Below, piece after piece: positions 1 to 64,000 of a stretch of DNA of 64,000 nt; within the stretch, counting starts at the first letter, position 1; every line of letters begins with the position of its first letter. The DNA comes from Candidatus Hadarchaeales archaeon. GTDB lineage: Archaea > Hadarchaeota > Hadarchaeia > Hadarchaeales > Hadarchaeaceae. The notes below the pieces were generated by a model, which had not been told where the DNA came from, made no database searches, and was given only the letters and a program-made list of their open reading frames with translations. Made by a program: the position numbers and the translations under genes. The stretch covers positions 33,820 to 97,819 of the forward strand of contig JAWCLG010000003.1 of the NCBI GenBank assembly GCA_038851075.1, in the 5' to 3' direction.

Positions 1-2
1 CT

Positions 3-344
3 GCTGTGGTGAGGGACCACCGCTCGAAGGAGATTCTGATGGTGGCATTCCAGGACCGCGAAGCCGTGCGCATGACTCTGACAACGGGACTCATGCACTA
101 CTGGAGCCGCTCCAGGAAAAAGCTGTGGCTAAAGGGGGAGGAATCAGGACACCACCAGAAACTGAAAACGCTCAAAGTCGACTGCGACGGTGATGCCGTA
201 TTGTACGACGTGGAGCAGATCGGCGCCTCATGCCACAGGGGATACTTCTCATGCTTTTACAGGGGGGTGAAGAGGGGAAAACTTGTAACGACCGCGAAAA
301 AAAAGTTTGACCCAGATGAAGTATACAGCAAAAATAAAAGGTAG
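3..344 (+). CDS. hisI: Phosphoribosyl-AMP cyclohydrolase (HisI), 5' end probably cut by the window edge
   Basis: The translation LMVAFQDREAVRMTLTTGLMHYWSRSRKKLWLKGEESGHHQKL...VDCDGDAVLYDVEQIGASCHRGYFSCFY matches the HisI core. The frame stays open to position 3, so the GTG at 6 may not be the true start. Confidence 0.85.
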   Translation, partial: AVVRDHRSKEILMVAFQDREAVRMTLTTGLMHYWSRSRKKLWLKGEESGHHQKLKTLKVDCDGDAVLYDVEQIGASCHRGYFSCFYRGVKRGKLVTTAKKKFDPDEVYSKNKR

Positions 345-349
345 ATCCG

Positions 350-1201
350 TTGAGTGCCGTCGAAGCGATTGAACTATCTTTCAGGAGAAGCCTTCCATCT
401 ATATCATCCGTCGTTCTCATATCAGCGCTGACAATGCTGCTTAGCACAGCATACTATATGACCGCAATAAGTCCGTCAGATTTTTCCGAGCTCCCAAAAA
501 CTAGGGAGTACGAAAACATGGCCCGAGCTGTAACGCGCATGGATCCATGGACAAGGACGCAGCAGTACTGGGCGAACAACATCACGGCGGGAGTGGCAGG
601 TGGTATCGGCTCACTTGTCTACACAGGGTTGAACATAACCGTATCGACCAGCCATTTTACGGGGATAGCCGTTACATATGTCAGCCACAGATACGGAGGG
701 GAAGCCGCGCTCGCATTTCTCGCGCAGATTTACCTTCATGGTCTCCTAGAACTGACTGGATTATACCTCATCGCTGCCGGTGGCCTGAGGCTGGCGTGGA
801 ACGTCTGGATTTTTGCCGCGGAGGCTACCTTAAAATATGGCTCCGGAAAGCCCCGCAAAAAAAATGAACCCCCGGCGCACACCAAGCTCAGGACGCCACT
901 GGTCGACTTTTTCGTGCTGTTTTTGCTCGGCATATTTATGATATTCCTCGCAGCTCCTATTGAAGCATATGTATCCTCTGAAGCCAGTATATTTTACGAG
1001 CAACCTGCCACAGCCATAGGGTTTCTGATTATGGTCGGAGCGATATATGGATCGATCGTAGCGCTTGGTCTAAAAGGTGTGAAAAACCAGACAGAGAAGA
1101 CCGTGAGATATCTCAGGTCAAAAAAGTTTTCACCGGTTCATGTCGCCTTCGTAGTTCTGTTGATATTCTTTGGGCTTGGAATTTTCAGGGTCATTAGTTA
1201 G
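350..1201 (+). CDS. Polytopic membrane protein, SpoIIM/DUF95-like
   Basis: 283-aa ORF with several hydrophobic segments. The YLHGLLELTGLYLIAAGGLRLAW stretch resembles the SpoIIM/DUF95 signature. The TTG start is uncertain. Confidence 0.45.
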   Translation: MSAVEAIELSFRRSLPSISSVVLISALTMLLSTAYYMTAISPSDFSELPKTREYENMARAVTRMDPWTRTQQYWANNITAGVAGGIGSLVYTGLNITVSTSHFTGIAVTYVSHRYGGEAALAFLAQIYLHGLLELTGLYLIAAGGLRLAWNVWIFAAEATLKYGSGKPRKKNEPPAHTKLRTPLVDFFVLFLLGIFMIFLAAPIEAYVSSEASIFYEQPATAIGFLIMVGAIYGSIVALGLKGVKNQTEKTVRYLRSKKFSPVHVAFVVLLIFFGLGIFRVIS

Positions 1202-2254
1202 GCCAGCTCCGGTGACCCTGATCCTGCCACTTACCCCGATCTTTCCCTCAACGTCAAACTTCACCCCGATAACCGTTTCCACCAACCGAATGTTTGTGAG
1301 CGTGTGCCTGGTGAGCTCAGAACACGTGACCTCAGAAGTTCCTTCTGCAATTGCCATGTAAGGCACAAGCTGATCTGCCATATATCTATCAATCGCACAA
1401 CCCGTACCCAGAGCAGATACAAGTTCATCGGCGGCCTCCCTGCCAACTTTTTCAGATGGCTTTCCCGGAGCTCCAAGGGCGTTAGCTCCGAGCAGGCCCC
1501 CTCTTTCTGTTTCCGCCCAGAGCGTTATTCCGGCGCCCGGTCCTAGATGCACATCATCAAACTGAGGATGACTCTCACTCCTTATGCTTACGTTTGAATA
1601 ACCTGCCTTGAGAAGAGCAATGCCGGCAGCGTGCGCGATTCTCCTGGAAACATCATCCGGGAGCCTGACGCTGTGAGACAATCCTGAAATTCTGACAACG
1701 CGCCCGCGCTCCGTCATTTTCAGAGCTCTCAGCATCCTGACTGGCTCCATCTTGGCCGTGATAACTCCTCCACCTCTCGGGTAATGTCCCCTCCTCAGGC
1801 AACTGACCTCAACACGATAACCCATCCTTCCGATAATGGGAAGCATCACGTTCTTCACGTAATCCACGGGTGGAGCTCTCGGATTATCCGTACCGCCCCT
1901 GATTTCGACCTCCACAGATCTCTCGGCAAATGCGGAGGCGATCATCAGGACCTGTAATACCAGCGTGGTGCTCCCGGCGGTCCCTATATCAACACGATGT
2001 TTTCCTCCGCGTATCCGACCCGGCTCGAAAGTGAGCTCCGTCGAACCGAGCTCGGCTCCTCTCACCTTTGCTCCAGAAAGCGAGGCCAGAGCCTCCACTC
2101 CGCTGAGATGCTGGTGCTGGAGTCCTGGATTGTCCCTTTTCACCCTTATGTTGTATATTCTAACAGGTCTCCTAGAAACCGCGCTCAGGGCCGTTGCGAC
2201 TCTCAGGACGGCACCGCCGCCCTCGCCCATTGAACCGTCGATCTCGATCATCAT
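1130..2254 (-). CDS. rtcA: RNA 3'-terminal phosphate cyclase
   Basis: The N-terminus MMIEIDGSMGEGGGAVLRVATALSAVSRRPVRIYNIRVKRDNPGLQHQHL is typical of RtcA over its full length. The 3' tail overlaps the convergent ORF by 72 nt. Confidence 0.9.
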   Translation of the reverse strand: MMIEIDGSMGEGGGAVLRVATALSAVSRRPVRIYNIRVKRDNPGLQHQHLSGVEALASLSGAKVRGAELGSTELTFEPGRIRGGKHRVDIGTAGSTTLVLQVLMIASAFAERSVEVEIRGGTDNPRAPPVDYVKNVMLPIIGRMGYRVEVSCLRRGHYPRGGGVITAKMEPVRMLRALKMTERGRVVRISGLSHSVRLPDDVSRRIAHAAGIALLKAGYSNVSIRSESHPQFDDVHLGPGAGITLWAETERGGLLGANALGAPGKPSEKVGREAADELVSALGTGCAIDRYMADQLVPYMAIAEGTSEVTCSELTRHTLTNIRLVETVIGVKFDVEGKIGVSGRIRVTGAGLTNDPENSKPKEYQQNYEGDMNR

Positions 2255-2300
2255 GAGAACCTACTCCACCGTAATATAAGACGGATACAAATATTCAATC

Positions 2301-2630
2301 GTGAGGTTCCAGGATACTGTACTGAAGCTTGTCAGGAAGGTCCCGAGGGGAAAGGTAACAACATACGGAGAAATTGCAAAAGCGCTCGGCAAACGTGCCG
2401 CTTACAGAGCGGTCGGGAACGCTCTATCCGGGAACCCATCCCCGCTGAAGATACCCTGCCATCGCGTGATACGCGGGGACGGCACGATAGGTGGCTACAT
2501 CTTTGGCACTCACGCGAAGCAGAGGATGCTCGAGAAGGAAGGCATTGAGGTAACAGACGGCAGGGTGGATCTCAAAAAATACATGTTCAGGTTCGATTCC
2601 CGAAAACAGCACAAACGCTACGTTCTGTAA
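2301..2630 (+). CDS. Short MGMT-family protein (methylated-DNA-protein-cysteine methyltransferase DNA-binding domain only)
   Basis: 109 aa with a PCHRVIRGDGTIGGY active-site-type motif and the helix-turn-helix part VTTYGEIAKALG. GTG start. Confidence 0.8.
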   Translation: MRFQDTVLKLVRKVPRGKVTTYGEIAKALGKRAAYRAVGNALSGNPSPLKIPCHRVIRGDGTIGGYIFGTHAKQRMLEKEGIEVTDGRVDLKKYMFRFDSRKQHKRYVL

Positions 2631-3130
2631 AGCCTGATCCTTGCGGGAGCACCTAGTTTCTTCAGCACACTGACAACCGAGCTTGGCACAAAGTCCTCCC
2701 ACGGCTTCCCCTCTGCCATATTTCTCCTGATCATTGCACCCTGATAGTCCCTGCGCTTGAAAAGCGGTTGGGCCCGCACCTCATACCCCTTTTCTTTGAA
2801 GAGTCTCTGCACCCAGGGATTTCCGGAGTAAACAACGGAAAATTTCGGCGTCAAAGATTCTACGTGGGCAACCCAGCGCCTGTCGTCATGTATGTCCGGA
2901 ATTCTAACGATCTTCACCCTTGATCTGTCGATGCCTGCCTCCTTCAGCGCCGCCGCCAGCATTTTCTCACGCTCAGCTGCTGTGAACGGATTCTCAAAGG
3001 TTTTGCCCTCCTGCGAGCTGCCTATGCCTACTATAAGCTCGTCCACCTCCGAAAGAATGTATTTGAAGGCCTCCACGTGTCCGAGATGTACCGGCTGAAA
3101 ACGTCCCACGAATATCCCTCTCCTTACCAT
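2618..3130 (-). CDS. nadM: Nicotinamide-nucleotide adenylyltransferase (archaeal NMNAT)
   Basis: MVRRGIFVGRFQPVHLGHVEAFKYIL is the (H/T)xGH nucleotidyltransferase motif of archaeal NMNAT. I chose the ATG at 3130 rather than the ORF-track start at 3217. Confidence 0.85.
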   Translation of the reverse strand: MVRRGIFVGRFQPVHLGHVEAFKYILSEVDELIVGIGSSQEGKTFENPFTAAEREKMLAAALKEAGIDRSRVKIVRIPDIHDDRRWVAHVESLTPKFSVVYSGNPWVQRLFKEKGYEVRAQPLFKRRDYQGAMIRRNMAEGKPWEDFVPSSVVSVLKKLGAPARIRLYRT

Positions 3131-3253
3131 CCCAACCCCCCAGAGATTACTCATCGTCTGAAATTTAACGCTGCTTACACAGAGGTGGACAACCGTAAAA
3201 AATCGGGCTTGGTGCAAACATTTATATTATGACGCTTAATTTATTAGACCTAA

Positions 3254-4327
3254 ATGAAACTGTTCACAGCCGGACCGGTTGCCTGCAGGCCCGAGGTTCT
3301 TGAGGTTATGGGGCGGCAGATGTTCAGCCATCGAAGCAAGGAGTATAAAGAGATACACAAGCAGACCGTTGAACGTCTCGCAAAATTCGTTGAAACAAAA
3401 GGACAGGTGTTTCTTTTCCCGAGCACGAGCTCCGGTGCTATGGAGGCGTGCGTGAGGAACTGCGTTGAAAAGAAAATGCTCGCCTGCATAAACGGTGACT
3501 TTGGGAAGAGATTCGCCAAAATTGGAGAGACCAACGGAAGGATTGTGGAAAAACTGGAGAGCAAGCTTGGAGACCCGACCATGCCTGAAGAGCTGGATGA
3601 AAAGCTCAAACAGGTGCCGGACGTCGAAGCGGTGTCCATCATATACAACGAGACAAGCATGGGGCTGATGAATTCCATCCCTGAGCTCGCAGAAGTGGTT
3701 AAAAAACACGGGAAACTGCTGTTCGTCGACGCCGTGAGCGCAATGGGTGGAGTCGATGTTAAAGTAGATGAGTGGGGCATCGATGTGTGCTTCGCGAGTT
3801 CCCAAAAGTGCTTCGGGATTCCTCCGGGTCTGACCATGGTTGCAGTTAGCGACAGGGCGATGAAGGTTTCTGAGGGAATGAAAAACAAGGGGTGGTACTT
3901 TGACTTTAAAGTGTTTGAAAAGTATCAAAAAGAGCAGAGCAGCACTCCGATGACATCGGTGATTCCGCAGGTCATGGCCCTGAACAAGGAACTGGAGATA
4001 ATTGAAAATGAGGGCGGCAAGGAGAGGAGATTTGAGCTTTACAGAAACCGGATGAACAGAATAATAAACGGAATTAAAAAGCTGGGGCTTTCGCTTTACC
4101 CCAAAACAGGATACGAAAGCGTGACCATCGCCTGCGTCAACGCTCCTCAGAACATCAGCGGGCTCAAAATCTATGAGGAGATGAGGAAGAAGGGATTTGA
4201 ACTCGCGAAGGGATACGGCGATCTCAAGGAGAGGACATTCAGAATAGGGAACATGGGATACATAACAATGAAAGATATCGATGAGATGCTCGCTGCTCTA
4301 GAAAACGTGCTGAAAACTAGCTCTTGA
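3254..4327 (+). CDS. Class V (PLP-dependent) aminotransferase, serine-glyoxylate/aspartate aminotransferase-like
   Basis: 357 aa. The [12 protein letters not shown] segment contains the PLP lysine context, and the overall layout is AGXT/class V-like. Confidence 0.8.
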
Positions 4328-4661
4328 GCTCTATCTCTATCGCAACTTCTTCAGGGATTTGAACCCGCATAAGCTGACGCAGGGCTCGCTCATCTGCCTG
4401 CATGTCAATGAGTCGCTTGTGAACCCTGAGCTCCCACCTGTCCCAGGTTATTGTTCCTTCAGCATCCGGCGATTTTCTGGTGGTTACCAGTATGCGCTTT
4501 GTCGGCAATGGTACTGGTCCGGATATCTTAACGCCGATTCTCTGGGCTATTCCTGAGATCTGACCGCAGACCTCCGACAGCTTTTCAGGGTCCGTGCTTG
4601 CGAGTTTTATTCTTGCCTTCTGCAAACTGCTCCCCTCTAACCCTAGTGAGCTGATGTGCAT
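4317..4661 (-). CDS. rps10: 30S ribosomal protein S10 (uS10)
   Basis: [17 protein letters not shown]...[40 protein letters not shown] matches uS10. It lies directly downstream of EF-1alpha, as in archaeal str clusters. Confidence 0.9.
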
Positions 4662-4672
4662 AAAAGAGTTGA

Positions 4673-5938
4673 TTATTTCTCTACCTTTACGAGGTCAACG
4701 CATACTCCGGCAGCGATTGTCATCCCCATGTCCCTGACGGCGAACCTGCTCAGCTGCGGTATCTCTGACGCCTTCTCGAGAACCATTGGTTTGGTCGGAA
4801 TAACTTTGACGGTCGCCATGTCACCCTTCTTTATATACTCGGGATTGGCCTGAGCGACCTCGCCCGTCTTCGGGTCGAGTTTCTGAGTTATCTCTGAAAT
4901 GGTGCAGGCCACCTGCGCGGTGTGTGCATGGAATACCGGAGTGTAACCGGCAGCCACTGTGGTCGGGTGCTGCAGGACCGCTATTCTTGCGGTGAACTCT
5001 TTAACAACTGTCGGCGGGTTGTTCGGATGACCAACTACATCTCCGCGCTTTATCGCGGCCTTGTCCACACCTCTCACGTTGAACCCTATGTTGTCTCCTG
5101 GCTCCGCCTGCGGTATGGATTCGTGATGCATCTCAATTGACTTTACATCGCCTCCGACACCAGCCGGCTCGAAGACTATCTTATCTCCGACCTTCAGTAT
5201 TCCAGTCTCGACTCTACCAACAGGGACTGTGCCAACACCCGTGATGGAGTAAACGTCCTGAACCGGGATCCTCAGCGGTTTGTCCGTTGGCTTTGGAGGA
5301 ACGGTAAAGTTATCAAACGCAGCGTACAAAGTCGGTCCCTTATACCAAGGCATCTTGGAACTCGGCTTGGTCACATTCTCCCCGTGAAACGCCGCCACTG
5401 GGACGTACAGGAATTTGTCGGCATTTCTGTATCCAACCGCCTTGAGGAGATCCATGACCTCTGATTTTATCTTTTCGTAAACCTCCTGCTTATAGTCAAC
5501 AAGGTCCATCTTGTTTATTGCCACAATGAGCTGACCGACTCCAAGAGTGAACGCCAGCGCGGCGTGCTCCCTGGTCTGCGGCATTATTCCATCGTCGGCG
5601 GCCACCACGAGAACCGCAGCATCCGCCTGGCTCGCTCCGGTTATCATGTTCTTTACGAAATCCCTGTGCCCAGGAGCGTCGATTATCGTGAAGTAATACT
5701 TTTCAGTTTCAAATTTTTTATGGGCCAGATCTATCGTCAGTCCCCTCTCCCGCTCCTCCTTCAAACCGTCCATGACCCAGGCGAACTTGAACGTCTTTCC
5801 TTTATCGCCCATCGCCTCAAACTTTTTAATTTCCTCTTCTTTAACAAGGCCCTTCTCATACAGGGTTCTGCCTGTAAGCGTGGACTTTCCATGATCCACG
5901 TGTCCTATCATCACCATGTTCAGGTGCGGTTTGGCCAT
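4673..5938 (-). CDS. tuf: Translation elongation factor 1-alpha (aEF-1alpha)
   Basis: [17 protein letters not shown] and NKMD GTPase motifs over a full-length 421 aa. Confidence 0.97.
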
Positions 5939-6005
5939 TTTTCACATCCTCCTTTTATCAGCCAATTCTCTTTTGCGCAACCCTTTTAAAAACCTTTGGT
6001 CTTAT

Positions 6006-6611
6006 TCACCTAGCACCTTTTGCTATCCGTTCCACCTCTTCTTTTCTGGAAACAGCGTAACTCTTCGTGTCATTTCCGGCTGCCAGAATTATCTCCTCGG
6101 CCAAACATTCCTCTATTGAGTTCTTGCTCGAAAATGAGGAAGAAAACGCTCCAGCCGCTATGTTTTTCAACGCAATGTCGAGCCTTCTCTGAGGTGCCGA
6201 GTCGACTGCCAGATAGTATGTTATTCCGCCGTAGCTTATTCTCGTTGTTTCCTCACGCGGCGCGGCGTTCTGAACCGCATCCACCAGAACCTGCAGCGGA
6301 TTCTTTTTGGTGCGCTCCGCTATCAACCTGAACGCTTTTTTCACTATATTGTACGCCCTGTGCTTTTTTCCGCAGGCACCGGCCCCCCTTATCACCTTGC
6401 CCCTTATTTTGCCGGTACCTGGACCGGACCGCATGAACTTCGCCATCAGGCGCTCAACTATCGTGGCCTTGGACTTTCCAAACTGCTTGCTGGAATGCCT
6501 GCCTCCACCGTGCGGAACCATGGTCGGGTCCAAGCGGATGTACCCCTTGAGCCCAAGATCTCTGACCTCAACTCCGTCCGCATCCCATTCTCCAAAATAC
6601 TTGAAACCCAA
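6006..6611 (-). CDS. rps7: 30S ribosomal protein S7 (uS7)
   Basis: Typical archaeal uS7 sequence and position between S12 and EF-1alpha. Confidence 0.95.
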   Translation of the reverse strand: MGFKYFGEWDADGVEVRDLGLKGYIRLDPTMVPHGGGRHSSKQFGKSKATIVERLMAKFMRSGPGTGKIRGKVIRGAGACGKKHRAYNIVKKAFRLIAERTKKNPLQVLVDAVQNAAPREETTRISYGGITYYLAVDSAPQRRLDIALKNIAAGAFSSSFSSKNSIEECLAEEIILAAGNDTKSYAVSRKEEVERIAKGAR

Positions 6612-6615
6612 ACTA

Positions 6616-7053
6616 TCACCTGGTCGGTTTTTCCTTCCTGCCCCTCACAAGTTCATTCAGCGAAACATTGTTAACCTTTATCACCTTATAACGAACACCC
6701 GGGATATCGCCGTACGCACCACCCTTCGCCCCGCCTATACCCTCAATTACGACCTCATCGTGCTCGTCTATGAAACCTATCGCTCCATCGCCGGGTGCAA
6801 ACGCTGTGACCTGGCGTCCGCTCTTCACAAGCTGAACCCTGACGCATTTCCTTATCGCGGAGTTCGGCTGCTTCGCCTCAACGCCGACCTTCTCAAGCAC
6901 TATCCCGCGGGCCTGCGGTGAACCCTCCAGAGGGTCCGCTTTCTCGTCTAGCCTCAGAACACGGCGCTTGTACTGTGCGCTCTTCCACCTGAACCCCTGT
7001 CGCTTGGACCGGACCTTTCTGGCCGCAAACTCACCTGCCGGCGATTTTCCCAA
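6616..7053 (-). CDS. rps12: 30S ribosomal protein S12 (uS12)
   Basis: [30 protein letters not shown] is the conserved uS12 core. Confidence 0.95.
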
Positions 7054-7092
7054 CTCATCACCCCAAACCTGTAATCACTACTCCCTTAAAAC

Positions 7093-7524
7093 TCATACAA
7101 GTACCACATCTGAAAGGTCAAAGTATCTCTGCGCAAGCTTTTTTAACCCCTGAATCTTCCTGCCCTTTGTTCCTATCGCCATGCCTCTGTCACTCTTATC
7201 CACGGCGACCCTCGCAATTTTTCTGCCGTCTTTCTCCTGAACGTTTATCTCAATTATCTTCGCCGGGCTGAGAAAACTTCTGAATAGGTCTTCCATGTTG
7301 TCCGAATGCTCGACCACGTAAACGCTCTTCCCGATGACATGCCTGGCCTTCTTTATCCTGTCGCCGTTCTTTCCAATAGCTAGCCCCAGATTCCCTCTCT
7401 TCACTACGAACAGAATGCACTTTCCATCGTCTGAGATAACGCAGTCGTGAAGCCTCGCCCCGGTTAGTCCCTCAAAAAGCGTTATGTATCTCATTTCCTC
7501 TGCTGTGAGTTTTATGCCGCTCAT
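7093..7524 (-). CDS. nusA: NusA-like transcription termination/antitermination factor (two KH domains)
   Basis: 143 aa with KH-type GxxG elements (AIGKNGDRIKKA, AIGTKGRKIQGL) and the conserved position between L30e and S12. Confidence 0.85.
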   Translation of the reverse strand: MSGIKLTAEEMRYITLFEGLTGARLHDCVISDDGKCILFVVKRGNLGLAIGKNGDRIKKARHVIGKSVYVVEHSDNMEDLFRSFLSPAKIIEINVQEKDGRKIARVAVDKSDRGMAIGTKGRKIQGLKKLAQRYFDLSDVVLV

Positions 7525-7530
7525 TGACCT

Positions 7531-8986
<1,456 letters not shown>

Positions 8987-11623
8987 TCACGAACCCCCGA
9001 GAACCTGCTCTATTATCTTGTTCACGTTTACCGCTTTACCCTTGTCACTTTTAGCCGGATCGACGCCGTCCTCTCCGTAAACGAACTGCACGATCGCGCC
9101 TCGATCATCTCTGACAGTTCCATCGTACTCAACTCTGAGGTCCTGCAGCGCATTTATAAGGCGTCTCTGCATGTATCCGCTCTGCGCGGTTCTGACGGCC
9201 GTGTCCACAAGACCCTCCCTTCCACCCATGGCATGGAAGAAGTACTCGATAGGCTTCAGGCCGTCCTTATAGCTCGATCTCACAAAACCCCTCGCTCTGG
9301 CTCCGAGATCATCCGGCATGAAATGCGGGAGAGGACGCCTCCTGTAGCCTCTGCTCAGCCTCTCACCGCGAACGGACTGCTGGCCGACGCATGCTGCCAT
9401 CTGCGTCAGGTTAAGCATGCTGCCCCTTGCTCCGGTTCTTGCCATTATCACTGCCGGGTTGGTCAAACCGAGGTGTTTCTCTGCAACTTTACCGGACGCA
9501 TCCCTGCTCTCCGCCAGAACCTCCATTATTCTCATCTCCAGGGTTTCCCTCAGGGAGCGCCCGGGAATCGGTTCGAGTTCTCCGGCGTTATATATCTCTA
9601 TGAGCCTGTTGACCTTCTCCTCAGCCTCGTCCAGTATTTCGCTTATTCTTTCCTTGGCCTCGGGAGGAATGTCCTCATCGTCTATACTCGTGGTGAACCC
9701 GAACATCATTGCCGCGGCTATGGACAGCCTCGTGACCCTATCCAGAAATTCTCTCGCCGCATCGGGACCAAGGTCCTTTATTATTCTGTCAAGAATTTCG
9801 CATCTGTCAAGCGCCTTAAAGCTCTTCGCGTCAACAACTCCGCTGACAAGCTCCCCATCCTTTATAACCACATAAGCATCGATATCACACTCGGTCTCCT
9901 TACACTTTGAACAGTTCTCGCATATCTTGGCCTTGAAGACCATGTTCAACCCCTTTGGCAAAAGCATGCTGAATATCTGCTTCCCGGTCCAGTACTCCTG
10001 TCCCTTTTCCCTGACGGCTGGCTTTGGCAAATCAGAGAATACCCCGGCGTAAGCCAGCAGCTGATGGGCCTGCTCCCTGTTCAGAAGAGTTCCCCTCCGG
10101 GTAAGCATGTAAGATCCAGTAATGTGGTCCTGTATACCGCCGATGATCGGCCCTCCAAATCTGGGGGAGAGTATGTGCTCCTGCACCCGCATCAGGACTC
10201 TTGCCTCAACCCTCGCTTCCTCCGTCTGCAAAACGTGCATGTTCATCTCATCTCCATCGAAGTCTGCGTTGTATGGCGGGCACACGCTAAGGTTCAGCCT
10301 GAAGGTCCTGCCAGGAAGGACCCTTACCTCATGCGCCATAATCGACATCCTGTGAAGAGACGGTTGTCTATTGAACAGCACGATGTCTCCATCCTTCAGA
10401 TGTCTCTCCACCACGTAACCAGCTTCAAGTTTTTCCGCTATTTCCTCCCTTTCAGCATATCGCAGGTCGTATCTCTTGCCGTCCGGGCCAATGACGCTGT
10501 TGGCCCCGGGATAAACGTCGGGGCCCCTCCTGATATAGTTCTTCATCTCTTCAATGTTGAAATCGGTGACCCTCTCAGGAACCGTCATCTCCTTGGCGAT
10601 GTTTTCAGGGACCCCCACCTCATTTATTCCGATGTTCGGGTCAGGAGAAACAACCGTGCGCGCTGAGAAATCAACCCTTTTTCCGGAGAGATTTCCTCTG
10701 AATCTTCCCTCCTTTCCCCTGAGCCGCTGCGCCAGAGTTCTCAGGACCCTTCCGGACCTGTGTCTGGCCGGCGGAACACCTGAAATGCTGTTATCAAAAT
10801 AGGTGATTACGTGATACTGCAGCAGCTCCCACAGGTCCTCCACTATCAGGTGAGGCGCACCGGCCTCTATGTTCTCAGCCAGGCGCTGGTTTATCCTTAT
10901 GATATCAACCAGCTTATGCGTGATATCATCCTCAGACCTAACTCCTGATTCCAGCGTTATGCTGGGTCTCACTGTTACAGGCGGAACGGGCAGGACGGTG
11001 AGGACCATCCACTCTGGTCTGGCAACCTTGGGGTCCACGCCCATCAGCAATGAGTCCTCGTCGCTCAGCTTTTCCAGTCTCTCCCTGACATCACTCTGCG
11101 TGAGCCTGTTTTTGCCCTCTATGAAAGTTGTTGGCTTTTCGAATTTTATTTTCGCCTGTTTCTCCCCGCAGTGGGGACACTTTTCTGCAACCGTGGCGAT
11201 TTTGAGAACCTGTTCTGAAACAGACCACCATTTGCCTCCGCTTCTCTTCAGCTCATCCATCTGGTTCTTGAATTCGTCCAGCTTTTCCTGGGATACCAGA
11301 ACCCTGTTGCATTCCTTGTTTCTGCATATCGCCCTGAGAAAGTCGTATATCACTTCAACGTATCCAACGTGAATCACCGGTCGGGCCAGCTCAACGTGCC
11401 CGAAGTGTCCCGGGCATTTCCCGGCCCTTGCTCCGCATGTTCTGCACCTGAGCCCTGGATCAACAACTCCCAGCCTCATGTCCATAAGTCCTTTCTCGAT
11501 CGGGTAACCCTCTTCGTCGTATGTGTCCGCCGTCACAATTTTTGTAACGGACATTTTTCTTATGTCATCGGGTGACATCAGCCCGAAGTTTATGCTGTCT
11601 ATAACTTTTGGAATCCTCATCAT
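8987..11623 (-). CDS. rpoA1: DNA-directed RNA polymerase subunit A'
   Basis: 878 aa with the catalytic NADFDGDEMN motif and an N-terminal zinc ribbon CRTCGARAGKCPGHFGH. Confidence 0.97.
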   Translation of the reverse strand: MMRIPKVIDSINFGLMSPDDIRKMSVTKIVTADTYDEEGYPIEKGLMDMRLGVVDPGLRCRTCGARAGKCPGHFGHVELARPVIHVGYVEVIYDFLRAICRNKECNRVLVSQEKLDEFKNQMDELKRSGGKWWSVSEQVLKIATVAEKCPHCGEKQAKIKFEKPTTFIEGKNRLTQSDVRERLEKLSDEDSLLMGVDPKVARPEWMVLTVLPVPPVTVRPSITLESGVRSEDDITHKLVDIIRINQRLAENIEAGAPHLIVEDLWELLQYHVITYFDNSISGVPPARHRSGRVLRTLAQRLRGKEGRFRGNLSGKRVDFSARTVVSPDPNIGINEVGVPENIAKEMTVPERVTDFNIEEMKNYIRRGPDVYPGANSVIGPDGKRYDLRYAEREEIAEKLEAGYVVERHLKDGDIVLFNRQPSLHRMSIMAHEVRVLPGRTFRLNLSVCPPYNADFDGDEMNMHVLQTEEARVEARVLMRVQEHILSPRFGGPIIGGIQDHITGSYMLTRRGTLLNREQAHQLLAYAGVFSDLPKPAVREKGQEYWTGKQIFSMLLPKGLNMVFKAKICENCSKCKETECDIDAYVVIKDGELVSGVVDAKSFKALDRCEILDRIIKDLGPDAAREFLDRVTRLSIAAAMMFGFTTSIDDEDIPPEAKERISEILDEAEEKVNRLIEIYNAGELEPIPGRSLRETLEMRIMEVLAESRDASGKVAEKHLGLTNPAVIMARTGARGSMLNLTQMAACVGQQSVRGERLSRGYRRRPLPHFMPDDLGARARGFVRSSYKDGLKPIEYFFHAMGGREGLVDTAVRTAQSGYMQRRLINALQDLRVEYDGTVRDDRGAIVQFVYGEDGVDPAKSDKGKAVNVNKIIEQVLGGS

Positions 11624-11632
11624 TCACATCAC

Positions 11633-14600
11633 CTACGCCCTGTCCCGCAGCTTCAGACGGGGAAGCATGCAAAGCGACTTTAGTTCGTCGAGAAGAAGTT
11701 TGAAAGCATACGACATTTCGACTCCATATATCTCCGAATCCTCTTCACAGAGCGGGCAGTAAGCACGGTCCCTCTTCAGGTCGTATACCGCCATGGCCCC
11801 GCACTTTCCGCAGACTAGGCCAGTGTACCTGTCCGAGGCATCGAGAAGCCTCTCCATGAGAAGCATCGCGGCTCCGTGTCCGATGAGGCAGTCACGCTCC
11901 ATTTCTCCGACCCTCAGACCTCCCTCCCTGGCTCTCCCCTCCGTGGGCTGGTGAGTAAGGACCTGAACCGGTCCCCTCGACCTAGCGTGTATCTTGTCCG
12001 CCACCATGTGGTGCAGTTTCTGATAATAACACACACCGATGAATATCTCTGCCTGGATCATCTCACCGGTCGTTCCGTTGTAAAGAACCTCCTTTCCGGT
12101 GTTCTTGAAACCGTGTGCCACCAGCATCTCACGGAGTTCCTTCTCAGGGACAGCCATGAAGGTGGTGCCTTCGATCCTTTGGCCTGCCATGGATCCGGCT
12201 TTACCTGCTATCATCTCAAGAAGCTGCCCTACTGACATCCTGGAGGGGAGAGCGTGGGGGTTTATGATGATATCTGGAACCGTTCCATCCTCAGAAAACG
12301 GCATGTCCGCGCCATTCATTATTATTCCCGCAACTCCCTTCTGACCGTGTCTCGACGCAAGCTTGTCCCCTATTTCTGGTATCCTTAGATCCCTGACCCT
12401 GACTCTGGCGAATTTGTTGCCCTCAGACGTAGTGCTCATGAGCACCATATCAACAATGCCCTCCTCACTCGGCCTTACCCTCACGGAACTCTCGCGTCTG
12501 CCGTGCTCAACCGGCAGTCCGAACTCATCAATCTCCTCAAGGAAACGCGGCGGGCTGGTCTTTCCAATCAGGACATCGTCGCCCCTCACCTCAACCTCAG
12601 GCATTGTTATTCCGTCATCACCGAGATTGCGATACTTGCTCGCGTCGGAGTATCCCCGAATGTCTTCGCCTGGTATTTCAAACTTGTCCATCTGTCCTCC
12701 GGGATACCTGCTCTCTTCAGCCTCGTATATCCTATAAAATGTGGTTCTGCCAAAACCTAGGTCGACCGCCTCCCTCTTGAGTATCAGCGCATCCTCCATG
12801 TTATATCCGCCATAGCATGCGATCGCAACGACCACATTCTGACCTGCAGGCCTGCGGTCGAATCCGACAAGATCCATTATCTTCGTTTTAACGAGGGGCA
12901 CCTGCGGATAGTGCATGAAGTGTCCACGCGTGTCAACCCTCCTGTGAATACTCGTGGTCATGACTCCAAGGGCCTGCTTTGCCATGTTTGCTCCGTATGT
13001 ATTTCTCGGAGACTGATTGTGCTCGGAGTAAGGAACAAGCGCCGCGCTTATACCGAGAATCACCAGTGGATGAAGCTCCAGGTGAGTGTGGCTCTCATTG
13101 AGCTCGTTCTCAAAGACCGCGATATGTGCGTTCTCCTCTTCCTCCGCGTCGAGATACTCAACGATTCCTCTTTCAATAAGCTCCCTCCATGACATGCCCC
13201 TCTTAACTTTTTCAAGAATATCTGGCGTCAGAAGTGACTTTCCCCTCTCAACGACTATAACGGGTCTCCTCACTCTGCCCGGATCCGTATTTATCTTCAC
13301 CTCGTTTGTGTCTTCACGGTATGCAACGTTGACCTGCTCATTTATCTCACCCTTTCTACGCATTTTCCTCAGCTCCGAAACCAGCTCTATTCCTCTGTCC
13401 GTTATGCCCACAAGTCTGCCGTTTATGTAGACGCTCTCCTTTTCTCCCCTCTCGCTCCCTTTCTCTATCCTTGTAACTCCAAGCTTGTAGAGAACGCGCT
13501 CGACCGCCCCATCATCAGTGCCTGTTGATATCTCCGCCAGTGTCGACAGGTTCTTGACGAGTCCGCAGTTCGGTCCCTCCGGAGTTTCACACGGACATAT
13601 TCTTCCCCAGTGGGTCGGATGTAAATCTCTGGCCTCGAAGTGCGGCTGACTCCTGCTAAGCGGGGAAACCACCCTCCTGAGGTGTGATATCGTGGCGATA
13701 TAATTGGTCCTGTCAAGAAGCTGGCTCACCCCGGTTCTTCCGCCTGGCCAGTTTCCGGTCGCCAGCGCGTGCCTGACTCTCTCTGTGAGAACATCCGCCC
13801 TGGCCGCAGTCCTGACGTTGAGCTCCCTGCCCCTGGCGTGGGCACGCTCGAGCTGATACTTTATGTCCCGTGTGAGATTCAGAAAAGCAAGCCTGAAAAC
13901 GTTCTCAAGAAGGTCTCCAGCCAGCTTCAGTCGCTTGTTTGCATAGTGATCCTTGTCATCCACATCACGCTTGCCGAGCGCCAGCTCTATCACAAGCTCC
14001 ACCATTCTTCCGAGATAATACGCCTTGCTTACCCTATCCTTAGGTTTTGATCCTATGTGTGGCAGGAGATACCTGTCCAGAACTTCCTTCGCACGCTGTA
14101 TTCGGTACTCTCGAGTCTGCCCTATTGCAACCCTCTTTCCTATTACATCAAGAGCCTCCTCCTGATTCCGGACCTCAACGGCCTCCTGAAGGTTCTCAAA
14201 AAGCTCTCTGACTATCTCCGGGTCCTTGGAAACCGCGTCCACGATCTCCCGGTCCTTCTCAACCCCGAGCGCACGCATCACCACAACAAAAGGTATCTGC
14301 CCTGGAACCGCAGGAAAGGAAACGCGCAGCAGTCCGTCCCTTTTTCTCTCAACAAGAACAAGAGCCCTGAATCCGCGATGAGTCGAGAAAACCTTCGCAA
14401 CCTCAGTTCCCATCCGCTCGTCACGCTCAACTAGGACTACATTCGAGGCCAGATCTTCCTGAGCGACAATCACCCTCTCTGAGCCGTTCACCACGAAGTA
14501 CCCGCCAGGATCGAGCGGGTCCTCCCCAACATTGATAAGCTGCTCCTCGGTCAGGCCATAGAGCTTGCATTTCTTGGACTTTAACATGACTGGAAGTTCT

Positions 14601-14944
14601 CCTATGTAAACATTCTCTGGCGGCCCTTCTCTGCCCTTCTCAACAACTGACATCTCGAGATAAATCGGGGCAGTATATGAAAGATTCCTCAGTCTGGCCT
14701 CTGACGGATAAACTGATGGATTTGAACCGTCCGCCTCCTTTATCGAGGGTGGATGTATGGTGACTTTTCCAAACTTCACGTAAACTCCAGGTATATCAAG
14801 CTCTATACCCGCGAGCTCATCAATTACCTGCTGTATTCCACGTTCCACGAAATCGTTGTAGGAATCGAGGTGCTGCCTGACGAGACCCTTTTCCTTTATA
14901 AATGCTTCAACAAGCGGCCATGTATCCAAACTTTCACCCCTCAA
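11633..14944 (-). CDS. rpoB: DNA-directed RNA polymerase subunit B (unsplit)
   Basis: Single 1103-aa ORF with the [13 protein letters not shown] and C-terminal zinc CGKCG...CPLC motifs. It is not split into B'/B''. Confidence 0.97.
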
Positions 14945-15176
14945 TCACGTATCTGTAAGCTATCGCTTTACCTGCGGTTTGACTTTTTCGAGTAATCTTC
15001 AAAACGTCTCCGGGTTTTGCTCCCACCGCCCTCGCTGCAGGGTCTGAGGCCTTGATCATTGGAAGCTGATAAGGAGTCACTTTATATCTCTGGAGGAGCT
15101 CTTCCACTTCCTTCTTTGACATCACCTCATGCTTTGGCACGAGCACGTGCCCCGTTATGTCTATTTCTTCCGTCAT
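14934..15176 (-). CDS. rpoH: DNA-directed RNA polymerase subunit H (Rpb5 homolog)
   Basis: 80 aa. [54 protein letters not shown] is the Rpb5 C-terminal domain. It lies at the head of the rpo operon. Confidence 0.85.
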
Positions 15177-15196
15177 GGTTTTACCCGCGTTCGCGA

Positions 15197-15271
15197 CGGG
15201 CCCGGCGGGATTCGAACCCGCGACACCCGGCTTAAAAGGCCGGTGCGCTGGCCAGACTGCGCTACGGGCCC
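15197..15271 (-). tRNA. tRNA-Lys (anticodon TTT), no intron, CCA not encoded
   Basis: Hand-folded cloverleaf on the minus strand: GGGCCCG TA GCGC AGTCTGGCCA GCGC A CCGGC CTTTTAA GCCGG GTGTC GCGGG TTCGAAT CCCGC CGGGCCC G. Confidence 0.9.
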
Positions 15272-15354
15272 CTATAAAGCGGCGTAAAATCCCCTTTTAT
15301 CTCTTTCGTGATTTTAAATCGCGTAAAGTGTTTTTAAGCTTTTCTGATGCCGGC

Positions 15355-16284
15355 TCACGAAATGGTGCCACCGCCGGAGCCGTCCATGGACAGGGTAGCA
15401 ACAACCCAGTCATAACCATACGTTGTCTCAAAAGATGTTTCTATTGTCTGATCTTCGTATCCGAAGGTGTGCCTGAACACTCTCTCCGTTCCCTCCGCTA
15501 TCCTTATCCTAACCGTGGCCTCTGTGTTTTCTTGGACCCCATTTGCCGAATAATATCTGACCTTGACAATGTAGTTGCCCGCCCTGGCGCTCTGCATGGT
15601 AAAGTGCTCCGGACCGTACCCGTTTACATCGTCCACATCAAGCTCGGCCCCCGGTATGCCACTTTTATTTCCATAATAGCAGTGATTCATGTCGGGATCC
15701 CACACATGGAGATCGACATCATTATAGTCTGTATTCCACGTTAACTGAATCCATATGTCCATCGGAGGGATATCCGCATACACTGTGAAGACATCGCTCT
15801 GCGCAGCGGTATTGCCTTGCAGGTCTCTCACGATTATCCTGAAGGTGTTGGCCCCCCTAGTTAAAACACGTGTTTCATAAAAAATCCATTCATCGCTCAC
15901 ATATGAAACCGGAATCTCCTCCTCCTGACCATTGAACACCAGATAAACAGTGCCAGCAAACTCCTGCGTGTTTCCGGCATCCGGATTTTCTACTGTGCCC
16001 GATATGCGCTGGATCCTCTGACCTGTAGTTCCACCGTTCGTGATCAGGTTTCCTTCGGCATCGTAAAGTCCTGTTATAACCGCGTTGCCGAAGCTTCCTC
16101 CTCCACCGCCACCGCTGCTCACTGCAACCAAAACAACGGTGACCGAAACTGAAACTACTATAATCACCACTATTACGGCAATGAGAACGGGTGCGAATCC
16201 ACTGTTTTCAATTTTAACCATTTCATCTATTATAGCAGTCATCAGGCACAATATAAACATATCCCCACGTTCGCGTTTTAGCAA
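15355..16284 (-). CDS. Signal-anchored secreted protein with a C-terminal YfaP/DUF2135-like domain
   Basis: An N-terminal hydrophobic anchor (PVLIAVIVVIIVVSVSVTVVLVAV) is followed by a Gly-rich linker. The segment DVDLHVWDPDMNHCYYGNKSGIPGAELDVDDVNGYGPEHFTMQSARAGNYIVKVRYY resembles the DUF2135 pattern (D-DLxVxxPxGxxxxY...D...GYGPE...G.Y.V.V.YY). Start uncertain. Confidence 0.5.
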   Translation of the reverse strand: MLKRERGDMFILCLMTAIIDEMVKIENSGFAPVLIAVIVVIIVVSVSVTVVLVAVSSGGGGGGSFGNAVITGLYDAEGNLITNGGTTGQRIQRISGTVENPDAGNTQEFAGTVYLVFNGQEEEIPVSYVSDEWIFYETRVLTRGANTFRIIVRDLQGNTAAQSDVFTVYADIPPMDIWIQLTWNTDYNDVDLHVWDPDMNHCYYGNKSGIPGAELDVDDVNGYGPEHFTMQSARAGNYIVKVRYYSANGVQENTEATVRIRIAEGTERVFRHTFGYEDQTIETSFETTYGYDWVVATLSMDGSGGGTIS

Positions 16285-16392
16285 AATTCAAGTATTCCAG
16301 CTCATTTTTTCGATATCAAAACTCAGAGATGAAAAACGCATTTAGCGATTCAGCGATTCTGTGCAATCAAATGAGTGGTGCCCGGGTTCAGG

Positions 16393-16492
16393 TGGCGCCC
16401 ATCGGCGGAGCGTTTAACTCCTTGGCCGGGATTTGAACCCGGGGCGGAGCCTCGACAGGGCTCCATGTTGGTCCGGTCTACACCACCAGGGC
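16393..16492 (-). tRNA. tRNA-Asp (anticodon GTC) with a 22-nt intron (16401..16422) in the 3' acceptor strand (position 68/69); CCA encoded
   Basis: Minus-strand fold: GCCCTGG TG GTGT AGACCGGACCA ACAT G GAGCC CTGTCGA GGCTC CGCC CCGGG TTCAAAT CCCGG CCA[AGGAGTTAAACGCTCCGCCGAT]GGGC G CCA. Removing the bracketed segment restores a perfect 7-bp acceptor stem. A BHB core is present (see finding). Confidence 0.8.
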
Positions 16493-16577
16493 ACCGGTTT
16501 GAACTTAAGTATGGGGACTTTAAACCTTTAACGCCGGAAACCACAAATTTTGCTCCAGAATAAATCGACATCTTAGT

Positions 16578-16700
16578 GGTTGGCAGCGTATCGGGCTTCC
16601 CGCCGGCTTGCGCACGGCAGTACAACCTCGATCGCTGGCGGGCTTAACTTCCGGGATCTGACGGGACCGGGTGTCACCCCGCCGCTATGGCCGCCAACCA
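16578..16700 (-). rRNA. rrf: 5S ribosomal RNA (ends +/- 2 nt)
   Basis: The minus strand reads GGTTGGCGGCCATAGCGGCGGGGTGACACCCGGTCCCGTCAGATCCCGGAAGTTAAGCCCGCCAGCGATCGAGGTTGTACTGCCGTGCGCAAGCCGGCGGGAAGCCCGATACGCTGCCAACC. Helix I pairs GGTTGGCGGC with GCTGCCAACC, and the loop C/helix III consensus CCCGGAAGTTAAGCC is present. Confidence 0.9.
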
Positions 16701-16741
16701 AGTATGAGGTCTTGTTCAGACCGGTTAAAAAGATTGTCGGA

Positions 16742-16859
16742 TGGTCCCGCGGGGGAGATTTGAACTCCCGACATGTCGGTTCCTATCTTTTTTGGGTCTC
16801 TGGCCCGCCTTCCATATGGCGAACAGCCGACCACTCTAACCAGGCTGAGTTACCGCGGG
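16742..16859 (-). tRNA. tRNA-Asn (anticodon GTT) with a ~40-nt intron in the anticodon loop (about 16781..16821); CCA encoded
   Basis: Minus-strand fold: CCCGCGG TA ACTC AGCCTGGTTA GAGT G GTCGG CTGTT[..40 nt..]A(A) CCGAC ATGTC GGGAG TTCAAAT CTCCC CCGCGGG A CCA. The exact splice junction is ambiguous by 1 nt (see finding). Confidence 0.8.
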
Positions 16860-16882
16860 ACCAATTAAGTTTCTTCTCTAAT

Positions 16883-16893
16883 TTCTTAAATAT
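16883..16893 (-). promoter_or_regulatory. Candidate TATA box for the tRNA-Asn/5S/tRNA-Asp unit
   Basis: The minus strand reads ATATTTAAGAAA, centred about 30 nt upstream of the tRNA-Asn 5' end. This is the expected spacing for an archaeal TATA element. Confidence 0.35.
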
Positions 16894-18002
16894 CATCCCA
16901 TGAACACGTGCAGTCTTCTCAGGGCGTCCAGTTTTTCTCTTTGCCCGATACCGGCAGATTTAACCGCATCTCCCAGAATTTCTATCGTTCTCTGATAAGT
17001 TATTTTGTCTACCGGGTATGGAACACCGTCCTTACCTCCATGTGCGAAGCTGAACTTTACAGGGTCTTTCCATGAGGGCGGTTTTCCGTAAATTAGATCG
17101 GAAACTAGCGCCAGCGCTCGCACGGCTTTTGGACCTATACCGCGGATGGCAACAAGCCCCTCGTAGTTCTCGGGCTGAAGCTCGTATGCTCTCTGCAAAG
17201 CCGCGAGCGTTTGCTCCGTCAGCTTAGTTATCGCGTGAGAGGTTGGCATCACAAGCTTCGGCACTTTGGGACTTCTTTGATCAAAATATTCATCGAGGGA
17301 GCGCTGTTCCGCCTCGCGCACGTATGGCAGCAAACGCTTCGGGTTGTCCCGAACCAAATCTACGCAGGTCTTGCGCGTTTCTTCACTATCCCGCGCGGTC
17401 ATGTCCAACACCACTTCCTCGCTTCGGTCACCAATGATTCCAGAGTGAGGTTCCTCCACGAAACTTTTCACCCCTTCGAAGAGCCAGTGGTAACGCCTGG
17501 CCATTTGCCCGTGCATCCCCTGCTGTATCACCGCCCAGTCTCCGTTCTCTGTGAAAATGAAAACGTGATGATAAAGCTGATAACCATCTTGGACGCAGGC
17601 GCTGTCGACCTTTGCAGCCATCCTGCTCGCATGCTTTAACCTATCGATCGTATGCGAGGAGAGGGAGAAAACATCACCGGCCCTTTCAATTTCCTCAGGC
17701 GTGAGTCTCGATGTTCTTCCCTTTCCTCCGCACACGGATATCCCAAGCTCCTCCGGTCTTATCGCCTCTTTCAGAGCCCCACAAACGGTCGTTGTAAGTC
17801 CGGAGGAATGCCAGTCAAAACCGAGGGTGCATCCAAGAGCCTGAAAGAAAAAAGGATCCCCGATTCTTCTCAAAAATTCCTCTTGACCATACTCAAGAAC
17901 TATCGCCCGACATATTGCTTCGCTAAGGCATTTCATTCTCTTGAAGAGCCACGGCGGACATCTCCCTCCGTGAAGGGGCAGTTCAGCGATACCGGATTTC
18001 AT
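16893..18002 (-). CDS. DUF763-family protein with a C-terminal helix-hairpin-helix motif
   Basis: MKSGIAELPLHGGRCPPWLFKRMKCLSEAI...FFFQALGCTLGFDWHSSGLTTT is the DUF763 N-terminal signature. AIRGIGPKAVRALA is HhH-like. I chose the start at M27 of the track ORF. Confidence 0.7.
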   Translation of the reverse strand: MKSGIAELPLHGGRCPPWLFKRMKCLSEAICRAIVLEYGQEEFLRRIGDPFFFQALGCTLGFDWHSSGLTTTVCGALKEAIRPEELGISVCGGKGRTSRLTPEEIERAGDVFSLSSHTIDRLKHASRMAAKVDSACVQDGYQLYHHVFIFTENGDWAVIQQGMHGQMARRYHWLFEGVKSFVEEPHSGIIGDRSEEVVLDMTARDSEETRKTCVDLVRDNPKRLLPYVREAEQRSLDEYFDQRSPKVPKLVMPTSHAITKLTEQTLAALQRAYELQPENYEGLVAIRGIGPKAVRALALVSDLIYGKPPSWKDPVKFSFAHGGKDGVPYPVDKITYQRTIEILGDAVKSAGIGQREKLDALRRLHVFMG

Positions 18003-18084
18003 CAGAAAGCACGTGTAGTTTGAAAAAGATAAATCTAATATCAAATAGGCTGTGGAACGCAGGTCCGCTGTTGAAAGCATGGAG

Positions 18085-18300
18085 TCATTTTGTTAGATGG
18101 TACCCAGCGGCCTTTTCACGCGCCACGCGCTTGGCGTACCCCTTCGCCACGAGCTCCATCAGCGCGTTGTTAACCATTCCTTTCGGAAGTTTTGCAGCGC
18201 GCATGACGTCGTCGGCCGTCTTCAGGGTCGTTGGCGCGGTGGCACCAAGCTTTTTCATGATGTCATACACTTTCTGGGCATTCGGAGTAAGATCCGTCAT
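18085..18300 (-). CDS. Small (71 aa) winged-helix-like DNA-binding protein
   Basis: The helix-turn-helix-like layout KVYDIMKKLG...TADDVMRAAKLPKGMVNNALMELVAKGYAKRV is followed by a basic wing. The family is not identified. Confidence 0.4.
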   Translation of the reverse strand: MTDLTPNAQKVYDIMKKLGATAPTTLKTADDVMRAAKLPKGMVNNALMELVAKGYAKRVAREKAAGYHLTK

Positions 18301-18351
18301 TTTCTACACCTCTGTTTTCATCGGTCCTGTAGAAATTTAAAACATTCGCTT

Positions 18352-19200
18352 TTAAGGTTTTACCATGTCCAAACTGATGTCAATGGCCGGCGCCCGCATT
18401 GTTATGTGACCGGAGGAAATTATATCCACCCCTGTCGATGCGAAAGCTGAAATATTTGATGGTTTTATTCCTCCTGAAGCTTCAAGGATAACATGTGATC
18501 TGAGGCCTTCTCTCTTGAGATCCGCAACCGCTTTCCTTATTTCTCCCGGCTTCATGTTATCAAACATTATTATATCTGCCCCGGCCCGGGCAGCTTCGAG
18601 AGCCTCCTTTCTTTTTCTGACTTCGACCTCAACCCTGAGCGAAGGGTAAGCTGCCTTTGCCTTTTTAACCGCCTCCGATATGCTTCCTGAAAAGCGAAGA
18701 TGACTGTCCTTTATAAGAACGTGATCGCTGAGCGTCCACCTGTGAGGAACCCCGCCACCGACAATAACCGCACGCTTGTCAAAGTAAGTGAGAAGTGGCG
18801 CTGTCTTTCTGGTGGCGGCAATCTTAACATTTTTTGATTTATTTCTGGCGAGTTCTACAAGGGCCCTCGTTGCCGTGGCTATCCCGCTCATCCGCATCAT
18901 GAGATTCAGCGCAGTTCTCTCGGCGGCAAGTATGCCTCTGGCAGGCCCTTCGACAACCGCAACCGTCTCTCCCGACTTGACTTTCTCACCGTCCTTTTTT
19001 CTCGGAAATGCTCTAACACCAAACATTCTGAATATCTCTACAACCTCCGCCAAACCAGCCAGAACTCCGTCCTCATGAACCACTATCTCCCCTCTGCCGA
19101 CAGCCCCAGCACCCACCAGTGCCTTTGAGGTCACGTCCCCAGATCCCAGATCCTCTCTTAGCATCTCCTCCAATTTTCTTCTTATTTTAGGTTCAACCAT
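18352..19200 (-). CDS. nadC: Nicotinate-nucleotide pyrophosphorylase (quinolinate phosphoribosyltransferase)
   Basis: 282 aa with the typical NadC layout (LAAERTALNLMMRMSGIAT...ATRKT...DNM...EASGGI). It overlaps nadA by 8 nt. Confidence 0.92.
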   Translation of the reverse strand: MVEPKIRRKLEEMLREDLGSGDVTSKALVGAGAVGRGEIVVHEDGVLAGLAEVVEIFRMFGVRAFPRKKDGEKVKSGETVAVVEGPARGILAAERTALNLMMRMSGIATATRALVELARNKSKNVKIAATRKTAPLLTYFDKRAVIVGGGVPHRWTLSDHVLIKDSHLRFSGSISEAVKKAKAAYPSLRVEVEVRKRKEALEAARAGADIIMFDNMKPGEIRKAVADLKREGLRSHVILEASGGIKPSNISAFASTGVDIISSGHITMRAPAIDISLDMVKP

Positions 19201-20131
19201 GTGAAATCCTCCTGGTCAGCCTTATCATTCTCTCGGTAGCAGCCCTCGCCCTTTTAGCTATATCGTCCGGAACCTTCACAACATGTTTAAAACCTGCGAG
19301 CGATTCGTAGATTTTCTCAAGTGTGGTTCTCTTCATCTGTTCGCAGATGGCGTTTTCCAGCGCAGGGATAAAATCCCTGTCCGGATAATCCCTTCTCAGC
19401 CTTTCTACCATACCGACCTCGGTTGCTATTATGAATCTCCTCGCCGGGGAAACCATGACTCTCTTCACCATCTGACTCGTGCTGCATATGTGGTCCGCGA
19501 GATCCTGCACCCCGGGTTCGCATTCGGGATGCACCAGAACTTCGGCATCAGGGTGCTCCTTTTTTTTCAGCATGATGTCCCCTGGGGAGAAAATTCTGTG
19601 GACGTAGCAGTAGCCATAGTCGGGCAGTGGAATTACCTTCTTTTTCGTGCGCTTCTGAACGAACCATGCAAGGTTGCGATCCGGACCAAACAAAACTTTA
19701 TCCTCATCAAGCGCGTTTACGACCTCAGCTGCATTTGCCGATGTGCAGGTGACATCAGCCACAGCGCGCGCCTCTGCGGATGTGTTTACGTAAAGAACCA
19801 CCGCGGCGTCTGGATGTTTTTTCTTTGCCTCACGAACGAGTTGAGCCGGAAGCTGAGCAGCCATGGGGCATTTCGCATCTGGATCCGTAATCAAAACATT
19901 CTTATCCGGGTTTAGGATTGCAGCTGTCTCCGCCATGAAATCAACGCCCGCGAAAACAATAACGTCTGCTTTGACCTCAGAAGATTTCATCGCAAGCTCA
20001 AGTGAGTCTCCGACGAAATCCGCAATATCCTGCACCTCGAGCCTCTGGTAATTATGCGCCAGGACAATTGCGTTTTTCTCCTCCTTGAGACTTGATATCC
20101 GACTGACCAGATCTCTCTTGTCCAAATTCAA
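19193..20131 (-). CDS. nadA: Quinolinate synthase
   Basis: 312 aa. ILAHNYQRLEVQDIADFVGDSLEL, AKCPMA, VLYVNTSAE and HPECEP are NadA signatures. Confidence 0.92.
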   Translation of the reverse strand: MNLDKRDLVSRISSLKEEKNAIVLAHNYQRLEVQDIADFVGDSLELAMKSSEVKADVIVFAGVDFMAETAAILNPDKNVLITDPDAKCPMAAQLPAQLVREAKKKHPDAAVVLYVNTSAEARAVADVTCTSANAAEVVNALDEDKVLFGPDRNLAWFVQKRTKKKVIPLPDYGYCYVHRIFSPGDIMLKKKEHPDAEVLVHPECEPGVQDLADHICSTSQMVKRVMVSPARRFIIATEVGMVERLRRDYPDRDFIPALENAICEQMKRTTLEKIYESLAGFKHVVKVPDDIAKRARAATERMIRLTRRISHG

Positions 20132-20169
20132 CCCTCAAAAAATAAGGTAGAGGAGAACGTATAAATGTC

Positions 20170-21024
20170 CTATGTGCCCACTCTGATGCTCTCTCCGATG
20201 TTCTTCAGGGTACGTATTGCCGAAAGCGCTGCAAGATAGCTTGTCCTGCGGCTCTCCGGAAACGGAAGATTATGGGCTTGGGTAAAAAGAGATCCGAATT
20301 TTCCTCTGACCCAGATTTCATGAACATTTCGGCTGATTGTCGGATCTGCGACCACACGCACCCTCGTCCTGTCAAATCCTATGCCGGCCAGACTCAGGGT
20401 CGCTGCCACATTGACACTTGCCGGAAACGCCTTGACCGCCTCCCTGGCTGGACCTTCGAACACGATCTTGGGCGACTTTAAACCTTTCACGGATATCCTG
20501 CGGCTCTTCAGATAATCGCTGTAGGCAAGCGCTGAGGGCGGTTTTCTCGTCACAAGCAGGACTTTCTCTATGCCCCCAATCTGGCTGGCCTTAATTCCGT
20601 CTATACCGAGGATAGCTCCCGAAGGGATGTAAACCCTCCTGCCCTTCGCGTCTGCCATCTTTCTCACCCTGCTGAGAAGCTTTTCATCAGAAAATGCTCC
20701 GACGCTCATCACCATCAAATTTTTTCCGCTTTTCAGCACGTCCAGCGAATACTGTCTGACTGCTTCTTGAGACGCGGCCTCAACGACAAGGTCCAGATTC
20801 CTGTCAGAGTATATGTCTCCAGCCGTATTCGCGATCTTCGGCTTTTTTCTCAATTTTTTTGCAAGAGCATCCGATTTTTCAGGTACTATGTCGTAGAGCC
20901 AGCTGAGCCTGACACCTCCAATAACGCCGCTGTCAACAGCCTTTGCCAGAAGCGTGCCTATCGCACCGCATCCTATTATCGCGATCCTGATATGTACCCC
21001 CTCCAAAAAACTAGACACGGACAA
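20170..21024 (-). CDS. nadX: L-aspartate dehydrogenase
   Basis: A Rossmann motif IAIIGCGAIG sits at the N-terminus. The gene has NadX-like length and operon context with nadA and nadC. The start may be an internal GTG/ATG slightly downstream. Confidence 0.8.
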   Translation of the reverse strand: MSVSSFLEGVHIRIAIIGCGAIGTLLAKAVDSGVIGGVRLSWLYDIVPEKSDALAKKLRKKPKIANTAGDIYSDRNLDLVVEAASQEAVRQYSLDVLKSGKNLMVMSVGAFSDEKLLSRVRKMADAKGRRVYIPSGAILGIDGIKASQIGGIEKVLLVTRKPPSALAYSDYLKSRRISVKGLKSPKIVFEGPAREAVKAFPASVNVAATLSLAGIGFDRTRVRVVADPTISRNVHEIWVRGKFGSLFTQAHNLPFPESRRTSYLAALSAIRTLKNIGESIRVGT

Positions 21025-21054
21025 GGTATAATTGTTTTGAGCAGCGTGGAACGT

Positions 21055-22584
21055 TCAGGAGTAATTCTGAAGCGACTGAACGGTGGCTGGGCTTTTGGCT
21101 GCTCCATTTCCTTTAAACGGATTTATCCCCTCGTCCATGAGCCTGAGGTAGGGCTTGAGAGCACGTTTTAAAACCCGGATTATTCCATCCTTGAAAATAA
21201 TGCCCTTGAGCCCTCTTCCACCAAGATAGTCCTCAGCAAGCTTATCCACCCACCTGAAATCGTGGCGTATGCAGGCCGCCATCAGCTGCCAATGATCTGG
21301 TCTCATGTCTTTAGCAAGGAAAAACTTCTCGTTACCGAGTCCTCCCAGAGGCACCATGAAAAGCGGGACTACGAGGGACATGTAATCGTCAATTCTGTCC
21401 AACAGCTCGATGGTTTTCGCCGTATCCTCGGGAGTCTCTCCGGGAAGCCCCATTATGAGCGTGCAGCAGGGCACCCATCGATTGTCCGCAAGAACCTTGT
21501 GCGCTTCGACGACGACCTCCGGCCACTCCTCCGGTTTAAACGGCAGGGCTTTTCCGCGCATGTGCTTTTCAACTATTCTGGGTGATCCCGTTTCAAGCCC
21601 AACCTGACCGGAGATATAGGAGAGATCCTCGTCGGCCGAGGCGATCATCTCAGTTATTCTTTCGATCAGGCCGGGATTCGCCATAACTGAAGAAAATGCA
21701 AAATGAGATATCCAAACATGAGGGGTCAGCTTCAGGGCCTCTGAAAACAGTCTTATTACTCTCTCCTCGTTTGGGACAAGTCCATCGGCGCCGTACCTCA
21801 GCGTATCCTCGGCATGCAGCAATGCGCCCTCTGCCCCTCCAGCGAGGTTTATCTTTATCTCCTCCGTGATCTTCTCTATGGGCCTGCACCTGAGCTGTTT
21901 AAGGGTCGGAACGCAGAAATGACACCCTTTTCCGCACCCACGTGCGATTTCAACCAGACCGCACACCGTGGGGTTCCTTATATTGGGTATCTTCTCCAGC
22001 GGGACCACTTCACCGTGAACCACGCGTGGCACATCTTTTCCCTCCACAGCCCTGCGGAACATCTCGACTCCTGTTATTTCGCCCTCCCCAACGACGACGC
22101 AGTCTATTCCCATCTTAACGGCTATTTTTTCATCTGCCACCTGCCAGGCCCCCGGTCCGCCCACAATGACTTTGGCACCGCTGGACCTGAGAGCCGGGTC
22201 CATGATCAGTTTTCTGAAGAAAAGCGCTGAATACGTCTCTCTGCCGATTATGCTGCTGAAAGTAGAGGAAGCAGGGCCCAGGCCTAGCGGGTCATTCGCT
22301 GTGATCCCAACAACCTTCGTGTCCGGGCCTATAACTTTATCGAGATGCTCGGGATGGGCCACCTTTACATCGAAACCCTGCTCTAAGAGGGCCGCCTCCA
22401 TTTTTCTCAAACCGCAAGGGGCGCGCTTTGCTATCCCATTTTCCTTAGGGACCGAAGGACACAGAATTTTTTTGTACAGCCACTCGTCGAGCAAAGTCGG
22501 AGCGCAGGCCGCAAACCCTAAAAATATTCCCCCACCGTACTCTGACATCAGCGAACGGTCGGCAGTGAGGACTATCTGGCTCAT
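21055..22584 (-). CDS. B12-binding-domain radical SAM protein
   Basis: The CGKGCHFCVP motif fits CxxxCxxC. The N-terminal IVLTADRSLMSEYGGGIFLGF...APCGLRKMEAAL pattern is typical of the archaeal B12/rSAM family (MJ_1487/MJ_0865-like, from memory). Confidence 0.8.
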   Translation of the reverse strand: MSQIVLTADRSLMSEYGGGIFLGFAACAPTLLDEWLYKKILCPSVPKENGIAKRAPCGLRKMEAALLEQGFDVKVAHPEHLDKVIGPDTKVVGITANDPLGLGPASSTFSSIIGRETYSALFFRKLIMDPALRSSGAKVIVGGPGAWQVADEKIAVKMGIDCVVVGEGEITGVEMFRRAVEGKDVPRVVHGEVVPLEKIPNIRNPTVCGLVEIARGCGKGCHFCVPTLKQLRCRPIEKITEEIKINLAGGAEGALLHAEDTLRYGADGLVPNEERVIRLFSEALKLTPHVWISHFAFSSVMANPGLIERITEMIASADEDLSYISGQVGLETGSPRIVEKHMRGKALPFKPEEWPEVVVEAHKVLADNRWVPCCTLIMGLPGETPEDTAKTIELLDRIDDYMSLVVPLFMVPLGGLGNEKFFLAKDMRPDHWQLMAACIRHDFRWVDKLAEDYLGGRGLKGIIFKDGIIRVLKRALKPYLRLMDEGINPFKGNGAAKSPATVQSLQNYS

Positions 22585-22667
22585 GATTTATCCTCCAGCA
22601 ATATGTACTTTTTATTACATACAAGCGTAGAGATACATTATATATAATCGTTTCCTAAAAAACAACG

Positions 22668-22961
22668 ATGCCCATGAGGCCAAAGTTTACAGCGAGAGCA
22701 TCAAACCTTTTCGGAATACGCGGTTGCGGGAGACGGATCATGGAGCTCTTAGAAGAGAGAAGAAGCGGGCTCACGATCACGGATCTGCTGAAGCTAACAA
22801 AAAGATCTGAGCGAAGCATCAGGAAACACATCAAAAGGCTGAAGGAACTCAATTTGATAAAAACCGTTGAGACAAAAACAGAAAACAACCGCAGAGCCCA
22901 CCTTTACGTTTCATCCTCTCCGGATGAAGTAATTCTATCTCTAAAAAGACTGTTGGGTTAA
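22668..22961 (+). CDS. Small wHTH transcriptional regulator (ArsR/TrmB-like)
   Basis: ELLEERRSGLTITDLLKLTKRSERSIRKHIKRLKELNLIKTVE is a classic winged-helix segment. The true start is possibly the ATG at 22740. Confidence 0.55.
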   Translation: MPMRPKFTARASNLFGIRGCGRRIMELLEERRSGLTITDLLKLTKRSERSIRKHIKRLKELNLIKTVETKTENNRRAHLYVSSSPDEVILSLKRLLG

Positions 22962-22988
22962 AGATCAGGTCTTTTACGGAGGGAAACA

Positions 22989-25241
22989 GTGGAGAGGAGA
23001 TTGTCTGAAATCGCCATCAAAAGGCCATCCCTAACCGTGCTCACCGTGATTCTTGTCACCGTCATCATGACATACGGATTAAGCAAAGTTTCAATGACGA
23101 CCGAGTTCAAGGAATTTTTACCAAGCGAATCACCCGCCGTCATCACAACCGAGGAGTTTGAAAACAAGTTCGGAAGTGCAACTGAGCTCATCCTCGTAAG
23201 GGGCGAAAATGTTCTTGAACCTAGGGTATTTCGTGCAATGCTTGACCTCGAGAACCTGATAAAGACGGAAATCGATAACTATGTGGCAAACACGACCTCC
23301 TACGCCAGCCTTCTGGCAGAGGGTATTCCCGGAGTTATTGATGAGACTCCGGACTCCAGTCTGGAACTCATTATAACAAGCGCGTTTTCTGGCCAACAGG
23401 CTCCTAGGATGAAGGGCTTTGTAAATGACAACCGAACTGTGGCTCTCATCACAGTGTCAACATCTCCTGGAATGTCAAAAGATGAACGAAACAAAAAAAC
23501 AGAGACCTTCGTGAAGCTCGTGATGGAATTTGATGAAAACAGGGATGAGGTCGAACTGGAGGTTACCGGAGACCTAGTCGTTAGCAACGAAATTTACGGG
23601 CTCATGAACAGAGATAATAAAGTCCTGATTCCGGCTGCAGCTGTTCTCGTCCTTGTCATCCTGATCCTGACATTCAAGAGATTTTCAGACATAGGTATAT
23701 CGCTACTAACCGTCGGACTCAGCGCACTTTATGCGGTTGGGACAATGGGACTTCTCGAGATGAAATTTACGATGATTCACGTCGCGCTGATACCCCTTAT
23801 CCTCGGCCTCGGTATCGATTACTCGATCCACATGCTGAACAGATACTATGAGGAACTCGGAAAAAACGGATCGTGCAAAAAGGCCGTCAGCTCCTCAATA
23901 AGAACCACCGGGCTGGCGGTTGTCCTCGCTGCGTTGACAACCATTATCGGTTTTGGATCCTTCATGGCCTCCGAACTTCCTGCCATAGGAACGCTGGGCG
24001 TGTTCGCCGGACTTGGAATAGGGTTCTCATTTCTGCTGGCCACATGCTTCTTGCCGGCCGTACTTGTTCTCCGCGGAGATAGACCAAGAGAAATAAAGAA
24101 AGCGGAGAGAGGCAGAACAATCGACAGGGTGCTCGGCAAGGCCGCCAGAGCATCTGAGACCCATGGAAAATTCCTTGTATGCGCGGCTGTTCTGGTCACT
24201 CTCCTGTGTGCGTTCTGGGCATCCGACGTTTCAACAGAAATGTCCTTCAAAACTTTCCTGCCGTCAGATGTTCCATCCATGGTCGCGCTGGACCATCTCT
24301 CAGATGAATTTGGAGGCAGATATGTGATGGTTGTGCTGGTCCACGGTGACTGCAGGGACCCGAAAGCTCTCCATGACATTTTCATGGTGGAAAACGCGGC
24401 TGCGGAAAGAAGCGAGATTATAACTGGCACGCTCAGCATCGCCGGCACCGTGAAAACCATGGCACAGCAGATATACGGAGACGTGCCGCTTGAAAATCTC
24501 ACAGAGGAGCAAATAGATTCGCTCATAGCGCTTATAGAAAACGAGGAGCTGTCAAAACTCGTCAAGGATAACACATCGGTCATATACTTCTACATCAACG
24601 CAAAAACCGACAAAGAGATGGCCAGGGCAAGCGGGGTCGTGAGGGATGTTATAATGGAGGAAAACCGTGCTGTCGAGATGACCGTTAAAGGGAAACCAGC
24701 GGTTGGAGGACTGCCAGTCATAATTGGGGATATATCGGAGTCAATCTCATCGGGAATGATGAGAACCACAATTATTTCAATTCTGCTATGCCTTTTGGTC
24801 ATCGTGCTTGCCCTGAAGTCCGCTGTTCTGGGAATAATTGCGCTGATGCCACTTGTTCTGACAATGGTCTGGGAATTCGGTGCCCTGAAATTCATGGGAT
24901 GGTCGCTGGACATTCTCACAATGGGGATATCGTCACTTGTGATAGGGGTCGGAATAGACTATGGAATACACATAGTGCACAGATTTTTGGAGGAGAGGAG
25001 AAAAGGCGGTGAAAGAGCGGCCAGCGTGCATCTCGCGGTAACGCATGTAGGGAGGGCGATTGCAGCTGCGGCCGCTACGACGGTCGGAGTATTCGGCGTT
25101 CTTGCGCTATCGCGCATGCCCGCCGTGGCGAGATTCGGAACGCTGACCGCGCTGCTGATACTGTTCGCATTTATAGCCGCAATCCTTGTCATGCCCTCAA
25201 TGCTGTCTCTCTGGACAAAAAGAAAGGAAGGTCGTGGCTGA
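22989..25241 (+). CDS. RND-superfamily exporter (MMPL/HAE3-like), 12-TM with two extracytoplasmic loops
   Basis: 750 aa with two homologous halves. Each half has a large loop followed by a TM bundle, and the GLGIDYSIH / GVGIDYGIH motifs are typical of MMPL/HAE3. Confidence 0.8.
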   Translation: MERRLSEIAIKRPSLTVLTVILVTVIMTYGLSKVSMTTEFKEFLPSESPAVITTEEFENKFGSATELILVRGENVLEPRVFRAMLDLENLIKTEIDNYVANTTSYASLLAEGIPGVIDETPDSSLELIITSAFSGQQAPRMKGFVNDNRTVALITVSTSPGMSKDERNKKTETFVKLVMEFDENRDEVELEVTGDLVVSNEIYGLMNRDNKVLIPAAAVLVLVILILTFKRFSDIGISLLTVGLSALYAVGTMGLLEMKFTMIHVALIPLILGLGIDYSIHMLNRYYEELGKNGSCKKAVSSSIRTTGLAVVLAALTTIIGFGSFMASELPAIGTLGVFAGLGIGFSFLLATCFLPAVLVLRGDRPREIKKAERGRTIDRVLGKAARASETHGKFLVCAAVLVTLLCAFWASDVSTEMSFKTFLPSDVPSMVALDHLSDEFGGRYVMVVLVHGDCRDPKALHDIFMVENAAAERSEIITGTLSIAGTVKTMAQQIYGDVPLENLTEEQIDSLIALIENEELSKLVKDNTSVIYFYINAKTDKEMARASGVVRDVIMEENRAVEMTVKGKPAVGGLPVIIGDISESISSGMMRTTIISILLCLLVIVLALKSAVLGIIALMPLVLTMVWEFGALKFMGWSLDILTMGISSLVIGVGIDYGIHIVHRFLEERRKGGERAASVHLAVTHVGRAIAAAAATTVGVFGVLALSRMPAVARFGTLTALLILFAFIAAILVMPSMLSLWTKRKEGRG

Positions 25242-25311
25242 CCACGCAGTTTGACTCGAGCAATCCGAAAATTGCTTAAGCAAAAGCGGATAATTATTTG
25301 AAGGGAGCCTC

Positions 25312-26883
25312 ATGAAGACCATAGCGGATGAGCTGTTCAAGGAGTTCAGAGAACACAGCGTCAGCGAGTTTTTCAGGAAAAACGCGGCGATGTTGGGCTA
25401 CACCGGAAAGATAAGGTCGCTCACAACCATCGTGCATGAAGGTGTGACGAACAGCATCGACTCCGCAGAGGAGTCGAGCATACTGCCCAAGATTTACGTC
25501 GCTATAAAAAGAGTTGATGATGATCCAGAGCACCTCAAGGTTATTATAGAGGACAATGCCTCCGGAATACCAGAGCAATATATCCCCGATGTCTTCGGGA
25601 AGATGCTTGCGGGAACGAAGCTCCACCGCCACATGCAGCAGCGCGGACAGCAGGGGATCGGCGTGAGCGGAGCGTGCATGTTCGCCCAGATCACCAGCGG
25701 AAAACCGGCGACCGTGATTACATCAACAGGAAACGGTGAAACAACGCGAATGGATGTGATGATCGATGTCGACAAGAACAGGGGCAAGGTCCTGAAAAGC
25801 GAAAAAATTAAGGGCAAATGGCGTGGCACAAGAATTGAACTTGAAGTCAAAGAAGTTGCATACATGCGCTCCAGATACGGTCCATTCAACTACCTCAGGA
25901 TGACTGCAATAGCCAATCCACACGTGCACATAACATTTGTGGAGCCAGATGGAGTAATGACCGTTTTCGAGAATGCCGTTGACAAAATACCTGACCGCCC
26001 TAAACCCATGCCGCTTCATCCATGGGGCATAATGGCGGATGACCTGCTCATGCTCGCCAAGAGAACCAAAGCGAGAACACTGGTGACTTTCCTGTCAACC
26101 GAACTCTCCAGGGTCAGTAAGAATAAAGCGGAGGAGACCTGCAGCATTGCCGGAGTATCACCTGATAAAAAACCCCTCGAGCTCACATGGGAAGACGCCG
26201 AGCGGATAGTTTCCGCTTTCAAAAGGGTTAAACTGCTCGCACCGCCAACATCCGGACTCCGGCCGATCGGTGCATCAGATGTGGAAAAAGGAATAAAAAA
26301 GATACTCAATCCGGAATTCGTTTACGCGTCCACCCGGCCTCCGAGGGTTTACCGCGGGGGTCTGCCATTCATTGTCGAGGCTGGGATCGCGTACGGAGGA
26401 AACGCGGGGAAAACTGCGGAAGGGAAGAACGAAGATGGAGAAGGGGAAACTGGAATGGATTTAATAAGGTTCGCTAACCGCGCGCCGCTCGTGTTCGACC
26501 AAGGAGGATGTGCGATAACCGCCGCGGTCAAAAACATAGACTGGAGGAGATACGGCGTGGATCCAGACAACGCGCCCATCACGCTGTTCGTCAATGTCTC
26601 GTCGGCATATGTCCCGTACACCTCCGCCGGTAAACAGTCTATAGCTGATGAGCCGGAGGTTATTGAGGAGATAAGGGCGGCGATAATGGAGGTTGCAAGG
26701 GAACTCAGAAAATATCTCTACCGCAAGATAAGGTCCAGGGAAAAACAGGAGCGCGCTGGGGTGTTCGAGCGCTACCTGCCGGTCATCGCAAAAAAAGCCG
26801 CAAGACTGGCAGGTGTGAACGAGCCGAACATCAAACCTCTCCTGAAAAAAATAACCGGTGTGGAATATGACGAAGAAAGATAA
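25312..26883 (+). CDS. top6B: DNA topoisomerase VI subunit B
   Basis: GHKL ATPase motifs ([32 protein letters not shown]) and full length. Confidence 0.95.
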
Positions 26884-27973
26884 ACCGGAAAACGTCCACG
26901 CAAGAAAAACTATCGAAAAGCTAGCAGAGCTCGGAAAAACTGTTCTGAGCGATATAGAGAAGGCACAGCCGCCCAAGCTAAAGATACCATCACGGAGCAC
27001 ATCGAACATAATATACGACGAGAAAAACAGATACTTCGTGCTAGGTCCACGCTACGGCATACGCACAGCGGCCAGCATGAAACAGGTGAAAAAGTTCGCA
27101 CAGCTGCTATGCACTGCGGAGTTTGCCAAAGAGCTCATCGAAAGCTCCAAGTTTGCCACACTGAGGGAGATGTATTACACTGCGGAGGGCTGGGAGACCG
27201 GTCCGTTCCGTGATCAGGGCGAGTCCGATCTAATGGTTGAGGACCTTGAAGCCGTTTTCGGAATAAAGAGGGAGAGCATGGGGCTTGTTCCTGAAGAGGA
27301 CGGTGCGGCGGTATACGGCCAGATCACCGTGAGGGAAGGCGACGCTGTGATTGACGCCACGAAAGCAGGTCGGGGGGGTTACACCATACCTCCTACGATA
27401 GACGATGTGGAGTTCCTGAAGTGCAAAGCGAGGCGCGTCATTGCCATAGAAACTATGGGTATGTACCACAGGTTCGTTCAGGAGGAAGCGTGGAAAAAAT
27501 TCGACGCGCTCATAGTGGGGCTGAAAGGTCAGGCCGCGAGGGCGACGAGGAGATTCCTAAAAAGAGTCAACGAAGAATTAAAGTTGCCTGTATATCTCTT
27601 CTGCGACGGAGATCCGTTCGGATACCACATAGGGATGGTTGTGATCTCAGGCAGCGCGAAACTGGCCTATATAAACCACGAACTCGCAGTGCCCGATGCC
27701 AAGTACATCGGCGTAACGGCAAGCGACATCATAAAGTACGATCTGCCCACCGACAAGCTACGCGAGCTCGACATGGCCCGTCTAAAACAGCTGCTAAAGG
27801 ACCCGAGATACAACACGGAGTTCTGGCAGGGTGAAATAAAGAAGATGATGGAGCTCGGCAAAAAAGCTGAGCAGCAGGCTTTTGCAAAATACGGCCTGGC
27901 ATACGTGGTCAAGGAGTACCTGCCCGCGAAGCTTAAGGAAGTAGAAGGTCAGGAATTCTTGGGCAAATCCTGA
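26867..27973 (+). CDS. top6A: DNA topoisomerase VI subunit A (Spo11 homolog)
   Basis: The catalytic Tyr region [11 protein letters not shown] and the Toprim segment [13 protein letters not shown]...[12 protein letters not shown] are present. I chose the ATG at 26867, overlapping the top6B end. Confidence 0.95.
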
Positions 27974-27974
27974 T

Positions 27975-29831
27975 TCATTTTGATAGATCTATGACAACGT
28001 AGTAAAGGTTTCCCTCAACTTTGTACCTCATCGGATGACCGCACTTTTTAAATATGTGCATCATCTTGGCGTTGTTCACAGCGACCCAAGCGATGAAGCT
28101 CTTGATTCCTTTTTTTGCAGCTATTTCCGTCAGATAATTCAAAAGCCTTGTCCCGAGCCCCCTGTTCTGCCAGTCGTCTCTCACAAGAAATGAAACCTCT
28201 GCAGTGTCAGTCCCTGGAATCTTAACGTAACTTCCAATCCCGACCATCGCCTCAACACCATTTTGCTCGATGACCGCAACTATGGCCATCTCATTTTCAT
28301 AATCCACGGTGACATATGGCCAAACCCTTTTTATTGGCATTGACTTCAGAGACCCAAGAAAACGGGTGTTCACGCTTTCCTTCGAAAGAGCGTAGAAAAG
28401 ATGCTGTTTAAGTGTCGCGTCGGAGGTTTTTATCGGTCTCAGGAGAACACGGGTTCCGTCCTGCAAAGACACCACTCTCTTTAGATCATCAGGATATTCT
28501 GCATCAGGGAAAGGAAGGACCTCCTCGGGCACTAACTTTTTTTCCTTTGCCCATTCCAAGAGGTGATTTCTGAACTTTGGATGTGCCACGTTAATAAGCG
28601 CAAGCGCACGCTCTTTAATCGTCTTTTCCCTCAATGAAGCCACGCCGTATTCGGTGATAACAAAGTCCACGTCTCCCCTCGTCAGCACCACCCCTGCCCC
28701 CTCGCTCAGCGTGGGTTTTATTCTTGAATACTCCCCCTCCTTCGCGGTAGAAGGAAATACCGTTATCGCTTTGCCTCCTCTTGACCTGATTGCTCCACGA
28801 ACAAAATCTGCCTGTCCCCCAAGTCCGCTGTAAAACCTGTAACCTATGGAGTCTGCACAAACCTGCCCCGTCAGATCCACCTCAAGCGCCTGATTTATCG
28901 CGACCATCTTATCATGCTGGCTTATCACGAAAGGATCGTTAACGTAATCAGACTCATAGAATTCCACCATCGGATTGTTGTCTATAAAGTCATAGAGCCT
29001 GCGCGTTCCCATCGCAAAGGAAGCGATGATCTTGCCTTTGTTTATTGTCTTTTTCTCGCAGGTGACCACTCCCTCCTCGACAAGATCAACCACGCCCTCC
29101 GTGAGCAGCTCGGTGTGTATTCCAAGGTCCTTTTTACCTTTAAGCGCCCCAAGAATTGCATTTGGAACCGTTCCGATACCAACCTGAAGCGTTGACCCGT
29201 CATCGATAAGATCCGAAACATACTTTGCAATCCTATCGGAGACTATATCTCCCTCCGAAGGCTGAAGTTCCAGAATGGGCTCATCGTGTTCAACGAATGC
29301 ATCAATCTCAGAAACGTGAACAAAGCTGTCGCCCAGAACCCTAGGCATGTGCCGGTTGACCTGGGCTATTACCAGCTTCGCGACCTTTGTGGCTGTTTTG
29401 GTTATCTCAACTGAAACTCCCAAGCTGCAAAACCCGTGCTCATCTGGAGGAGTAACTTGTATCAAAGCCACATCTATTGGAACCATGCCCCTTAAAATGA
29501 GTTTAGGGAGCTCTGAAAGAAAAACCGGAGTATAATCCGCCCTGCCTTCGGCCACGGCTTCTCTTGCATTAACTCCAACAAAAAAGGCGTTTAACCTGAA
29601 CCTTTCAGAATATCTCGGCTCAGCATAGGGCGCAACTCCAAGTGTATGAACGTGCAGAATTTCATTGTCTGAAAGATGATCTGCTTTTTCAACAAGACCC
29701 CTCACGAGATACTGTGGCTCTCCGCACGCTGACCCTATGAATATATGGTCCCCGGTCTTTACCATGCCTAGGGCCTCAACGAGACTCATTTTTCTCCTTT
29801 CATATGATTCCAGATTGTCACGAGAATCCAA
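27975..29831 (-). CDS. Acetyl-CoA hydrolase/CoA-transferase family domain fused to a C-terminal GNAT acetyltransferase domain
   Basis: The N-terminal ~460 aa carry YSGLGGQADFVRGA, the 4-hydroxybutyrate/acetate CoA-transferase signature. The C-terminal ~150 aa carry VRDDWQNRGLGTRLLNYLTEIAAKKG, the GNAT motif A (Q/RxxGxG/A). Confidence 0.8.
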   Translation of the reverse strand: MDSRDNLESYERRKMSLVEALGMVKTGDHIFIGSACGEPQYLVRGLVEKADHLSDNEILHVHTLGVAPYAEPRYSERFRLNAFFVGVNAREAVAEGRADYTPVFLSELPKLILRGMVPIDVALIQVTPPDEHGFCSLGVSVEITKTATKVAKLVIAQVNRHMPRVLGDSFVHVSEIDAFVEHDEPILELQPSEGDIVSDRIAKYVSDLIDDGSTLQVGIGTVPNAILGALKGKKDLGIHTELLTEGVVDLVEEGVVTCEKKTINKGKIIASFAMGTRRLYDFIDNNPMVEFYESDYVNDPFVISQHDKMVAINQALEVDLTGQVCADSIGYRFYSGLGGQADFVRGAIRSRGGKAITVFPSTAKEGEYSRIKPTLSEGAGVVLTRGDVDFVITEYGVASLREKTIKERALALINVAHPKFRNHLLEWAKEKKLVPEEVLPFPDAEYPDDLKRVVSLQDGTRVLLRPIKTSDATLKQHLFYALSKESVNTRFLGSLKSMPIKRVWPYVTVDYENEMAIVAVIEQNGVEAMVGIGSYVKIPGTDTAEVSFLVRDDWQNRGLGTRLLNYLTEIAAKKGIKSFIAWVAVNNAKMMHIFKKCGHPMRYKVEGNLYYVVIDLSK

Positions 29832-29940
29832 CCTAACCCCCTCCTAACTGATAAATCGGGTGAAATATCAACCTACCGCTATCCTGCTTCCGAGGATAAT
29901 TAAATAATACTCGGACGCCATCCTTTCAGGGGGAAAAAAT

Positions 29941-32037
29941 ATGGGCATGGAGTATATGCTCAGTCCTAAATCGGTTGCAGTCATAGGTGCAAGCAGGGAA
30001 CCCGATAAAGTCGGCTACAGAGTGCTGAAGAACATTGTCGAAGGTGGGTTTGGCGGCGGAGTATATCCAGTCAATCCCAATGCGGAAGAGATACTTGGCC
30101 TGAAATGTTTCAAAAATGTAGTCGATGTTCCTGATGATATCGACCTTGCGATAATATCGGTCCCGGCAAAAATAGTTCCATCTGTTGCAAGAGAATGCGG
30201 AAACAAGGGTGTGAAGGGGCTCGTCGTCATATCAGCTGGGTTTGGAGAAACCGGTGCCGAAGGTCTCAGGCTTGAGAGGGAACTGGCTAACACGTGCAAG
30301 GAGTATGGAATGCGCCTTCAGGGACCAAACTGTCTGGGAACGATAAACACCAGATTGAGGCTGAACGCCACATTCTCCAAGACCACTCCAATAAGTGGAA
30401 AGGTCGCGCTGTTATCACAGAGCGGTGCTCTAGGAAGCGCCATGCTGAACTGGGCGCTTGACAAAGGTGTGGGTTTCACCAACTTTGTGAGCTTGGGAAA
30501 TGAGGTTGACCTGACTGCTGCTGACTTTCTAGAGATGCTTGAAAACGATGATTCCACCAAAGCGATTGGGATGTATATCGAGGGGGTTAAGGACGGGCGA
30601 AGATTCATTAAAATATGCAGGAAAGTTTCACGCAAGAAACCGATCATCGTTCTCAAATCCGGAACGACAGAAACCGGAATAAAAGCCGTTTCGTCTCACA
30701 CCGGGTCCCTTGCAGGGTCGGATGTCGCATTTACTGCGGCCTGTAAAAAGGCAGGCCTCATAAGAGTCCTCAGCCTGGAGGATCTCTTCGACCTGATCAG
30801 GGGATTTGGGTCATTCCATCTAGTGAACAGCAGTGGAGTTCTGATTGTCACAAATGGTGGAGGCCCTGGCGTTCTGGCAGCCGATACATGCGAGATGGAA
30901 TCTCTCACGGTCCCGTTGCTTGATCAGGAGATCTATATGAAACTGAGAGAAATGCTTCCGCCACACGCCACAGTGCACAACCCGGTCGACGTCCTCGGAG
31001 ATGCCGATGACGGGCGCTACAAAAATGCCCTTGAGGTCTCTTTATCTAGCACGAAAATAGGCGGAGCCATAGTCATTGTAACTCCACAGGCGATGACCCC
31101 GCTGAGGGATATAGCACGCGCTCTGGCCGAGGTGAGGAAAATCTATCCCGATAAAATAATTCTGCCAGTCTTTATGGGAGTGTCCGGAGAGCCAATCGAT
31201 ATTTTGAAGAACAACGGCCTCCCGAACTACGAGTTTCCCGAATCAGCGGTAAAGGTGATGAGCAGGATGCATCAGTATACTCAATACCGTGCTGAACGGG
31301 AAGAACCGCCCGCAACTTTTGACGATTTCGATTACTCCAGAATTAAAAGCATCATAAGCCGGGTGAAAGAAAGCGGAAGAACCGCTATGACCGTAGATGA
31401 GTGTATCGATGTCGCTAAAGCATGCAATATAAATGTGCCAGAAATTGCCATAGCGAGGAATGCAGAAGAGGCTGTTGAGATTGCCGAGCGAATTGGCTAT
31501 CCAGTAGTGATGAAGGTGATCTCTCCAGACATCTTGCACAAGACAGACATCGGAGGGGTCAAACTCAACGTTAACGGAGCAAACGATGTAAGAAAAAATT
31601 ATGAACTTATGATGAGAAAAATAAAAACAGTACTCCCAGAAAGCAGGATATCTGGAGTGATGATCTACCGGATGGCTCCTCAAGGAAAAGAGATCATAAT
31701 AGGTGCAGTCAGGGATGCTCAGTTTGGGCCAATCCTCATGTTCGGGCTAGGAGGGATATATGTTAACTTTCTAAAAGATGTGGCATATGCAATGTGTCCA
31801 ATATCATTGAATGAAGCCAGTGAACTCGTCAAAGAAACAAAAGCTTATACTCTGCTGAGAGGGGTCAGGGGCGAACCTCCATCGGACACCGCATCTGTTA
31901 TTGACACCATACTTAGAATTTCCCATCTAATCAGCACCTTCGACGATATACTTGAGATAGAGATAAATCCGACTTTTGTTTACGGGGAGGGGAAAGGATG
32001 TCTTGCAATAGATATAAGAGCAGTGGTCTCTCAGTAA
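29941..32037 (+). CDS. acd: ADP-forming acetyl-CoA synthetase (fused alpha+beta, NDP-forming acyl-CoA synthetase family)
   Basis: N-terminal CoA-binding segment VAVIGASREPDKVGYRVLKNI, succinyl-CoA-synthetase-like ligase domain with SHTGSLAG (phosphohistidine loop), and C-terminal ATP-grasp domain. Confidence 0.9.
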   Translation: MGMEYMLSPKSVAVIGASREPDKVGYRVLKNIVEGGFGGGVYPVNPNAEEILGLKCFKNVVDVPDDIDLAIISVPAKIVPSVARECGNKGVKGLVVISAGFGETGAEGLRLERELANTCKEYGMRLQGPNCLGTINTRLRLNATFSKTTPISGKVALLSQSGALGSAMLNWALDKGVGFTNFVSLGNEVDLTAADFLEMLENDDSTKAIGMYIEGVKDGRRFIKICRKVSRKKPIIVLKSGTTETGIKAVSSHTGSLAGSDVAFTAACKKAGLIRVLSLEDLFDLIRGFGSFHLVNSSGVLIVTNGGGPGVLAADTCEMESLTVPLLDQEIYMKLREMLPPHATVHNPVDVLGDADDGRYKNALEVSLSSTKIGGAIVIVTPQAMTPLRDIARALAEVRKIYPDKIILPVFMGVSGEPIDILKNNGLPNYEFPESAVKVMSRMHQYTQYRAEREEPPATFDDFDYSRIKSIISRVKESGRTAMTVDECIDVAKACNINVPEIAIARNAEEAVEIAERIGYPVVMKVISPDILHKTDIGGVKLNVNGANDVRKNYELMMRKIKTVLPESRISGVMIYRMAPQGKEIIIGAVRDAQFGPILMFGLGGIYVNFLKDVAYAMCPISLNEASELVKETKAYTLLRGVRGEPPSDTASVIDTILRISHLISTFDDILEIEINPTFVYGEGKGCLAIDIRAVVSQ

Positions 32038-32053
32038 GGAGGTGGGCTGAAGC

Positions 32054-33112
32054 ATGACCGTTTCCTCGATATACGTAATTTCTCCGGCGGAATGCTCAGG
32101 AAAAACCAGCATCATAGTTTCCATGGCCATCAAAGCGAGGGAACTCGGAAAAAGCGTCGGGTATTTCAAGCCGATAGGATACAGATCTCCGGTGGAACAG
32201 ACCGAAGAGCACATTGACGACGATGCAAAAAATATTAAGGAGATACTCGGCCTTGAAGAAGAACCAGATGTCCTGTGTCCAGTCGTTATCGACAAACAAG
32301 ATTTTTTGAAGAATATCTCGCAAAAAAATGAAATAAGAAAAAGAATAATCGAATGCTATAAAAAAGTATCTAAAGGAAAAGATCTGCTGCTCATCGAGGG
32401 TCCCCACTCAATTTCAGGGGGAATATCTATCGACTGCGCAGCACCGGATCTAGCCAGAGAGTTTGGCTCAAGAATAATAGTGGCAGCAAACGCAGAAAAC
32501 GACTCATTTATGGAGGAGCTTCTACTTACCGTAAAATTCTGCGAGAGGTACAGTATAACTCCTGCAGGAGCGATACTCAACAAGGTTTCAGATTACTATT
32601 CTGAAGTGGAGAGCGCGGTGAAATCTATTCTCGAAAAAGAGGGAATCGAGCTGCTGGGATCTATACCAAAGAACGAGATACTCGGCTCACCCCGGGTTCT
32701 TGAGATAGTCGACTCTATTGGCGGAGATATCATCGCAGGAAGAGAGGGTTTGGGCAACATCGTCCAAAACCTGATGATCGGGGCAATGTCTCTGGAAAGC
32801 GCGATGAAACATTTCCGCAAGAGCACAAAAAAGCTCGTGATAGTCGGCGGGGACAGAACCGACATCATCTCGGCGGCTCTGGAAACGGGGGCCTCCGCGG
32901 TTGTCGTCACCGGAAATCTCTACCCGAGTGTAAAGATACTGCCAAAAGCGGACGAGCTTAAAACACCGGTGCTGCTTGTCCCATATGACACCTACACGGC
33001 GCTTAGCATGATTCAAAAAATAGTTGGGAAGATAAAACCCAATGACAGAGCTAAAATTGACGTCATAAAAAAATTTGGAGCAAACATCAACTTGGATAAA
33101 ATCATGAACTAG
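32054..33112 (+). CDS. Pta-N-terminal-like protein: DTBS/CobQ-type P-loop domain plus DRTGG domain
   Basis: The SGKTSI P-loop with YFKPIG is followed by the DRTGG signature VIVGGDRTDIISAALETGASAVVVTG. Confidence 0.7.
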   Translation: MTVSSIYVISPAECSGKTSIIVSMAIKARELGKSVGYFKPIGYRSPVEQTEEHIDDDAKNIKEILGLEEEPDVLCPVVIDKQDFLKNISQKNEIRKRIIECYKKVSKGKDLLLIEGPHSISGGISIDCAAPDLAREFGSRIIVAANAENDSFMEELLLTVKFCERYSITPAGAILNKVSDYYSEVESAVKSILEKEGIELLGSIPKNEILGSPRVLEIVDSIGGDIIAGREGLGNIVQNLMIGAMSLESAMKHFRKSTKKLVIVGGDRTDIISAALETGASAVVVTGNLYPSVKILPKADELKTPVLLVPYDTYTALSMIQKIVGKIKPNDRAKIDVIKKFGANINLDKIMN

Positions 33113-35567
33113 AAAACTTTCTGGTACCAGCCCCTATCTCCCTGACAATCCTTCCAACGTTTTCTCTCGGATTGGACGAGTTATAAATCGCGCTTCCCGC
33201 TATGCATATGTCGGCTCCAGCGGCGACCACATCTCCAGCGACGCCTTCCTTTATGCCTCCGGCGACGGCCAGCAGAAAGTCTCCGGCAACTTTCTTTGCC
33301 TCCGATATGAGCTGCGCCTGTTCATATATTCCCCTGCCCTTCAGCTGCTCGCTTATTCCCCTGTGGATGCAGAAGATAACCCTGTTTTCATGACCCCCAA
33401 GGAGTTCCTTCAGCTCTCTCATAACATGCAACGGGTTCAAACAGTCTATGAAATCCACGAGAACCGCTCTGTCCCATCTTGTGGCCTCGCTGATCGCCTC
33501 CATTACCTTGGTCTTGCCCCCGATGGCCAGTACAGCTGACACGTCGGCCCCTGCTCTGAACGCTATTCTGGCTTCCAAGTTACCTACGTCCATGGTCTTC
33601 AGGTCAGCTACAATTATGGCATCCGGAGCGACCTTTCTGAGCGCCGGGATAAGACGATCGACTCCATGCCTTTTGACTGCTGGTGTGCCAGCCTCGATGA
33701 TACGTGCACCTCCAAGGTAAGCATCCTTCGCAACTGAGGAGATCGTTTCAATGTCTGAGTCCATATCCAGAGCGACCTGAAGCGCGGGAAGAGAGAGCCT
33801 CTCGATGGGGCTCAGAACGACCTCAAACTTCCTGGCAAACTGAACCCTCCTCAACCGCACTGGTTTCGGAACACCCTTGGTGCTCCATTCCCTCTCGGAA
33901 TAATAAGCTCTGATAAGCCCCCTAAGATCAATGCCAAAATCTCCCGGAAGCCTGTCATCCCCGGGCCCAAATTTTTCTCTGATGTTGAAAAGACGCTCTG
34001 TGTCATAAATGCGTGACCCGACATCGTGGAGATACTCTCCGGTCCACAGCATACCCGTGACCGCGGTCAGCGCCTTTGCCACATCGTCAAGCTCATAGTC
34101 AAGCGTTGCGAAAAGCGCGAATCCATGGTACTTGCATCCGATCATTGAATCGTAAACCGCAAAAGCATCCTGCATTCTCCTCACCAGCCTTGCCTTTCCC
34201 CTGTCTGATCTCGGGTCCACAAACTCCGGATTACTCAGTATCTCTGGTCCAATGGTATACGCACGGAGGTGACACGCCCCCCTATTTGATGTCGCATAAG
34301 CGAGTGCTATCCCTCTCGCGCCTCTTGGATCATATGCCGGAAGTTCAAGTCCCTTCACGATCGGTGCCAGCAGCCCCTTTACCCTCCCGATTTTTGCAAG
34401 TCCAAACGAATACTTTGACCTTCCACCCGCTATCTCCCTGATAAGTCTCCTCGCATCCTCGATTCCTTTTATTTCTTCAGCCTTCCTTGCGTATCCCAGA
34501 ATTCCGCCGACAGAAATCGCATCAAGACCCAGCTCATCGCACATCCTGTTGAGCTCCGAGATCTGTTCGTACTCATAAAATCCTGAATTCGGACCCAGCA
34601 TCACGATATTCTCGAACTCCGCGCCCTTACCCTCCCGCCCTCCGACATTGACCCATCTGCCGCAGGCCGTGGGACACGCGAAACAAGCGGTCTTTCTGAC
34701 GAGATATTTCTCCCGCACCGTCTCTCCGGAAAACGCGTCCACGTCATCAAAACTCAACCTTCTTCCAGAGAAGTTATCGTTTGGGAGCATGCCCGCGGCT
34801 GTTATCCTGTGAACCAGCAGCGCGGTTCCAAATCTGGCCAGGCTTCCATCGATTCCTGTGATGGGGTGCGTCTCAACTATCTTTCTGATCTTTTTCAGTA
34901 CTTTTTCAAACTCCCCGGGGTGCTCAACCCTTACCTTTTGGGTACCTCTCACAACCACCGCCTTCAGCCGCTTTGATCCCATAACCGCGCCCATACCGCA
35001 CCTTCCCGCAAATCCCTCCCTGCCGCCCTTTCCGGCGGTGTAAACGCACGCCATTCTCGCCAGATTTTCACCTGCAGGACCTATCGTCGCCACCCATGAA
35101 CCACCGTGTGAATTAAGAAGCTCGCTGCCAGCTTCCACCGTGCTTTTGCCCCAGAGTTCCCCTGCATCCTCAATCGAGACATTTTCACCATCCACTGAGA
35201 GATAAACGGGCTTTTTGGAGGCGCCTTCAAAAACGATACCGTCAAAGCCGGCCATCTTCAGGAAAGCACCGAACGACCCGCCCATCAGCGAATCCGCCAC
35301 GGTCCCTGTCAAAGGAGACTTTGAACAAACAGCGGTTCTGCCGGCTCCCGGATACGGAGTTCCGGTGAGGGGCCCTGTCATGAACACTATCCTGTTTACA
35401 GGACTCAGCGGATCGGTTCCGGGAGCAAGCTCATCGTAGAGCAGCTTTGCGGCGTACCCCCTTCCGCCAAGATAGTTGTAAGCCACCGAGAGGTCCAGCT
35501 TCTCAACTTCTGTTCGCCCTTCTGTGAGGTCAACGCGCAGAATCCTTCCCGCATAACCCCCGACCAT
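33102..35567 (-). CDS. Fusion protein: aldehyde:ferredoxin oxidoreductase (AOR family, tungstopterin) N-terminal ~590 aa plus 3-hexulose-6-phosphate synthase-like (OMPDC superfamily) C-terminal ~226 aa
   Basis: The AOR part has MVGGYAGRILRVDLTEG...YNYLGGRGYAAKLLY and the Cys cluster context CFACPTACGRW. The C-terminal part starts at LPALQVALDMD (nt 33782 downward) and continues with ADLKTMDVG and AVAGGI...AGSAIY, as in HPS. It is one uninterrupted ORF. Confidence 0.85.
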   Translation of the reverse strand: MVGGYAGRILRVDLTEGRTEVEKLDLSVAYNYLGGRGYAAKLLYDELAPGTDPLSPVNRIVFMTGPLTGTPYPGAGRTAVCSKSPLTGTVADSLMGGSFGAFLKMAGFDGIVFEGASKKPVYLSVDGENVSIEDAGELWGKSTVEAGSELLNSHGGSWVATIGPAGENLARMACVYTAGKGGREGFAGRCGMGAVMGSKRLKAVVVRGTQKVRVEHPGEFEKVLKKIRKIVETHPITGIDGSLARFGTALLVHRITAAGMLPNDNFSGRRLSFDDVDAFSGETVREKYLVRKTACFACPTACGRWVNVGGREGKGAEFENIVMLGPNSGFYEYEQISELNRMCDELGLDAISVGGILGYARKAEEIKGIEDARRLIREIAGGRSKYSFGLAKIGRVKGLLAPIVKGLELPAYDPRGARGIALAYATSNRGACHLRAYTIGPEILSNPEFVDPRSDRGKARLVRRMQDAFAVYDSMIGCKYHGFALFATLDYELDDVAKALTAVTGMLWTGEYLHDVGSRIYDTERLFNIREKFGPGDDRLPGDFGIDLRGLIRAYYSEREWSTKGVPKPVRLRRVQFARKFEVVLSPIERLSLPALQVALDMDSDIETISSVAKDAYLGGARIIEAGTPAVKRHGVDRLIPALRKVAPDAIIVADLKTMDVGNLEARIAFRAGADVSAVLAIGGKTKVMEAISEATRWDRAVLVDFIDCLNPLHVMRELKELLGGHENRVIFCIHRGISEQLKGRGIYEQAQLISEAKKVAGDFLLAVAGGIKEGVAGDVVAAGADICIAGSAIYNSSNPRENVGRIVREIGAGTRKFSSS

Positions 35568-35615
35568 GTTACCACAAACTAATTATCGGTAGAATAAATA
35601 ACATCTTGGGGCACT

Positions 35616-36470
35616 ATGAAGGTAACTGCGAACAGCATCCGGGAGATGAAATCCAAGGGAGAAAAGCTGGTGATGGTTACCGCATACGACTTTCCCACAG
35701 CGGCAATTCTTGATGCGGCTGGAGTCGACTCGATACTCGTTGGTGACTCTGTCGGGAACGTGGTACTCGGATACAGAGACACCCTCCGGGTCACTGTGGA
35801 GGACATGATCCATCACCTGAAAGCCGTTTCGAGGGGAACTGAAAGAGCGCTTGTGGTTGGAGACATGCCATTTATGTCGTATCAGGCCAGCGAAGAGGAT
35901 GCTGTGAGGAACGCGGGCAAGCTGTTCAAACAGGGGGGAGCCGAGGCCGTCAAGGTTGAGGGTGGTGGCCCGATAATCAGAAGAATCCGGGCCATAGTTG
36001 AATCCGGAATGCCCGTTATGGGACACCTCGGCCTGACGCCCCAGTGGTATCACCAGTTCGGAGGGTTCAAAGTACAGGGAAAGACAGGATCAACCGCGAG
36101 GCAGATACTGGATGACTCGGTGAAGATCGAGAGAGCTGGAGCCTTTGCACTTGTCCTCGAGTGTATTCCGTGGCAGCTGGCCAAGCTGATAACCGAAAAG
36201 CTGGAAATCCCTACCATAGGAATAGGGGCCGGACCTTACTGCGATGGACAGGTGCTCGTGCTTCACGACCTGATCGGGATGTCCGATGCCCAGCACAAAT
36301 TCTCCAAGACCTACGCGGACGTGAGGGGCATCATATCCAAGGCGGTGTCCGAGTTCAGAAACGACGTGAGATCGGGAAAGTTTCCGACGCTCGCTCAGAG
36401 CTACGAGATGCCTAGGGAAGAAATGCGAAAGATGCTCTCGGAATTCAGGAAGAAAAGAAAACATTCTTAA
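35616..36470 (+). CDS. panB: 3-methyl-2-oxobutanoate hydroxymethyltransferase (ketopantoate hydroxymethyltransferase)
   Basis: LVMVTAYDFPTAAILDAAGVDSILVGDSVGNVVLGY and GHLGLTPQ are PanB signatures. Confidence 0.92.
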   Translation: MKVTANSIREMKSKGEKLVMVTAYDFPTAAILDAAGVDSILVGDSVGNVVLGYRDTLRVTVEDMIHHLKAVSRGTERALVVGDMPFMSYQASEEDAVRNAGKLFKQGGAEAVKVEGGGPIIRRIRAIVESGMPVMGHLGLTPQWYHQFGGFKVQGKTGSTARQILDDSVKIERAGAFALVLECIPWQLAKLITEKLEIPTIGIGAGPYCDGQVLVLHDLIGMSDAQHKFSKTYADVRGIISKAVSEFRNDVRSGKFPTLAQSYEMPREEMRKMLSEFRKKRKHS

Positions 36471-36564
36471 TTCATCCTTTTTTGACCCAGGAAGGACTTA
36501 TGATGCGGTAGGGTTAAATACACCTGAAAATAGGAATAAACAGTTAAAAATGGAGGTGTGCTGA

Positions 36565-36729
36565 ATGGCATACGTGGTTAAATCTGCGGTCCGGACGTTG
36601 CTGAAGGACGTTCGCGCGAGCGGTGACTTTTTCAAGGGACTCGACGCCCTTGTGGCTGAGAGCTGCAAAAAAGCAATTGCCCGCGCAAAGGCCAACGGGA
36701 GAAAAACCGTCCGGGGCTGTGACCTGTAA
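36565..36729 (+). CDS. Small (54 aa) DUF1931-like / histone-fold-like protein, absent from the ORF track
   Basis: The ATG at 36565 is preceded by GGAGGTG (36552..36558). The translation is MAYVVKSAVRTLLKDVRASGDFFKGLDALVAESCKKAIARAKANGRKTVRGCDL. The ...ERAKANGRKTV..DL ending recalls the DUF1931 family (from memory). Confidence 0.55.
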   Translation: MAYVVKSAVRTLLKDVRASGDFFKGLDALVAESCKKAIARAKANGRKTVRGCDL

Positions 36730-36750
36730 ACGGTCATATAAATTTAATTT

Positions 36751-37140
36751 TTATTTTACTCTTTCAATTTTTCTTCTTCCAAGAGCCTGAATGTACTCTA
36801 CTTCCACTCCCTCTTTCACGTCGCCTCTCAGGTTTATGGGAATCGGGAGCTCAAAAGTTTCGTACGTTGCTAGGTCCATGAGCTGTGCATTGTTCGAGAC
36901 GATGGCAAGCACCTGGGCCGAACCCCTTTCTATTATTGGAACTTCAACCTTTGCGCTGGTCGGTTTCACTATTGTCCGCTTCTGGGAGTCAAAAAGACCA
37001 ACCGCATCGATCTTTGCCTTTGCGTGACCGTGTTTTCCCGGAGCTGAGGTCGAGTATCCCACTATCCTGCAAGGTTCATCATCGATAATTATGAAACGTC
37101 CCTCCTTCAGCTTTCCGACCTCGGTCATCTCCTTTGACAT
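36751..37140 (-). CDS. eif5a: Translation initiation factor 5A (aIF5A)
   Basis: The hypusine loop STSAPGKHGHAKAKI is present. I chose the start at the second ATG (MSKEMTEV...). Confidence 0.9.
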   Translation of the reverse strand: MSKEMTEVGKLKEGRFIIIDDEPCRIVGYSTSAPGKHGHAKAKIDAVGLFDSQKRTIVKPTSAKVEVPIIERGSAQVLAIVSNNAQLMDLATYETFELPIPINLRGDVKEGVEVEYIQALGRRKIERVK

Positions 37141-37261
37141 TTTCGCACCTTTTAACATGTGCTCCCGGAGTTTAAAAATTTTGGTAAAATGCGATTTTTG
37201 AAGATTGAAGAGGGGCGGCTAAGATATAATATGCCTTCAGCAGAGTTTAAGTGGTGGTCAG

Positions 37262-38065
37262 ATGAAGGTCGGTCTTATCGTGAAAACGGAAATCCCGGGA
37301 TCCGTGGAACTCGCAAAGAGAGTCATCTCGATGCTGCCAAAGGATGGCGTGATCCTGGACGGAAAAATAGCGAAAAAGCTCGGAAAAAAACCCGGAAGGA
37401 GATGCGAGTTCAGGGAGGCAGATGCCGTGGTAACAATAGGTGGAGATGGGACCGCGCTGTTGGCCCAATCAATCGCTCCGAACGTGCCGCACCTGGGGAT
37501 AAATATCGGGGAGAGAGGATTTCTGGCAGAGGTTTCTCCGAATGATGCTGCAAAGGCGATCAGACTTTTGAAATCGGGCAAACTTGAAATCGGAAAACGC
37601 GAGAGGTTGAGCTGCTCGGTTATGGGTAGAAAGGTATCGGATGCCCTGAACGATGTTGTTGTGGTCTCTGCAGAACCTGGAAAAGCCGTGACCCTCAGGG
37701 CAGAGGTTGACGGCAGAGAGGTATTTGAAGTAAAAGGAGATGGGATGCTCATATCAACGCCAACAGGGAGCACGGCCTATGCCTACGCAGCCGGAGGGCC
37801 TGTACTGGACCCCAGAGTCCCCGCCTTTGTGCTGGTCCCAATATGTCCGTCCTTTCCCAGAGTTTCACCTGTTGTAGTGCCGATGTCAAGCACTGTAGAG
37901 ATAACAGTGAAAGGGCACGGAAGAAAAGCCTGGGTGATTGTCGACGGCAGGCGCGTGCACTGCGCAGGACCACGTGACCGAATAAGGCTGAATAGATCTG
38001 GGACTCCGGCGCTTTTTTTTAGGTGGGAAGAGTTCTATCGAAAAGTGAGGGAGAAACTGCGTTGA
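37262..38065 (+). CDS. nadK: NAD kinase
   Basis: The GGDGT motif (VVTIGGDGTALLA) and STPTGSTAYAYAAGGP are present. Confidence 0.88.
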   Translation: MKVGLIVKTEIPGSVELAKRVISMLPKDGVILDGKIAKKLGKKPGRRCEFREADAVVTIGGDGTALLAQSIAPNVPHLGINIGERGFLAEVSPNDAAKAIRLLKSGKLEIGKRERLSCSVMGRKVSDALNDVVVVSAEPGKAVTLRAEVDGREVFEVKGDGMLISTPTGSTAYAYAAGGPVLDPRVPAFVLVPICPSFPRVSPVVVPMSSTVEITVKGHGRKAWVIVDGRRVHCAGPRDRIRLNRSGTPALFFRWEEFYRKVREKLR

Positions 38066-38550
38066 CTGGAAAAGTGCTGGTGCTGGACACCTCGGCTGTG
38101 ATAGCCGGGTTCGTGCCTGGGCTGGCAAAGGCAGAGCAGGTCACCGTGAGCGAGGTCATGGACGAGGCAAAAGACCTCTGCTCGAAACTCGAACTGGAAA
38201 CCGCAATCATCACGGGCGGTCTGAAAATTATTGAGCCGTCTCCTGAATCCATCCGCGAGGTCGTTGTTAAGGTCGGAGAAACCAGAGACATGGTTTCGCC
38301 AACCGACATGAAGCTGGTTGCGCTTGCGCTTGAACTCAAGGACAGGGGAGCCGAGATAGTCACTGACGACTATGCCATACAAAACCTGGCCACAATTTTC
38401 GGAATACCATATCGCAAAATCGCAATGCCCGGAATAAAGGAGGTTCTGAGGTGGGAGTTCGTCTGTAACGGGTGTGGAAGAAGATATCCCGTCGACATGA
38501 GGACGTGTCCCGAGTGTGGCTCGTCGCTGACCAGAAAGGCAAAACGATGA
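38062..38550 (+). CDS. nob1: Nob1-like endonuclease (PIN domain plus C-terminal zinc ribbon)
   Basis: The PIN start is VLVLDTSAVIAG and the zinc ribbon is CNGCGRRYPVDMRTCPECG. The likely TTG start at 38062 overlaps the nadK stop (TTGA). The track start 38023 is an alternative. Confidence 0.75.
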   Translation: MTGKVLVLDTSAVIAGFVPGLAKAEQVTVSEVMDEAKDLCSKLELETAIITGGLKIIEPSPESIREVVVKVGETRDMVSPTDMKLVALALELKDRGAEIVTDDYAIQNLATIFGIPYRKIAMPGIKEVLRWEFVCNGCGRRYPVDMRTCPECGSSLTRKAKR

Positions 38551-38586
38551 GTATTTTTATCAGGATGAGCAATATCTGATGGTTGA

Positions 38587-39300
38587 ATGAGAGTTATCGC
38601 CGCATCTTTCACGCCGATCATCGGTAAGGGGGAAAAGACCGCGCTGGAGAAACTGAAAAACAATTCCCAGCGCGTTTTTGACACTGTTAAAAAAGCCGGG
38701 GAGCTTCTGAAAACATACTTTCTAGAGAAGAACATGGAGAAGGCCGAGACTATCGGAAAAGAGGTATCAAGAATGGAAACCGAGGCAGACAGGGGAAGAA
38801 GAGAATTCATGGAGGTTCTCCACAGTGGGGCCTTCCTTCCGGCGCTCAGAGGGGATCTGGCGAGGCTTGCGGAGTCTCTGGACAGGGTTGCTGACGTGGC
38901 AGAGGGGATGATGCGGGACCTCCTCCTCAGAAGAAGATTGATGGATGCGGTTCTCGAGGCTGAGCGCAGGAATCAAAAAGTAAGAGAGCTCTGGGATAAC
39001 ATTTCAAAGATGGTGGAGCTCACGGAAAAGACCGTCAGCGTGATGTGCGAATCGATAAACCTGCTCGACAAAAACATGAACACCGCGATTGAAAAGGCGA
39101 AGGAAGTTGACAGGCTTGAGCATGAGGTCGATATAATCGAACATGATATCCTGCGAAACATCTACGCGCTAGAAAACACATTCGACCCGGTCAGCATATA
39201 CCAGCTCGCAAGCGTGATCAACAGATACGAAAACGTGACGGACAGGGCGGAGGATGTCGGAGATCTGGTTGCAATTCTTGTATATTCTTTCAGGGCGTGA
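38587..39300 (+). CDS. DUF47/PhoU-like phosphate-transport regulator family protein
   Basis: 237-aa all-helical protein with paired E..D/ExxxD repeats (ETEADRGRREF..., LEHEVDIIEHDI), as in TIGR00153/DUF47. It is adjacent to a PiT transporter. Confidence 0.7.
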   Translation: MRVIAASFTPIIGKGEKTALEKLKNNSQRVFDTVKKAGELLKTYFLEKNMEKAETIGKEVSRMETEADRGRREFMEVLHSGAFLPALRGDLARLAESLDRVADVAEGMMRDLLLRRRLMDAVLEAERRNQKVRELWDNISKMVELTEKTVSVMCESINLLDKNMNTAIEKAKEVDRLEHEVDIIEHDILRNIYALENTFDPVSIYQLASVINRYENVTDRAEDVGDLVAILVYSFRA

Positions 39301-39315
39301 ACTTATCTAACCATA

Positions 39316-40293
39316 TCACATCAGACCCAGCGTAAACAACCCTAAGATGGATGCCAGAGCCATCGACGCTGCGGGCACAAGTATCCACACCGCAATTATT
39401 CTCCTCATGCTGCCTAGATTCACGGTTGATACTCCTCTGGAAAGGCTGGCTCCTATCAACCCCCCAACGAAAGCCTGCGTTGTTGACACTGGGATTCTCA
39501 TCTGCACGAATGACCACACGACCACAACGGTACTGAGCTGTGCGGAAAATGCCGTAAAGGCGTCGAGCCTCGTTATTCTGCTCCCAACAGTCCTCATGAC
39601 CTTAGTGCTGTACGTCAGGGCTCCAAAAACCGCTCCCGCCCACCCGAGCACTCCTGCCAACAGAAAGGCGCTCGGCCATCCCTCTCCCGATAAAAAAGGA
39701 TAAAAAAGCCCCGTTGACGCGCCAAGGTCGTTCGCTCCAAACACGTATGCCGTGAGGGCGCTGCTGAGGACCAGCCCGACCAGCATGAAGTGGCTTATGC
39801 CGGAGATGGACGCTATCCTCAAAGTCGCTGAAACGGTTGCCTTCCTCACAAGAAAGGCTCCGGCTGCGGAAAGCAGCGGACTCAGGCACCACGAAACAAG
39901 GACTGCGATGAAGAGACCGGTGTTTATCCATATGCCAGTGCCCGGACAAGCTAAAATGACCACGATTCCAAAACCCATAACCGCACCGACCACCGCCTGG
40001 GAAACCGAAACTGGCATTCCAATAAGAGTGGCCGAAGTCACGGCCACCACGGCCGATATCATCGAAATAAGCGCGAAGAGTGAAAAGCCTGCGATCTGAC
40101 CCTCAAACCCACCCACCAGACCCTCGCCAACTGTGCTCATGTTTTTCCATCCTTCAACCGAGACCCCGAGGGCAAGAAAAACTGTGAATATTATTAGAGC
40201 GTGCCTTCGCGAAAGCATTCCGCATCCCGCAACGGCTCCAACGCATCCGGAAGAATTGTTTGCACCTAGCACCCATGCCGCGTATAGGCCCAC
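39316..40293 (-). CDS. Inorganic phosphate transporter, PiT (PHO4) family
   Basis: Duplicated GANN/GANDxxxxxG signatures (VLGANNSSGCVG, VFGANDLGASTG) in a polytopic membrane protein. Confidence 0.85.
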   Translation of the reverse strand: MGLYAAWVLGANNSSGCVGAVAGCGMLSRRHALIIFTVFLALGVSVEGWKNMSTVGEGLVGGFEGQIAGFSLFALISMISAVVAVTSATLIGMPVSVSQAVVGAVMGFGIVVILACPGTGIWINTGLFIAVLVSWCLSPLLSAAGAFLVRKATVSATLRIASISGISHFMLVGLVLSSALTAYVFGANDLGASTGLFYPFLSGEGWPSAFLLAGVLGWAGAVFGALTYSTKVMRTVGSRITRLDAFTAFSAQLSTVVVVWSFVQMRIPVSTTQAFVGGLIGASLSRGVSTVNLGSMRRIIAVWILVPAASMALASILGLFTLGLM

Positions 40294-40366
40294 TATAACT
40301 GCCGCAAAGCTCAGAAGCTCTATCAGCTGCTCACCAATGTGGATTTGGGCATCATCTAAAAAGAGC

Positions 40367-40891
40367 CTATATCTTGACTATCTCCACGTCCATGTTATCA
40401 AGGTCGACAATCGCCACCGTTCTTTCCCCGGACAGATAACCGCAGACCTCTCCTGGATTCACGCACAATGTTTTCCCGGGTTTTACATCTACCCGGTGTG
40501 TGTGTCCTCTGACCACCAGATCGAACGAACCGGAGTTCACGCACAGGTCCACCAGCTCTTCACCGGAACCATGGAGAAGCGCAATCCTCTTGCCGTTTAA
40601 CCTGAGCACTGCAAAGCTTCCAAGCGGTTTCAGTCCAAGCTCAGACATCCTTGCCTCTATCGTTTTCTTATCTCCTTCATTGTTGCCCCACACATAGTGT
40701 AGCTTCGCCTTTAGCTTTGCAAAGCATGCCACGACAAAGGGTGAAACCAGGTCGCCGGCATGCAGAACGTGGTCCACCCCACTGGAGTTGAATATCTCAA
40801 CCGCACGATCAACCGCATTTACGTTGTCGTGGGTGTCCGCCATCAATCCTATCTTCACGCAAATCCCATTCGAATAATTTTCTTTTCCCAT
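40367..40891 (-). CDS. MJ0936/YfcE-family metallophosphoesterase
   Basis: The motifs ADTHDN, HAGDLVSP, GNNEGD, LLHGS and GHTH occur in the canonical order. Confidence 0.8.
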   Translation of the reverse strand: MGKENYSNGICVKIGLMADTHDNVNAVDRAVEIFNSSGVDHVLHAGDLVSPFVVACFAKLKAKLHYVWGNNEGDKKTIEARMSELGLKPLGSFAVLRLNGKRIALLHGSGEELVDLCVNSGSFDLVVRGHTHRVDVKPGKTLCVNPGEVCGYLSGERTVAIVDLDNMDVEIVKI

Positions 40892-42049
40892 TTATATTGT
40901 TTTAACACATTCAAGAACTATTTTACCTGCGAGCTCCAAGGCATCTGCTGAGATCTTATCCGGCAGGTCTGTTTCCGTATGGATATAAGGATGAACCCAT
41001 CCGATTGAGTTCGGCCTTCCTATGATTTTACCGATAAACCTGCCCAACCTGTCACCCTTCTGCGGTACTCTTGTGAGGGTTGTGGATCTTACTCCATTTT
41101 TGAGCAGCGGAATGTGATCGTGGTTCGAAAACGCTGCCCAGATATAGGCCGGTGACTGTCCGTTCCTTCTTACGATTTCCTCGAGCAACACGTTGATCTT
41201 CTGATCGGTTTTAACCTGGCGGAAAACACCATTGCCCTCCACTACGGCGAATCTATCACCCGTACCAAGAGTATCGAGGTTCAGGACAACGTCTCCGTTC
41301 TGAATATGTCTCCTTTGGATACTTTTAGATCCCACCAGCCCCTGCTCCTCCGCTCCAAAGGCCACGAATCCCACCTCCCTATCCAGATTTTCCTCTCCAG
41401 AAAGTGCGCGCGCGCATTCAAGCATGACCGCCACACCGGAGGCGTTATCGTTTGCACCAGGAGCCCCTCTACCACTGATTCCGATAAGAGGGACTAAGAG
41501 TGAGAAGAGGACCACCGGTGCCAGCACGACCCATACTATCCACGGTATGTCGAGTGGGGAGAGAAGCCTGAGGATCAGAAGCGCTGAAATAAGGGCGAGC
41601 AGCGGAACAAACGTAAATTTACGGAAGAGAAGCAACTTCCTGTTTCTAATGCACGGAGCGGTATCATAATGAGCTGAAATTATCACTCTCTTTTTTGGCT
41701 CTGGTACTTTTTTGAAGGCGATTATATTCGCGCTCTCCGCGGCCGGAAGAACACTTTTCAGTGAAAAAACTGTTACTAGTGAAGCAATCCAGATCAACAG
41801 ACCGATGAGCGGTTGAAGAAGTAACGCAAAGATAAATGATGCCGACAGAATCAATCCGGATGCACTCAGTGTGCTGACACGCCCCGTGAATTCAAACCAC
41901 TGCACATCGACCTGCAACCCGCACTCCCTGAACTTCCTTACTATGTACTCCACTGCCAGTCTCTCCCCGCGCGTACCAGATACCCTTGGCCCTATCTCAT
42001 AGGCCAGCTTGTCTATATGCTCGAACGCGTTCTTTACCTCAAACTCCAT
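40892..42049 (-). CDS. M28-family metallopeptidase with hydrophobic hairpin insertions
   Basis: M28 metal-ligand motifs are present: ISAHYDTAP, GANDNASGVAVMLECARAL and FVAFGAEEQGLVGS. Two long hydrophobic stretches interrupt the domain (see finding). Confidence 0.75.
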   Translation of the reverse strand: MEFEVKNAFEHIDKLAYEIGPRVSGTRGERLAVEYIVRKFRECGLQVDVQWFEFTGRVSTLSASGLILSASFIFALLLQPLIGLLIWIASLVTVFSLKSVLPAAESANIIAFKKVPEPKKRVIISAHYDTAPCIRNRKLLLFRKFTFVPLLALISALLILRLLSPLDIPWIVWVVLAPVVLFSLLVPLIGISGRGAPGANDNASGVAVMLECARALSGEENLDREVGFVAFGAEEQGLVGSKSIQRRHIQNGDVVLNLDTLGTGDRFAVVEGNGVFRQVKTDQKINVLLEEIVRRNGQSPAYIWAAFSNHDHIPLLKNGVRSTTLTRVPQKGDRLGRFIGKIIGRPNSIGWVHPYIHTETDLPDKISADALELAGKIVLECVKTI

Positions 42050-42100
42050 GAAGATCGCTCCTTTCCTGAAAGTTAATAGTATGAACTCCTAATTTTCAAT

Positions 42101-42202
42101 TGCGGGGGTAGCCAAGCCAGGTCAACGGCGCCAGTCCCTATGGGCGAAACTCAAGATCTGGTCTCCTAGGAGTTCGGGGGTTCGAATCCCCTCCCCCGCA
42201 CC
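42101..42202 (+). tRNA. tRNA-Leu (anticodon CAA), class II, with a 14-nt intron (42134..42147) in the 5' strand of the anticodon stem (30/31); CCA encoded
   Basis: Fold: GCGGGGG TA GCC AAGCCAGGTCAAC GGC G CCAG[TCCCTATGGGCGAA]A CTCAAGA TCTGG TCTCCTAGGAGTT(C) GGGGG TTCGAAT CCCCT CCCCCGC A CCA. Removing the bracketed 14 nt restores the CCAGA/TCTGG stem. A BHB core was verified by hand. Confidence 0.8.
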
Positions 42203-42244
42203 ATTGGTTCATGGAAAAATCCGTAAATCTTGGGCATCCAAAAC

Positions 42245-44563
42245 TTAAATCGTCCACCTGACGTTGTCCACGTAGAAGGTCACTGAAGGCTTGACCACGG
42301 TTATGAGGAAAGGTCCAAATACCCTCGATAAATCCGCTGATCCAAATGTGGAACTCGGGATAACTATCTCCTGCCACGTGTTCGTATTGTCCCATCCTTG
42401 ATAACTCAGATAAGTCGTATATTTCCTGCCCCCAACATTTCCTATCGTCTGTATCTCTATCTTCAGGTCCTCCGGTGTCTTTACCCAGAACTTTAGATAG
42501 TTATAATCGGAGAAATCAACCGTGTAATCGGTGTTGTCACTGCGATAAAAGACTCCCCACCCTGCGTAGTTCACGTGTCGATTACCGTCCCAGTTAGCAC
42601 CGCTGGCCGTCTTGAAGCATTTTGTGCCCTCCGGAGGGGTCTCGCCCGCATAACTGTTGTCAAAAGACCCGGCAGGCCCACCCCAGTCAGCACCGCTCCA
42701 GACCCAGATAACCGAGCCGCTCGGGCAGACGATGGAATCGCTGTAAATTATCATGTCCTGAAAGATTCCTATTTTAAGCTTGAACTGAGCCGCGGCCGTC
42801 TTTCCATCAGATCCGGTCCCCACGATGTTTATGTAATGCGTTCCGAATTCGGCCCCTGGACCAGCGGTAATCGTGACACTCGTGGTAAACGGAGGCACGC
42901 CGAGACCGTTTTCAAATTCCACCGTCACACCTGAGGGAACATTTTCGGCTGACAGCGAAACTGTATTACTATAGCCACCGCTCGAGAACAATCTAAGTGT
43001 TAATCTGATGGTGCCTTCACCAGAGATGCTTCCGGAGCTCGGACTCGCCGACATGCTGAACTCAGATACCGCGCTGGCCGACCACGAATTCTTGAGAACA
43101 TAATACGCCTCTCTGGGTGTCTTTTCGTAGGTTCCGGTAGAGGTGCTAGTTATGCCCCACCACTCCTCGTTCATGTTATTTCTGCCGGCAACATGATCGT
43201 AGTAAGCCGCATTTGCCCATTGCCCGGTCTTGTCATGAACTCCGGAATTTCCTCCCTTCCACCACTCGTCGCACCACTCGAAAACCGTGCCACCCCAGCA
43301 TATTCCTCCCCCGGTGTGCAGCTCCGCCTCGATATCATTCCACATTGATATTATGTAACTGGCCTGAGAACTCTGATCCTCTTCCATATTTCGAATATCA
43401 AGCGCATCGCATCCCCACTCCGTCATTATAATCGGTTTGTTTGTTCTGGTTCTGTATTCCAAAAACAGTCCACCGAATGAAGAGCCTCTGTAGGAGTTAA
43501 TCCCCCAGGCATCGAGCGCTGACAGGGTGGCATCATCGGAACCTATCTCCGCGTTTCCAATATCGCCCATCCGATCGCCTTCTATTATTATAAACGGGTG
43601 ATTCGGGTCAATTGCCTTGGTGGCCAGCGCGGTCTCTCTGACCAAGGTGAACCATCCGCTCTTGTAAGGGGTGTTCATTGCAACCTCGTTACCGAAAGCC
43701 CACATGAGGACTGCAGGGTGATCCTTCCATTTGCTAACCATCGTTGTAAAAACCGTTTTAGCTGAATCCCTGCTTGACTGGTTTGAAAAGTTTATATTGT
43801 GATCGACCCAGTAGCCCATTATAACCTTCAGACCATTTCTGTAGGCCGCGTCCAGAGCCTCCTTGGTTGCATTTCTTGCGTCATAGGTCCTTATCGTGTT
43901 AGCACCCATCTCCCTTATCATGGGGAAATCTGACTCGTAAATCGCGGAGTTACTCCACCAGTTGTATCCTGCGCCCTGCCCGACAGGTGTGGGGGAGTAG
44001 CAGACGCCTTTAATCACAAATGGTTCTCCGTCCACAAGAATCTGGTAGCCGTTGATAGTCACCTCAGAACGCGGCATGTTCTCGACAAGCGTCACATCAT
44101 AAAAAGATTCCAGAACATCTCCGGTAAGCGAATAAACTATATCGACTCTCACCACAGTTCCGTTCTCGAACTGGGTCTGACGTCTAGCCGTCAACTTGGA
44201 GCCAGAGGTGAAAACGCCTGATCCTTCAGATACTGTGAGCTCATCTCCAGAGATACCAAAAGCGTTTCCAGAATTGTCGGTCAGCATTATCCTCAGTGAA
44301 CTTAGATTTACATTATCCCCTCCGGCGTGGAATATTTCAAGTACCACCTCCCCGGCAACTATAGCCGCACTTTCAAGCTCGATTTCCAGAGAAGGTGCTG
44401 AAACTGTAGTCACGTCTCTTCCCCGGTACGTGACCAAAAAAATGGCACCGATTACAACCGCTATGAGAACGGACCCAGCTGCAGCGGACTTCACTTTACC
44501 AGAAGGTCCGCCCTTTTTCAGTATAACGGTCTTACTTTGCTTTTTTCCAGCCAAAGCAACCAT
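42245..44563 (-). CDS. Signal-anchored clan GH-A (beta/alpha)8 glycosidase-like protein plus Ig/PKD-like domain plus C-terminal 'module A' beta-sandwich
   Basis: The N-terminal anchor is AAGSVLIAVVIGAIFLV. The catalytic-type motifs are FVIKGVCYSP...ANTIRTY, HPAVLMWAFGNEV (NE acid/base) and PIIMTEWGCDA (nucleophile Glu). The C-terminal ~160 aa are homologous to the C-termini of the 46241 and 49528 ORFs. Confidence 0.7.
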   Translation of the reverse strand: MVALAGKKQSKTVILKKGGPSGKVKSAAAGSVLIAVVIGAIFLVTYRGRDVTTVSAPSLEIELESAAIVAGEVVLEIFHAGGDNVNLSSLRIMLTDNSGNAFGISGDELTVSEGSGVFTSGSKLTARRQTQFENGTVVRVDIVYSLTGDVLESFYDVTLVENMPRSEVTINGYQILVDGEPFVIKGVCYSPTPVGQGAGYNWWSNSAIYESDFPMIREMGANTIRTYDARNATKEALDAAYRNGLKVIMGYWVDHNINFSNQSSRDSAKTVFTTMVSKWKDHPAVLMWAFGNEVAMNTPYKSGWFTLVRETALATKAIDPNHPFIIIEGDRMGDIGNAEIGSDDATLSALDAWGINSYRGSSFGGLFLEYRTRTNKPIIMTEWGCDALDIRNMEEDQSSQASYIISMWNDIEAELHTGGGICWGGTVFEWCDEWWKGGNSGVHDKTGQWANAAYYDHVAGRNNMNEEWWGITSTSTGTYEKTPREAYYVLKNSWSASAVSEFSMSASPSSGSISGEGTIRLTLRLFSSGGYSNTVSLSAENVPSGVTVEFENGLGVPPFTTSVTITAGPGAEFGTHYINIVGTGSDGKTAAAQFKLKIGIFQDMIIYSDSIVCPSGSVIWVWSGADWGGPAGSFDNSYAGETPPEGTKCFKTASGANWDGNRHVNYAGWGVFYRSDNTDYTVDFSDYNYLKFWVKTPEDLKIEIQTIGNVGGRKYTTYLSYQGWDNTNTWQEIVIPSSTFGSADLSRVFGPFLITVVKPSVTFYVDNVRWTI

Positions 44564-44617
44564 CTCCTAACTACCGCCGTGAACGCATTTATTGTTTTCC
44601 AATCTTAATGTACACTT

Positions 44618-46219
44618 TCATCTTCTGGTTTTGGCCCCAGGCCTGGCTCTACTGGCAGTTGATTTGAACAGTATCTTCTGCAGAACCCCTAAATACCACA
44701 GCAGCGCAAGAGCTGCAACTATCCCAACCGCCACCAGAACCGGCACGATGGGTGAAGGCCCACCTCTCAGCGAACCGGAAGTGGACAGCTCCTCAGACAC
44801 AATAACGTTAACTCCGTCTGAAGCCTCGAAATGATAGGAGTACGCACCAGGAGGAAGATCCACAGAAACCGCGTAGGTTTTTCCATCTGCATATCTTGTA
44901 TCTGACGGATTTTCCTCTGTCATATCGTAAGTAGAGCCATTCACTTGAACCCTTATGTACTCCGGCGCATCGTCATCAAGATCTGAATATGTGACGAGAA
45001 AAGTAAACGTGAGAGGGCCGCCCCTGTTATCCACTATCGCTCTGCCGTACCGGAGAACAGGACTGCTCGAAATTCCTCCCCACCTATCGCGGAGTTCACT
45101 GTACACCTTTCTCGGAACTATCACATCTGGACCCGAGCCGTTGTCCAATATCTTCATTATCCCCCACCACTCCTCGTTTAGAAATCCATCTGGACTGGAC
45201 GGGAAATCGTAACCTCCAGTATCGTGACTTGAAGAATTCCCGCACTTGTACCACTCGTCGGAATATGACATGAGCGATCCTCCGAACGTAATGCCTCTGT
45301 TATAATAATCCTGAATGCTGTCCCAGAGCGATGCATCGTAAAATGCCTGCGTATCCTCGTCCTCCTGACCGCTGATCTCGTCCCAGGCATCGATTCCGTA
45401 CTCGGAGACCCATACTGGCTTTGAGCTCTTTGACTGATATGCGCTGAAGACTCCTACGAAATCTGTGCCTCCCTGATAAACCGCAATGCCCCACGCGTCA
45501 AGGTAATCCATAGAAGCGTCATCGGAGCCAAGGGATGAATCACCTATCGTTGCCAGTTCCCCGTTCGATGTCGTGACCGGGTGATAATTGCTTCCCTCAA
45601 CCTCATATGCGGCTCTTGCCATCTCATTGAGCAGCGAATACCATGCCCTGAGGTTATCGTTGCCGTTCACCTGGAGATTTACCTCGTTGCCGATCGCCCA
45701 CATCAGTACCGCAGGGTGATCCTTATATCTGGACACGTAATCCCTGAACTCGCTTATGTAGTGTTCTCTGACGGTTGACGAGGATAAATCCAGGCTGGGG
45801 TTTATGGTGAATCCCATTATAACGTATATCGGGTGGTCTCCTTCATTATACGCCGCGTCCAGAAATTCTCTGCTGGTAACGTTGGTCCAAGTGCGAATTG
45901 TGTTGCACCCCATTACCCGAAGTGCCAGAAAATCCCTGTTGTAAATCTCAGGTTTGCCGTAAAAATCGAACGCCCATCCAGAACCTATCGGGATAGGGGA
46001 GTATCCAACTCCCTTCATGATAAAAGACTGCCCGTTCACCAGAAGCTGGTTCCCTGAGAACCTGACTGGACCGGTGCTCTGCGGCTTTGCTAAACCGTTA
46101 AGCGTCGGTGTCGAGGTGCCCACCTGTAGACCACATGCTAACTCAACACCGAATACGATAGCGAGGAAAATCCCCAATACTGCACCCAGAACTGCGATTT
46201 TTGACTTCATCGCAACCAT
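44618..46219 (-). CDS. Secreted clan GH-A glycosidase-like paralog with a C-terminal TM anchor
   Basis: It carries the same motif set as the upstream paralog: FIMKGVGYSP...CNTIRTW, HPAVLMWAIGNEV and KPVWVSEYGIDAW. It has an N-terminal signal peptide, a C-terminal beta-rich domain, then GGPSPIVPVLVAVGIVAALALLWYLGVL followed by a basic tail. Confidence 0.7.
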   Translation of the reverse strand: MVAMKSKIAVLGAVLGIFLAIVFGVELACGLQVGTSTPTLNGLAKPQSTGPVRFSGNQLLVNGQSFIMKGVGYSPIPIGSGWAFDFYGKPEIYNRDFLALRVMGCNTIRTWTNVTSREFLDAAYNEGDHPIYVIMGFTINPSLDLSSSTVREHYISEFRDYVSRYKDHPAVLMWAIGNEVNLQVNGNDNLRAWYSLLNEMARAAYEVEGSNYHPVTTSNGELATIGDSSLGSDDASMDYLDAWGIAVYQGGTDFVGVFSAYQSKSSKPVWVSEYGIDAWDEISGQEDEDTQAFYDASLWDSIQDYYNRGITFGGSLMSYSDEWYKCGNSSSHDTGGYDFPSSPDGFLNEEWWGIMKILDNGSGPDVIVPRKVYSELRDRWGGISSSPVLRYGRAIVDNRGGPLTFTFLVTYSDLDDDAPEYIRVQVNGSTYDMTEENPSDTRYADGKTYAVSVDLPPGAYSYHFEASDGVNVIVSEELSTSGSLRGGPSPIVPVLVAVGIVAALALLWYLGVLQKILFKSTASRARPGAKTRR

Positions 46220-46240
46220 CCGGGAGAATGAAATAAACTA

Positions 46241-47170
46241 CTAGCTCTTAACCCAATTAACCCAGTCAACATACCATTCAACATTAGGATTGCTGCCAGC
46301 CGTCGATATCATGAATGGACACCATATATACTGAAAGTCAACGTTCCTGAAGGCGCTCTTCGGGATAGTTATCTTCTCCCAGCCCCCGGTATTGGCCCAT
46401 CCATAGTTACCAATCCATACTTGGTTTGACTTTATACCTTTGTTGTCAGTAGTCAAATTCCAGCTCTGGAGCTCAACATGCAGATTCACGGGACTCTTTA
46501 CATAGAACTCTAAGGTGTCAACACCAGACAAGTCTATATAATGGGTTGCTGAGGGATCAATACCTCCTGGCATGCTGGAATTTGCCCCGACAAACACTCC
46601 CCATCCCGCGTACGCATTAGACTCCGGACCGTTTCGGGTGTACCAACAGGAAACTCCCTCAGGTATCCCGGAAACACCGGTATACTGCCCTTCAACATAA
46701 GGAGCGGTTAGACCGTACTCTCCCTCCTGTGGCCAAACAAATGCATCCACCTGAAGACCCAACTCCGGCAAAAGCCCGGCATCATTGAAAACCGCTATGT
46801 ACTCCCCAGCCGTACCGCCACCAACGGTTATGCTCCTTGAATAGGTATCACTCTGACCACCGCTAGATGTAACCGTCAATGTAACGGTATAGGTACCGGC
46901 AGAGAACTGGTGTGTTGGATTTCGGTCCGTGCTCGTGTTTCCGTCTCCAAAGTCCCATGACCATGAAACAATATCTCCGGTGGAAGTATCCGTGAACGCG
47001 ACATTCTGTCCAGCCTGCGGGTTAGAAGGGCTGTATGTGAAACTTGCATTCAGTCCACTTGGAGTACTTCCACCACCAGATGACAGAATCAAAGCAGCTG
47101 CGATAACTACAATTATAATTACCACGAGAATGATCACGACCGGAAGATTTAGCTTCCTTCCCCCACCCAT
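46241..47170 (-). CDS. Signal-anchored PKD-domain protein with C-terminal 'module A'
   Basis: The PKD signature is FTYSPSNPQAGQNVAFTDTSTGDIVSWSWDFGDGNTSTDRNPTHQFSAGTYTVTLTVT. The C-terminus carries AYAGWGVF...LEFYVKSP.NLHVELQ...GWEKITIPKSAF...WYVDWVNW. Confidence 0.65.
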   Translation of the reverse strand: MGGGRKLNLPVVIILVVIIIVVIAAALILSSGGGSTPSGLNASFTYSPSNPQAGQNVAFTDTSTGDIVSWSWDFGDGNTSTDRNPTHQFSAGTYTVTLTVTSSGGQSDTYSRSITVGGGTAGEYIAVFNDAGLLPELGLQVDAFVWPQEGEYGLTAPYVEGQYTGVSGIPEGVSCWYTRNGPESNAYAGWGVFVGANSSMPGGIDPSATHYIDLSGVDTLEFYVKSPVNLHVELQSWNLTTDNKGIKSNQVWIGNYGWANTGGWEKITIPKSAFRNVDFQYIWCPFMISTAGSNPNVEWYVDWVNWVKS

Positions 47171-47213
47171 CTCATCAGAGATAGTCCCACCTGTCTAATA
47201 GTAGGAAAACCGG

Positions 47214-47222
47214 TATTTAAAA
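47214..47222 (-). promoter_or_regulatory. Candidate TATA box of the 47170->42245 transcription unit
   Basis: The minus strand reads TTTTAAATA about 45 nt upstream of the ATG at 47170. An AGGTGGG Shine-Dalgarno-like element lies between them. Confidence 0.5.
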
Positions 47223-47230
47223 GCCTTTTG

Positions 47231-47253
47231 TCAATTTTTGGTCTGATTTTGAA
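47231..47253 (-). promoter_or_regulatory. Copy of the locus-specific YCAAAATNAG direct-repeat motif (candidate operator)
   Basis: The minus strand reads TTCAAAATCAGACCAAAAATTGA, versus GTCAAAATTAGCCCAAAATTAGG at 56246. It lies 9 bp upstream of the candidate TATA box. Confidence 0.55.
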
Positions 47254-47308
47254 AAATTGCAAAACAGGATATGCGTCTCATACCTCAGATTTGAAACATC
47301 AGTGCCAC

Positions 47309-48466
47309 TTACGGCTCATAAAAAATGTCGTCCAGATAAATCGTGGCTCCACCAGGATTGCTGGTGCTATTTGTAACCCAGCAGAACCCTCCGATAACGT
47401 TGCTAAGATCCTTCCCGCTGAGATTTATTGTGTACTGTCTCCAGTTATCAGAAAGCACTATCACGCCGGTTGAGACTGCAGGATAAATTGAATCACTATA
47501 TTCTTTTCCAGTTTCGCGTATTCCTCCGACCTTAAACTCCGCCTTCTCACCGCCGTTCTTCCCTCTTGCCCAGAATGTCAGCTTTGTCGTTCCAGTAAGA
47601 TCCTGACCGGCATAGTCTCCCCAGTTTCCTTCGGGATATTGCCAGTATATGCCAGACCATACTGAAGTTCCAGACGGGGTATATACTATCTTTATGCAGG
47701 TGTCGCCAGAGTGGGGATTATCTGTGGAAGAGGGGTCGTACTGTATATCCCCGATGACACCCATCCACCCAGAGGGTATGAACATGTCCTCCACAGAGTA
47801 AGTGGGTAACGAACTTATGGTGATCCTTTTGATTGCATTATCCATCAATCCGGAATTATCTATCACAGTGAGAACCACGCTGTAACTTCCAGGAGCACTG
47901 TAGGTGTGAGTGACCTCTCTGCCGGACCCGGTTGTACCATCTCCGAAATTCCAGCTGTAGCCAACGATAGATCCGTCCTCGTCATTGGAATTCTCTCCGC
48001 TGAAGAACACCTCCTCCCCCACCATTGCTGTGGAAGGTCCTGAAATTCTGGCCTCCGGTGGCTTTTCACTCGTACTTACGGTTATTCTGAAGGAAGATGT
48101 GACCTGACCACCTTTTCCATCCCTGACGGTAACCGTGATGTTGTATACTCCTGCTGACGGGGGAGTCCATACCAGTGTGTTTTCTGTATTCGAACTTATC
48201 TGCGGATCCTGCGAACAGCTCCACGTATAGGATAAGGTGTCCCCATCGAAATCTATCGCTTTCACTCCAATTGTAACTGGGGTCCCCGCCTGCGCTCTGT
48301 TATCCGGAGGAGCCTGCACCGACTGTATCTGCGGCGCTCTGTTCGTTGAAAATGTCGGGCCAAAAAAGGCAAGAACGATTCCTATTGAAACACCAATTAC
48401 GATACTCAAAACGACTAACAAAAGATAATTTCTCTGGTGTGGCATACTTTCCATATACTCCGTCAA
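47309..48466 (-). CDS. Signal-anchored protein with two PKD/Ig-like domains and C-terminal 'module B'
   Basis: The PKD signatures are YTWSCSQDP... and VGYSWNFGDGTTGSGREVTHTYSAPGSYSVVLTVID. The C-terminal SGWMG...GDTCIKIVY...WSGIYWQYPEGNWG...KLTFWARGKNGGEKAEFKVGG...GGFCWV...ATIYLDDIFYE is homologous to the GH26 protein C-terminus. Confidence 0.65.
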   Translation of the reverse strand: MTEYMESMPHQRNYLLLVVLSIVIGVSIGIVLAFFGPTFSTNRAPQIQSVQAPPDNRAQAGTPVTIGVKAIDFDGDTLSYTWSCSQDPQISSNTENTLVWTPPSAGVYNITVTVRDGKGGQVTSSFRITVSTSEKPPEARISGPSTAMVGEEVFFSGENSNDEDGSIVGYSWNFGDGTTGSGREVTHTYSAPGSYSVVLTVIDNSGLMDNAIKRITISSLPTYSVEDMFIPSGWMGVIGDIQYDPSSTDNPHSGDTCIKIVYTPSGTSVWSGIYWQYPEGNWGDYAGQDLTGTTKLTFWARGKNGGEKAEFKVGGIRETGKEYSDSIYPAVSTGVIVLSDNWRQYTINLSGKDLSNVIGGFCWVTNSTSNPGGATIYLDDIFYEP

Positions 48467-48960
48467 AACTTTTCACCACAGTTAAATTACTGAACTAAGT
48501 TTAAATATATTTTCAAAGATGTATGCAAAATTTTGGTCTCATACCACTGATGGGCTCTTGTCCTCAAGCAGAGCATTACTTCTCGGGCCCCCAACCAAAT
48601 GAAGAGGCTCGGCATGACCGCGGTACAGGCGCTCTTAAAAAACTAAACGGCATCGCTAGGTGATGCTGGCCAAACTCACAGCCGCGAACTCCCGCCTAAT
48701 TTTCTGCGGGACCCAAGGCGAAATTTATTTTTATGCACATTTGACTATTCTGGGGATTCAGATTAAGATAGAAGTCGCGAAAAAATCGTGGCTTACAAAT
48801 GATAAGATACGGCTGAAGTTGGTGTAAGAGTTTCAAGATTGAGGTAAAACTTCAACACCCTTTTAATTTGCACACTTCGGATTTTCTATTAGAACACCAA
48901 CAGCCGGACTCACATGTAAGTCAAATAAGGTAATAATAAAGAAAACAAAATATCTGGGGT

Positions 48961-49485
48961 ATGTGGATGAAGGAACTTTTTAACTCTAAATTCGAGGAAA
49001 TAAAACAGTTCCTAACCGAAACATTCAAGATCGCTGCAATTTTTTCAATCGTTTTCTTTTCAATTCATATATCCTTAATTATAGCACTCCACAACAATAA
49101 CCCTGCCTTTGTTGTTACATCAAACAGCATGTTACATCAAAACGAATCCTGGAGAGATTACTACACTGCGATGGGTATAGACACTTCAAATTTCCCCATC
49201 CAAGGAGGATTCGCACGTGGCGATATTTTATTGGCCGAAGGGGTTAACCCAAACAACATTGCGGTTGGTGACGTGATAATCTTTGAAGCCAGCGGCACCG
49301 AAATCGCGCACAGAGTTGTTGAGATAAGCTTCTCAGATAACAAACCTAAATTCAAAACAAAGGGCGATGCAAATATGTATTCTGCATGGTCTGAATCCTC
49401 AATTTTTCCAGAAAACATAAAGGGCAGAGTAGTTTTTGTACTCCCAAAGATTGGACATATCTTCCTTTGGTTAAGCGGAAAATAA
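48961..49485 (+). CDS. Signal peptidase I, archaeal/ER (S26B, Sec11/SipW) type
   Basis: N-terminal TM helix, then box B TSNSM (Ser), GDILL and GDVIIF, box D IAHRVV (His instead of Lys) and box E KGDAN. There is an unusual ~25-aa insertion between box B and GD. Confidence 0.75.
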   Translation: MWMKELFNSKFEEIKQFLTETFKIAAIFSIVFFSIHISLIIALHNNNPAFVVTSNSMLHQNESWRDYYTAMGIDTSNFPIQGGFARGDILLAEGVNPNNIAVGDVIIFEASGTEIAHRVVEISFSDNKPKFKTKGDANMYSAWSESSIFPENIKGRVVFVLPKIGHIFLWLSGK

Positions 49486-49527
49486 ATCAGCACGACTGAA
49501 TTCTTATGCGTTCGCAACTGCCCAAAC

Positions 49528-50169
49528 TTAATAGCGAGTCCACCGGATATAATCAATGTAAAAAGTGACTGGAAAAACTGGTGTGCCTCCGTAAATCGTG
49601 CACATAAAAGGAGAAGTAACATTACTCAAATTGCTGGTGAAATCTGAAACCGGAATGGATATCTCCTGCCATTCAAAATCGCCGTTCCACCCGTAAGCAC
49701 TAATCCATTTGGAACATTTCATATCGGATGCGGTTATCTCAATCCTCAGATCTTTTCGAGTCAGGACCCAGAACTTCAGATGCCCTCCAGCATAAGGTGA
49801 CATGTCGCGCCCGTCCCAGAAGTAGCCCCAACCCGCTGAGTCCGAAGTTATGGTCTTAAAACATATCTGACCCTCAGGAACTCCAATTTCCCCACATTGT
49901 GAATTGAAGTAGCCTTCTCCCCACGTGTATATATGGCTGTTTGGACCCCAGCCTGCAAATCCTGCGTCGCTGTAAATCACAAACTCTTCAGGAGACGATG
50001 GTTCTGTGACATTAACTGTAAGAATTCCTCTGCCCACGATTATTGATGCAGCTGTATAACTCACTGTCAAAGACACGGCGAATACTAAAACTAGAAAAAG
50101 AAAACGGCCTAAAGACCTGAATGCCCCACGACCCCAGTCAGTTTTTTTTGCCAAACTCTTTGCCTCCAC
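49528..50169 (-). CDS. Signal-anchored stand-alone 'module A' protein
   Basis: 213 aa, consisting of an anchor plus FVIYSDAGFAGWG...PEGQICFKT...AGWGYF...LKFWVLTRKDLRIEI...WQEISIPVSDF...FYIDYIRW. This aligns with the C-termini of the 42245 and 46241 ORFs. Confidence 0.55.
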   Translation of the reverse strand: MEAKSLAKKTDWGRGAFRSLGRFLFLVLVFAVSLTVSYTAASIIVGRGILTVNVTEPSSPEEFVIYSDAGFAGWGPNSHIYTWGEGYFNSQCGEIGVPEGQICFKTITSDSAGWGYFWDGRDMSPYAGGHLKFWVLTRKDLRIEITASDMKCSKWISAYGWNGDFEWQEISIPVSDFTSNLSNVTSPFMCTIYGGTPVFPVTFYIDYIRWTRY

Positions 50170-50194
50170 TATTATATTTGCTTCCTCCTACAAT

Positions 50195-50230
50195 AAAAAA
50201 TAATTCAAAGCGGGAGATGAACTCTCCCGC
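50195..50230 (-). terminator. Hairpin plus oligo-T terminator-like element downstream of the 50253..50753 ORF
   Basis: A perfect 8-bp stem GCGGGAGA/TCTCCCGC with a 5-nt loop lies at 50210..50230. On the minus strand it is followed by TTTGAATTATTTTTT. Confidence 0.5.
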
Positions 50231-50252
50231 CGCTTGCATTGGGCAATCCCGC

Positions 50253-50753
50253 CTATTCCTGGTTGACGTCAAAGTACAGCGTTGACTGGAAGCCCTGCCC
50301 CACAGTATTGTAGTGGCCGACCTGTACCTTGAGTATAATGTAGCTGTTTCCACCGATGCTGAAGGTTCCATGAGACTGACCACCACTGTAGAGATCAGTT
50401 CCATCTAGTTTCCACACGTTCATCCATACTCTATCACCGCCGCCTGAGACGAACAGATTCGACATCACTGAGCTTCCGGTGTTCCTCAATTTGACATAGC
50501 AGGTCGCACTGGTTCCCTGGGGGATCTGCACGCTTGTTATCTCCTGGGTTGCATTCTGGTCGCTGTAGAATTTGACTTCTATAGCAGTGGGTGGCGCAAC
50601 AACCGTAATGCCAAGCGTTCCTTGACCAACTACCACGGATGCGGCCACATAACTGCCAGCTGCTGCAATTGCTATAAGGCTAACAAGAAGTGCTCCCACG
50701 ATCGCCCGAGAGGTGCCCCTTGCGCTGCTTTCCAGCAACCATTCATCACTCAT
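50253..50753 (-). CDS. Small signal-anchored beta-rich protein of unknown family
   Basis: 166 aa with a strong GGAGGT Shine-Dalgarno 8-10 nt upstream. After the TM segment, the motif SYVAASVVVGQGTLGITV is shared with the 49528 ORF (SYTAASIIVGRGILTVNV). Confidence 0.45.
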   Translation of the reverse strand: MSDEWLLESSARGTSRAIVGALLVSLIAIAAAGSYVAASVVVGQGTLGITVVAPPTAIEVKFYSDQNATQEITSVQIPQGTSATCYVKLRNTGSSVMSNLFVSGGGDRVWMNVWKLDGTDLYSGGQSHGTFSIGGNSYIILKVQVGHYNTVGQGFQSTLYFDVNQE

Positions 50754-50818
50754 TTTCTTTTACCTCCTTTTTTATTTTTTCGATTAAGTCTATGATAAAA
50801 ACATTTAATATGAGTTTA

Positions 50819-50880
50819 CCCTAATTTTGAGCTAATTTTGACAATTTTGGTTAATTTTGAAATAGTTTTGACGATTTCGA
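50819..50880 (-). promoter_or_regulatory. Phased array of about 5 YCAAAATTA half-sites (11-bp period) upstream of the 50753 start
   Basis: The minus strand reads CGTCAAAACTAT TTCAAAATTAA CCAAAATT GTCAAAATTAG CTCAAAATTAG GG. The last 24 nt differ at one position from GTCAAAATTAGCCCAAAATTAGGG at 56247..56270. Confidence 0.6.
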
Positions 50881-50935
50881 GTTTATCTAAAAACTTACCC
50901 AGCGCTCTTTGAAATAAATTTCCAGACACAAAAAA

Positions 50936-53365
50936 TTAACCCATCAAGACTCTCACAGAGTGTACCTTCCCATCTCGATGAGGCATTATAATATTGCCCT
51001 CCAGCTCCTCCCCATCAACGTGAATTTCCTTCACTCCACGCTGTACTCCACTTGGGTTTTCAATGGATATGTTATACGACGCCCCCCTGAAAGGCCTCGT
51101 TATCGAACATTTTTTCCATTTTGATGGTATACATGGGTCAATTCTAAGACCCTGATAATCTGGTTTTACACCTAGCATGTGCTCACACATGACTTGAAAA
51201 CTCCATCCTGCAGTTCCAGTTACCCATGTATATGCGCCTCGGCCCGAATCGTAAGGGTGCTCTGGCCCGATAAGATACTCTGCGAAAACATAAGGTTCCG
51301 CCTTGTATCGTCTTTGCTCCTGTTTGCAGGGCATTATCTTGCAGAGACGCCTATATGCAACATCTCCTCTGCCAAGCATGCAATCTGCAGCTATCATAAA
51401 CGCGTTTGCGTGACAAAATATCGCAGCGTTTTCCTTTGTTCCTCTGGCAAACGCTGTTATCCTCCCTATTCTAGGGTCTGTAGAAGTGTACGCAGGATAG
51501 AAAAGCACCAGACCGTTATCCTTCTCTAGATATTTATCAACCGAAGCAGTCAATTTTTTGATTCTCTCTGGCGGGACCACTCCGGAAAGTATCGCCCAGG
51601 ACTGTGGATTCAGATATATTTTTCCTTCTTTATTTGCGGATGAACCAAAAGGCTCTCCATCATCGGTGAAACCCCTCAAATACCACTCTCCGTCCCAGCC
51701 CACTTTGTTTATCCTTCGCGTCATTTCGTCAGCCTTTTTTATTAGATCGGTGGAGATTTCCTTTTCATTGATTAGAACCGCGAGATCTGCCGCTATCTTA
51801 AGAGATCTTACAAGCGCCATTGCAAGCCAGACGCTTTCCCCAACACCCCTCCTGCCAACCATATCCAGAGCATCGTTCCAGTCCGCCTCCCCGATTCTTG
51901 GCAAACCATGATCACTAACATCGTTGAACGTGTAGTTCAGCTGGGCTAGCATATGCTCGAATATAGTTCCTTCTCCGTCCTCAGTGGCTCCTTTGTGCCA
52001 GTTAGGATCCCTTATCGTTCCACCCATCCTCCATGCGTCCCTTAGCCAAGGTGCTTTTTGCATGAGAAAATTAACGTCTCCTGTCTCCTTCACGTAGGAC
52101 GCCACGGAAGGGGTGAACCATATCGGATGATCCTTGTACGGCTTCTGCGGGAACGGTCCATAAGTATCAGACCACCCCGGAGCGCATGTGCCATCTCTCC
52201 TTATTATTGAAGCTATTTTCAATAATTTTTCTCTGGCATGAAGTACATCTACTGCGAGCAGGGCTTGGGCATCCTGACAGGAATCGCGGTATCCTCTACC
52301 TCCCTGCCCCTCGTGGTAGTATGATGGAGATCTGCTCCAGTAATTGCATACGTAAAGTTGGTATTTCGTCCATATGTTAGCCATGATGTCAAAATCAGAG
52401 TCTGGAGTGCTGACAGCTATTTTACCTAGACGCTCTCTCCAAGTTTTTTTGACCTCATCCAGCTCACTTTCCACATTTTTTAAGTCATAGTATTTTTTAA
52501 GTGTCATAACCGCTTTTTCCTCGCCTTCGGTTTCACCCACAACAAAAACTATAATCCTCTCTTCTCCGGGAGCAAGCGCAATGTTATGCTGCAAGACACC
52601 GATAGCTTCATTGCCCTCGCAAAGGCTCTGGTTGCATTTTCCTCTGAAAATCGACTCGGGCTTTTCCTCGTTATTATAAAGTCCCAAGAACTTATGTTTA
52701 TGACAGTCCCAACCATCGACCTTAGATGGTGTTCCAATGAAAGCGATCAGCGGATTCGATGAAACTGGCAGTTGCTCGTAGACCGCCTGCCCGAAAACCA
52801 GCGTCTTTTTGGCAAAAATAGCGTTCGCATTTTTTTCAAACCATGCTCTATTATACAGTATTGCTATGTTGTGGAAGTTCATCTCAACGTTGTCCCCAAG
52901 CATCCACTCAAGATAGCTGAACACGCTTAAATTCCGTTTTTTCTTTGATTTGTTTTTTATTCTTACCCTCCATATTTCACATGTATCTACTCTGGGGACG
53001 AAGTAGGTTACCTCACCATATATGCCCCCTGAGGATGAGGAGATAACCTGATACCCTAAACCGACCCTAGCTTCAAATTTATCTAAAGCCCTCCTCAAAG
53101 GTTGCCAAGTTATGCTAAAAACTTCTCCGCTGTCTCTATCTCGAATAAAAACATAACGCCCCGGTCTGTCCGTCCATAGATCCCTGCCCACCCAATAAAG
53201 TATTCGATCTGTTTTTGGGTCTTTATAAAAGCTGTACCCGCCACCTGTGTGCGATATAACCGCGCAATACTTCTCGTTCGTCAAAAAATTTACCCATGGG
53301 GCAGGGAGATCCGGTCTGTTTATAATATATTCATAATTATCTTTGCTAAATCTCCCATATTTCAT
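50936..53365 (-). CDS. GH94-family glycoside phosphorylase (cellobiose/cellodextrin/chitobiose/laminaribiose phosphorylase-like), cytoplasmic
   Basis: MKYGRFSKDNYEYIINRPDLPAPWVNFLTNEKYCAVISHTGGGYSFYKDPKTDRILYW is the characteristic GH94 N-terminus. The protein is ~809 aa with no signal sequence. I chose the start at M13 of the track ORF. Confidence 0.88.
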   Translation of the reverse strand: MKYGRFSKDNYEYIINRPDLPAPWVNFLTNEKYCAVISHTGGGYSFYKDPKTDRILYWVGRDLWTDRPGRYVFIRDRDSGEVFSITWQPLRRALDKFEARVGLGYQVISSSSGGIYGEVTYFVPRVDTCEIWRVRIKNKSKKKRNLSVFSYLEWMLGDNVEMNFHNIAILYNRAWFEKNANAIFAKKTLVFGQAVYEQLPVSSNPLIAFIGTPSKVDGWDCHKHKFLGLYNNEEKPESIFRGKCNQSLCEGNEAIGVLQHNIALAPGEERIIVFVVGETEGEEKAVMTLKKYYDLKNVESELDEVKKTWRERLGKIAVSTPDSDFDIMANIWTKYQLYVCNYWSRSPSYYHEGQGGRGYRDSCQDAQALLAVDVLHAREKLLKIASIIRRDGTCAPGWSDTYGPFPQKPYKDHPIWFTPSVASYVKETGDVNFLMQKAPWLRDAWRMGGTIRDPNWHKGATEDGEGTIFEHMLAQLNYTFNDVSDHGLPRIGEADWNDALDMVGRRGVGESVWLAMALVRSLKIAADLAVLINEKEISTDLIKKADEMTRRINKVGWDGEWYLRGFTDDGEPFGSSANKEGKIYLNPQSWAILSGVVPPERIKKLTASVDKYLEKDNGLVLFYPAYTSTDPRIGRITAFARGTKENAAIFCHANAFMIAADCMLGRGDVAYRRLCKIMPCKQEQRRYKAEPYVFAEYLIGPEHPYDSGRGAYTWVTGTAGWSFQVMCEHMLGVKPDYQGLRIDPCIPSKWKKCSITRPFRGASYNISIENPSGVQRGVKEIHVDGEELEGNIIMPHRDGKVHSVRVLMG

Positions 53366-53607
53366 TTTCAGCCACTCTCCTTTTTTTGATCTATTTCTCA
53401 CAGATTAAATCAGTACAGGATAAAAATATAACCCATAGTGCACAGTTTTAGAGTACTGGGGCAGTAAATTGCACAAACATGAGAAAAACCCGTTGATCAT
53501 GTTTTTTCACTGCCTCGCAGGCGACCTGCAGGCTACGCTCGAACTTGCTCAGCCTGTTTATCCTGAGACAAATGGTCTACGGTGGTTCAACCCTTATCCT
53601 CACATAA

Positions 53608-53621
53608 GGTCAAAGTTATGC
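53608..53621 (+). promoter_or_regulatory. Degenerate copy of the locus motif upstream of the 53669 ORF
   Basis: GGTCAAAGTTATGC versus GGTCAAAATTAGCC, about 50 nt upstream of the ATG and in the same orientation relative to the gene. Confidence 0.3.
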
Positions 53622-53668
53622 AACGTATCATTTTTATAGCAACATACTTAAAGATATTATGAAAACAT

Positions 53669-54571
53669 ATGGATAACGTTCAAGAGTGGTTAGAACCAAC
53701 AAAAAAAATACCTACTGCAATAGTAACTGTTATAATTTTGATTATTTGTGTTGCCTCTGCTTTTACAGTTATAATCATTTTCACACCAAAAGCTGCAGAC
53801 AATGGTTCCACAGGTAGTGGTGGAGGTAATGGAACGGCAAGCCAAAATATGCCACCTACGGCCATGTTTACTTACTCACCGAGTTCCCCAACTGTGGACG
53901 ACGATGTATTCTTCATTAATATGTCCACTGACATCGATGGCACAATCATAAGCTACAGCTGGAACTTTGGGGATGGAAATACAAGCACGGATCAAAATCC
54001 CATTCACAAATATTCTACAGCTGGTACTTACTCTGTTAGACTCACCGTAACAGACAACGGTGGGAAAACGGGGGATTATGAGAAATCAATAACTATTGGA
54101 GGAACCGGAGAAAACGTCTTCCAAGACTTCGAGTTAAACAACGGCACACCAGGAGCATATTTCTATAACGCTTGGAGAGCAAGCTCCGCATTTGAAACAA
54201 ATATAGTGCAGGGAGGGATCAGATCTGTGAAGTTTGTGGTACCCCCACCAGATAATCAGAATAATGGCGCCACTCTCGGGATAAATGTCGCCTCACCAAC
54301 TGGGACAATCGACCTCACTAATGCAACGAATATTTCACTATGGGTTTATGATACTCAAGGGAACAATACCATAGAACTCAAACTTAAAGACAAAAATGGA
54401 ACCCTCGGTCCAGGCATTTGGTCAAGCTTGTCGTCTGTATGGAACACTTGGACAAAGATAACTTGGAACATCAGCGAATATCAGGGTGTCGATATGAGCC
54501 AGATCGCAGCAATAGAACTTTATGAGTGGAATGGGGGCACATACTACTTTGATACTATTGCATACAAATGA
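53669..54571 (+). CDS. Signal-anchored PKD-domain protein with a C-terminal CBM-like beta-sandwich (third type)
   Basis: The PKD signature is FTYSPSSPTVDDDVFFINMSTDIDGTIISYSWNFGDGNTSTDQNPIHKYSTAGTYSVRLTVTD. The C-terminus carries TNISLWVYDTQGNNTIELKLKD...WTKITWNISEY...YYFDTIAY. Confidence 0.6.
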   Translation: MDNVQEWLEPTKKIPTAIVTVIILIICVASAFTVIIIFTPKAADNGSTGSGGGNGTASQNMPPTAMFTYSPSSPTVDDDVFFINMSTDIDGTIISYSWNFGDGNTSTDQNPIHKYSTAGTYSVRLTVTDNGGKTGDYEKSITIGGTGENVFQDFELNNGTPGAYFYNAWRASSAFETNIVQGGIRSVKFVVPPPDNQNNGATLGINVASPTGTIDLTNATNISLWVYDTQGNNTIELKLKDKNGTLGPGIWSSLSSVWNTWTKITWNISEYQGVDMSQIAAIELYEWNGGTYYFDTIAYK

Positions 54572-54856
54572 TGCATCCCTACGATTCTAACGTCTTTACA
54601 TTTCACCAGTATTTATTAAAAGCTACGCCAAACCCGATTATTCGCCGCAAACTTTGGTAGAAAAATAATCACGACACCTTCACACGAATCAGCTACATAT
54701 TTACAAAAATAAAACTGGAAAATTCATGTATACAAGACACTTCAAAAAAACCTGTCGTCCCCTATTTGAAATAGCTCCACCAATCAGGATGTTTTTTTCA
54801 TGGATTCGGTTTTATGAACCAGATTGTACTAAAAAGAGACCGGGAAGGCATCCGGC

Positions 54857-56098
54857 CTAATATTTTACCTGGCTTTTTACATGAGTAACGTTTCTAATAT
54901 TTTTTATCTCTTGCAAGATTGAAGGTGACTTTTCAAGAGCCACGCCCTTCATTATTTTTATATCATCCAACATGTGCCAATTGGTCTGACCGCCAGTGCT
55001 GGCTGAAAATCCGATTCCGTCATACGCTCGTTCTATTTTTCCGCTCCATTCCAGAACTTTATTCTCATCGATATGGACTGTCACAGCAGAGTCCTCAACT
55101 ATAACTTTTACATAGTGCCATTTAGAATCGACAACCCTGGGCTCTTCCACGTACTCAAGGTGATTTTTTGGATGGTTTTTGATAAGCGCAAGATGAGGAT
55201 ATGGAGGATCTCCGTAATCTACGTTTTGTACTCCATCAAACTCTATCCCATATCCTGGAATTGGAGCAACTCCAGACACAAAACCCAAGTTTCCACCGTC
55301 ACACGGCCAATAGTTTTTTTTCTTGTAAAACATGAAAACAAAACCATCGCCTCCACTACCGCCTCCGATCTTGTATTTGAAATCCGCAATGAATGGAGAT
55401 TTTATTCCTTTTTTAAGCCACATTATCCCGGCCTGCCATTCCTGATTTTTTGTGAGAACAACACATTTTTTAGAAATGTCATAATATGCATCGCGCACCA
55501 TAATCCACATCCTCTTATTAATATTGGTAGACTTTGCCTCAAGCAAAGATTGTACGTCAACTGTACCGCTTGAGATGTTGTTGATTATGTTTGTGTAGTT
55601 TATACGCAGCACTGGGGTTTCTCTTAATTGGAACGTTTCAAGTGTACAGACTCTTTTCATAAAATACTCGGAAAAAGATTCATTTTCTTTTGAGGATAAT
55701 ATATCTGGATCCTCCTCAGCCTTTGGGATGTATTTCAGATATGTGAGAAGATCGTTTATTTCCATTTCCTTAAACTCGCCATTTAGATCCTTGACTTTTA
55801 TTATTTCTCTGCCCAGCCTTTCTTTTATAGTTCGATATGCTGAAAGTCCCTCATCAGTAAGGAAATAAACATTCTTAAATCTGCCAGTGCTTCTTGAGAA
55901 TTTTCTGTCGTGCGCGACCAGTTTATTTTTTTCCAGTTCCTTTATGGTTGTTGATATTCGCTCCAGAGACATATTAATATTTTCAGCGATACCTGCTTGT
56001 GTCAAAGAATGAGGAAACTCATCATTATAACTCCTGACGATATCCCTATTGTCACCTAGATAGATGATTATCTTTTCATCTAACCGTATGGTTAACAT
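54857..56098 (-). CDS. Putative transcription regulator: N-terminal winged helix plus C-terminal L-type (legume-like) lectin / ConA-like domain
   Basis: The N-terminus LTQAGIAENINMSLERISTTIKELEKNKLVAHDR...YFLTDEGL is wHTH. The C-terminus aligns to L-type lectin blocks: GDGFVFMF (ADGxAFF), GGNLGF, GYGIEFDGVQN...DPPYPHLALIKN (VAVEFDT.QN..DP...HIGIDVN) and GIGFSASTGGQTNWHML (VGFSAxTG....H.I). There is no signal peptide or TM segment. Confidence 0.65.
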   Translation of the reverse strand: MLTIRLDEKIIIYLGDNRDIVRSYNDEFPHSLTQAGIAENINMSLERISTTIKELEKNKLVAHDRKFSRSTGRFKNVYFLTDEGLSAYRTIKERLGREIIKVKDLNGEFKEMEINDLLTYLKYIPKAEEDPDILSSKENESFSEYFMKRVCTLETFQLRETPVLRINYTNIINNISSGTVDVQSLLEAKSTNINKRMWIMVRDAYYDISKKCVVLTKNQEWQAGIMWLKKGIKSPFIADFKYKIGGGSGGDGFVFMFYKKKNYWPCDGGNLGFVSGVAPIPGYGIEFDGVQNVDYGDPPYPHLALIKNHPKNHLEYVEEPRVVDSKWHYVKVIVEDSAVTVHIDENKVLEWSGKIERAYDGIGFSASTGGQTNWHMLDDIKIMKGVALEKSPSILQEIKNIRNVTHVKSQVKY

Positions 56099-56175
56099 TA
56101 CACCCCTATTTTAATATATATTTCTCTCTTTTATTTAAATATTTTTCGCTTTAAAGTTTTTTAATTATTTTTTTT

Positions 56176-56185
56176 TAATTTTGGG
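56176..56185 (-). promoter_or_regulatory. Inverted half-site of the locus motif on the regulator side of the divergent promoter region
   Basis: The plus strand TAATTTTGGG equals CCCAAAATTA on the minus strand, so it is co-oriented with the regulator gene. Confidence 0.35.
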
Positions 56186-56244
56186 ATTTTTAAAAACCTT
56201 AAATTTCTAATTATTTAAAAAAATAATTTTTTTAATATCACTAT

Positions 56245-56270
56245 TGGTCAAAATTAGCCCAAAATTAGGG
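56245..56270 (+). promoter_or_regulatory. Locus motif copy 1 (candidate operator) in the regulator/GH26 divergent region
   Basis: TGGTCAAAATTAGCCCAAAATTAGGG contains two YCAAAATTAG units 11 bp apart. Confidence 0.6.
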
Positions 56271-56286
56271 CGTATTTACCAAAAAC

Positions 56287-56308
56287 TGGTCAAAATTAGC
56301 CCAAAATT
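56287..56308 (+). promoter_or_regulatory. Locus motif copy 2, exact 22-bp direct repeat of copy 1
   Basis: TGGTCAAAATTAGCCCAAAATT is identical to 56245..56266. The start-to-start spacing is 42 bp. Confidence 0.6.
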
Positions 56309-56369
56309 TACAAGGGTTAACATCCCTATTAAAAGCAAGTAGCAGTTGCTCGCGTCAGAATTCCCAAAG

Positions 56370-56377
56370 TTTAAATA
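56370..56377 (+). promoter_or_regulatory. Candidate TATA box of the GH26-ABC operon
   Basis: TTTAAATA matches the archaeal TTTAWATA consensus and is preceded by the purine-rich CCAAAG. It lies only ~19-31 nt from the possible starts (TTG 56396, GTG 56408), which suggests a leaderless or very short-leader mRNA. Confidence 0.5.
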
Positions 56378-56395
56378 AAAACAGGGACACCAGTA

Positions 56396-57976
56396 TTGAG
56401 GATTATCGTGGTAAACAAAAAAATCGTCTTGGCTACCGGGCTTTCGATAGCCGCGGTGATTATCGCTGTCTTCTTCATTCTTAACTTAGAAAAAAGGTGG
56501 TGGATCGAGGAAACCCGAGAAGATCAGGTTTACTTCGGTGCTTTCGTGCCCGGTGTTGAGGCATCAATTAAACTTCTTGATCAGCTTGAGAGCACTATCG
56601 GACAAAAGCTAACGATAATAAACACATTCCTGCCATCCAGCGCTGATTTTCCGGCCGAGTTCTGCGAACGCATAATCTACCACGGAGCAATACCCATGAT
56701 AACTTGGATGCCCCAGCCCAGAGACCCGAGCACCGAACACGGCAGAGTGCTGGACAGCATCGCCGGGGGCAACTGGGACAGTTATATAAGAAAATGGGCC
56801 GTGGATGCAAGAAACTTCGGTAAACCGGTGTACATTAGATGGGGGCATGAGTTCAACGGATACTGGTACCCCTGGAGCGTCCCAGCGAACGAAAACAGCC
56901 CCGATAAATTTGTGGCGGCATGGAAGCACGTTCACGACATATTTGCCAGAGAGGGTGCAACAAACGTCCAGTGGGTATGGTGCCCGTACCTGCGCAGCAA
57001 CCCTGATGAGGCGTGGAACGATCCACTGCTCGCATATCCGGGTGACGAGTACGTGGACTGGATCGGAATCGATGAGTACAACTGGGGATCAAGCTTCATA
57101 TGGAGCAACTGGCTTGAGTTCAGCGAGATCTTCTCGAACAAGGTGAGGATATTCAGCACGCACTTTCCGACAAAACCGATAATGATCGCCGAGGTCGGGT
57201 GTACCGAGGAAAATGAGCTACCGGGTCAGACGAAAGCCCAGTGGGTGAGAAACATGCTGGACTCTCTAAAGTGGATGACTCCAATACGTGCTGTTGTTTG
57301 GTTCAACTCATTTAAGGAAACAGACTGGCGCATGGAGTCGAGCGAAAGTTCTCTGGATGCTTTTAAAGAGATTTTTAGGGATGCGTACATAGCAGACGAT
57401 GCGAGAGGTCTCTGGAAGATCCCTGATAACTTCAGATCTGACCCGAACATATGGCCCACTTCAACAGTAAGGGCGGAGATGCCGTTCTACGTTTACGGAG
57501 ACAACGGTGGAAACTTTGCTGCCTCTGGGTGGATGGGGGACTACCAATCCATGACCCTTTCAGAGTACTGTACGGAAACCCCAGCTGTAGGAGACACCTG
57601 CATGAAGGTAAAGTACGACATAACAACCAGCAGGAAGGTCTGGGCAGGAATCTACTGGCAGAACCCGCCCAACAACTGGGGTAACGAAGATGGAGGATAT
57701 GACCTCTCAGATGCAACAAAGTTAGTATTCTGGGCCAGGGGCGAAAACGGAGGGGAAATTGTGAACTTCAAAACAGGCGGTATAAGCGGCAGTTACCCGG
57801 ACTCGGCTTTCGTCGTGCTCGGAACAATAACCCTGTCAAAAGAATGGCGAGAGTATGAGATTGACCTCAGGGGACACGATCTGTCATACATATCCGGTGG
57901 GTTTGTTTGGGTCGCCAAACAGGACCAGAACCCCAAGGGGTGCACGATATACCTAGACGAGATAAGATATGAATAA
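56396..57976 (+). CDS. Signal-anchored GH26-like glycosidase (mannanase/lichenase family) plus C-terminal 'module B'
   Basis: GH26 blocks are present: YIRWGHEFNGYWYPW (acid/base Glu), YPGDEYVDWIGIDEYNW and PIMIAEVGC (nucleophile Glu). The C-terminal ~160 aa are homologous to the 47309 ORF C-terminus. The start may be the GTG at 56408. Confidence 0.8.
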   Translation: MRIIVVNKKIVLATGLSIAAVIIAVFFILNLEKRWWIEETREDQVYFGAFVPGVEASIKLLDQLESTIGQKLTIINTFLPSSADFPAEFCERIIYHGAIPMITWMPQPRDPSTEHGRVLDSIAGGNWDSYIRKWAVDARNFGKPVYIRWGHEFNGYWYPWSVPANENSPDKFVAAWKHVHDIFAREGATNVQWVWCPYLRSNPDEAWNDPLLAYPGDEYVDWIGIDEYNWGSSFIWSNWLEFSEIFSNKVRIFSTHFPTKPIMIAEVGCTEENELPGQTKAQWVRNMLDSLKWMTPIRAVVWFNSFKETDWRMESSESSLDAFKEIFRDAYIADDARGLWKIPDNFRSDPNIWPTSTVRAEMPFYVYGDNGGNFAASGWMGDYQSMTLSEYCTETPAVGDTCMKVKYDITTSRKVWAGIYWQNPPNNWGNEDGGYDLSDATKLVFWARGENGGEIVNFKTGGISGSYPDSAFVVLGTITLSKEWREYEIDLRGHDLSYISGGFVWVAKQDQNPKGCTIYLDEIRYE

Positions 57977-58016
57977 CACCACAAGTATTAAAAGAAAACC
58001 CGATGAAGGAGAAGAG

Positions 58017-59411
58017 ATGAAAATGATGATGATTTCCTTCAGGAAAGAGAACAGGGGAGTATCAAAAACACTCCCTGTGATAATTATTATTGCAATAGCG
58101 GTGTTCGGAATTCTTATTTATAGAAGCCTGGGCGGCGGTGCCGAAATGCGCTGGTGGACCGTTCACTCAGGCGCATGGGGGCACTCTGAATGGCACACGT
58201 ATTCCCTTGAAGAATACGACAAGCTTTACGGACACCTTATTGAAAGAACCGACTATGACAATCCAAACTTTAAATCTTCAATACTCAACGCAATGCTCGC
58301 TGGTGACCCGCCGGAGATATGGCATTCCTGGGGGGGGACCCAGCTGAAGAACTTTGTTGAGATGGGGTACGTTGAAGACCTGACCGACCTGATGAATGAG
58401 AGCTGGGCACTGGATATACTTCCCCTCGAAAGCCGCGATAAGCTGATATGGAACTCCACCTGGAACGGAAAAAACTATGGATTTCCATACAGCGTTGGAG
58501 TTATCCAGATATACGTTAACAAAGACCTGTTCGATTCGTGCGGCATAGATTTGCCATCAGTTGAAAACGATGAAACATGGACATGGAGTCAGTTCATTGA
58601 CGCGATACAGACACTTAAAAATCACGGGATAACTCCAATAACGATCGCGGGGACTGAGACATGGCAGCTCTCATTCTGGTATATGTACCTTGTAGACCGA
58701 ATTGGAGGACCGGAGTACTTCACCAAAACGCTGAACCGCTATCCGGGATACTCCTTTGAAGACAATGTGTTCTTGGAGGCTGCCAGAAAGTGCAGGGAGC
58801 TCGTGGAGATGGGTGCATTCCAGCAGACATTCATGGCGGACGGATACGACAAGGCCATAACGATGTTCTCCCAGGGACAGGCCGCAATGTACCTTCAGGG
58901 CTCCTGGGAGATAAAAACTATGAAAACTTACTATAATCAGAACCTGAACGTTGACGTTATCAGGTTCCCCCTCATGGACAACAGCGCCAACGGCGACCCG
59001 CACTCAATTGTTGTGAACGTTCAGGACTACTTCTGCGTCTCATCAACTACGAAGAACAAGGAGGCAGCGTTCAACTTCATAAGGCTGCTTGGCAGAGAGG
59101 ACGTGATTAGAAAATTTGTTGAAAAGGCCGGGGATATATGCGTGTTCGACTCCAGAGTCGGGGGAGGAGTAGACATTCCATCCTCGCTCTACGAGCCGGT
59201 GATCAACAAGCAAATCGAAGAGTTCAACAACTCCACCCATACACAGATGCCCTGGGATCAGTACTCTCCGCAGCAGTTCGCACAGAAGCACCTAGAGTGC
59301 ATGAAGAGGCTCTTCGATGGCACGTGGACTCCAGAGAAGGTGGCCCAAGAGCATGAAACAATAGCCCAATCCCTGAAAACGAGTGGTTACCTGCCGGTCT
59401 CATATGGATGA
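58017..59411 (+). CDS. ABC transporter sugar-binding protein (solute-binding family 1), signal-anchored
   Basis: An N-terminal anchor is followed by a typical family-1 SBP layout (PEIWHSWGG...NGKNYGFPYS...AAMYLQGSWE). I chose the start at MKMMM (58017). Confidence 0.85.
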   Translation: MKMMMISFRKENRGVSKTLPVIIIIAIAVFGILIYRSLGGGAEMRWWTVHSGAWGHSEWHTYSLEEYDKLYGHLIERTDYDNPNFKSSILNAMLAGDPPEIWHSWGGTQLKNFVEMGYVEDLTDLMNESWALDILPLESRDKLIWNSTWNGKNYGFPYSVGVIQIYVNKDLFDSCGIDLPSVENDETWTWSQFIDAIQTLKNHGITPITIAGTETWQLSFWYMYLVDRIGGPEYFTKTLNRYPGYSFEDNVFLEAARKCRELVEMGAFQQTFMADGYDKAITMFSQGQAAMYLQGSWEIKTMKTYYNQNLNVDVIRFPLMDNSANGDPHSIVVNVQDYFCVSSTTKNKEAAFNFIRLLGREDVIRKFVEKAGDICVFDSRVGGGVDIPSSLYEPVINKQIEEFNNSTHTQMPWDQYSPQQFAQKHLECMKRLFDGTWTPEKVAQEHETIAQSLKTSGYLPVSYG

Positions 59412-59429
59412 TGCCGGAAGTGGGGTAAT

Positions 59430-61193
59430 GTGAAGAGAAACTTTTTACCCTACATCTTCATTTTACCTGCACTTGTCCTATTTCTGATGTTCTTCATATT
59501 CCCGAATGCCTACGTTTTCTATTTGTCGATGCACGAACTTGGTCCGAGCGGTGAGGCGCAGGAAAACTGCCTTACCAGCATTTACCCTCGATACCTGAAT
59601 GAGAACAACTTCTATCGGGCAGAGTTTGATATAAAATCCGGAATTTTTTGCCTGATGAGGATATACGAAGGAAACGAAGAAACTCTCATTTCTGACGGTT
59701 TTTCATCTGGTAGGGTCGGAACCTGGTACAAATTAAGGGTTGAGGTGATAAAAAAGGACAACGTCGATACGATAAGATCTTGGATAATCGGAATTGAGAA
59801 CGGATATAAAATCTTTGAAAACTCGTGCGCTCCGCTGAACCACGGCGGACTTGCCCTGTCAGCATATTTCAACAGGGATTTTACTGTGGTCTGGGACGAT
59901 CTCCGGATGATGGAATATCTCGAAGATAAGCCGAATGTGGCTTTTGGCGAAGAAACAAGTTCAGACATTGAAAACTGGGAAAGGAGCAGAACCATTGAAA
60001 TCGAGGGAACTGGTAAAGCACTGGAAAACTATCCGATCCAGTTCGATATTGAATGGCAGACAGACATGAGGGCTGACTTTGGAGATATCCGGTTTACGGG
60101 GGAAAATGGAGCCGAATTTCTGGACTACTGGATCGAGAGGTACTCGCGCGGTCAGCTTGCAACCGTCTGGGTGAAAATCCCATTATTGCCGGAGAACGGT
60201 ACCGCAATCAAAGTTCACTACGGCAACCCTGAGGCAACTTCATCAAGCGAGATTCGGAAAACTTTTGTATTCGGGGACGATTTCGAAGACGCCGCCTGGA
60301 CGAACGCCCACTTTGAGATGTCCGAATGTGAAGGGTGCTCGCAAGTGGCTGAAAACGGAGAATATGTGATGATGGGCAATGCTGGGTCTCTTGTGTTCAC
60401 CAATATAAACCTCCCAGAAATTCCTGAAAACATTGTTTTGGAGGTAAACGTGAAGTTGAAGAAGGTAGGCACAAGAGAATTTGGTCTTTCGTTCGTCGGG
60501 GCAAAAAATTTCTTGGAGCTATTCTCAGACAACATGTTTCTGATGTCTCTGCTTCTGGTCGCAGGCATAGCGATACAGTCCATAGTGGTGCAGGTCCCCG
60601 CGGGTCTGGGGCTCGCTCTTGCGCTGAGGAACATCAGGGGATCCCGCACTTTCCTAACCATATTCTTCCTCCCGATGACAATATCCCTCGTCACACTCTG
60701 CCTTATGTGGAAGTACCTCATATTCAGTCCTCAGGGCATTCTTAACTCAACCTTTGGGATGAGCCTCGACCCGACCAAAGATGCGTTCACGCTCTTCCTC
60801 GCGGTGAACATCATCGCGGACTGGATATATATTGGACTTTACACTGTGATGTTCAACAGCGCCATGAAAAGCATACCAAAATCTGTTTTTGACGCCGCCA
60901 AGGTCGATGGGCTCTCAGGATTCAAAACCCTTAGAAAGATAGTGATACCTGCCCTGAAGAACATCATTCTGGTATCGATAATAATGTGCATCTCCGGGAC
61001 TTTCAAAACATTTGACACGTGGTGGGTGCTGGGAGGAGGTCCGACCGCCCCGCTTCATCTGCCCTCAACCTATCTGGTGACAAAAATAGGGTCCGGTCTA
61101 ATAGGATATGCCTCAGCCATAGCTGTGATCAGTTTCTTCATATGTCTGGTCATAGTGCTAATCCAGCTGAAGGCGATGAAGGTGAAGGTATGA
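59430..61193 (+). CDS. ABC sugar permease (MalF/UgpA type) with a ~330-aa extracytoplasmic DUF2341/LamG-like insertion after TM1
   Basis: TM1 is YIFILPALVLFLMFFIFPNAYVFYLSM. The insertion contains ADFGDIRFTGENGAEFLDYWIERYSRGQLATVWVKIPLLPENGTAIKVHYGNPEA, a DUF2341 signature. The normal permease core then resumes at FVGAKNFLELF and carries the EAA-type loop AAKVDGLSGFKTLRKIVIP. Confidence 0.85.
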   Translation: MKRNFLPYIFILPALVLFLMFFIFPNAYVFYLSMHELGPSGEAQENCLTSIYPRYLNENNFYRAEFDIKSGIFCLMRIYEGNEETLISDGFSSGRVGTWYKLRVEVIKKDNVDTIRSWIIGIENGYKIFENSCAPLNHGGLALSAYFNRDFTVVWDDLRMMEYLEDKPNVAFGEETSSDIENWERSRTIEIEGTGKALENYPIQFDIEWQTDMRADFGDIRFTGENGAEFLDYWIERYSRGQLATVWVKIPLLPENGTAIKVHYGNPEATSSSEIRKTFVFGDDFEDAAWTNAHFEMSECEGCSQVAENGEYVMMGNAGSLVFTNINLPEIPENIVLEVNVKLKKVGTREFGLSFVGAKNFLELFSDNMFLMSLLLVAGIAIQSIVVQVPAGLGLALALRNIRGSRTFLTIFFLPMTISLVTLCLMWKYLIFSPQGILNSTFGMSLDPTKDAFTLFLAVNIIADWIYIGLYTVMFNSAMKSIPKSVFDAAKVDGLSGFKTLRKIVIPALKNIILVSIIMCISGTFKTFDTWWVLGGGPTAPLHLPSTYLVTKIGSGLIGYASAIAVISFFICLVIVLIQLKAMKVKV

Positions 61194-62077
61194 AAACCGA
61201 ATTCGAGAAGGAATGGCACGGTAAAAAGATACTGAAATACGCCGTCCTGGTGATTTTCGCCGCGATAATACTTGTTCCCATAATTATGCTCGTGGTGGAA
61301 TCACTGAAAACCGGTGAAGAGTTCGTCAAGAATCCCCTGTCCCTTCCATCAAATCCGCAGTTCTCAAACTACATCGACGCCTGGAGAGGTGAGACCACAA
61401 CAATGGTCCCGGGACAAAAAATCAATCTCGGGATAGGAATCGAAGATGGTTTCATAAACAGTCTCATAGTGGTGATTGCTTCCGTTTTTATAATTCTGGG
61501 CATAGGGCCGCTCGCCGCATACGCACTTTCATCCCTTGACCTGAGAGGAAGACGAGCATATTTCTACGTTTTTATGAGCGGCATGTTCATCGGAGGACCT
61601 GCGCTGCCTGCCCTCTGGATGCTGACAAACATGCTCGGCATTTACAACACATATCTGGCGCTGATACTCCCATATGTAGCCGGGGCCCTGCCGTTCACCA
61701 TCCTGATAATGTGGTCGTATTTTAAATCCACCTCAAGGTCCCTGTACGAGGCCGCAAAGATAGACGGTCTCTCCCAGTTCAAAACTTATTACAAAGTGAT
61801 GCTTCCAACCGCCATGCCCGCGCTCATGACGGTAGCCATACTGCAGACAATATGGATATGGAACGAATTTTTGCTATCGCTTGTGCTAATACAGAACCCC
61901 AACTTTTACACAATCCCCAGGGCGGTTTACTTCTTCTCAACCGCGGCCACCAAAGGACCGGGCTGGGGGATATTCTTCGCCGGAGTTCTGCTGGCAGCCC
62001 TTCCCACAGTGATAGCATACTTGCTGTTCTCTGAACAGATAAAGAGAGGCATGAGCATGGAGGTCTTCAAGGGCTGA
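61190..62077 (+). CDS. ABC sugar permease (MalG/UgpE type)
   Basis: The ATG at 61190 overlaps the upstream stop (ATGA). The EAA loop EAAKIDGLSQFKTYYKVMLP is present. I rejected the track ORF's 57-aa N-terminal extension. Confidence 0.9.
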   Translation: MKTEFEKEWHGKKILKYAVLVIFAAIILVPIIMLVVESLKTGEEFVKNPLSLPSNPQFSNYIDAWRGETTTMVPGQKINLGIGIEDGFINSLIVVIASVFIILGIGPLAAYALSSLDLRGRRAYFYVFMSGMFIGGPALPALWMLTNMLGIYNTYLALILPYVAGALPFTILIMWSYFKSTSRSLYEAAKIDGLSQFKTYYKVMLPTAMPALMTVAILQTIWIWNEFLLSLVLIQNPNFYTIPRAVYFFSTAATKGPGWGIFFAGVLLAALPTVIAYLLFSEQIKRGMSMEVFKG

Positions 62078-62089
62078 GCGAAGGAACGC

Positions 62090-63199
62090 TCAGGCCACCA
62101 TCACTCCTCCGGGCTCATCAAAAAACCTGACGCATTCCATACTGAGGGTCAGATAAACCGTGCTTCCAACGTCCTTCCCGAAATCGGGGCGAACCACTGC
62201 AGTCATCTTCGTCCCACCAGCGTCCAGCTCCAGATATTTAACGTTGCCCATCTGCTGAGAGAAATAAACCTTGGCCGGCATGGCCCCCCTCATCCTCTTT
62301 TCGCTCACCTGAATATGCTCCGGTCTTATTCCGATGGTTATCTTCGAGCCTGAGATGCTTCTCTTTAACGCGCGCCACAGCGGCAAAGGTATCAACAGAC
62401 TGAAATCACCAGTCGCCTCAAAGAACACTTTTCCTCTCCTTCTTACCAGATCTCCGGTCACGAAATTTATTTTTGGACTGCCTATGAACTCCGCTATAAA
62501 CTTGTTAGCGGGACAATCATATATTGTCTTTGGCCTGTCCAGCTGGAGCAGCTTTCCGTCCTTAAGCACCGCAACCCTGTCAGCAAGTACCATCGCCTCG
62601 GCCTGATCATGTGTTACGTACACGGTTGTTGTCTTCAACTTATTATGCAACTTCTTGAGCTCTGTTCTCATGGAAACCCTAAACAACGCGTCCAGGTTTG
62701 AAAGCGGCTCATCCATAAGATAAATGGATGGGTTTCTGACGATCGCCCTCCCAAGAGCCACCCTCTGTTGCTGCCCTCCGCTCAGCGCAGTGGGCCTTCT
62801 TCTAAGCAGGTGCGTTATCTGAAGTATTTCTGCGGTCTTTGTCACCCTCTCAACTATTTCTTCCTTTGGGACTTTGTCGACCTGAAGACAGAGGGCCATG
62901 TTATCAAAAACCGTCATGTGCGGGTAAAGGGCGTACTCCTGAAAAACCATTGCCACGTTTCTTTCCTTGGGCTCGAGATCGTTGACGCACTTTCCGTTGA
63001 ACAGTATTCTGCCCTTGGTTGGCTTTTCTAGACCGGCAATCAACCTCAATGCGGTGGTCTTGCCGCAGCCTGACGGGCCGAGAAAAACCATGAACTCTCT
63101 ATCCTTTATTTCTAGATCTAGGTTATCGACAGCCTTCACGCTGCCGAACTCCTTGCACAGATGTTCAAGCTCAACTTCTACCATTTTTGACCATTCCAT
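62090..63199 (-). CDS. ABC transporter ATP-binding protein (MalK/UgpC type with C-terminal TOBE-like domain)
   Basis: Walker A GPSGCGKTT, signature LSGGQQQRVALGRA, Walker B IYLMDEPLS. The start is possibly M6 (63184). Confidence 0.92.
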   Translation of the reverse strand: MEWSKMVEVELEHLCKEFGSVKAVDNLDLEIKDREFMVFLGPSGCGKTTALRLIAGLEKPTKGRILFNGKCVNDLEPKERNVAMVFQEYALYPHMTVFDNMALCLQVDKVPKEEIVERVTKTAEILQITHLLRRRPTALSGGQQQRVALGRAIVRNPSIYLMDEPLSNLDALFRVSMRTELKKLHNKLKTTTVYVTHDQAEAMVLADRVAVLKDGKLLQLDRPKTIYDCPANKFIAEFIGSPKINFVTGDLVRRRGKVFFEATGDFSLLIPLPLWRALKRSISGSKITIGIRPEHIQVSEKRMRGAMPAKVYFSQQMGNVKYLELDAGGTKMTAVVRPDFGKDVGSTVYLTLSMECVRFFDEPGGVMVA

Positions 63200-63304
63200 C
63201 TTGGGTAGTGATGTATAAAAAATTAGTCCACATCAACTAAAGCAGGTTATTGCTTGAGCGGTGCCCTATTTTATAACCCTTCCACATTCTTTATGGTGCT
63301 GCAC

Positions 63305-63880
63305 ATGATGGAAGAGGTCCTCAGGACGTTTCTTTCACTTTTTGTTATCATGGGGCCGTTTGCCAGCATACCCGTGTTCATGTCGGTAGTCAGGAGGGTA
63401 AAAAATAGAGGCAGGACTGCCGTTGCTTCACAGGCGGTGGGAATTGCCGCCGCTGTTCTCTTCACTTTCCTGTTCGTGGGAGAGTACATCCTGCAGGCGT
63501 TCATGATAGACATGAACTCCCTCAGGGTCGGTGGAGGAATCATACTCGCGGTGCTCGGCATAGAACTCGCGCTGGGATTCTCAGTAGCCGGGGTGAAAAG
63601 AAAGTACTCCCCTGCTGTGGTTCTGATCGGCACTCCGCTCCTTACCGGTCCCGGCGTGATAGTGACCACCATGATATTCGTAAGCGAGTACGGACACCTG
63701 ATAACCGCGCTCGGTGCGATAGCAGCGCTGTTCCTCAGCTGGGTACTTCTGTGGCTATCAGCTAAGCTCATGAAGGTGGTAGGTGAACCTGGCCTTGAGA
63801 TAGTGTCCACGGTCACCGGAATACTTCTAGTGGCGGTGGCGGTGAACTTCATCATCACCGGGCTCGGAAACCTCCTCTGA
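63305..63880 (+). CDS. MarC-family (UPF0056) integral membrane protein
   Basis: The start FLSLFVIMGPFASIPVFMS and the six-TM layout are typical of MarC. I chose the start at MMEEV. Confidence 0.75.
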   Translation: MMEEVLRTFLSLFVIMGPFASIPVFMSVVRRVKNRGRTAVASQAVGIAAAVLFTFLFVGEYILQAFMIDMNSLRVGGGIILAVLGIELALGFSVAGVKRKYSPAVVLIGTPLLTGPGVIVTTMIFVSEYGHLITALGAIAALFLSWVLLWLSAKLMKVVGEPGLEIVSTVTGILLVAVAVNFIITGLGNLL

Positions 63881-63932
63881 GAAACCTATTTAGGCTGTGC
63901 TGAAAATGATGTCAAGTGTCTGGGTGGTAAAC

Positions 63933-64000
63933 ATGCCGGCACCAACAGGTCCGACAAACCCGGTGCTCCGCAGGCTGATAAGGGAGCTTAGAAAGTCCGG
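63933..64000 (+). CDS. rpl18e: 50S ribosomal protein L18e (eL18), 5' fragment running off the window
   Basis: MPAPTGPTNPVLRRLIRELRKS matches the conserved GPTNP.L..LI..L.K start of archaeal L18e. A GGTGGT element lies upstream. Confidence 0.55.
   Translation, partial: MPAPTGPTNPVLRRLIRELRKS

Follow-up and report, generated by a model that had tools for sequence, protein, structure and literature searches.

How is a functional tRNA-Asp made from a gene whose acceptor stem is interrupted by 22 nucleotides on its 3′ strand? We met this question in a 64,000-nucleotide stretch of DNA, here called the window, from a metagenome-assembled Hadarchaeaceae genome (1.01 Mb in 29 contigs, 52% G+C, 88% complete), in which a tRNA-Asp(GTC) gene on the minus strand runs from G1 at 16492 to A76 at 16393 (Table 1). 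Read without splicing, the gene scores 38 bits and is called by ARAGORN and Rfam only at 16417/16418..16492/16493, with no CCA and, in the ARAGORN drawing, with two acceptor-stem mismatches, G1·A and C4×A. Taking out AGGAGTTAAACGCTCCGCCGAT (16422..16401) leaves a 78-nt tRNA-Asp with seven of seven Watson–Crick acceptor pairs, G73 and CCA, a perfect cloverleaf built from intact exons of which the 3′ one is only 8 nt long. The precursor reads, 5′ to 3′, GCCCUGG UG GUGU AGACCGGACCAA ACAU G GAGCC CUGUCGA GGCUC CGCC CCGGG UUCAAAU CCCGG CCA ↓ AGGAGUUAAACGCUCCGCCGAU ↓ GGGC G CCA (arrows, predicted cuts), and the predicted spliced junction joins ...AAUCCCGGCCA to GGGCGCCA. The splice register is unique, as CCAGGGC arises from no other register. 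A preliminary description of this DNA had proposed that the gene folds into a cloverleaf only without the 22 nt at 16401..16422; these coordinates are exact, with all seven acceptor pairs restored in the spliced product, and the proposed intron position, 68/69, is borne out by the conservation and covariation described below.

Table 1. Features of the tRNA-Asp(GTC) locus, in window coordinates.
Feature	Coordinates	Strand	Basis or remark
Complete pre-tRNA-Asp(GTC) coding region, 100 nt, including encoded CCA	16393..16492	-	ARAGORN, Rfam, sequence
5′ exon, tRNA positions 1-68, 70 nt, D loop with extra nucleotides	16423..16492	-	
Intron AGGAGUUAAACGCUCCGCCGAU, 22 nt, between positions 68 and 69	16401..16422	-	
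3′ exon GGGCGCCA, positions 69-76, G73 and encoded CCA	16393..16400	-	
Helix H, exon strand, C63 G64 G65 C66	16425..16428	-	
Helix H, intron strand, GCCG	16403..16406	-	
5′ bulge C67 A68 ↓ A, predicted cut after A68	16422..16424	-	
3′ bulge A U ↓ G69, predicted cut before G69	16400..16402	-	
Intron hairpin h′, GGAGU / UAAAC loop / GCUCC, 5 bp	16407..16421	-	
Outer helix h, 5′ side, C61 C62	16429..16430	-	pairs with G71 G70 (16398-16399)
Trailer element UGAACCCGGG, complementary to CCCGGGUUCA of the T arm	16381..16390	-	proposed helper helix
CCCGGGUUCA, T-stem 5′ strand and 5′ part of T loop, about positions 48-57	16434..16443	-	trailer partner
TATA-like box TTTAAA, about 30 nt upstream of G1	16519..16524	-	read from sequence

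The gene closes a stable-RNA cluster on the minus strand that consists of an intron-containing tRNA-Asn, 5S rRNA (16698..16578) and then tRNA-Asp, and many further tRNA genes of the source genome are interrupted. The tRNA-Asn gene (16742-16859, minus strand), with an intron of about 40 nt, lies directly upstream of the 5S rRNA gene, and an A/T-rich box stands roughly 25-35 nt upstream of each of the three RNAs in the cluster. Boxes like TTTAAA also precede the tRNA-Asp gene in relatives and, given this together with the box upstream of G1, we infer that TTTAAA is the gene's own promoter.

We searched the precursor with a script for the strict hBHBh′ form of the archaeal bulge-helix-bulge (BHB) motif, defined as a 4-bp helix followed by a 3-nt bulge on each strand and flanking helices of at least 2 bp, and obtained one candidate whose removal gives the full tRNA-Asp. 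The search thereby recovered the central helix CGGC/GCCG and the 3-nt bulges CAA and ATG of the preliminary description. Cleavage two nucleotides into each bulge (CA↓A and AU↓G) had been proposed there as the route to the mature stem; it yields exactly the mature sequence, and the same cut rule applied as a control to the canonical tRNA-Ser(GCT) intron of the same genome gives the loop UUGCUAA and the correct 37/38 splice. The outer helix h comprises only 2 bp (C61-G71 and C62-G70). In the mature tRNA, C63-G65 belong to the 3′ strand of the T stem and the acceptor 3′ strand begins with C66, and formation of H and h requires a melted T stem. Because H and h together use C61-C66, the T-stem 3′ strand and the start of the acceptor strand, the BHB and the T arm are mutually exclusive.

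The same insertion occurs at the same site in other Archaea. BLAST against 40 relatives, including Candidatus Hadarchaeum yellowstonense YNP_45, located it at ten loci, and other relatives carry the uninterrupted tRNA-Asp gene CCCGGCCAGGGCGCC. An open pattern in which the exons are fixed and the insert is free (AATCCCGGCCA N6-36 GGGCGCC) detected an insert in 17 of 66 Hadarchaeota species, all of them Hadarchaeaceae (17/46 species, 7/12 genera), and in none of the 20 other Hadarchaeota genomes; the reversed control pattern had no match in the 66 genomes. Fifteen of the 17 inserts end in GCCGA[AU] and two in GUCGAU, whose GUCG pairs with CGGC through a G·U wobble, so that H is kept in 17/17 under a search pattern that leaves the insert free and does not demand its retention. 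A stricter exon-intron-exon pattern run on one genome per prokaryotic species returned 29 archaeal loci, every one a tRNA-Asp(GTC): 15 in Hadarchaeota, nine in Bathyarchaeia, three in Nitrososphaerales/Nitrosomirales (Nitrososphaeria), one in Candidatus Terraquivivens (Caldarchaeales) and one further archaeal locus. The intron occurs in one to two species of Caldarchaeales, and a sample of 301 Nitrososphaeria contains it in only two genomes, both already known. We rejected seven bacterial matches of the stricter pattern, which lie in G+C-rich DNA without tRNA context, and seven other Nitrososphaeria matches, which lie in coding DNA, as chance.

The intron hairpin h′ supplies the covariation. 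The 26 distinct homologous introns measure 18-32 nt, and in all of them h′ is anchored in the same way, with 3-10 bp that extend from after the third bulge nucleotide to just before GCCG and with sequences as different as GGAGU/GCUCC, GGGG/CCCC, AGGC/GCCU, GGAAUCAU/GUGAUUCC, GGGAAAG/CUUUCCC and AGGAGCGAGU/AUUCGCUCCU. In a MAFFT alignment, double-sided changes occur at five of five h′ pairs (48 observed, 15 in shuffles), and 98% of h′ cells are paired; shifting the 3′ partner by 1-3 columns lowers this to 28-56%. The invariance of H and h is uninformative here because both are constrained by the exons and form part of the cross-phylum search pattern. As a separate observation, the 22-nt intron is identical in the source genome and two others (G004 and G056), which represent three genera and whose anticodon stems differ (GGAGCC/GGCUCC versus GCAGGC/GCCUGC); this implies either slower evolution of the intron than of the exon stem or exchange of the intron between lineages.

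Whether the locus yields a functional tRNA depends on what else the genome encodes. ARAGORN with introns allowed, Rfam and blastn of the spliced sequence found no second tRNA-Asp in the 88%-complete source assembly, and blastn-short found no second copy of the intron in that genome. In four near-complete intron-bearing relatives (G009, G011, G018 and G024, 94-95%) the next-best BLAST matches are all tRNA-Glu. Another intact tRNA-Asp(GTC) gene, which the preliminary description had named as the finding that would count against it, is thus present neither in the assembly nor in the four relatives. As the sole tRNA-Asp gene, the interrupted gene must be functional, and the insertion must therefore be removed. 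We consider it very likely that the locus is the genome's sole tRNA-Asp(GTC) gene and that, with its intron, it is functional and spliced as proposed. The low score of 38 bits and the mismatched acceptor stem reported by standard tRNA finders could also be taken as signs of a decaying pseudogene, or of a transcript that retains the 22 nt, with no functional tRNA-Asp coming from the locus. Such decay is hard to reconcile with intact exons that give a perfect spliced tRNA, with the status of the gene as the only tRNA-Asp gene both here and in the four near-complete relatives checked, and with a BHB that has been kept across phyla with compensatory changes to the insertion.

The splicing enzymes bear on the same point. 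RtcB is encoded in the source genome (PF01139, 602 bits, G000:C8:40403-41710). The 88%-complete source assembly has no PF01974 match and no tblastn match to the EndA of a sister genome, an absence that would suit a pseudogene. In relatives endA adjoins trpS, an essential gene, and trpS is also not found in the source assembly; because trpS is missing too, we read the absence of EndA as an assembly gap, and endA most probably resides in sequence that the assembly lacks. Weighed together with the intact exons and conserved motif, this leaves loss of function at the locus very improbable. Separately, besides the intact RtcB gene on C8, a fragmentary second RtcB match lies outside the window at a contig end (G000:C3:103233-104972). 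Its two pieces cover model positions 1-56 and 49-105, the first interrupted by two stop codons and the second by none; the match may represent a pseudogene, or an intein-split gene truncated where the contig stops.

EndA was detected in 29 of the 30 other Hadarchaeaceae genomes, in open frames of 175-239 aa (most 175-215). Among the 23 related genomes that gave a match, 22 have a single one of 175-190 aa, without tandem fusion of subunits. Three other matches fall far below threshold (about 13 bits, E 0.03-0.07), and a protein search of the related genomes with E up to 5 disclosed no credible second paralogue; since the same query does pick up the Nanoarchaeum equitans beta subunit, a paralogue would probably not have escaped it. 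The exception among the 23 is G001, a genome of the same genus as the source, with two EndA genes that are 89% identical (C49:3322-3858 and C10:17867-18403), a pair that may stem from a genuine gene duplication or from a bin that mixes two strains (3% contamination). Over its full length the sister genome's 179-aa EndA can be aligned with M. jannaschii EndA (1A79; E = 1e-40); no insertion in it exceeds 2 residues, it lacks the one near the His that is seen in the ARMAN-2 enzyme, and the remaining 22 Hadarchaeaceae copies are full-length matches to it. Conserved relative to 1A79 are Y of RVY, H of THS and K of SVRK, which we take to be the catalytic Tyr, His and Lys of M. jannaschii EndA. This collinearity without insertion points to an alpha4 enzyme in Hadarchaeaceae. 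The preliminary description had called for inspection of the EndA architecture: the relatives have a single 179-aa, alpha4-like gene, and none was found in the source assembly itself. Compared with M. jannaschii EndA, an alpha4 homotetramer (PDB 1A79), Hadarchaeal EndA is likewise encoded by one gene per genome and is predicted from its sequence to be alpha4; unlike that entry, the Hadarchaeal lineage also carries relaxed splicing motifs.

We found no need for the earlier suggestion that an intron at this position implies an endonuclease of relaxed specificity. To our knowledge, the strict hBHBh′ form is reported to be cut by every EndA type. Archaeal EndA recognises the BHB at any location, canonical BHBs also occur in pre-rRNA and pre-mRNA (PMC5829648, PMC4090602), and splice sites have been called 'transplantable' (PMC4090602). 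Since archaeal EndA recognises a BHB wherever it is placed and the motif at 68/69 is strict, a relaxed enzyme is not required, and any argument for broad specificity rests on relaxed introns elsewhere, in tRNA-Leu at 30/31 and in the T arm of one tRNA-Asp, rather than on the 68/69 intron. The first of these, in tRNA-Leu(CAA) at 42102-42200 on the plus strand, is a 14-nt intron in the anticodon stem (30/31) with H CGCC/GGCG, bulges AG↓U and AA↓A, a 7-nt loop and no h′, and is missed by the strict search. The second is a further intron of 29 nt after G53 in the T arm of the tRNA-Asp of the sister genome (locus L008, G001:C33), with H CCCG/CGGG, bulges GG↓A and AA↓U, h′ AGGUG/CAUCU and, as read, no outer h, and hence of the HBh′ type; because the source genome lacks it, it represents a recent gain or loss. 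In two further Hadarchaeota metagenome-assembled genomes (L038 and L039), tRNA-Asp has a D-loop insertion of about 30 nt besides the 68/69 intron, for which the strict BHB search was negative.

A further feature, absent from the preliminary description, lies downstream of the gene. The trailer element UGAACCCGGG starts two nucleotides after the CCA and is the exact complement of CCCGGGUUCA in the T arm, allowing a 10-bp helix. We compared the best duplexes between the 15 nt ending at U60 and the 30 nt starting at A76, the last base of CCA. Intron-bearing genes (n = 29, four lineages) have a median dG of -17.2 kcal/mol and intronless genes (n = 10) of about -7.7 kcal/mol (Mann-Whitney p = 2e-5, kinship ignored), and z-scores against shuffled trailers are mostly -3 to -10. 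Where the T arm reads CCUCGGG for CCCCGGG, the trailer places G (wobble) or A (Watson-Crick) opposite the U. In genera g8 and g9 the element is present in the species with the intron and absent from the intronless species, with both flanks syntenic; when these flanks were compared for a swap of intron and trailer as a cassette, about 200 nt of intergenic DNA was found to differ.

The outer helix formed by the trailer and the T arm was also assessed on alignments of the 3′ domain. RNAalifold returned the T arm and h′, without the BHB or the outer helix, an outcome that we ascribe to the invariant T arm and to trailers left out of register by MAFFT. After the trailers were re-aligned with a covariance model, 79% of outer-helix cells are paired and one pair is compensatory (CG 21, UA 4, UG 3); the nearly invariant T arm leaves little room for covariation in this helix. 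Over the complete 21-pair structure 89% of cells are paired, versus 33-51% when slid, and the outer helix appears in the minimum free energy (MFE) structure of six of eight precursors folded with their flanks. In the source precursor, the long hairpin, in which the outer helix is followed by an internal loop, h, the BHB and h′, has a local energy of -29 kcal/mol, and the conformer that combines the strict BHB with the trailer helix is predicted to be less stable than the MFE by 5 kcal/mol at 37 °C and by 3 kcal/mol at 70 °C. On this evidence we think it reasonably probable that the trailer acts as a helper, freeing C61-C66 for the BHB.

A competing reading accepts that the intron is real and cut by EndA and gives the trailer no part in splicing, its complementarity being a by-product of, for example, a terminator or leader-trailer pairing; the substrate would then be a minimal strict BHB with a 2-bp h, or acceptor pairs 1-4:69-72 would close the 3′ splice site. 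The predicted folds lend this reading some weight. In the MFE of the 100-nt precursor, B1, H and h′ form and the 3′ side is closed by G1-C4:G69-C72, and with flanks the MFE structures of the source precursor and of genus g11 (L004, Ca. Hadarchaeum yellowstonense) pair the trailer, CCCGGGCACC in the source and CCAGGGCC in L004, with the leader and the acceptor 5′ strand. The signal is also uneven: in three intron-bearing genes, L015, L047 and L008 (in the last of which the second intron shifts the tested segment), z is close to 0 or dG no stronger than -10 kcal/mol, and in five more, L025, L030, L035, L037 and L054, |z| is < 2.1. A by-product would not be expected to be so strongly enriched in the intron-bearing genes of three phyla, to be absent from intronless genes of the same genera (g8 and g9), or to have its pairing preserved by wobble and compensatory variants, and we regard a trailer without any role as unlikely.

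The trailer of the source genome has a further property. At 16386..16376 on the minus strand it reads CCCGGGCACCA, that is CCCGGGC-A-CCA, a near-copy of the acceptor 3′ strand with discriminator and CCA, which pairs with leader GGU plus G1-G7 (GCCCUGG) with one mismatch and dominates the predicted MFE. In g11, CCAGGGCC occupies the same place as this CCCGGGC-A-CCA. In L016 (G015:C54), whose tRNA-Asp is intronless, GGCGCCA recurs 18 nt past the gene end (CCAGGGCG TCTCAATTTCACAAAAG GCGCCA) perhaps as a relic of an insertion close to the 3′ end or as an alternative to one. The pairing of CCCGGGCACCA with leader GGU and GCCCUGG invites the idea that the tRNA ends at the trailer CCCGGGC-A-CCA (...CCAGGGCGCCA), with a segment longer than 22 nt removed. 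No BHB flanks that longer segment, and the product would have a U5×C68 mismatch and A73, whereas G73 is conserved in all homologues; moreover, only genus g1 has the near-copy, against a wide distribution of the 22-nt intron. We give this alternative 3′ end practically no credence, and the 22-nt intron at 68/69 is the one followed below.

We infer the following splicing pathway, including its sequence of steps, the part played by the trailer, cleavage and ligation. The gene's own TATA-like promoter, which lies downstream of the 5S rRNA gene, would drive synthesis of the precursor. While the T arm and acceptor stem have yet to form, the 3′ portion of this RNA would fold into a long hairpin in which the trailer UGAACCCGGG pairs with CCCGGGUUCA and leaves C61-C66 free. 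These nucleotides would then pair with G70-G71 (h, 2 bp) and with the intron GCCG (H, 4 bp), and the intron would close on itself through h′, GGAGU/GCUCC, so that a strict BHB with bulges CA↓A and AU↓G is displayed. EndA, a 179-aa protein predicted to form an alpha4 homotetramer, would cut after the second nucleotide of each bulge, and RtcB would join A68 to G69, after which the spliced RNA would refold into the cloverleaf and the trailer would be trimmed.

A stronger proposal is that the 68/69 intron and the trailer constitute one conserved cis-acting module, with the trailer obligatory for splicing and the module the same entity in Hadarchaeota, Bathyarchaeia, Nitrososphaeria and Caldarchaeales. 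We hold this to be possible but doubtful. If true, splicing would be forced to occur before T-arm folding and 3′-end maturation, and the module would trace either to an old ancestor followed by many losses or to transfer between phyla that share habitats, which would fit its patchiness: 17/46 species in one family, 0/20 in other Hadarchaeota and 2/301 in Nitrososphaeria. Identical 22-nt introns are, in addition, found in genes that differ in their anticodon stems.

The intron belongs to a known kind. BHB introns at non-canonical positions of archaeal tRNA genes were reportedly described by Marck and Grosjean in 2003 and by Sugahara in 2008. Like the non-canonical BHB introns of Thermoproteales, Thaumarchaeota and others, the tRNA-Asp intron is short and outside 37/38, and its BHB borrows exon nucleotides that are paired elsewhere in the mature tRNA; those introns are removed by EndA and RtcB. 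Unlike them, it sits at 68/69 on the acceptor 3′ strand, leaves a 3′ exon of 8 nt and apparently draws the outer part of its substrate from the 3′ trailer. Non-canonical BHB introns are an established feature of tRNA genes in Crenarchaeota, Thaumarchaeota and Nanoarchaeota (PMC4090602, PMC8450103), and 68/69 is not among the positions listed in one review (20/21 ... 59/60, 3/4; PMC4090602), position notation being poorly searchable in the literature. The preliminary description had placed most such cases outside typical Euryarchaeota, which agrees with the assignment of this genome to Hadarchaeota. Kaneta et al. 2018 report for Hadesarchaea an alpha4-type EndA and a marked rise in disrupted tRNA genes, and assign to the Hadesarchaeal EndA an 'L3' insertion (PMC5829648). 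Their study agrees with our data in lineage, in the presence of multiple non-canonical introns and in a single-gene alpha-type EndA; the L3 insertion is not seen in the sister genome's EndA relative to M. jannaschii, and the study maps counts for one genome (YNP_N21) and, in its accessible text, does not describe a tRNA-Asp 68/69 intron. Resemblances to the proposed trailer helix exist in archaeal pre-rRNA processing stems and in the leader-trailer helices of split and permuted tRNAs, where sequences outside the mature RNA likewise build a long helix that presents the BHB (PMC7714728, PMC3218864). Unlike in those systems, the 3′ flank would act here alone, would pair with the T arm and not with the 5′ flank, and would not be removed by EndA.

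Together, the gene structure, motif and comparative data identify the tRNA-Asp insertion as a real, functional and conserved BHB intron of a known kind in an unusual position. The known mechanism of archaeal tRNA splicing is unchanged by this, and many disrupted tRNA genes of Hadesarchaea were already published; the trailer element and the patchy occurrence of the intron in several phyla may be the two new parts. For annotation, standard tools give a truncated, low-scoring tRNA-Asp, and the corrected model restores the only tRNA-Asp of the genome, a correction that applies equally to at least 29 archaeal species from several phyla. The catalogue of archaeal introns gains a well-supported example in the acceptor stem, from a lineage with an apparently ordinary alpha4 EndA, and the trailer offers a concrete, testable case in which sequence outside the mature tRNA may help to build the splicing motif.

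Follow-up and report, generated by a model that had tools for sequence, protein, structure and literature searches.

Several described enzymes resemble parts of the protein analysed here, which is encoded by a Candidatus Hadarchaeales archaeon. In the Fae-HPS of methanogens (NF009833), a hexulose-6-phosphate synthase (HPS) barrel is fused to a formaldehyde-consuming module and converts hexulose-6-phosphate to ribulose-5-phosphate (Ru5P). Its N-terminal Fae part joins formaldehyde with H4MPT in a reaction that involves no redox step; the fusion is thought to capture formaldehyde at once and has been proposed to supply pentoses in archaea lacking the pentose phosphate pathway (PPP) (PMC5241800). 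The HPS-PHI of Thermococcales (9lj9, NF041755) is likewise a fused archaeal HPS of the reverse ribulose-monophosphate (RuMP) route; however, it combines HPS with the neighbouring step of the pathway, and the formaldehyde stays free. Known aldehyde:ferredoxin oxidoreductases (AOR) sensu stricto are either stand-alone proteins of about 605 aa or subunits of multi-subunit complexes, and none carries a fused sugar-phosphate aldolase. MSBL1/Hadarchaeota are described as being without an oxidative PPP, with HPS and PHI predicted instead (PMC4725937). In contrast to Fae-HPS, the HPS partner in our protein is, judged by its domains, an oxidoreductase of about 580 aa of the tungstopterin/[4Fe-4S] type, which putatively converts formaldehyde to formate with reduction of ferredoxin; a Fae domain is not present. 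Apart from HPS, only AFOR_N and AFOR_C are present as domains, and the known types of HPS fusion (HPS-PHI, Fae-HPS, HPS-MenG/RraA) were rejected on this ground; the models NF041755, NF009833, and NF005442 match via the HPS part alone. The protein possesses no SIS/PHI domain, and its PHI must be encoded elsewhere. HPS fusions as such are already known; AOR is a new fusion partner for HPS. A reading made from the sequence alone had supposed this architecture to be uncharacterised and, in agreement, no description of an AOR-HPS fusion was found in the full-text literature searched.

The window, i.e. the whole 64-kb stretch of DNA that was analysed, contains the fusion gene on the minus strand (33102..35567), and all features of the protein given below lie on this strand. 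The gene is one uninterrupted ORF of 821 aa with an ATG start and the stop codon at 33102-33104. Because an in-frame stop is located only 5 codons upstream of the ATG, the start is unambiguous. The proposal of a single frame joining an AOR-family to an HPS-like domain was exact: Pfam finds AFOR_N (PF02730; residues 7-209, 34941..35549; E=2.1e-77, 259.8 bits vs a cut-off of 29.8, match 1-199/199), AFOR_C (PF01314; residues 222-575, 33843..34904; E=1.8e-83, 281.2 bits vs a cut-off of 27, match 1-383/385), and OMPdecase/HUMPS (PF00215; residues 595-806, 33150..33785; E=3.2e-21). The motif LQVALD, at which the HPS domain had been said to begin, starts with residue 596 at nt 33782, the position given in the sequence-only reading. 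Such a gene could also arise spuriously through chimeric assembly or through loss of the stop between two adjacent genes by sequencing error; in Bathyarchaeia, a stop does separate the halves in some versions, and one copy (L141) is frameshifted. However, neither a stop nor a frameshift occurs in the ORF, and an independent assembly from Logan (SRR27730043, L001) aligns to window positions 30604-36492 over 5,891 bp without a mismatch and with a single gap, and encodes an identical fusion protein that is continuous across the junction. Protein P0001 from a Ca. Hadarchaeales MAG is 100% identical as well. The composition is uniform (GC/GC3 of 0.540/0.569 vs 0.535/0.577 in the two halves of the gene), and a continuous frame with a conserved linker recurs in at least 110 clusters from many samples. 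An artefact is thus effectively refuted and has next to no probability in our judgement; the AOR-HPS fusion is confirmed as real.

A survey of its phyletic distribution, which the sequence-only reading had suggested, revealed that the fusion is widespread in archaea. These at least 110 protein clusters with AOR-HPS architecture include at least 62 (90% identity clustering) of 797-830 aa, which are 52-80% identical to the window protein and have the same three domains, and at least 45 further three-domain clusters at 39-43% identity. Carriers are Hadarchaeota, Bathyarchaeia, Nezhaarchaeota, Methanomethylicia/Methanosuratincola, and DPANN-labelled bins. In a tree of the AOR domains all fusions group: clade 1 joins the split genes described below with a bootstrap value of 100, clade 2 joins a 990-aa form with a value of 89, and the two clades are sisters with weak support (27). 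A tree of the HPS domains did not support a single origin of the clade-1 and clade-2 fusions. Apart from one exception at D660, none of the residues for cofactor binding or catalysis in either half varies among 66 fusions (36 of clade 1, 30 of clade 2). Both active sites have been under purifying selection across the family.

By sequence, the C-terminal domain is a (βα)8-barrel of the HPS type, for which we predict the reversible reaction of formaldehyde and Ru5P to hexulose-6-phosphate. Its closest solved relatives are HPS structures, namely 9lj9 (1.4e-29, 34-40% identity), 3ajx, and 3f4w; Foldseek gave TM-scores on target of 0.88-0.89 for the latter two. NCBIfam models of HPS reach 129-139 bits, compared with 32-53 bits for KGPDC/UlaD/PyrF (PRK13306 53, UlaD 40, PyrF 32-40), and are more than 75 bits ahead of every non-HPS model. 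The scores do lie below the curated cut-offs: 139.5 bits vs 274 for the top-scoring model NF009833 (Fae-HPS), 133.3 vs 500 for HxlAB, and 128.8 vs 200 for TIGR03128 (RuMP_HxlA). KGPDC (UlaD/SgbH, 1kv8) shares the OMPDC-suprafamily barrel and its constellation of D-x-K-x-x-D, Glu, and His. In our protein, these are the catalytic and metal-binding motif D655-x-K657-x-x-D660 (33588..33605, on β3), E625 (β2), and H735 (33363-33365, β6). Together with D601 at the end of β1 and G770-G771 of the phosphate loop (within A769-G-G, 33255-33263), they align with solved HPSs and, save for the one D660, do not vary in the 66 fusions. The discriminating positions differ, however: where KGPDC (models at 40-53 bits) has E112, R139, and T169, the window protein has D705 (33453-33455), I738, and A769. 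In the alignment, these fall on D112, V139, and A169 of 1xbx, a KGPDC triple mutant (E112D/R139V/T169A) with enhanced HPS activity, and they are invariant or conservatively substituted across the family. Against the window barrel, KGPDC mutants score 36.5 and 34.4 bits vs 32.0 for the wild type. An identity as KGPDC (UlaD/SgbH) or OMP decarboxylase was rejected on the basis of these residues and scores, which settles in favor of HPS a distinction that had been left to HMM searches.

The scores below the cut-offs, together with the fact that the HPS domain forms a subfamily of its own (bootstrap 96, with no more than 9 representative clusters reaching E<1e-30), make a modified substrate possible. 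The protein would then be a divergent HPS-like aldolase or decarboxylase for another keto-sugar phosphate, whose different aldehyde the AOR half would oxidize within an undescribed sugar-phosphate pathway. The replacement of the D/E pair following the catalytic His by S739/E740 (HRGISEQ vs HTGIDEQ/HAGLDEQ in solved HPSs) fits this idea, whereas the metal, catalytic, and phosphate-binding residues as well as the three HPS-specific positions are all HPS-like. Moreover, clade-2 fusions of the same architecture possess HPS domains that are of the ordinary archaeal type in the tree, four loci (L005, L091, L137, L138) have a PHI or PHI-like gene as a neighbour, and genome reconstructions of MSBL1 place this HPS as a RuMP enzyme (PMC4725937). 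We therefore regard a different substrate as highly improbable.

The N-terminal half belongs by sequence to the AOR family: both of its domains are full length, and the cluster ligands and the catalytic Glu and His are present. The CxxCxxxC motif (34662..34685), which aligns with CYACPIGC of Pyrococcus furiosus AOR, contributes C295, C298, and C302 to the ligands of the [4Fe-4S] cluster, which are completed, according to conservation, by C478 (34134-34136) as the fourth. In full-length alignments of AFOR_C to 1aor and 9mqx, the catalytic E319 (34611-34613) corresponds to the second E of EYE and the catalytic H433 (34269-34271) to the His of GGCH in P. furiosus AOR (1aor); presumably they are the equivalents of Glu313 and His448 of that enzyme. 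All six residues are invariant in 71 out of 71 sequences (66 fusions and 5 split genes). In the same set, R36, R77, G96, G97, and R189 of the N-terminal domain are invariant, and D349 and D473 are also conserved. These Arg, Asp, and Gly positions and the likeness of the fold lend indirect support to the predicted binding of a tungsten-bis-pyranopterin and to a ferredoxin-linked oxidation of aldehydes. TM-scores on target are 0.85-0.89 for five structures of the AOR family.

The sequence-only reading had left open whether this half is of the AOR or the FOR type. Membership of the AOR family with a complete module was borne out; an FOR type was not. Bit scores are 381 for 9mqx, 362 for 1aor, 348 for 9g7j, and 333 for 8c0z, the AORs sensu stricto, with which the window protein shares the three-domain fold, 35-38% identity, TM-scores on target of 0.86-0.89, the CxxCxxxC...C pattern, and the catalytic Glu/His pair. 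P. furiosus FOR (1b25) has the same family and fold (TM-score on target 0.85), and the proposed reaction is nominally its own; nevertheless, it is more distant by sequence (270 bits), and the window protein lies outside the FOR clade, so that membership of the FOR subfamily was rejected. The GAPOR model reaches only 55 bits. Being AOR-like does not count against formaldehyde as a substrate, since characterised AOR-type enzymes oxidize it, one with a Km of 93 µM and a Vmax of 25 U/mg (PMC10816221), another with 4.1 U/mg (PMC6365974). In sum, the computational checks were favorable and support the earlier interpretation, with the AOR rather than FOR type as the one nuance.

The two halves are connected by a basic linker of about 20 residues (576-594, 33786..33842), whose P587 and P594 are conserved according to per-column counts of the alignment; in clade 1, P587, P594, and Q597 are near-invariant. 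The linker of clade 2 is even shorter and follows a canonical AOR C-terminus. The AOR module of clade 1 is shortened, as AFOR_C scores 281 bits compared with 458 in the clade-2 representative P0137. The interdomain geometry, for which an AlphaFold prediction had been proposed, was modeled as a single confident body (pLDDT 93.9, pTM 0.90); this pTM value suggests a fixed packing between the domains.

Relatives of the fusion occur in split and in reduced form. In Bathyarchaeia, the halves are adjacent genes with the HPS start 1-2 nt past the AOR stop, as found on 7 independent contigs. Genes for HPS without AOR are nested at three or more places within the fused clade, and the AOR module was lost or has decayed repeatedly among relatives; the cells can therefore do without it, and coupling is optional. 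What stays constant is HPS, the housekeeping component of the pair: in locus L127, an AOR-less HPS occupies the identical slot in the order NADK-eIF5A-panB-HPS-DRTGG-ACD, which matches the window. This pattern, the mostly unrelated housekeeping genes nearby, and the proximity of the AOR half to broad-specificity AORs would be expected if the activities were uncoupled, i.e. if a general aldehyde:ferredoxin oxidoreductase that handles the aldehydes formed when amino acids or sugars are fermented had been fused to a housekeeping HPS for co-expression or stability. On the other hand, two AOR clades that diverged deeply have both retained the pairing as a fusion, and translationally coupled split genes preserve it as well. 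Hadarchaeota MAGs also own unfused, ordinary AORs (L014, L017, L051), yet the HPS-linked AORs form separate clades. The packing suggested by the model and the fact that the sole aldehyde released by HPS is an AOR substrate speak against independent activities, too, and we consider them quite unlikely. The number of fused clusters, the split pairs on 7 contigs, and the common grouping of the AOR domains indicate that the pairing of AOR and HPS is selected.

In our preferred reading, which we consider probable from the sequence evidence, the protein is a bifunctional enzyme of central pentose metabolism that runs the reverse RuMP route and oxidizes the released formaldehyde to formate on ferredoxin. 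A separately encoded PHI would convert fructose-6-phosphate (F6P) to D-arabino-3-hexulose-6-phosphate, which the Mg2+-dependent C-terminal barrel would cleave to Ru5P and formaldehyde. Ru5P would lead to ribose-5-phosphate, PRPP, and nucleotides; the N-terminal tungstopterin/[4Fe-4S] module would oxidize formaldehyde to formate and pass two electrons to ferredoxin. Removal of formaldehyde would serve detoxification and also exert a pull on the unfavorable retro-aldol step. The net reaction would be F6P + H2O + 2 Fd(ox) → Ru5P + formate + 2 Fd(red), which would parallel the oxidative branch of the PPP with a link to ferredoxin. Methanogen Fae-HPS follows the same logic, except that here a cofactor-independent oxidative sink would replace H4MPT. 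We infer that the flux runs in this direction and that the AOR half acts on formaldehyde with ferredoxin as electron acceptor; the same holds for any channelling. The fusion probably shows how these cells dispose of the formaldehyde released by HPS.

The genomic context offers several links to pentose metabolism. In two loci of one Hadarchaeota lineage (L091/L005, 59% identical), the gene order is PRPP synthetase, RuBisCO form III, AOR-HPS, and a tandem-SIS protein that matches PHI best of all families (TIGR03127, 1.8e-35; custom PHI profile, 3e-41); an IF-2B-family isomerase and a PfkB kinase are close by. A canonical PHI adjoins the family-1 HPS in L137 and L138; in L138 it is a fragment at a contig edge, detected by tblastn only. 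Not counting this fragment, just 3 of the 71 family loci have PHI as a neighbour. Furthermore, an AMP-phosphorylase-like gene is located two genes from the fusion in L090, and an IF-2B-family gene is near it in L002/L003. Otherwise, the neighbourhoods are mostly housekeeping or anabolic and unrelated, and the 64-kb window yielded no gene for PHI, Fae, transketolase, or any other step of pentose metabolism.

Such neighbours as RuBisCO and PRPP synthetase would also suit a sugar-phosphate cycle that assimilates C1 compounds or CO2. In this assimilatory direction, strongly reduced ferredoxin, e.g. from the oxidation of CO or H2, would drive the AOR half from formate to formaldehyde, which the fused HPS would condense with Ru5P in a forward RuMP cycle. 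HPS and PHI are each reversible (PMC5241800), and so is the AOR family, reduction of acids by AOR being documented (PMC10816221). A fusion pays most when the intermediate is toxic and thermodynamically scarce; here it would hold free formaldehyde low and thus pull the uphill reduction. Formate reduction to formaldehyde is, however, strongly uphill, with an E0' of about -0.53 V. No formate dehydrogenase, formate transporter, or CODH was found beside the fusion in loci with annotated neighbours, where synteny is housekeeping and anabolic. As AOR-less HPS genes occur in the same slot, the conserved role does not depend on formaldehyde supplied by AOR, and nucleotide synthesis in PPP-less archaea requires the reverse direction. 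For these reasons, we judge assimilation to be unlikely.

The AOR-HPS pairing recurs widely in uncultured archaea and, as predicted from the domains, brings a step that makes pentose phosphate and an aldehyde-oxidising tungsten enzyme together in one protein. The oxidative reading can be extended, tentatively and with slightly more doubt than confidence, to a previously unrecognised ferredoxin-linked route from hexose to pentose in anaerobic archaea (F6P → hexulose-6-phosphate → Ru5P + formaldehyde → formate + 2 reduced ferredoxin), in which the tungsten site would take formaldehyde straight from the HPS barrel. If true, this would answer what becomes of reverse-RuMP formaldehyde in archaea in which H4MPT/Fae is missing or not used. 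Functionally, the route would correspond to the oxidative branch of the PPP, yielding low-potential electrons instead of NADPH, and the same machine might also run in reverse, assimilating formate.

Direct reading of the sequence revealed a divergent intergenic region of 48 bp between the fusion gene and panB (35568..35615). It contains two AT-rich, TATA-like boxes as putative promoters of the two genes: AATAAATAA on the plus strand (35593-35601) precedes the ATG of the fusion by about 26-34 nt, and TAATTAT (35581-35587) precedes that of panB by about 29-35 nt.

The AOR-HPS fusion is encoded on the reverse strand by an unbroken frame of 821 codons with an ATG start (window 33102-35567, -; taken from the ORF list). 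Because an in-frame stop lies five codons 5' of this ATG and the N-terminus MVGGYAGRILRVDL agrees with the family consensus, the start codon is secure. Within this one ORF, Pfam assigns AFOR_N (residues 7-209; 2e-77, covering the whole model), AFOR_C (residues 222-575; 2e-83, 383 of 385 model positions), and OMPdecase/HUMPS (residues 595-806; 3e-21). These assignments bear out the single 821-aa frame combining AOR and HPS that had been claimed in a sequence-only reading; the start of the HPS part, which that reading had placed at LQVALD (nt 33782), corresponds to residue 596. A stop or frameshift was not seen in a separately assembled contig (SRR27730043), which shows 0 mismatches over window 30604-36492 and encodes an identical protein. 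GC and GC3 are equal between the AOR and HPS halves. Full-length orthologues of the same architecture fill at least 62 clusters (clustered at 90% identity) with 52-80% identity; at least 45 further clusters have it at 39-43% identity. The interdomain linker is conserved. Given the identical second assembly, the even GC and GC3 values, the many orthologous clusters, and the conserved linker, the frame is no artefact, and we give next to no credence to the idea that the fusion is not genuine.

The N-terminal ~580 residues belong to the family of tungsten aldehyde:ferredoxin oxidoreductases (AOR) and are complete. End-to-end alignment to solved AORs gave 381 bits for 9mqx, 362 for 1aor, 348 for 9g7j, and 333 for 8c0z; WOR5 and BamB are remote relatives. 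The formaldehyde:ferredoxin oxidoreductase (FOR) of P. furiosus, 1b25, is clearly more distant. Of the initial label "aldehyde/formaldehyde" oxidoreductase, the AOR-family part was thus confirmed, whereas the FOR type was not (270 bits for 1b25 versus 381 for 9mqx). The ligands of the [4Fe-4S] cluster are C295-x-x-C298-x-x-x-C302 and C478, and E319 and H433 align with the Glu and His that are catalytic in 1aor. All of these residues, together with conserved Arg, Asp, and Gly positions, are invariant among 66 fusions and five split genes. An AOR-type enzyme of Thermoanaerobacter has a Km for formaldehyde of 93 uM and an activity of 25 U/mg (PMC10816221), and one of Aromatoleum oxidizes formaldehyde with 4.1 U/mg (PMC6365974). 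Since AOR-type enzymes oxidize formaldehyde, an AOR-type rather than FOR-type module is no obstacle to a function as formaldehyde sink.

By sequence criteria, the C-terminal barrel is HPS-like. The top five NCBIfam models are all HPS (129-139 bits), versus 40-53 bits for KGPDC/UlaD models and 32-40 bits for PyrF; the nearest solved structures are the HPS enzymes 9lj9 (1.4e-29), 3ajx, and 3f4w. Invariant in this domain, save for one case at D660, are D601, E625, D655-x-K657-x-x-D660, H735, and A769-G-G. Gerlt and colleagues reportedly shifted KGPDC towards HPS by the exchanges E112D, R139V, and T169A. These mutant names agree with PDB titles, and the positions correspond to D705, I738, and A769 in the window protein; moreover, the KGPDC mutants outscore wild-type KGPDC. 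With HPS models at 129-139 bits versus 32-53 bits for KGPDC/UlaD/PyrF, and with specificity residues of the HPS type, the decision between HPS and KGPDC/OMPDC fell in favor of HPS, as had been supposed. The domain stays under the curated TIGR03128 cut-off (128.8 vs 200) and belongs to a small separate HPS subfamily, for which an exhaustive search gave 9 representative clusters at E<1e-30 (bootstrap 96 in an NJ tree). That it acts on a modified sugar-phosphate substrate is, in our judgement, very unlikely.

The AlphaFold2 model of the fusion is confident throughout (pLDDT 93.9, pTM 0.90), its sole ill-defined stretch being the loop after H735. The pTM value implies that the AOR and HPS modules hold a defined relative position, as far as the model can indicate. 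In a Foldseek search, AORs matched one part and HPS the other, and no solved protein with both was found. An arrangement in which the two activities are co-located but uncoupled appears quite unlikely to us.

Most archaea lack the oxidative pentose phosphate pathway (PPP); they obtain Ru5P through the RuMP route in reverse, which costs one formaldehyde per pentose. In archaea without oxidative PPP, Ru5P is made from F6P via reversed PHI and HPS reactions, and formaldehyde is released (PMC3189178, PMC5241800); MSBL1/Hadarchaeota have been reconstructed with this PHI/HPS reverse route (PMC4725937). In methanogens, Fae-HPS is believed to take up the formaldehyde immediately (PMC5241800). By analogy, AOR-HPS is probably a reverse-RuMP HPS with an oxidative formaldehyde sink. 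The HPS barrel would cleave hexulose-6-P to Ru5P and formaldehyde, and the AOR module would convert formaldehyde to formate, reducing ferredoxin via its [4Fe-4S] cluster. Such a sink would hold formaldehyde low, pull the retro-aldol reaction, and recover two low-potential electrons. As in the Fae-HPS of methanogens, an HPS would be joined to a formaldehyde consumer; in contrast to Fae-HPS, the sink would be oxidative. The same enzyme might be run in the opposite sense, towards formate assimilation, which we regard as unlikely.

To our knowledge, the AOR-family enzymes known so far are stand-alone proteins or complex subunits, and most members of this family have no assigned in-vivo function. 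Acting as a formaldehyde sink, AOR-HPS would give the family a new physiological role and would connect the synthesis of nucleotide sugars with both the ferredoxin pool and the availability of tungsten. The fate of reverse-RuMP formaldehyde in anaerobes other than methanogens is a standing question, to which AOR-HPS offers a concrete answer that is testable also in the cultured carrier genus Methanosuratincola. The fusion may also be of interest to synthetic C1 biology, as a module that leads from formate/formaldehyde to sugar and has its own formaldehyde buffer. HPS fusions already known are HPS-PHI, Fae-HPS, and HPS-MenG/RraA (PMC5241800; NCBIfam models); AOR-HPS is an HPS with a formaldehyde-handling partner and constitutes no new category. 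The architecture had been noted as not characterized, and indeed no mention of an AOR-HPS protein was found in the literature searched, absence there being no proof of its being unpublished. As far as we can tell, it is visible in databases yet neither recognized nor characterized. Public names of the family's database entries (P0001-P0120, P0425-P0465) are inconsistent; in use are 'orotidine 5'-phosphate decarboxylase/HUMPS family protein', 'aldehyde ferredoxin oxidoreductase', '3-hexulose-6-phosphate synthase', '3-keto-L-gulonate-6-phosphate decarboxylase', and 'DUF561'. Recognizing the fusion would correct this annotation; the linkage would escape any pathway reconstruction in which HPS and AOR are counted apart.

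A phyletic survey, which the sequence-only reading had suggested, located AOR-HPS in Hadarchaeota, Bathyarchaeia, Nezhaarchaeota, Methanomethylicia, and DPANN-labelled bins. The whole-protein profile search of genome contigs, which was keyed to AOR motifs, is no census; it gave at least 12 fusions, and most loci were ordinary AORs. Metagenome contigs were rescanned using an alignment of the HPS subfamily only. Clade 1, which contains the window protein, is hosted by Hadarchaeota/MSBL1 and Bathyarchaeia; the attribution of one clade-1 cluster (P0011) to Hodarchaeales (Asgard) is doubtful, as the same 90% cluster has a member labelled Hadesarchaea. Hosts of clade 2 (~830 aa) are Nezhaarchaeota, Methanomethylicia with Methanosuratincola among them, other Thermoproteota, and Bathyarchaeia; the clade also holds a ~990-aa form with an additional half-barrel from DPANN-labelled bins. 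In this longer form (L012:425-3418; P0107, P0115, P0131; bins labelled Aenigmarchaeota/Nanohaloarchaeota), a canonical AOR is followed by a ~160-aa partial OMPdecase-like stretch and a full HPS barrel. Both domain trees were computed by NJ with a custom script, and their deep nodes are without support. In the AOR-domain tree, bootstraps are 100 for clade 1 and 89 for clade 2 together with the 990-aa form, the sister pairing being weak (27); in the HPS-domain tree, clades 1 and 2 do not group. The Verstraetearchaeota literature describes Methanomethylicia as being without the H4MPT methyl branch; if this holds, a sink independent of H4MPT would be sensible there.

Besides the fused state, three other states were found. 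On seven independent contigs of Bathyarchaeia (L085-L088, L130-L132), the genes are split, and an HPS of 264-271 aa starts 1-2 nt past the AOR stop. Because they are nested inside clade 1, the split genes are secondary fissions. The split AOR comprises 562 aa and ends with 'YxLRGW'; the linker becomes an N-terminal extension of HPS. On about a dozen contigs (L104, L107, L111-L118, L121, L127), an HPS of ~240 aa and of the window-type subfamily stands alone beside panB in the window's syntenic slot, with the order NADK-eIF5A-panB-HPS-DRTGG-ACD in L127; no AOR ORF was detected anywhere within these loci. The HPS-only genes branch from within the fused clade in at least three places, which implies that these lineages lost the AOR module repeatedly. 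Finally, uncultured Thermoproteales-like Crenarchaeota encode 602-666-aa proteins (L138:135-1961, L140:8810-10657, and P0124-P0127) in which ~380-430 aa of degenerate AOR-like sequence precede an intact HPS domain of family 1. The AOR-like region retains the N-terminal strand motif 'ILxxDLS' and a relic CxxCxxxC; TSNRGxCH and the pterin-binding motifs are gone, and to all appearances an AOR module has here decayed to a pseudo-enzyme. Taken together, the split, HPS-only, and decayed states indicate that HPS is the constant element and the AOR part an accessory, which lineages acquire, retain, split off, inactivate, or lose. As HPS stays constant, this variation serves as a natural experiment on the conditions under which a sink is needed. 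A different arrangement was seen in P0128 (968 aa), a multi-HPS-PHI fusion in which three consecutive OMPdecase/HPS-like stretches precede a SIS domain.

A conserved operon around AOR-HPS was rejected, as neighborhoods vary between lineages; archaeal housekeeping genes commonly show such variable contexts. In the Hadarchaeota genome GCA_048620695.1 (L091) and in L005, genes for PRPP synthetase, RuBisCO form III, AOR-HPS, and a tandem-SIS protein are co-directional; the fusion also has an IF-2B-family isomerase (of the MtnA / ribose-1,5-bisphosphate-isomerase type) and a PfkB kinase in its vicinity. The tandem-SIS protein (396-399 aa; L005:3235-4434, L091:12703-13893) is encoded directly downstream of AOR-HPS. 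Both of its halves are PHI-like, PHI is its best family (TIGR03127 1.8e-35; PHI profile 3e-41), and its 27 clusters (P0270-P0296) are confined to Hadarchaeia/MSBL1; judged from these matches, it may be a PHI with a duplicated domain. In L137, ~1.5 kb separate the HPS gene from a canonical PHI, and L138 likewise has one near its HPS gene. Further neighbors of AOR-HPS are an AMP-phosphorylase-like gene two genes away (L090) and an IF-2B-family gene (L002, L003); in L006 and L113, RuBisCO is found within ~9 kb. Every one of these informative neighbors has its place in pentose, nucleotide, or RuBP metabolism.

In the window itself, which derives from a Candidatus Hadarchaeales MAG, the fusion gene stands alone, flanked by convergent and divergent neighbors; L089 has the same synteny. 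On the convergent side lie the gene of a DRTGG/AAA_26 protein (window 32054-33112, +) and that of ADP-forming acetyl-CoA synthetase (ACD; window 29941-32037). The 3' ends of the fusion (-) and the DRTGG gene (+) overlap by 11 nt (window 33102-33112), leaving no intergenic space for a terminator. The other side holds panB, eIF5A, NAD kinase, PIN, PhoU, and PHO4. No RuMP, PPP, or C1 gene was present among the scanned window neighbors, and PHI was absent from the 64-kb window according to tblastn with two approximate PHI probes and a profile of 40 PHIs. Adjoining ACD, a 618-aa protein (window 27975-29831, -) combines acetyl-CoA hydrolase/transferase N and C domains with a C-terminal GNAT domain. 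A further group of genes (window 16893-22584, -) begins with a radical-SAM protein, continues with a cluster for NAD de novo synthesis with aspartate dehydrogenase (20170-21024, -), NadA (19193-20131, -), and NadC (18352-19200, -), and closes with a DUF763 protein (16893-18080). Between window 48000 and 58000, GC drops from ~0.50 to 0.40-0.46. This block, which may be a laterally acquired glycan-utilization island, holds a GH94 glycan phosphorylase (50936-53401) and several predicted membrane proteins; beyond GH94 lies an ABC sugar-transporter set with a MalK-like ATPase at 62090-63199.

What the first reader, a model, noticed from the sequence alone, without database searches (positions are those of the whole stretch)
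42245..63199. Archaeal polysaccharide-utilisation-like locus assembled from unusual parts
Fifteen adjacent genes form a coherent outside-to-inside glycan pathway. There are three membrane-anchored glycosidase-like proteins: two clan GH-A paralogs and one GH26-like. Four non-catalytic anchored PKD/CBM-like proteins could act as surface glycan binders. The locus also holds a signal peptidase I, a family-1 solute-binding protein with two permeases and a MalK-type ATPase, a cytoplasmic GH94 phosphorylase and a dedicated regulator. The logic parallels bacterial PULs and ABC-type glycan loci. However, the binding modules, the permease and the regulator are not the standard families. I do not know of a described archaeal system with this composition. 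GH26 (which includes lichenases) together with GH94 points toward a beta-glucan, but the substrate is not established.
Basis: partly seen in the sequence, partly recalled or inferred. Interest (0 to 1): 0.8.

Follow-up and report, generated by a model that had tools for sequence, protein, structure and literature searches.

The report
Archaeal beta-glucan utilisation gene cluster
An uncultured Hadarchaeales archaeon carries a conserved 21-kb gene cluster that most likely binds, cuts, imports and phosphorolyses beta-glucans, and it is built partly from unannotated parts: a new sugar-binding domain family, a lectin-fold gene regulator and a transporter subunit with a large outer domain.

Summary
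Fifteen adjacent genes at 42245-63199 have the stated domain make-up, in a Candidatus Hadarchaeales MAG. The cluster is syntenic in at least four other Hadarchaeales lineages at about 45-76% protein identity.

The substrate call can be sharpened:
- The GH26 domain is lichenase-type, with both catalytic Glu conserved.
- The two GH-A paralogs are closest to GH158 endo-beta-1,3-glucanases, again with both Glu conserved.
- The unannotated C-terminal domains form one superfamily. Its model resembles CBM30 and CBM11, both beta-glucan binders.
- The GH94 keeps its catalytic Asp and phosphate His but has a non-canonical +1 subsite.

The regulator is a winged-helix plus L-type-lectin fusion that keeps the lectin metal and sugar motifs. 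It is found only in this locus type. Phased CAAAATT boxes lie in two promoter regions of the locus and upstream of the regulator gene in relatives.

One permease carries a 330-residue DUF2341/LamG-like outer insert. Only one other 50%-identity cluster out of 1.84 billion representatives shares it.

This is an ABC-type glycan utilisation locus, not a SusC/D PUL. I rate it a new variant of a known kind, built from several unannotated modules. Substrate and regulation are inferred, not shown.

The parts
42245..44563 (-). 772-aa anchored GH158-like glycosidase. It has an N-terminal TM, a beta domain, a GH-A catalytic domain (E293 acid/base, E382 nucleophile), an Ig-like repeat and a C-terminal type A CBM-like domain (res 602-771).
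44618..46219 (-). 533-aa GH158-like glycosidase (E179, E273). It has an N-terminal signal segment, a beta domain (res 403-481) similar to part of a xanthanase, and a C-terminal TM anchor.
46241..47170 (-). 309-aa anchored non-catalytic protein: PKD plus type A CBM-like domain.
47309..48466 (-). 385-aa anchored non-catalytic protein: 2x PKD plus type B CBM-like domain.
48961..49485 (+). Archaeal-type signal peptidase I (174 aa) with SNSM, AHRV and GDAN motifs.
   Evidence: ortholog in L004-L006
49528..50169 (-). 213-aa anchored protein consisting of a type A CBM-like domain only.
50253..50753 (-). 166-aa anchored beta-rich protein of unknown fold. Its N-terminal region resembles that of the 213-aa protein.
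50823..50870 (-). Array of phased CAAAATT boxes just upstream of the 166-aa gene promoter. Candidate operator.
50936..53365 (-). Cytoplasmic GH94 phosphorylase (809 aa). Catalytic ADWND Asp and phosphate His are conserved. The +1 subsite is non-canonical (R, F, A in place of CgCBP E649, Y653, N667).
53669..54571 (+). 300-aa anchored non-catalytic protein: PKD plus a divergent CBM-like domain.
54857..56098 (-). Regulator (413 aa): winged HTH (res 1-125) plus L-type lectin domain (res about 190-385) with conserved metal and sugar motifs.
56246..56308 (+). Two perfect 21-bp repeats (GGTCAAAATTAGCCCAAAATT), each holding two CAAAATT boxes 11 bp apart. They lie between the regulator and the GH26 operon. 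Candidate operator.
56396..57976 (+). 526-aa anchored GH26 lichenase-type enzyme (E152, E266) plus a type B CBM-like domain (res 365-526).
57969..59411 (+). Membrane-anchored family-1 solute-binding protein (CUT1 type).
59430..61193 (+). ABC permease (587 aa) with a 330-residue extracytoplasmic insert (59532-60524) between TM1 and TM2. The insert is DUF2341 flanked by two halves of a LamG-like jelly roll.
61190..62077 (+). Second ABC permease (295 aa).
62090..63199 (-). MalK-type ATPase with OB_MalK/TOBE regulatory domains.

Best explanation
This is a conserved Hadarchaeales glycan-utilisation locus of the ABC-transporter type. Its most likely substrates are beta-glucans containing beta-1,3 linkages: mixed-linkage beta-1,3/1,4-glucan and/or beta-1,3-glucan.

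Proposed mechanism:
1. Membrane-tethered endo-glucanases cut the polymer. These are one GH26 lichenase-type enzyme and two GH158-like enzymes.
2. Four tethered non-catalytic PKD/CBM-like proteins hold the polymer at the cell surface.
3. A tethered family-1 binding protein captures the oligosaccharides, and a CUT1 ABC importer takes them in. One permease of that importer carries a LamG/DUF2341 ectodomain.
4. In the cytoplasm a GH94 enzyme phosphorolyses a beta-glucoside bond to give glucose-1-phosphate.
5. A winged-helix plus L-type-lectin protein senses a sugar and binds phased CAAAATT boxes upstream of locus promoters.

Shown here: the gene content, the catalytic residues, the fold of the binding domain and of the lectin domain, the synteny and the repeated DNA motif. 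Inferred: the substrate, the direction of regulation, and the roles of the permease insert and of the signal peptidase.
For: Surface enzymes:
- The GH26 domain matches C. thermocellum lichenase CtLic26A at E 3e-44 over residues 48-326, with both catalytic Glu aligned. Beta-1,3-xylanase and mannanases match only at E 1e-6 or weaker.
- For both GH-A paralogs the best solved relative is GH158 (E 1.5e-15), with acid/base and nucleophile Glu aligned.

Binding domains:
- The type B domain model (pLDDT 90) is closest to CBM30 and to the CBM11 of CtLic26A-Cel5E, which was solved with a mixed-linkage glucan ligand.
- Type A is homologous to type B (hhalign probability 96%).
- Type A recurs on GH158-like enzymes elsewhere.

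Cytoplasmic and transport parts:
- GH94 matches over its full length, with catalytic Asp and phosphate His conserved.
- A complete CUT1 importer is present.

Synteny:
- The same gene set is found in L004-L007, L003 and L008/L009.
- An Omnitrophota operon links a type B protein with a GH158-like enzyme and a CUT1 transporter.

Regulator:
- It has an L-type lectin fold with invariant lectin motifs.
- It is found only in this locus type.
- Paired CAAAATT boxes occur only in two intergenic regions of the locus within the 64-kb window, where none is expected by chance. The motif is conserved upstream of the regulator gene in L004-L007.
Against: - There are no biochemical or expression data.
- The match to GH158 covers only about 175 of about 330 catalytic residues, so specificity could differ.
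- GH94 is about equally close to cellobiose and chitobiose phosphorylases (486 against 465 bits), and its +1 subsite is unlike canonical cellobiose phosphorylases.
- The closest solved relatives of the binding protein bind xylo- and chito-oligosaccharides.
- The locus has no beta-glucosidase or second phosphorylase to finish off mixed-linkage products.
- The regulator model is only moderately confident (pLDDT 69).
- The operator is inferred from sequence alone.
- The sequence comes from a MAG.
Confidence: 0.7

Rival explanations
1. A chitin or chito-oligosaccharide locus. GH94 would act as an N,N'-diacetylchitobiose phosphorylase and the transporter would import chitobiose.
For: GH94 scores nearly as well against Vibrio chitobiose phosphorylase (2.9e-138) as against cellobiose phosphorylase. 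The best NCBIfam hit of the binding protein is the chitobiose SBP NgcE, and NagB1/2 are among its PDB hits. The GH94 +1 subsite is not of the cellobiose phosphorylase type.
Against: The 15 genes contain no GH18, GH19 or GH20 enzyme and no deacetylase. The three surface enzymes are lichenase-type GH26 and GH158-like. The NgcE hit is far below its cut-off (84 against 399 bits). The CBM-like fold is closest to beta-glucan binders.
Confidence: 0.08
2. A locus for another beta-linked glycan, such as beta-mannan, beta-1,3-xylan or xylan.
For: GH26 also contains mannanases and beta-1,3-xylanases. The closest solved relatives of the binding protein bind xylo-oligosaccharides. The GH-A paralogs also weakly match GH2 families.
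Against: The GH26 match to lichenase is about 38 orders of magnitude stronger than its match to xylanase or mannanase. No GH94 activity on xylo- or manno-oligosaccharides was met in the papers and PDB entries consulted.
Confidence: 0.07
3. The surface proteins remodel the cell's own envelope or a biofilm exopolysaccharide. The signal peptidase would process the two small anchored proteins into a matrix or fibre, in the manner of SipW and TasA. Feeding would not be the main purpose.
For: The GH-A paralogs weakly hit GH72 glucanosyltransferase. The signal peptidase and the two small anchored proteins form a trio conserved in L004-L006. The two small proteins share an N-terminal motif. The 772-aa enzyme has a weak archaeal pilin-like N-terminal hit.
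Against: An importer, a cytoplasmic phosphorylase and a sugar-sensor-like regulator are conserved in the same block, which fits catabolism. The GH72 hits are marginal compared with GH158. No glycosyltransferase or exporter is present in the locus.
Confidence: 0.08
4. The genes are neighbours without forming a functional unit, or the arrangement is a MAG assembly artefact.
For: The genes lie on both strands in at least six transcription units. GC content is lower at 48-56 kb. A tRNA-like gene sits at the left border.
Against: The same set is found together in several independent assemblies at 45-76% protein identity. Two of the promoter regions share one motif.
Confidence: 0.02

Closest known systems
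ABC-transporter-dependent glycan utilisation loci of Gram-positive bacteria, for example the Ruminiclostridium cellulolyticum seven-gene cellodextrin cluster (PMC5663094; details from my own knowledge)
   Same: A binding protein, two permeases, a cytoplasmic GH94 phosphorylase and a dedicated regulator are clustered with extracellular glucanases.
   Different: The host is archaeal. The enzymes and binders are membrane-tethered by TM segments rather than carried on cellulosomes or cell-wall anchors. The regulator is a winged-helix plus lectin fusion, not a two-component, LacI or ROK system. The binding modules are unclassified. One permease carries an ectodomain.
Bacteroides beta(1,3)-glucan PUL with surface GH158 and surface glycan-binding proteins (PMC7157763; GH158 mechanism in PMC13195107)
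   Same: A surface endo-glucanase of the GH158 kind works with non-catalytic surface glycan binders. The outside-to-inside logic is the same.
   Different: There is no SusC/SusD pair and no outer membrane. Import is by an ABC system. Cytoplasmic breakdown is by phosphorolysis (GH94) rather than by a periplasmic GH3. The GH158 similarity is partial.
Clostridium thermocellum Lic26A-Cel5E (CelH): GH26 lichenase plus CBM11 (PDB 2bv9, 1v0a, 6r3m)
   Same: The GH26 catalytic domain is homologous (E 3e-44) with the same catalytic Glu pair. The appended beta-jelly-roll resembles CBM11 in fold.
   Different: The appended domain is not a sequence member of CBM11 (Pfam E 0.09 at best). There is no GH5 module and no dockerin. 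The protein has an N-terminal membrane anchor.
Pyrococcus furiosus cellobiose/beta-glucoside ABC uptake system (Koning et al. 2001, cited in PMC10267330) with laminarinase and beta-glucosidase (from my own knowledge)
   Same: It is an archaeal precedent for beta-glucan breakdown coupled to high-affinity ABC uptake.
   Different: That system uses an oligopeptide-type (Opp-like) transporter, GH16 and GH1 hydrolases. It has no GH94, no tethered CBM proteins and no lectin-type regulator.
Omnitrophota operon in L011 (GCA_053996315.1)
   Same: A tandem type B domain protein lies between a GH2_C-like enzyme and a GH158-like enzyme, next to a CUT1 binding protein and two permeases.
   Different: It is bacterial. 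Its regulators are ROK and LacI. No GH26 or GH94 is visible in the fetched stretch.

Membership tests
GH26 (lichenase subgroup) | Significant match to the GH26 catalytic domain | tested here: met
   PF02156 gives 40.1 bits against a cut-off of 20.2. CtLic26A matches at E 3e-44 over residues 48-326.
GH26 (lichenase subgroup) | Catalytic Glu pair (CtLic26A E109 acid/base, E222 nucleophile; residue roles from my own knowledge) | tested here: met
   E152 in WGHEFNG and E266 in IMIAEVG align to chain positions 109 and 222.
GH26 (lichenase subgroup) | Hydrolysis of beta-1,3/1,4-glucan | not testable with these tools
   Needs an enzyme assay.
GH158 | Sequence similarity to characterised GH158 across the catalytic barrel | tested here: inconclusive
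   GH158(Pro) 9oro is the best PDB hit for both paralogs (E 1.5e-15), and BuGH158 6pal also hits. The aligned stretch is only about 175 residues at roughly 35-40% identity (estimated by eye from the printed alignments). No CAZy or dbCAN model was available.
GH158 | Acid/base Glu143 and nucleophile Glu229 of GH158(Pro) (PMC13195107) | tested here: met
   E293/E382 (772 aa) and E179/E273 (533 aa) align to these residues. The chain numbering is offset by 8.
GH158 | Endo-beta-1,3-glucanase activity | not testable with these tools
   Needs an enzyme assay.
GH94 | Supersandwich plus (alpha/alpha)6 catalytic domains | tested here: met
   PF06165 at 9e-70 and PF17167 at 1e-108. Full-length match to CtCBP at 1.9e-144.
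GH94 | Catalytic Asp (CgCBP D490) and phosphate His (H666) | tested here: met
   The ADWND and IFCH motifs align. Positions are D510 and H664 in ORF numbering.
Cellobiose phosphorylase (EC 2.4.1.20) within GH94 | Canonical +1 subsite residues E649, Y653 and N667 (CgCBP numbering; roles from my own knowledge) | tested here: not met
   These positions are R647, F651 and A665 here. The protein is therefore not filed as a canonical cellobiose phosphorylase.
Archaeal/ER-type signal peptidase I | Family model above cut-off, and Ser/His/Asp boxes | tested here: met
   TIGR02228 gives 64.2 bits against 51.85. SNSM (S56), AHRV (H117) and GDAN (D136) are present. Box assignment is from my own knowledge.
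CUT1-type carbohydrate ABC importer | SBP_bac_1 protein, two BPD_transp_1 permeases and a MalK-like ATPase with a regulatory domain | tested here: met
Bacteroidota PUL (sensu stricto) | SusC-like TonB-dependent transporter and SusD-like protein | tested here: not met
   None of the 15 proteins has such domains. The locus works like a PUL but is not one.
L-type (legume-like) lectin domain | Family HMM at gathering score | tested here: not met
   PF18483 gives 67.9-69.9 bits against a cut-off of 78.3.
L-type (legume-like) lectin domain | Lectin beta-sandwich fold | tested here: met
   Foldseek top hits are peanut lectin 2pel (2e-9), the M. jannaschii legume lectin domain 7elv (TMt 0.71), Emp47p, VIP36 and ERGIC-53. 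The model's core pLDDT is 70-93.
L-type (legume-like) lectin domain | Metal-ligand motif E-x-D-x3-N-x4-D-P-x3-H and the sugar-binding Asp and Gly loops | tested here: met
   E286, D288, N292, D297 and H302, together with GGDG (D251) and GGNLG, are invariant in 15 homologs. The comparison with peanut lectin numbering is from memory.
CBM11 / CBM30 | Sequence membership | tested here: not met
   No Pfam hit at threshold; the best is CBM_11 at E 0.092. There is no PDB sequence hit.
CBM11 / CBM30 | Beta-jelly-roll CBM fold | tested here: met
   Model pLDDT 90.2. CBM30 1wmx matches at E 3e-7 with TM 0.66, and CBM11 6r3m and 1v0a match with TM about 0.6.
CBM11 / CBM30 | Glycan binding | not testable with these tools
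   Needs binding assays.

The most novel reading that the evidence does not exclude
The winged-helix plus L-type-lectin protein would be a new class of sugar-sensing transcription factor. A metal-dependent lectin fold would serve as the cytoplasmic sensor, and the protein would control a Hadarchaeales-specific glycan utilisation system through phased CAAAATT boxes. That system would also introduce a large, unclassified CBM superfamily shared with Omnitrophota and an ABC permease with its own glycan-binding ectodomain. Together these would amount to an archaeal counterpart of the PUL paradigm built from parts not yet in any family database.
Probability: 0.45. Interest if true: 0.75.

Novelty: new variant of a known kind. 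Interest (0 to 1): 0.62.

Why it matters
Hadarchaeota are widespread, uncultured subsurface and hot-spring archaea, and their carbon sources are inferred mostly from gene counts. One metatranscriptome study reports that they express extracellular CAZymes (PMC9979476). This locus gives a concrete, conserved and testable pathway for polymer use.

It also yields several leads for experiment:
- An unannotated CBM-like superfamily with more than 1,600 detectable members.
- A GH158-like enzyme group in archaea.
- An archaeal GH94 with an altered acceptor site. A 2023 comparative review does not list GH94 among the cellulase-related CAZy families that have biochemically characterised archaeal members (PMC10267330).
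- A candidate lectin-fold transcription factor with a predicted operator.
- A rare permease ectodomain.

If the locus is confirmed, it would guide enrichment of Hadarchaeales on beta-glucans.

Tried and rejected
- Exact-sequence look-ups of window proteins for genomic context failed. Context came from homologs instead.
- The genome-contig scan with GH94 gave one locus only. The metagenome scan with the regulator alignment gave one 1.4-kb fragment, so no co-occurrence statistics were possible.
- Profile searches of the type A and type B domains against PDB sequences found nothing.
- The chimeric type A + type B search returned only type B proteins in its top 120. Type A relatives had to be recovered from the first search.
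- Papers consulted for GH94 specificity residues did not list them, so the residue roles rest on memory.
- The N-terminal wHTH has no significant PDB sequence relative.
- Rfam found no RNA family in the 53.4-53.7 kb intergenic region or in the GC-rich spacer of L008.
- Intergenic DNA is not alignable between loci apart from the box motif.
- ARAGORN did not confirm the tRNA-like Rfam hit at the left border.
- A laminaribiose phosphorylase assignment was considered and rejected, because PsLBP matches only at 1e-45 against 1e-144 for the CBP/ChBP group.
- A SusC/D-type PUL was rejected.

Full report
**Observation**

The region 42245-63199 contains 15 ORFs on both strands.

Pfam and NCBIfam give the following:
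- Two paralogous clan GH-A proteins of 772 and 533 aa, with weak GH2_C/GH72 hits.
- PKD-domain proteins of 309, 385 and 300 aa.
- Anchored proteins of 213 and 166 aa with no family hit.
- An archaeal signal peptidase I (TIGR02228, above its cut-off).
- A full GH94 (E 1e-108).
- An HTH plus legume-lectin-like protein.
- A GH26 protein.
- An SBP_bac_1 protein and two BPD_transp_1 permeases, one of them carrying DUF2341.
- A MalK-type ATPase.

A hydropathy scan shows one N-terminal hydrophobic segment in each predicted external protein. The 533-aa enzyme also has a C-terminal TM. Several proteins have Gly/Ser-rich stalks after the anchor.

The rest of the window encodes split RpoA, EF-1alpha and topoisomerase VI. 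The locus proteins are 100% identical to NCBI entries of a Candidatus Hadarchaeales MAG.

**What the enzymes are**

- GH26. The domain aligns over residues 48-326 with C. thermocellum lichenase CtLic26A (E 3e-44), and both catalytic Glu are conserved (E152, E266). Beta-1,3-xylanase and mannanases score 1e-6 or worse.
- GH-A paralogs. The best solved relative of both is GH158 (9oro, E 1.5e-15; BuGH158 6pal also hits). The residues aligned to the published acid/base Glu143 and nucleophile Glu229 are Glu in both proteins. The alignment covers only about half of the barrel, so I call them GH158-like.
- GH94. It aligns end to end with cellobiose phosphorylases (1.9e-144) and almost as well with chitobiose phosphorylase (2.9e-138). 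Laminaribiose phosphorylase matches far less well (1e-45). The catalytic ADWND Asp, the RGYRD motif and the phosphate His are conserved. However, the positions equivalent to CgCBP E649, Y653 and N667 are R, F and A. From memory, E649 contacts the anomeric end of the acceptor glucose. The change could reflect a different or longer acceptor. That is inference.

**The binding modules**

All-against-all BLAST defines two C-terminal domain types:
- Type A occurs in the 772-, 309- and 213-aa proteins.
- Type B occurs in the GH26 protein and the 385-aa protein (49% identical). The C-terminus of the 300-aa protein is a distant relative.

Neither type has a Pfam hit at threshold or a PDB sequence relative.

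A database search found 1,656 proteins with the domain. The top hits are about 380-aa secreted Omnitrophota proteins made of two tandem type B domains, all unannotated.

An AlphaFold model of the GH26 type B domain (25-sequence alignment, pLDDT 90.2) is a beta-jelly roll. Its closest solved folds are CBM30 and the CBM11 of CtLic26A-Cel5E, followed by CBM29, CBM4, CBM16 and CBM22.

Type A is homologous to type B (hhalign probability 96%, E 1.6e-9 over 158 columns). Type A also recurs, sometimes in tandem, on GH158-like enzymes from other organisms.

In an Omnitrophota genome the tandem type B protein sits between a GH2_C-like enzyme and a GH158-like enzyme, downstream of a CUT1 binding protein and two permeases.

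Taken together, a glycan-binding role is well supported at the level of fold and context. Binding itself is untested.

**Synteny**

Regulator homologs (44-56% identical) number only about 15 full-length clusters, and the only named ones are Hadarchaeales. Their contexts in three NCBI MAGs and one Logan assembly show the same set: two permeases, the binding protein, GH26, MalK, a signal-peptidase-like ORF, two small anchored proteins, the regulator, GH94, PKD-GH-A, PKD, GH-A, PKD/CBM30 and GH-A.

tblastn shows relatives of all 15 window proteins across these loci, at 29-76% identity; for the 385- and 300-aa PKD/CBM-like proteins only shared domains on other proteins are matched.

A Hadesarchaea contig carries GH94 (76% identical), then an anchored repeat protein ending in a type A domain, then a PKD-GH-A gene. 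A further lineage (L008/L009) has PKD, GH-A, GH26, binding protein, insert-bearing permease, permease and MalK, in the window's order.

Elsewhere, isolated GH-A genes also occur.

**The regulator**

The 15-sequence alignment shows invariant GGDG, GGNLG, E-x-D-x3-N-x4-D-P-x3-H and STGG..NWH motifs.

From memory, the spacing of the E/D/N/D/H set equals that of the Mn/Ca ligands of peanut lectin, and the GGDG Asp corresponds to the conserved sugar-binding Asp.

The AlphaFold model has a confident winged-helix domain (residues 1-125) and a moderately confident C-terminal sandwich. Foldseek's best matches to it are peanut lectin, the Methanocaldococcus jannaschii legume-lectin domain, Emp47p, VIP36 and ERGIC-53. 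The protein has no signal or TM segment.

I infer a cytoplasmic sugar sensor. I found no description of such a fusion, but I did not run a dedicated literature search for it.

**Candidate operator**

Between the regulator gene and the GH26 operon lie two perfect 21-bp repeats, GGTCAAAATTAGCCCAAAATT. Each contains two CAAAATT boxes 11 bp apart. A third site, with five phased boxes, lies directly upstream of the promoter region of the 166-aa gene.

Matches expected by chance are 0.00-0.08. Paired boxes occur nowhere else in the 64 kb. CAAAATTAATCCAAAATT is present upstream of the regulator gene in L004-L007, although the surrounding DNA cannot be aligned.

The boxes lie upstream of the TATA-like elements, which would suit an activator. 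That reading is inference.

**The permease insert**

The 587-aa permease has a 330-residue segment between TM1 and the conserved start of the permease core. The segment is absent from the 341-aa orthologs in L004-L007.

In an exhaustive search of 1.84 billion representatives, only one protein matched the whole insert. It is a 593-aa permease, 52% identical, located in the syntenic locus L008. All other hits are giant surface proteins with repeated DUF2341/LamG-like units.

Comparison with one such protein (P0274) suggests the insert is the C-terminal part of a LamG-like jelly roll, then DUF2341, then the N-terminal part of the jelly roll. Such a piece would be an out-of-phase excerpt of a tandem repeat that can close into one domain (inference). 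Its role is unknown. It might bind glycan or dock the binding protein.

**Comparison and novelty**

In logic the locus matches ABC-type glycan utilisation loci and the Bacteroides GH158 beta-1,3-glucan PUL, but it lacks SusC/D.

Archaeal precedents for ABC-coupled beta-glucoside use exist, for example Pyrococcus (cited in PMC10267330). Hadarchaeota have been reported to express extracellular CAZymes (PMC9979476). No paper retrieved describes this locus.

I therefore rate it a new variant of a known kind. Three of its components are unannotated or rare.

**Rivals**

The rivals are a chitin locus, a locus for another beta-glycan, envelope or biofilm remodelling, and chance adjacency. Together they carry about 0.25 probability. 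The strongest residual doubt concerns the exact substrate of GH94 and of the transporter.

Noticed in passing
window 48961-50753; L004 8147-9731: The signal peptidase I gene and the two small anchored proteins (213 and 166 aa) form a trio that is conserved in related loci. The two small proteins share an N-terminal motif, SY[VT]AAS..VG.G.L, just after the hydrophobic segment. This recalls dedicated SipW-type peptidases encoded next to their substrates.
   Followed up: partly
window 44069-44416 (residues 50-165 of the 772-aa enzyme): The N-terminal beta domain after the anchor gives a weak hit to the archaeal type IV pilin N-terminal family (PF07790, E 0.041). A pilin-like (class III) signal on a glycosidase would recall the Sulfolobus bindosome. 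The evidence is weak.
   Followed up: no
window 44765-45067 (residues 403-481 of the 533-aa enzyme): A roughly 80-residue beta domain matches residues 834-912 of the Paenibacillus xanthanase 6fhj (E 7.8e-10). Its function is unknown.
   Followed up: no
P0147-P0266; L011 8001-9137: Candidatus Omnitrophota encode a very large family of about 380-aa secreted proteins made of two tandem type B domains. None has a Pfam annotation. In one genome the gene sits inside a glycan operon.
   Followed up: partly
window 42102-42200: Rfam reports a 99-nt tRNA-like hit (39 bits, possibly intron-containing) exactly at the left border of the locus. ARAGORN does not call it. GC content drops to 0.40-0.46 across 48-56 kb, against about 0.50 elsewhere.
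   Followed up: partly
window 33102-35567: An 821-aa ORF fuses aldehyde:ferredoxin oxidoreductase (AFOR_N and AFOR_C) to a C-terminal OMP-decarboxylase/HUMPS-family domain. I believe this fusion is unusual.
   Followed up: no
window 27975-29831: An acetyl-CoA hydrolase/transferase is fused to a C-terminal GNAT acetyltransferase domain (618 aa).
   Followed up: no
L008 2400-2720; window 53440-53620: These intergenic stretches are richer in G+C than the other spacers of the locus and appear to contain inverted repeats. One lies upstream of GH26 in L008 and the other between GH94 and the 300-aa gene in the window. Neither has an Rfam match.
   Followed up: partly
window 47234-47251: A degenerate copy of the paired-box motif (CAAAATCAGACCAAAAAT, 2 mismatches) lies 64-81 nt upstream of the 309-aa PKD gene. 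It could be a third, weaker operator.
   Followed up: no

Follow-up and report, generated by a model that had tools for sequence, protein, structure and literature searches.

The repeat array that lies upstream of the gene for a 166-aa protein in a Candidatus Hadarchaeales metagenome-assembled genome (MAG) is a genuine, conserved and regulon-specific cis-regulatory element. The motif recurs both at the promoters of functionally linked genes and at orthologous promoters, as is expected of a regulon motif, and it most likely serves as the docking site for the gene cluster's own regulator, an undescribed protein that joins a winged helix-turn-helix (wHTH) domain to a predicted L-type lectin domain. 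On balance, it is rather probable that the array is an upstream activating element in a polysaccharide-utilisation regulon, where we infer that this particular protein binds it, that the binding is cooperative, that the effect is activation and that the signal is a sugar. All positions given below refer to the window, i.e., the whole analysed stretch of 64,000 nucleotides.

Judged by domain content, the region between 42 and 63 kb of the window is a glycan-utilisation cluster. It encodes two GH2/72-like glycosidases, three PKD/CBM-like secreted proteins, an archaeal signal peptidase I, small proteins of 166 and 213 aa, a GH94 phosphorylase, a GH26 enzyme and a sugar ABC transporter. The gene for the 166-aa protein (QXG10_01645; 50253..50753, minus strand) is the first of a pair and is probably co-transcribed with the gene for its distant 213-aa paralogue (49528..50169, minus strand), to which the signal peptidase I gene (48961-49485, plus strand) is convergent. 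The 166-aa protein carries an N-terminal hydrophobic anchor or signal, belongs to no Pfam family and matched only itself in a homologue search; the orthologues of the small protein considered here were drawn from the loci fetched via the regulator homologues. The GH26 glycoside hydrolase gene (56396..57976, plus strand; start codon TTG 56396 or GTG 56408), whose product has a C-terminal putative carbohydrate-binding domain, is the first gene of an operon with sugar-binding protein and permease genes (57969-62077).

Rereading of positions 50819-50880 on the minus strand gave the same sequence as that quoted in the preliminary description, and the roughly five half-sites claimed there correspond to five YCAAAAYT units spanning 50820..50871 on that strand. 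These are arranged as a proximal dimer, contained in a 24-mer at 50819-50842, a distal dimer at 50842-50860 and an outer single unit at 50863-50871. All units have the form YCAAAAYT(A/G) and read, on the minus strand, TCAAAACTA (50863-50871), TCAAAATTA (50852-50860), CCAAAATTG (50842-50850) and again TCAAAATTA at both 50833-50841 and 50822-50830. Tandem Repeats Finder describes the array as period 11 with 4.9 copies, and the C-to-C spacings are 11, 10, 9 and 11 bp (mean 10.25 bp). The period of 11 bp previously assigned to four of the units is consequently somewhat too generous, with steps of exactly 11 bp in just two of the four intervals. Similarly, the YCAAAATTA half-sites are real but do not represent independent elements: in the pooled arrays, the base before the invariant C alternates between T and then C, and neighbouring units are spaced by exactly 11 bp in 28 of 41 intervals, which together define the repeating unit as a 22-bp tandem dimer, TCAAAATTnnnCCAAAAWT, with a T-type unit followed by a C-type unit. 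The promoters that carry the motif have one to four such dimers, mostly 11 bp apart and in phase with the helix. A hidden dyad symmetry within the dimer was considered and rejected; in one copy, 10 of the 13 positions of CCCAAAATTAGGG fit a palindrome, a feature that the other lineages do not share.

The array lies 66-127 nt ahead of the ATG at 50753, as originally reported, and is followed on the minus strand by a GGGTAAAC block (50814..50821) in the BRE position, situated between the proximal dimer and the predicted TATA-like element TATTAAAT (50803..50810). An alternative TATA-like element, TTTTTATC, is predicted at 50794-50801, and a Shine-Dalgarno-like GGAGGT (50762..50767) is found 8 nt ahead of the start codon. 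The W7 run of this promoter begins 18 bp past the C of the last unit, and in 11 of 17 cases examined across the arrays a TATA-like W7 run begins 15-18 bp past the second C of the last dimer. At about a dozen promoters in 7 lineages, the sites lie upstream of the predicted BRE/TATA without overlapping it. The tight geometry between array and TATA-like element is not universal, the exceptions being the GH26 promoter and that of lineage L129, where the array is located about 170 bp from the next gene.

A second array of five units occupies 56248..56309 on the plus strand, between the regulator gene and the GH26 operon, with units starting at 56248, 56259, 56279, 56290 and 56301; it is likewise called by Tandem Repeats Finder with period 11. 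The proximal 24-mer of the first array, GTCAAAATTAGCTCAAAATTAGGG (50819-50842, minus strand), differs at one base from GTCAAAATTAGCCCAAAATTAGGG in the second (56247-56270, plus strand), and each faces the gene that it precedes (166-aa protein, minus strand; GH26, plus strand), in agreement with the preliminary description. Downstream of the second array, a TATA-like TATTAAAA is predicted at 56327..56334, 25 bp past the last unit, and a second TATA-like element, TTTAAATA, is located at 56370..56377, about 30 bp ahead of the GH26 start; the latter is the one conserved in L006 and L001 and lies about 60 bp from the array end. Ahead of TATTAAAA stands GGGTTAAC (56314-56321), an arrangement that resembles the promoter module of the 166-aa gene. 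On the regulator's own strand (minus), a single unit, CCCAAAATTAAAA (56173..56185), is found 86 bp before the regulator start codon and may serve autoregulation. Furthermore, one dimer, TCAAAATCAGACCAAAAATTG (47232..47252, minus strand), precedes a TATA-like TTTTAAATA (47214-47222, minus strand) upstream of the PKD/CBM gene at 46241-47170 and the glycosidase genes beyond it; this dimer is also present in the orthologous promoters of L001 and L004.

The motif occurs more often in the window than expected by chance, and its arrays are restricted to the cluster. YCAAAATTA occurs 8 times in the 64 kb against 1.5 expected, a number reached in none of 100 shuffles, and CAAAA-N6-CAAAA occurs 7 times against 0.37 expected, with all seven occurrences falling between 47.2 and 56.3 kb. 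Runs of at least three YCAAAA on the same strand, with gaps of no more than 23 bp, are found only at 50829-50870 and 56249-56302; shuffled windows contain on average 0.025 such runs and never a run of five. No array is present at the housekeeping promoters of the window (RNA polymerase, AOR, ACS, topoisomerase VI, aIF5A and others). A general promoter feature of the organism is ruled out by the absence of the motif from all window promoters outside the cluster. Within the cluster, it is missing from the window's own GH94 and ABC-ATPase promoters. Nor does the array correspond to any known RNA element, as no Rfam family matched the region 46-58 kb at E values of 1 or below. A scan of genome contigs with YCAAAATTAGNYCAAAATT returned at least 119 single chance matches in unrelated bacteria, with no Hadarchaeales among the matches listed. 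When these bacterial loci were used as a control, phased runs proved rare even in DNA preselected for one dimer; 11-bp repeats that resemble the arrays, by chance or slippage, were seen in the unrelated bacteria L031, L094 and L109.

Conservation across lineages is evident from the loci of the regulator homologues, since every homologue with a fetched contig lies in a syntenic cluster. Besides the window, arrays were found in L001, L004, L005, L006, L007, L129 and L130, whose regulators are 44-56% identical, and in all 8 lineages with enough upstream sequence the motif array is located upstream of the regulator gene and points away from it. L008, where no array appears within the 136 bp present upstream on its contig, a stretch shorter than the usual offset of 130-160 bp, stands outside this comparison. 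The first dimer begins 130-159 bp ahead of the regulator start codon in seven lineages; for L005, the raw offset of -258 becomes about -130 after restoring the approximately 42 residues missing from a shortened start call. In an unbiased count over the 300 bp upstream of the regulator gene, the top 8-mers, shared by 7 of 8 lineages, are CAAAATTA, TCAAAATT, CCAAAATT and CAAAATTT, which are approximately 95-175-fold enriched and always antisense to the regulator. In L001, L004, L005, L007 and L130, the gene on the opposite side of the array is the small-protein orthologue; in L006 it is the orthologue of GH26, which holds this place in the window too. The window's small-protein gene has relocated away from the regulator gene while retaining a separate array. 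The preliminary description had named a lack of conservation in orthologous promoters, together with a lack of protein binding, as the outcome that would reduce the array to low-complexity, AT-rich sequence. The array is kept at the promoters of the small-protein orthologues of L001, L004, L005, L007 and L130 and at that of the GH26 orthologue of L006, and the recurrence there of the same motif, mostly with exact 11-bp spacing, does not uphold the low-complexity reading.

Pairwise comparisons show where this conservation lies. When the window is aligned with L006, identity reaches 67-72% in the array and TATA blocks, the best-kept parts of the spacer, compared with 40-50% in the flanks. Between the window and L130, the proximal module, which comprises the proximal dimer, a GGGTAAA block and the TATA-like counterpart ATATTAA, is identical at 32 of 43 positions without gaps. 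The GGGTAAAC block is kept in the L130 promoter of the 166-aa gene orthologue as well as in the GH94 promoters of L001, L004 and L005. Across the non-redundant loci, 41 of 46 dimers are intergenic, a count that includes the GH94-promoter dimer of L001, L004 and L005, placed in the short spacer between the regulator and GH94 genes. Of the other five, three occupy the 3' end of the regulator ORF. This places the dimer just upstream of GH94 in L129 and L007 (the contig end cuts the gene in L007), and in L008 some 460 bp separate it from the GH94 start. The L001 genes preceded by dimers are p164, GH94, PKD, sugar-binding protein and ATPase.

These data bear directly on the very improbable reading of the array as a functionless tandem repeat, i.e., an AT-rich 11-bp minisatellite, or as an iteron-type replication origin of an integrated element. 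Iterons are phased 22-bp repeats beside an AT-rich stretch and a winged-helix gene, an arrangement shared by the present arrays, both of which are called by Tandem Repeats Finder, and similar 11-bp repeats exist in the unrelated bacteria mentioned above. Against this stand the position, orientation and core of the motif, which are kept across lineages with approximately 45-55% protein identity while the spacers diverge, and the copies at several promoters at a fixed distance from TATA-like elements. Moreover, the gene survey shows a syntenic metabolic cluster without Rep, Orc1/Cdc6, integrase or mobile-element genes. In particular, an origin of the iteron or ORB type is ruled out by this syntenic metabolic context, by the lack of a Rep or Orc1 gene and by the copies at several promoters.

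The same two arrays are predicted to be the two most curved segments of the window. According to a wedge model, the array of the 166-aa promoter ranks first and the second array ranks second, with values of 80 and 75 degrees against a window mean of 16 (sd 9). Phased A-tracts, such as the CA4-6T repeats of kinetoplast type, form intrinsically curved DNA and also occur upstream of strong promoters, and the C-A4-T2 tract present here once per helical turn fits this pattern. It is nevertheless rather improbable that the array acts as a protein-independent curved-DNA element, in which phased A4T2 tracts would boost the promoter or keep chromatin off with no dedicated regulator. The predicted curvature and the A-tract at the motif core favor such an element, whereas the conservation extends outside the A-tract, to the 5' C, the preceding T/C alternation and the trailing TT(A), and neither this alternation nor the exact 11-bp spacing in 28 of 41 intervals would be needed for curvature alone. 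In addition, the element is confined to one regulon and always lies beside one regulator gene, and single dimers, too short for much bending, are kept at a fixed distance from TATA-like elements. Curvature more likely supports the binding of a protein than accounts for the function by itself; it probably facilitates cooperative binding or contact with the core promoter, and the DNA shape predicted for the phased A4T2 tracts may be part of the mechanism.

The candidate trans-acting factor is encoded at 54857..56098 on the minus strand. Its 413-aa product, 100% identical to NCBI QXG10_01660, begins with a winged helix (residues 1-125) that a linker connects to a predicted L-type lectin domain (residues ~190-385). 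No other DNA-binding protein is encoded between 42 and 63 kb. The AF2 model of residues 1-125 (pLDDT 88) is a winged helix whose best Foldseek matches are MepR, SlyA, ST1710 and YodB, with E values of 2.5e-4 and above and TM scores of about 0.5; on the basis of this model, the N-terminus is predicted to adopt a MarR-type winged-helix fold. At the sequence level, the protein falls below every cut-off of the curated HMMs (best TIGR04176, 20-23 bits against a cut-off of 88), and the winged-helix part gives E values of at least 0.0085 against PDB profiles. The Pfam/NCBIfam search yielded weak matches to MarR, Crp, Lrs14 and Sta1-like HTH families, all below their cut-offs, and no TrmB domain (PF01978). 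Neither a receiver nor a Trans_reg_C domain is encoded in the cluster. The lectin domain matches PF18483 with an E value of 1.4e-18 and 67.9 bits, under the gathering cut-off of 78.3. Its EFD...N.DYNDPPYPH metal and sugar loop aligns with legume lectins in a PDB profile comparison, and its Foldseek matches include peanut lectin and the M. jannaschii lectin domain 7elv (TMt 0.71).

About 15 full-length homologues with 44-56% identity make up the regulator family, in which neither the recognition helix, SLER(V/I)ST, nor the wing, GRF, varies. A scan of metagenome contigs with the regulator alignment returned a single locus, L128, that encodes a secreted lectin-only protein rather than a regulator, and a full-text literature search gave no description of the motif or of a lectin-fused regulator. 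The wHTH-lectin protein is proposed as the binder because the array always adjoins its gene and because its invariant recognition helix and wing match the invariant core of the motif. MarR-like dimers normally recognise inverted repeats, not direct repeats, and this preference counts against the assignment. Another protein encoded elsewhere, of the Lrp/AsnC, TrmB-like or chromatin type, could in principle occupy the array while the wHTH-lectin protein has other targets; the window covers just 64 kb of the genome, and the link between protein and site is one of genomic association. We regard this as quite improbable, taking into account that the array adjoins the wHTH-lectin gene in 8 of 8 lineages, whatever gene lies opposite, that this protein is the sole DNA-binding protein of the cluster and that its invariant recognition helix fits the equally invariant motif core.

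In archaea, activator sites are located upstream of BRE/TATA, from where the bound factor helps to recruit TBP or TFB, whereas repressor sites coincide with the core promoter or lie downstream of it (PMC5512572, PMC4706686). Since the arrays are located just upstream of the BRE/TATA-like elements, in the position of an archaeal activator, activation is the preferred reading of their effect. In the proposed mechanism, two winged helices of the regulator would engage each dimer from the same face of the DNA, separated by one helical turn, and adjacent regulator molecules would interact laterally along the array, whose DNA is predicted to be intrinsically curved. The promoter-proximal copy would contact the pre-initiation complex and help recruit TFB/TBP. 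The lectin domain, which would be cytoplasmic, is suggested to sense an imported oligosaccharide, so that the glycosidases, the ABC transporter and the secreted 166- and 213-aa proteins could be switched on together.

An alternative that retains both the array and the regulator assigns the latter a repressing or dual role: it would polymerise in the absence of inducer, spreading over or looping the BRE/TATA of both divergent promoters, and a sugar would release it. This model draws on TrmB, the best-known archaeal sugar regulator, which is a sugar-released repressor, on the dual-acting TrmBL1 and on the MarR-fold proteins, which are mostly repressors. Also in agreement with it are the placement of the arrays, flanked by divergent promoters and with a constant offset of 130-160 bp to the regulator gene, and the single unit in the regulator's own promoter (56173-56185). 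It is nonetheless unlikely, given that in about a dozen promoters the sites end before they reach the BRE/TATA-like elements or the start region, and that there is little archaeal precedent for repression from such an upstream position.

The array would fall into the known class of arrays of transcription-factor sites upstream of promoters, and its candidate regulator is unusual. One close arrangement is that of EarA at the fla operon of Methanococcus maripaludis, where four 6-bp sites immediately upstream of BRE are needed for activation and EarA is thought to help recruit TFB (PMC5512572). Both systems place several copies of a short consensus just upstream of an archaeal BRE/TATA. The EarA sites differ in being 6 bp long, of another sequence, bound by a protein of another family and dedicated to motility genes, while the Hadarchaeales array is built of ~9-bp units with an 11-bp period, organised in 22-bp dimers that are the proposed binding sites of a multi-promoter sugar regulon. 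Ptr2 of Methanocaldococcus jannaschii, TFB-RF1 of Pyrococcus furiosus and the Sulfolobus ara-box likewise involve activator sites that recruit TBP or TFB (PMC5512572) and lie directly upstream of BRE/TATA. Ptr2, however, belongs to the Lrp family and has two palindromic sites, there is one site each in the TFB-RF1 and ara-box cases, and none of them is a phased A-tract array.

At the level of the protein, the TrmB/TrmBL1 regulators offer a close parallel, and TrmBL1 activates when bound upstream of BRE/TATA (PMC4706686). Like them, the Hadarchaeales protein would be a one-component regulator with an N-terminal winged helix and a C-terminal sugar-binding domain (here lectin-like and putative), encoded in or near glycoside-hydrolase/ABC-transporter clusters. 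Unlike them, it has no TrmB domain and its candidate sensor has a predicted L-type lectin fold. The Thermococcales glycolytic motif (TGM) that goes with TrmB/TrmBL1 is moreover a palindrome, TATCAC-N5-GTGATA, in contrast to the direct repeats of the Hadarchaeales arrays; this palindrome was not found, apart from a lone half-site TATCAC at 56236-56241. A TGM/TrmB reading of the element is accordingly ruled out, the repeats being non-palindromic and the regulator lacking the TrmB domain.

The geometry itself recalls the bacterial Pho box. There, direct repeats of 7 bp alternate with spacers of 4 bp, for a period of 11 bp; promoters under strong regulation have several boxes in a stack, and the winged helices of PhoB, a response regulator of the OmpR/PhoB type, bind head to tail on one DNA face. 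Direct repeats, the 11-bp period (exact here in the 28 of 41 spacings given above) and the use of one DNA face are common to the two. The Pho box differs in that it belongs to sigma-70 promoters of bacteria, replaces the -35 element and is bound by a phosphorylated response regulator, whereas the Hadarchaeales promoter is of the archaeal TATA/BRE type and no receiver domain is encoded in the cluster. Finally, the likeness to curved A-tract DNA consists in the C-A4-T2 tract per helical turn and in the highest predicted curvature of the window, and the difference in an element that is conserved outside the A-tract, restricted to one regulon and tied to one regulator gene.

Hadarchaeota are known mostly from metagenomes. 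To our knowledge, very few archaeal transcription activators have known sites, and none has been described for this phylum. The present analysis offers a testable regulon, composed of a 22-bp operator, a defined promoter geometry, a candidate lectin-fold regulator and targets in beta-glycan breakdown and uptake. The array could help to predict polysaccharide-responsive genes in uncultured thermophilic archaea, and the promoter together with its regulator could provide a sugar-inducible pair for archaeal genetics. A wider proposal, to which we give tentative weight only, is that the protein represents an undescribed class of archaeal one-component sensors in Hadarchaeota, in which a lectin-wHTH filament on curved phased repeats would activate a whole polysaccharide-utilisation locus (PUL). 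If true, the lectin-wHTH sensor would be the archaeal counterpart of the bacterial PUL regulators, with a lectin fold as the intracellular ligand sensor.

Two further single units in the cluster are weak candidates for regulon sites. The first, the palindromic CCAAAATTTTGC (48525..48536, minus strand), is located upstream of the TATA-like ATATTTAAAC (48499-48508) of the gene at 47309-48466. The second is the degenerate unit GGTCAAAGTTA (53608..53618, plus strand); 13 bp downstream of it follows the TATA-like TTTTTATAG (53631-53639), which belongs to the PKD gene at 53669-54571.

The candidate array-binding factor of the glycan-utilisation cluster is encoded on the minus strand at 54857-56098. 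In this protein a winged helix of MarR-like type is joined to a cytoplasmic lectin domain of the L-type (legume) fold, in which the metal and sugar loop is retained. Full-text searches of the literature returned no description of a fusion between these two domains. Only about 15 full-length homologues of the regulator were found; a source is named for just two of these, in each case a Hadarchaeales MAG. The gap between the start of the regulator gene and the phased array of YCAAAA-type units (56099-56246, 150 bp) is extremely AT-rich. A period-24 repeat lies within it at 56175-56221, together with one motif unit at 56173-56185 on the strand of the regulator. This region may hold the promoter from which the regulator is transcribed, along with a site for autoregulation.

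At the opposite end of the regulator gene, a recurrent promoter-like layout is observed in loci from other lineages where GH94 follows the regulator. In these loci the dimer, a 22-bp tandem pair of units, is located where the regulator ORF ends, or just beyond that point (L001, 11129-11170; L004, 8628-8670; L005, 5683-5725; L007, 6241-6280; L129, 1879-1920). After the dimer, L001, L004 and L005 have GGGTAAAC (or GGGCAAAC, GGGTAAC) and then a TATA-like element; L007 and L129 display more diverged versions of the same layout. Judging from this succession of dimer, block and TATA-like element, GH94 seems to possess an internal promoter of its own, of the dimer-bearing type used in the cluster.

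Two adjacent promoters of the cluster share an exact 10-mer, GGTATGAGAC, at 47275-47284 (-) and 48536-48545 (-), in both cases immediately distal to the YCAAAA units and followed by TTTTGCA, with a gap of 5 nt in one of the two promoters and of 10 nt in its neighbour. It could represent an additional motif or a promoter fragment that was duplicated. Near-identical 11-bp tandem repeats (TTCAAAATTAG or CCAAAATTAGA, 3-5 copies) are also present in unrelated bacteria, namely a cyanobacterium (L031, 4035-4057), an unclassified bacterium (L094, 448-470) and an alphaproteobacterium (L109, 5701-5734), where they are probably slippage repeats. Their occurrence shows that the bare repeat sequence is not unique to the Hadarchaeales system.

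The 166-aa protein encoded downstream of the minus-strand array (50253-50753, -) and its 213-aa neighbour (49528-50169, -) are distantly related paralogues, and the two are conserved together in L001 (8159-9731), L007 (3640-4840) and L130 (218-1463). In the window, both genes are adjoined by an archaeal type-I signal peptidase gene (48961-49485, +; TIGR02228, 64 bits), the equivalent position in L001 being occupied by a 123-aa ORF. This layout resembles the TasA/SipW arrangement, in which a dedicated peptidase processes secreted proteins. In the sugar transporter, the first ABC permease (59430-61193, +) has about 300 extra residues inserted behind its first membrane helix, with a DUF2341 domain among them; its orthologues in L001 and L004, of 341 aa, lack this insertion.

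A 99-nt tRNA at 42102-42200 (+), flanked by an M28 peptidase gene and by the first glycosidase gene, is detected by Rfam (RF00005, 39.4 bits) but not by ARAGORN; as it is longer than usual, it may contain an archaeal intron. A single 821-aa ORF at 33102-35567 (-) encodes a complete aldehyde:ferredoxin oxidoreductase (AFOR_N and AFOR_C) together with an OMP-decarboxylase/HUMPS-family domain, and is either an unusual fusion or an in-frame read-through of two genes. The gene at 27975-29831 (-) encodes an acetyl-CoA hydrolase/transferase with a GNAT acetyltransferase domain fused at its C-terminus, and is oriented divergently to a gene at 29941-32037 whose product is like ADP-forming acetyl-CoA synthetase.
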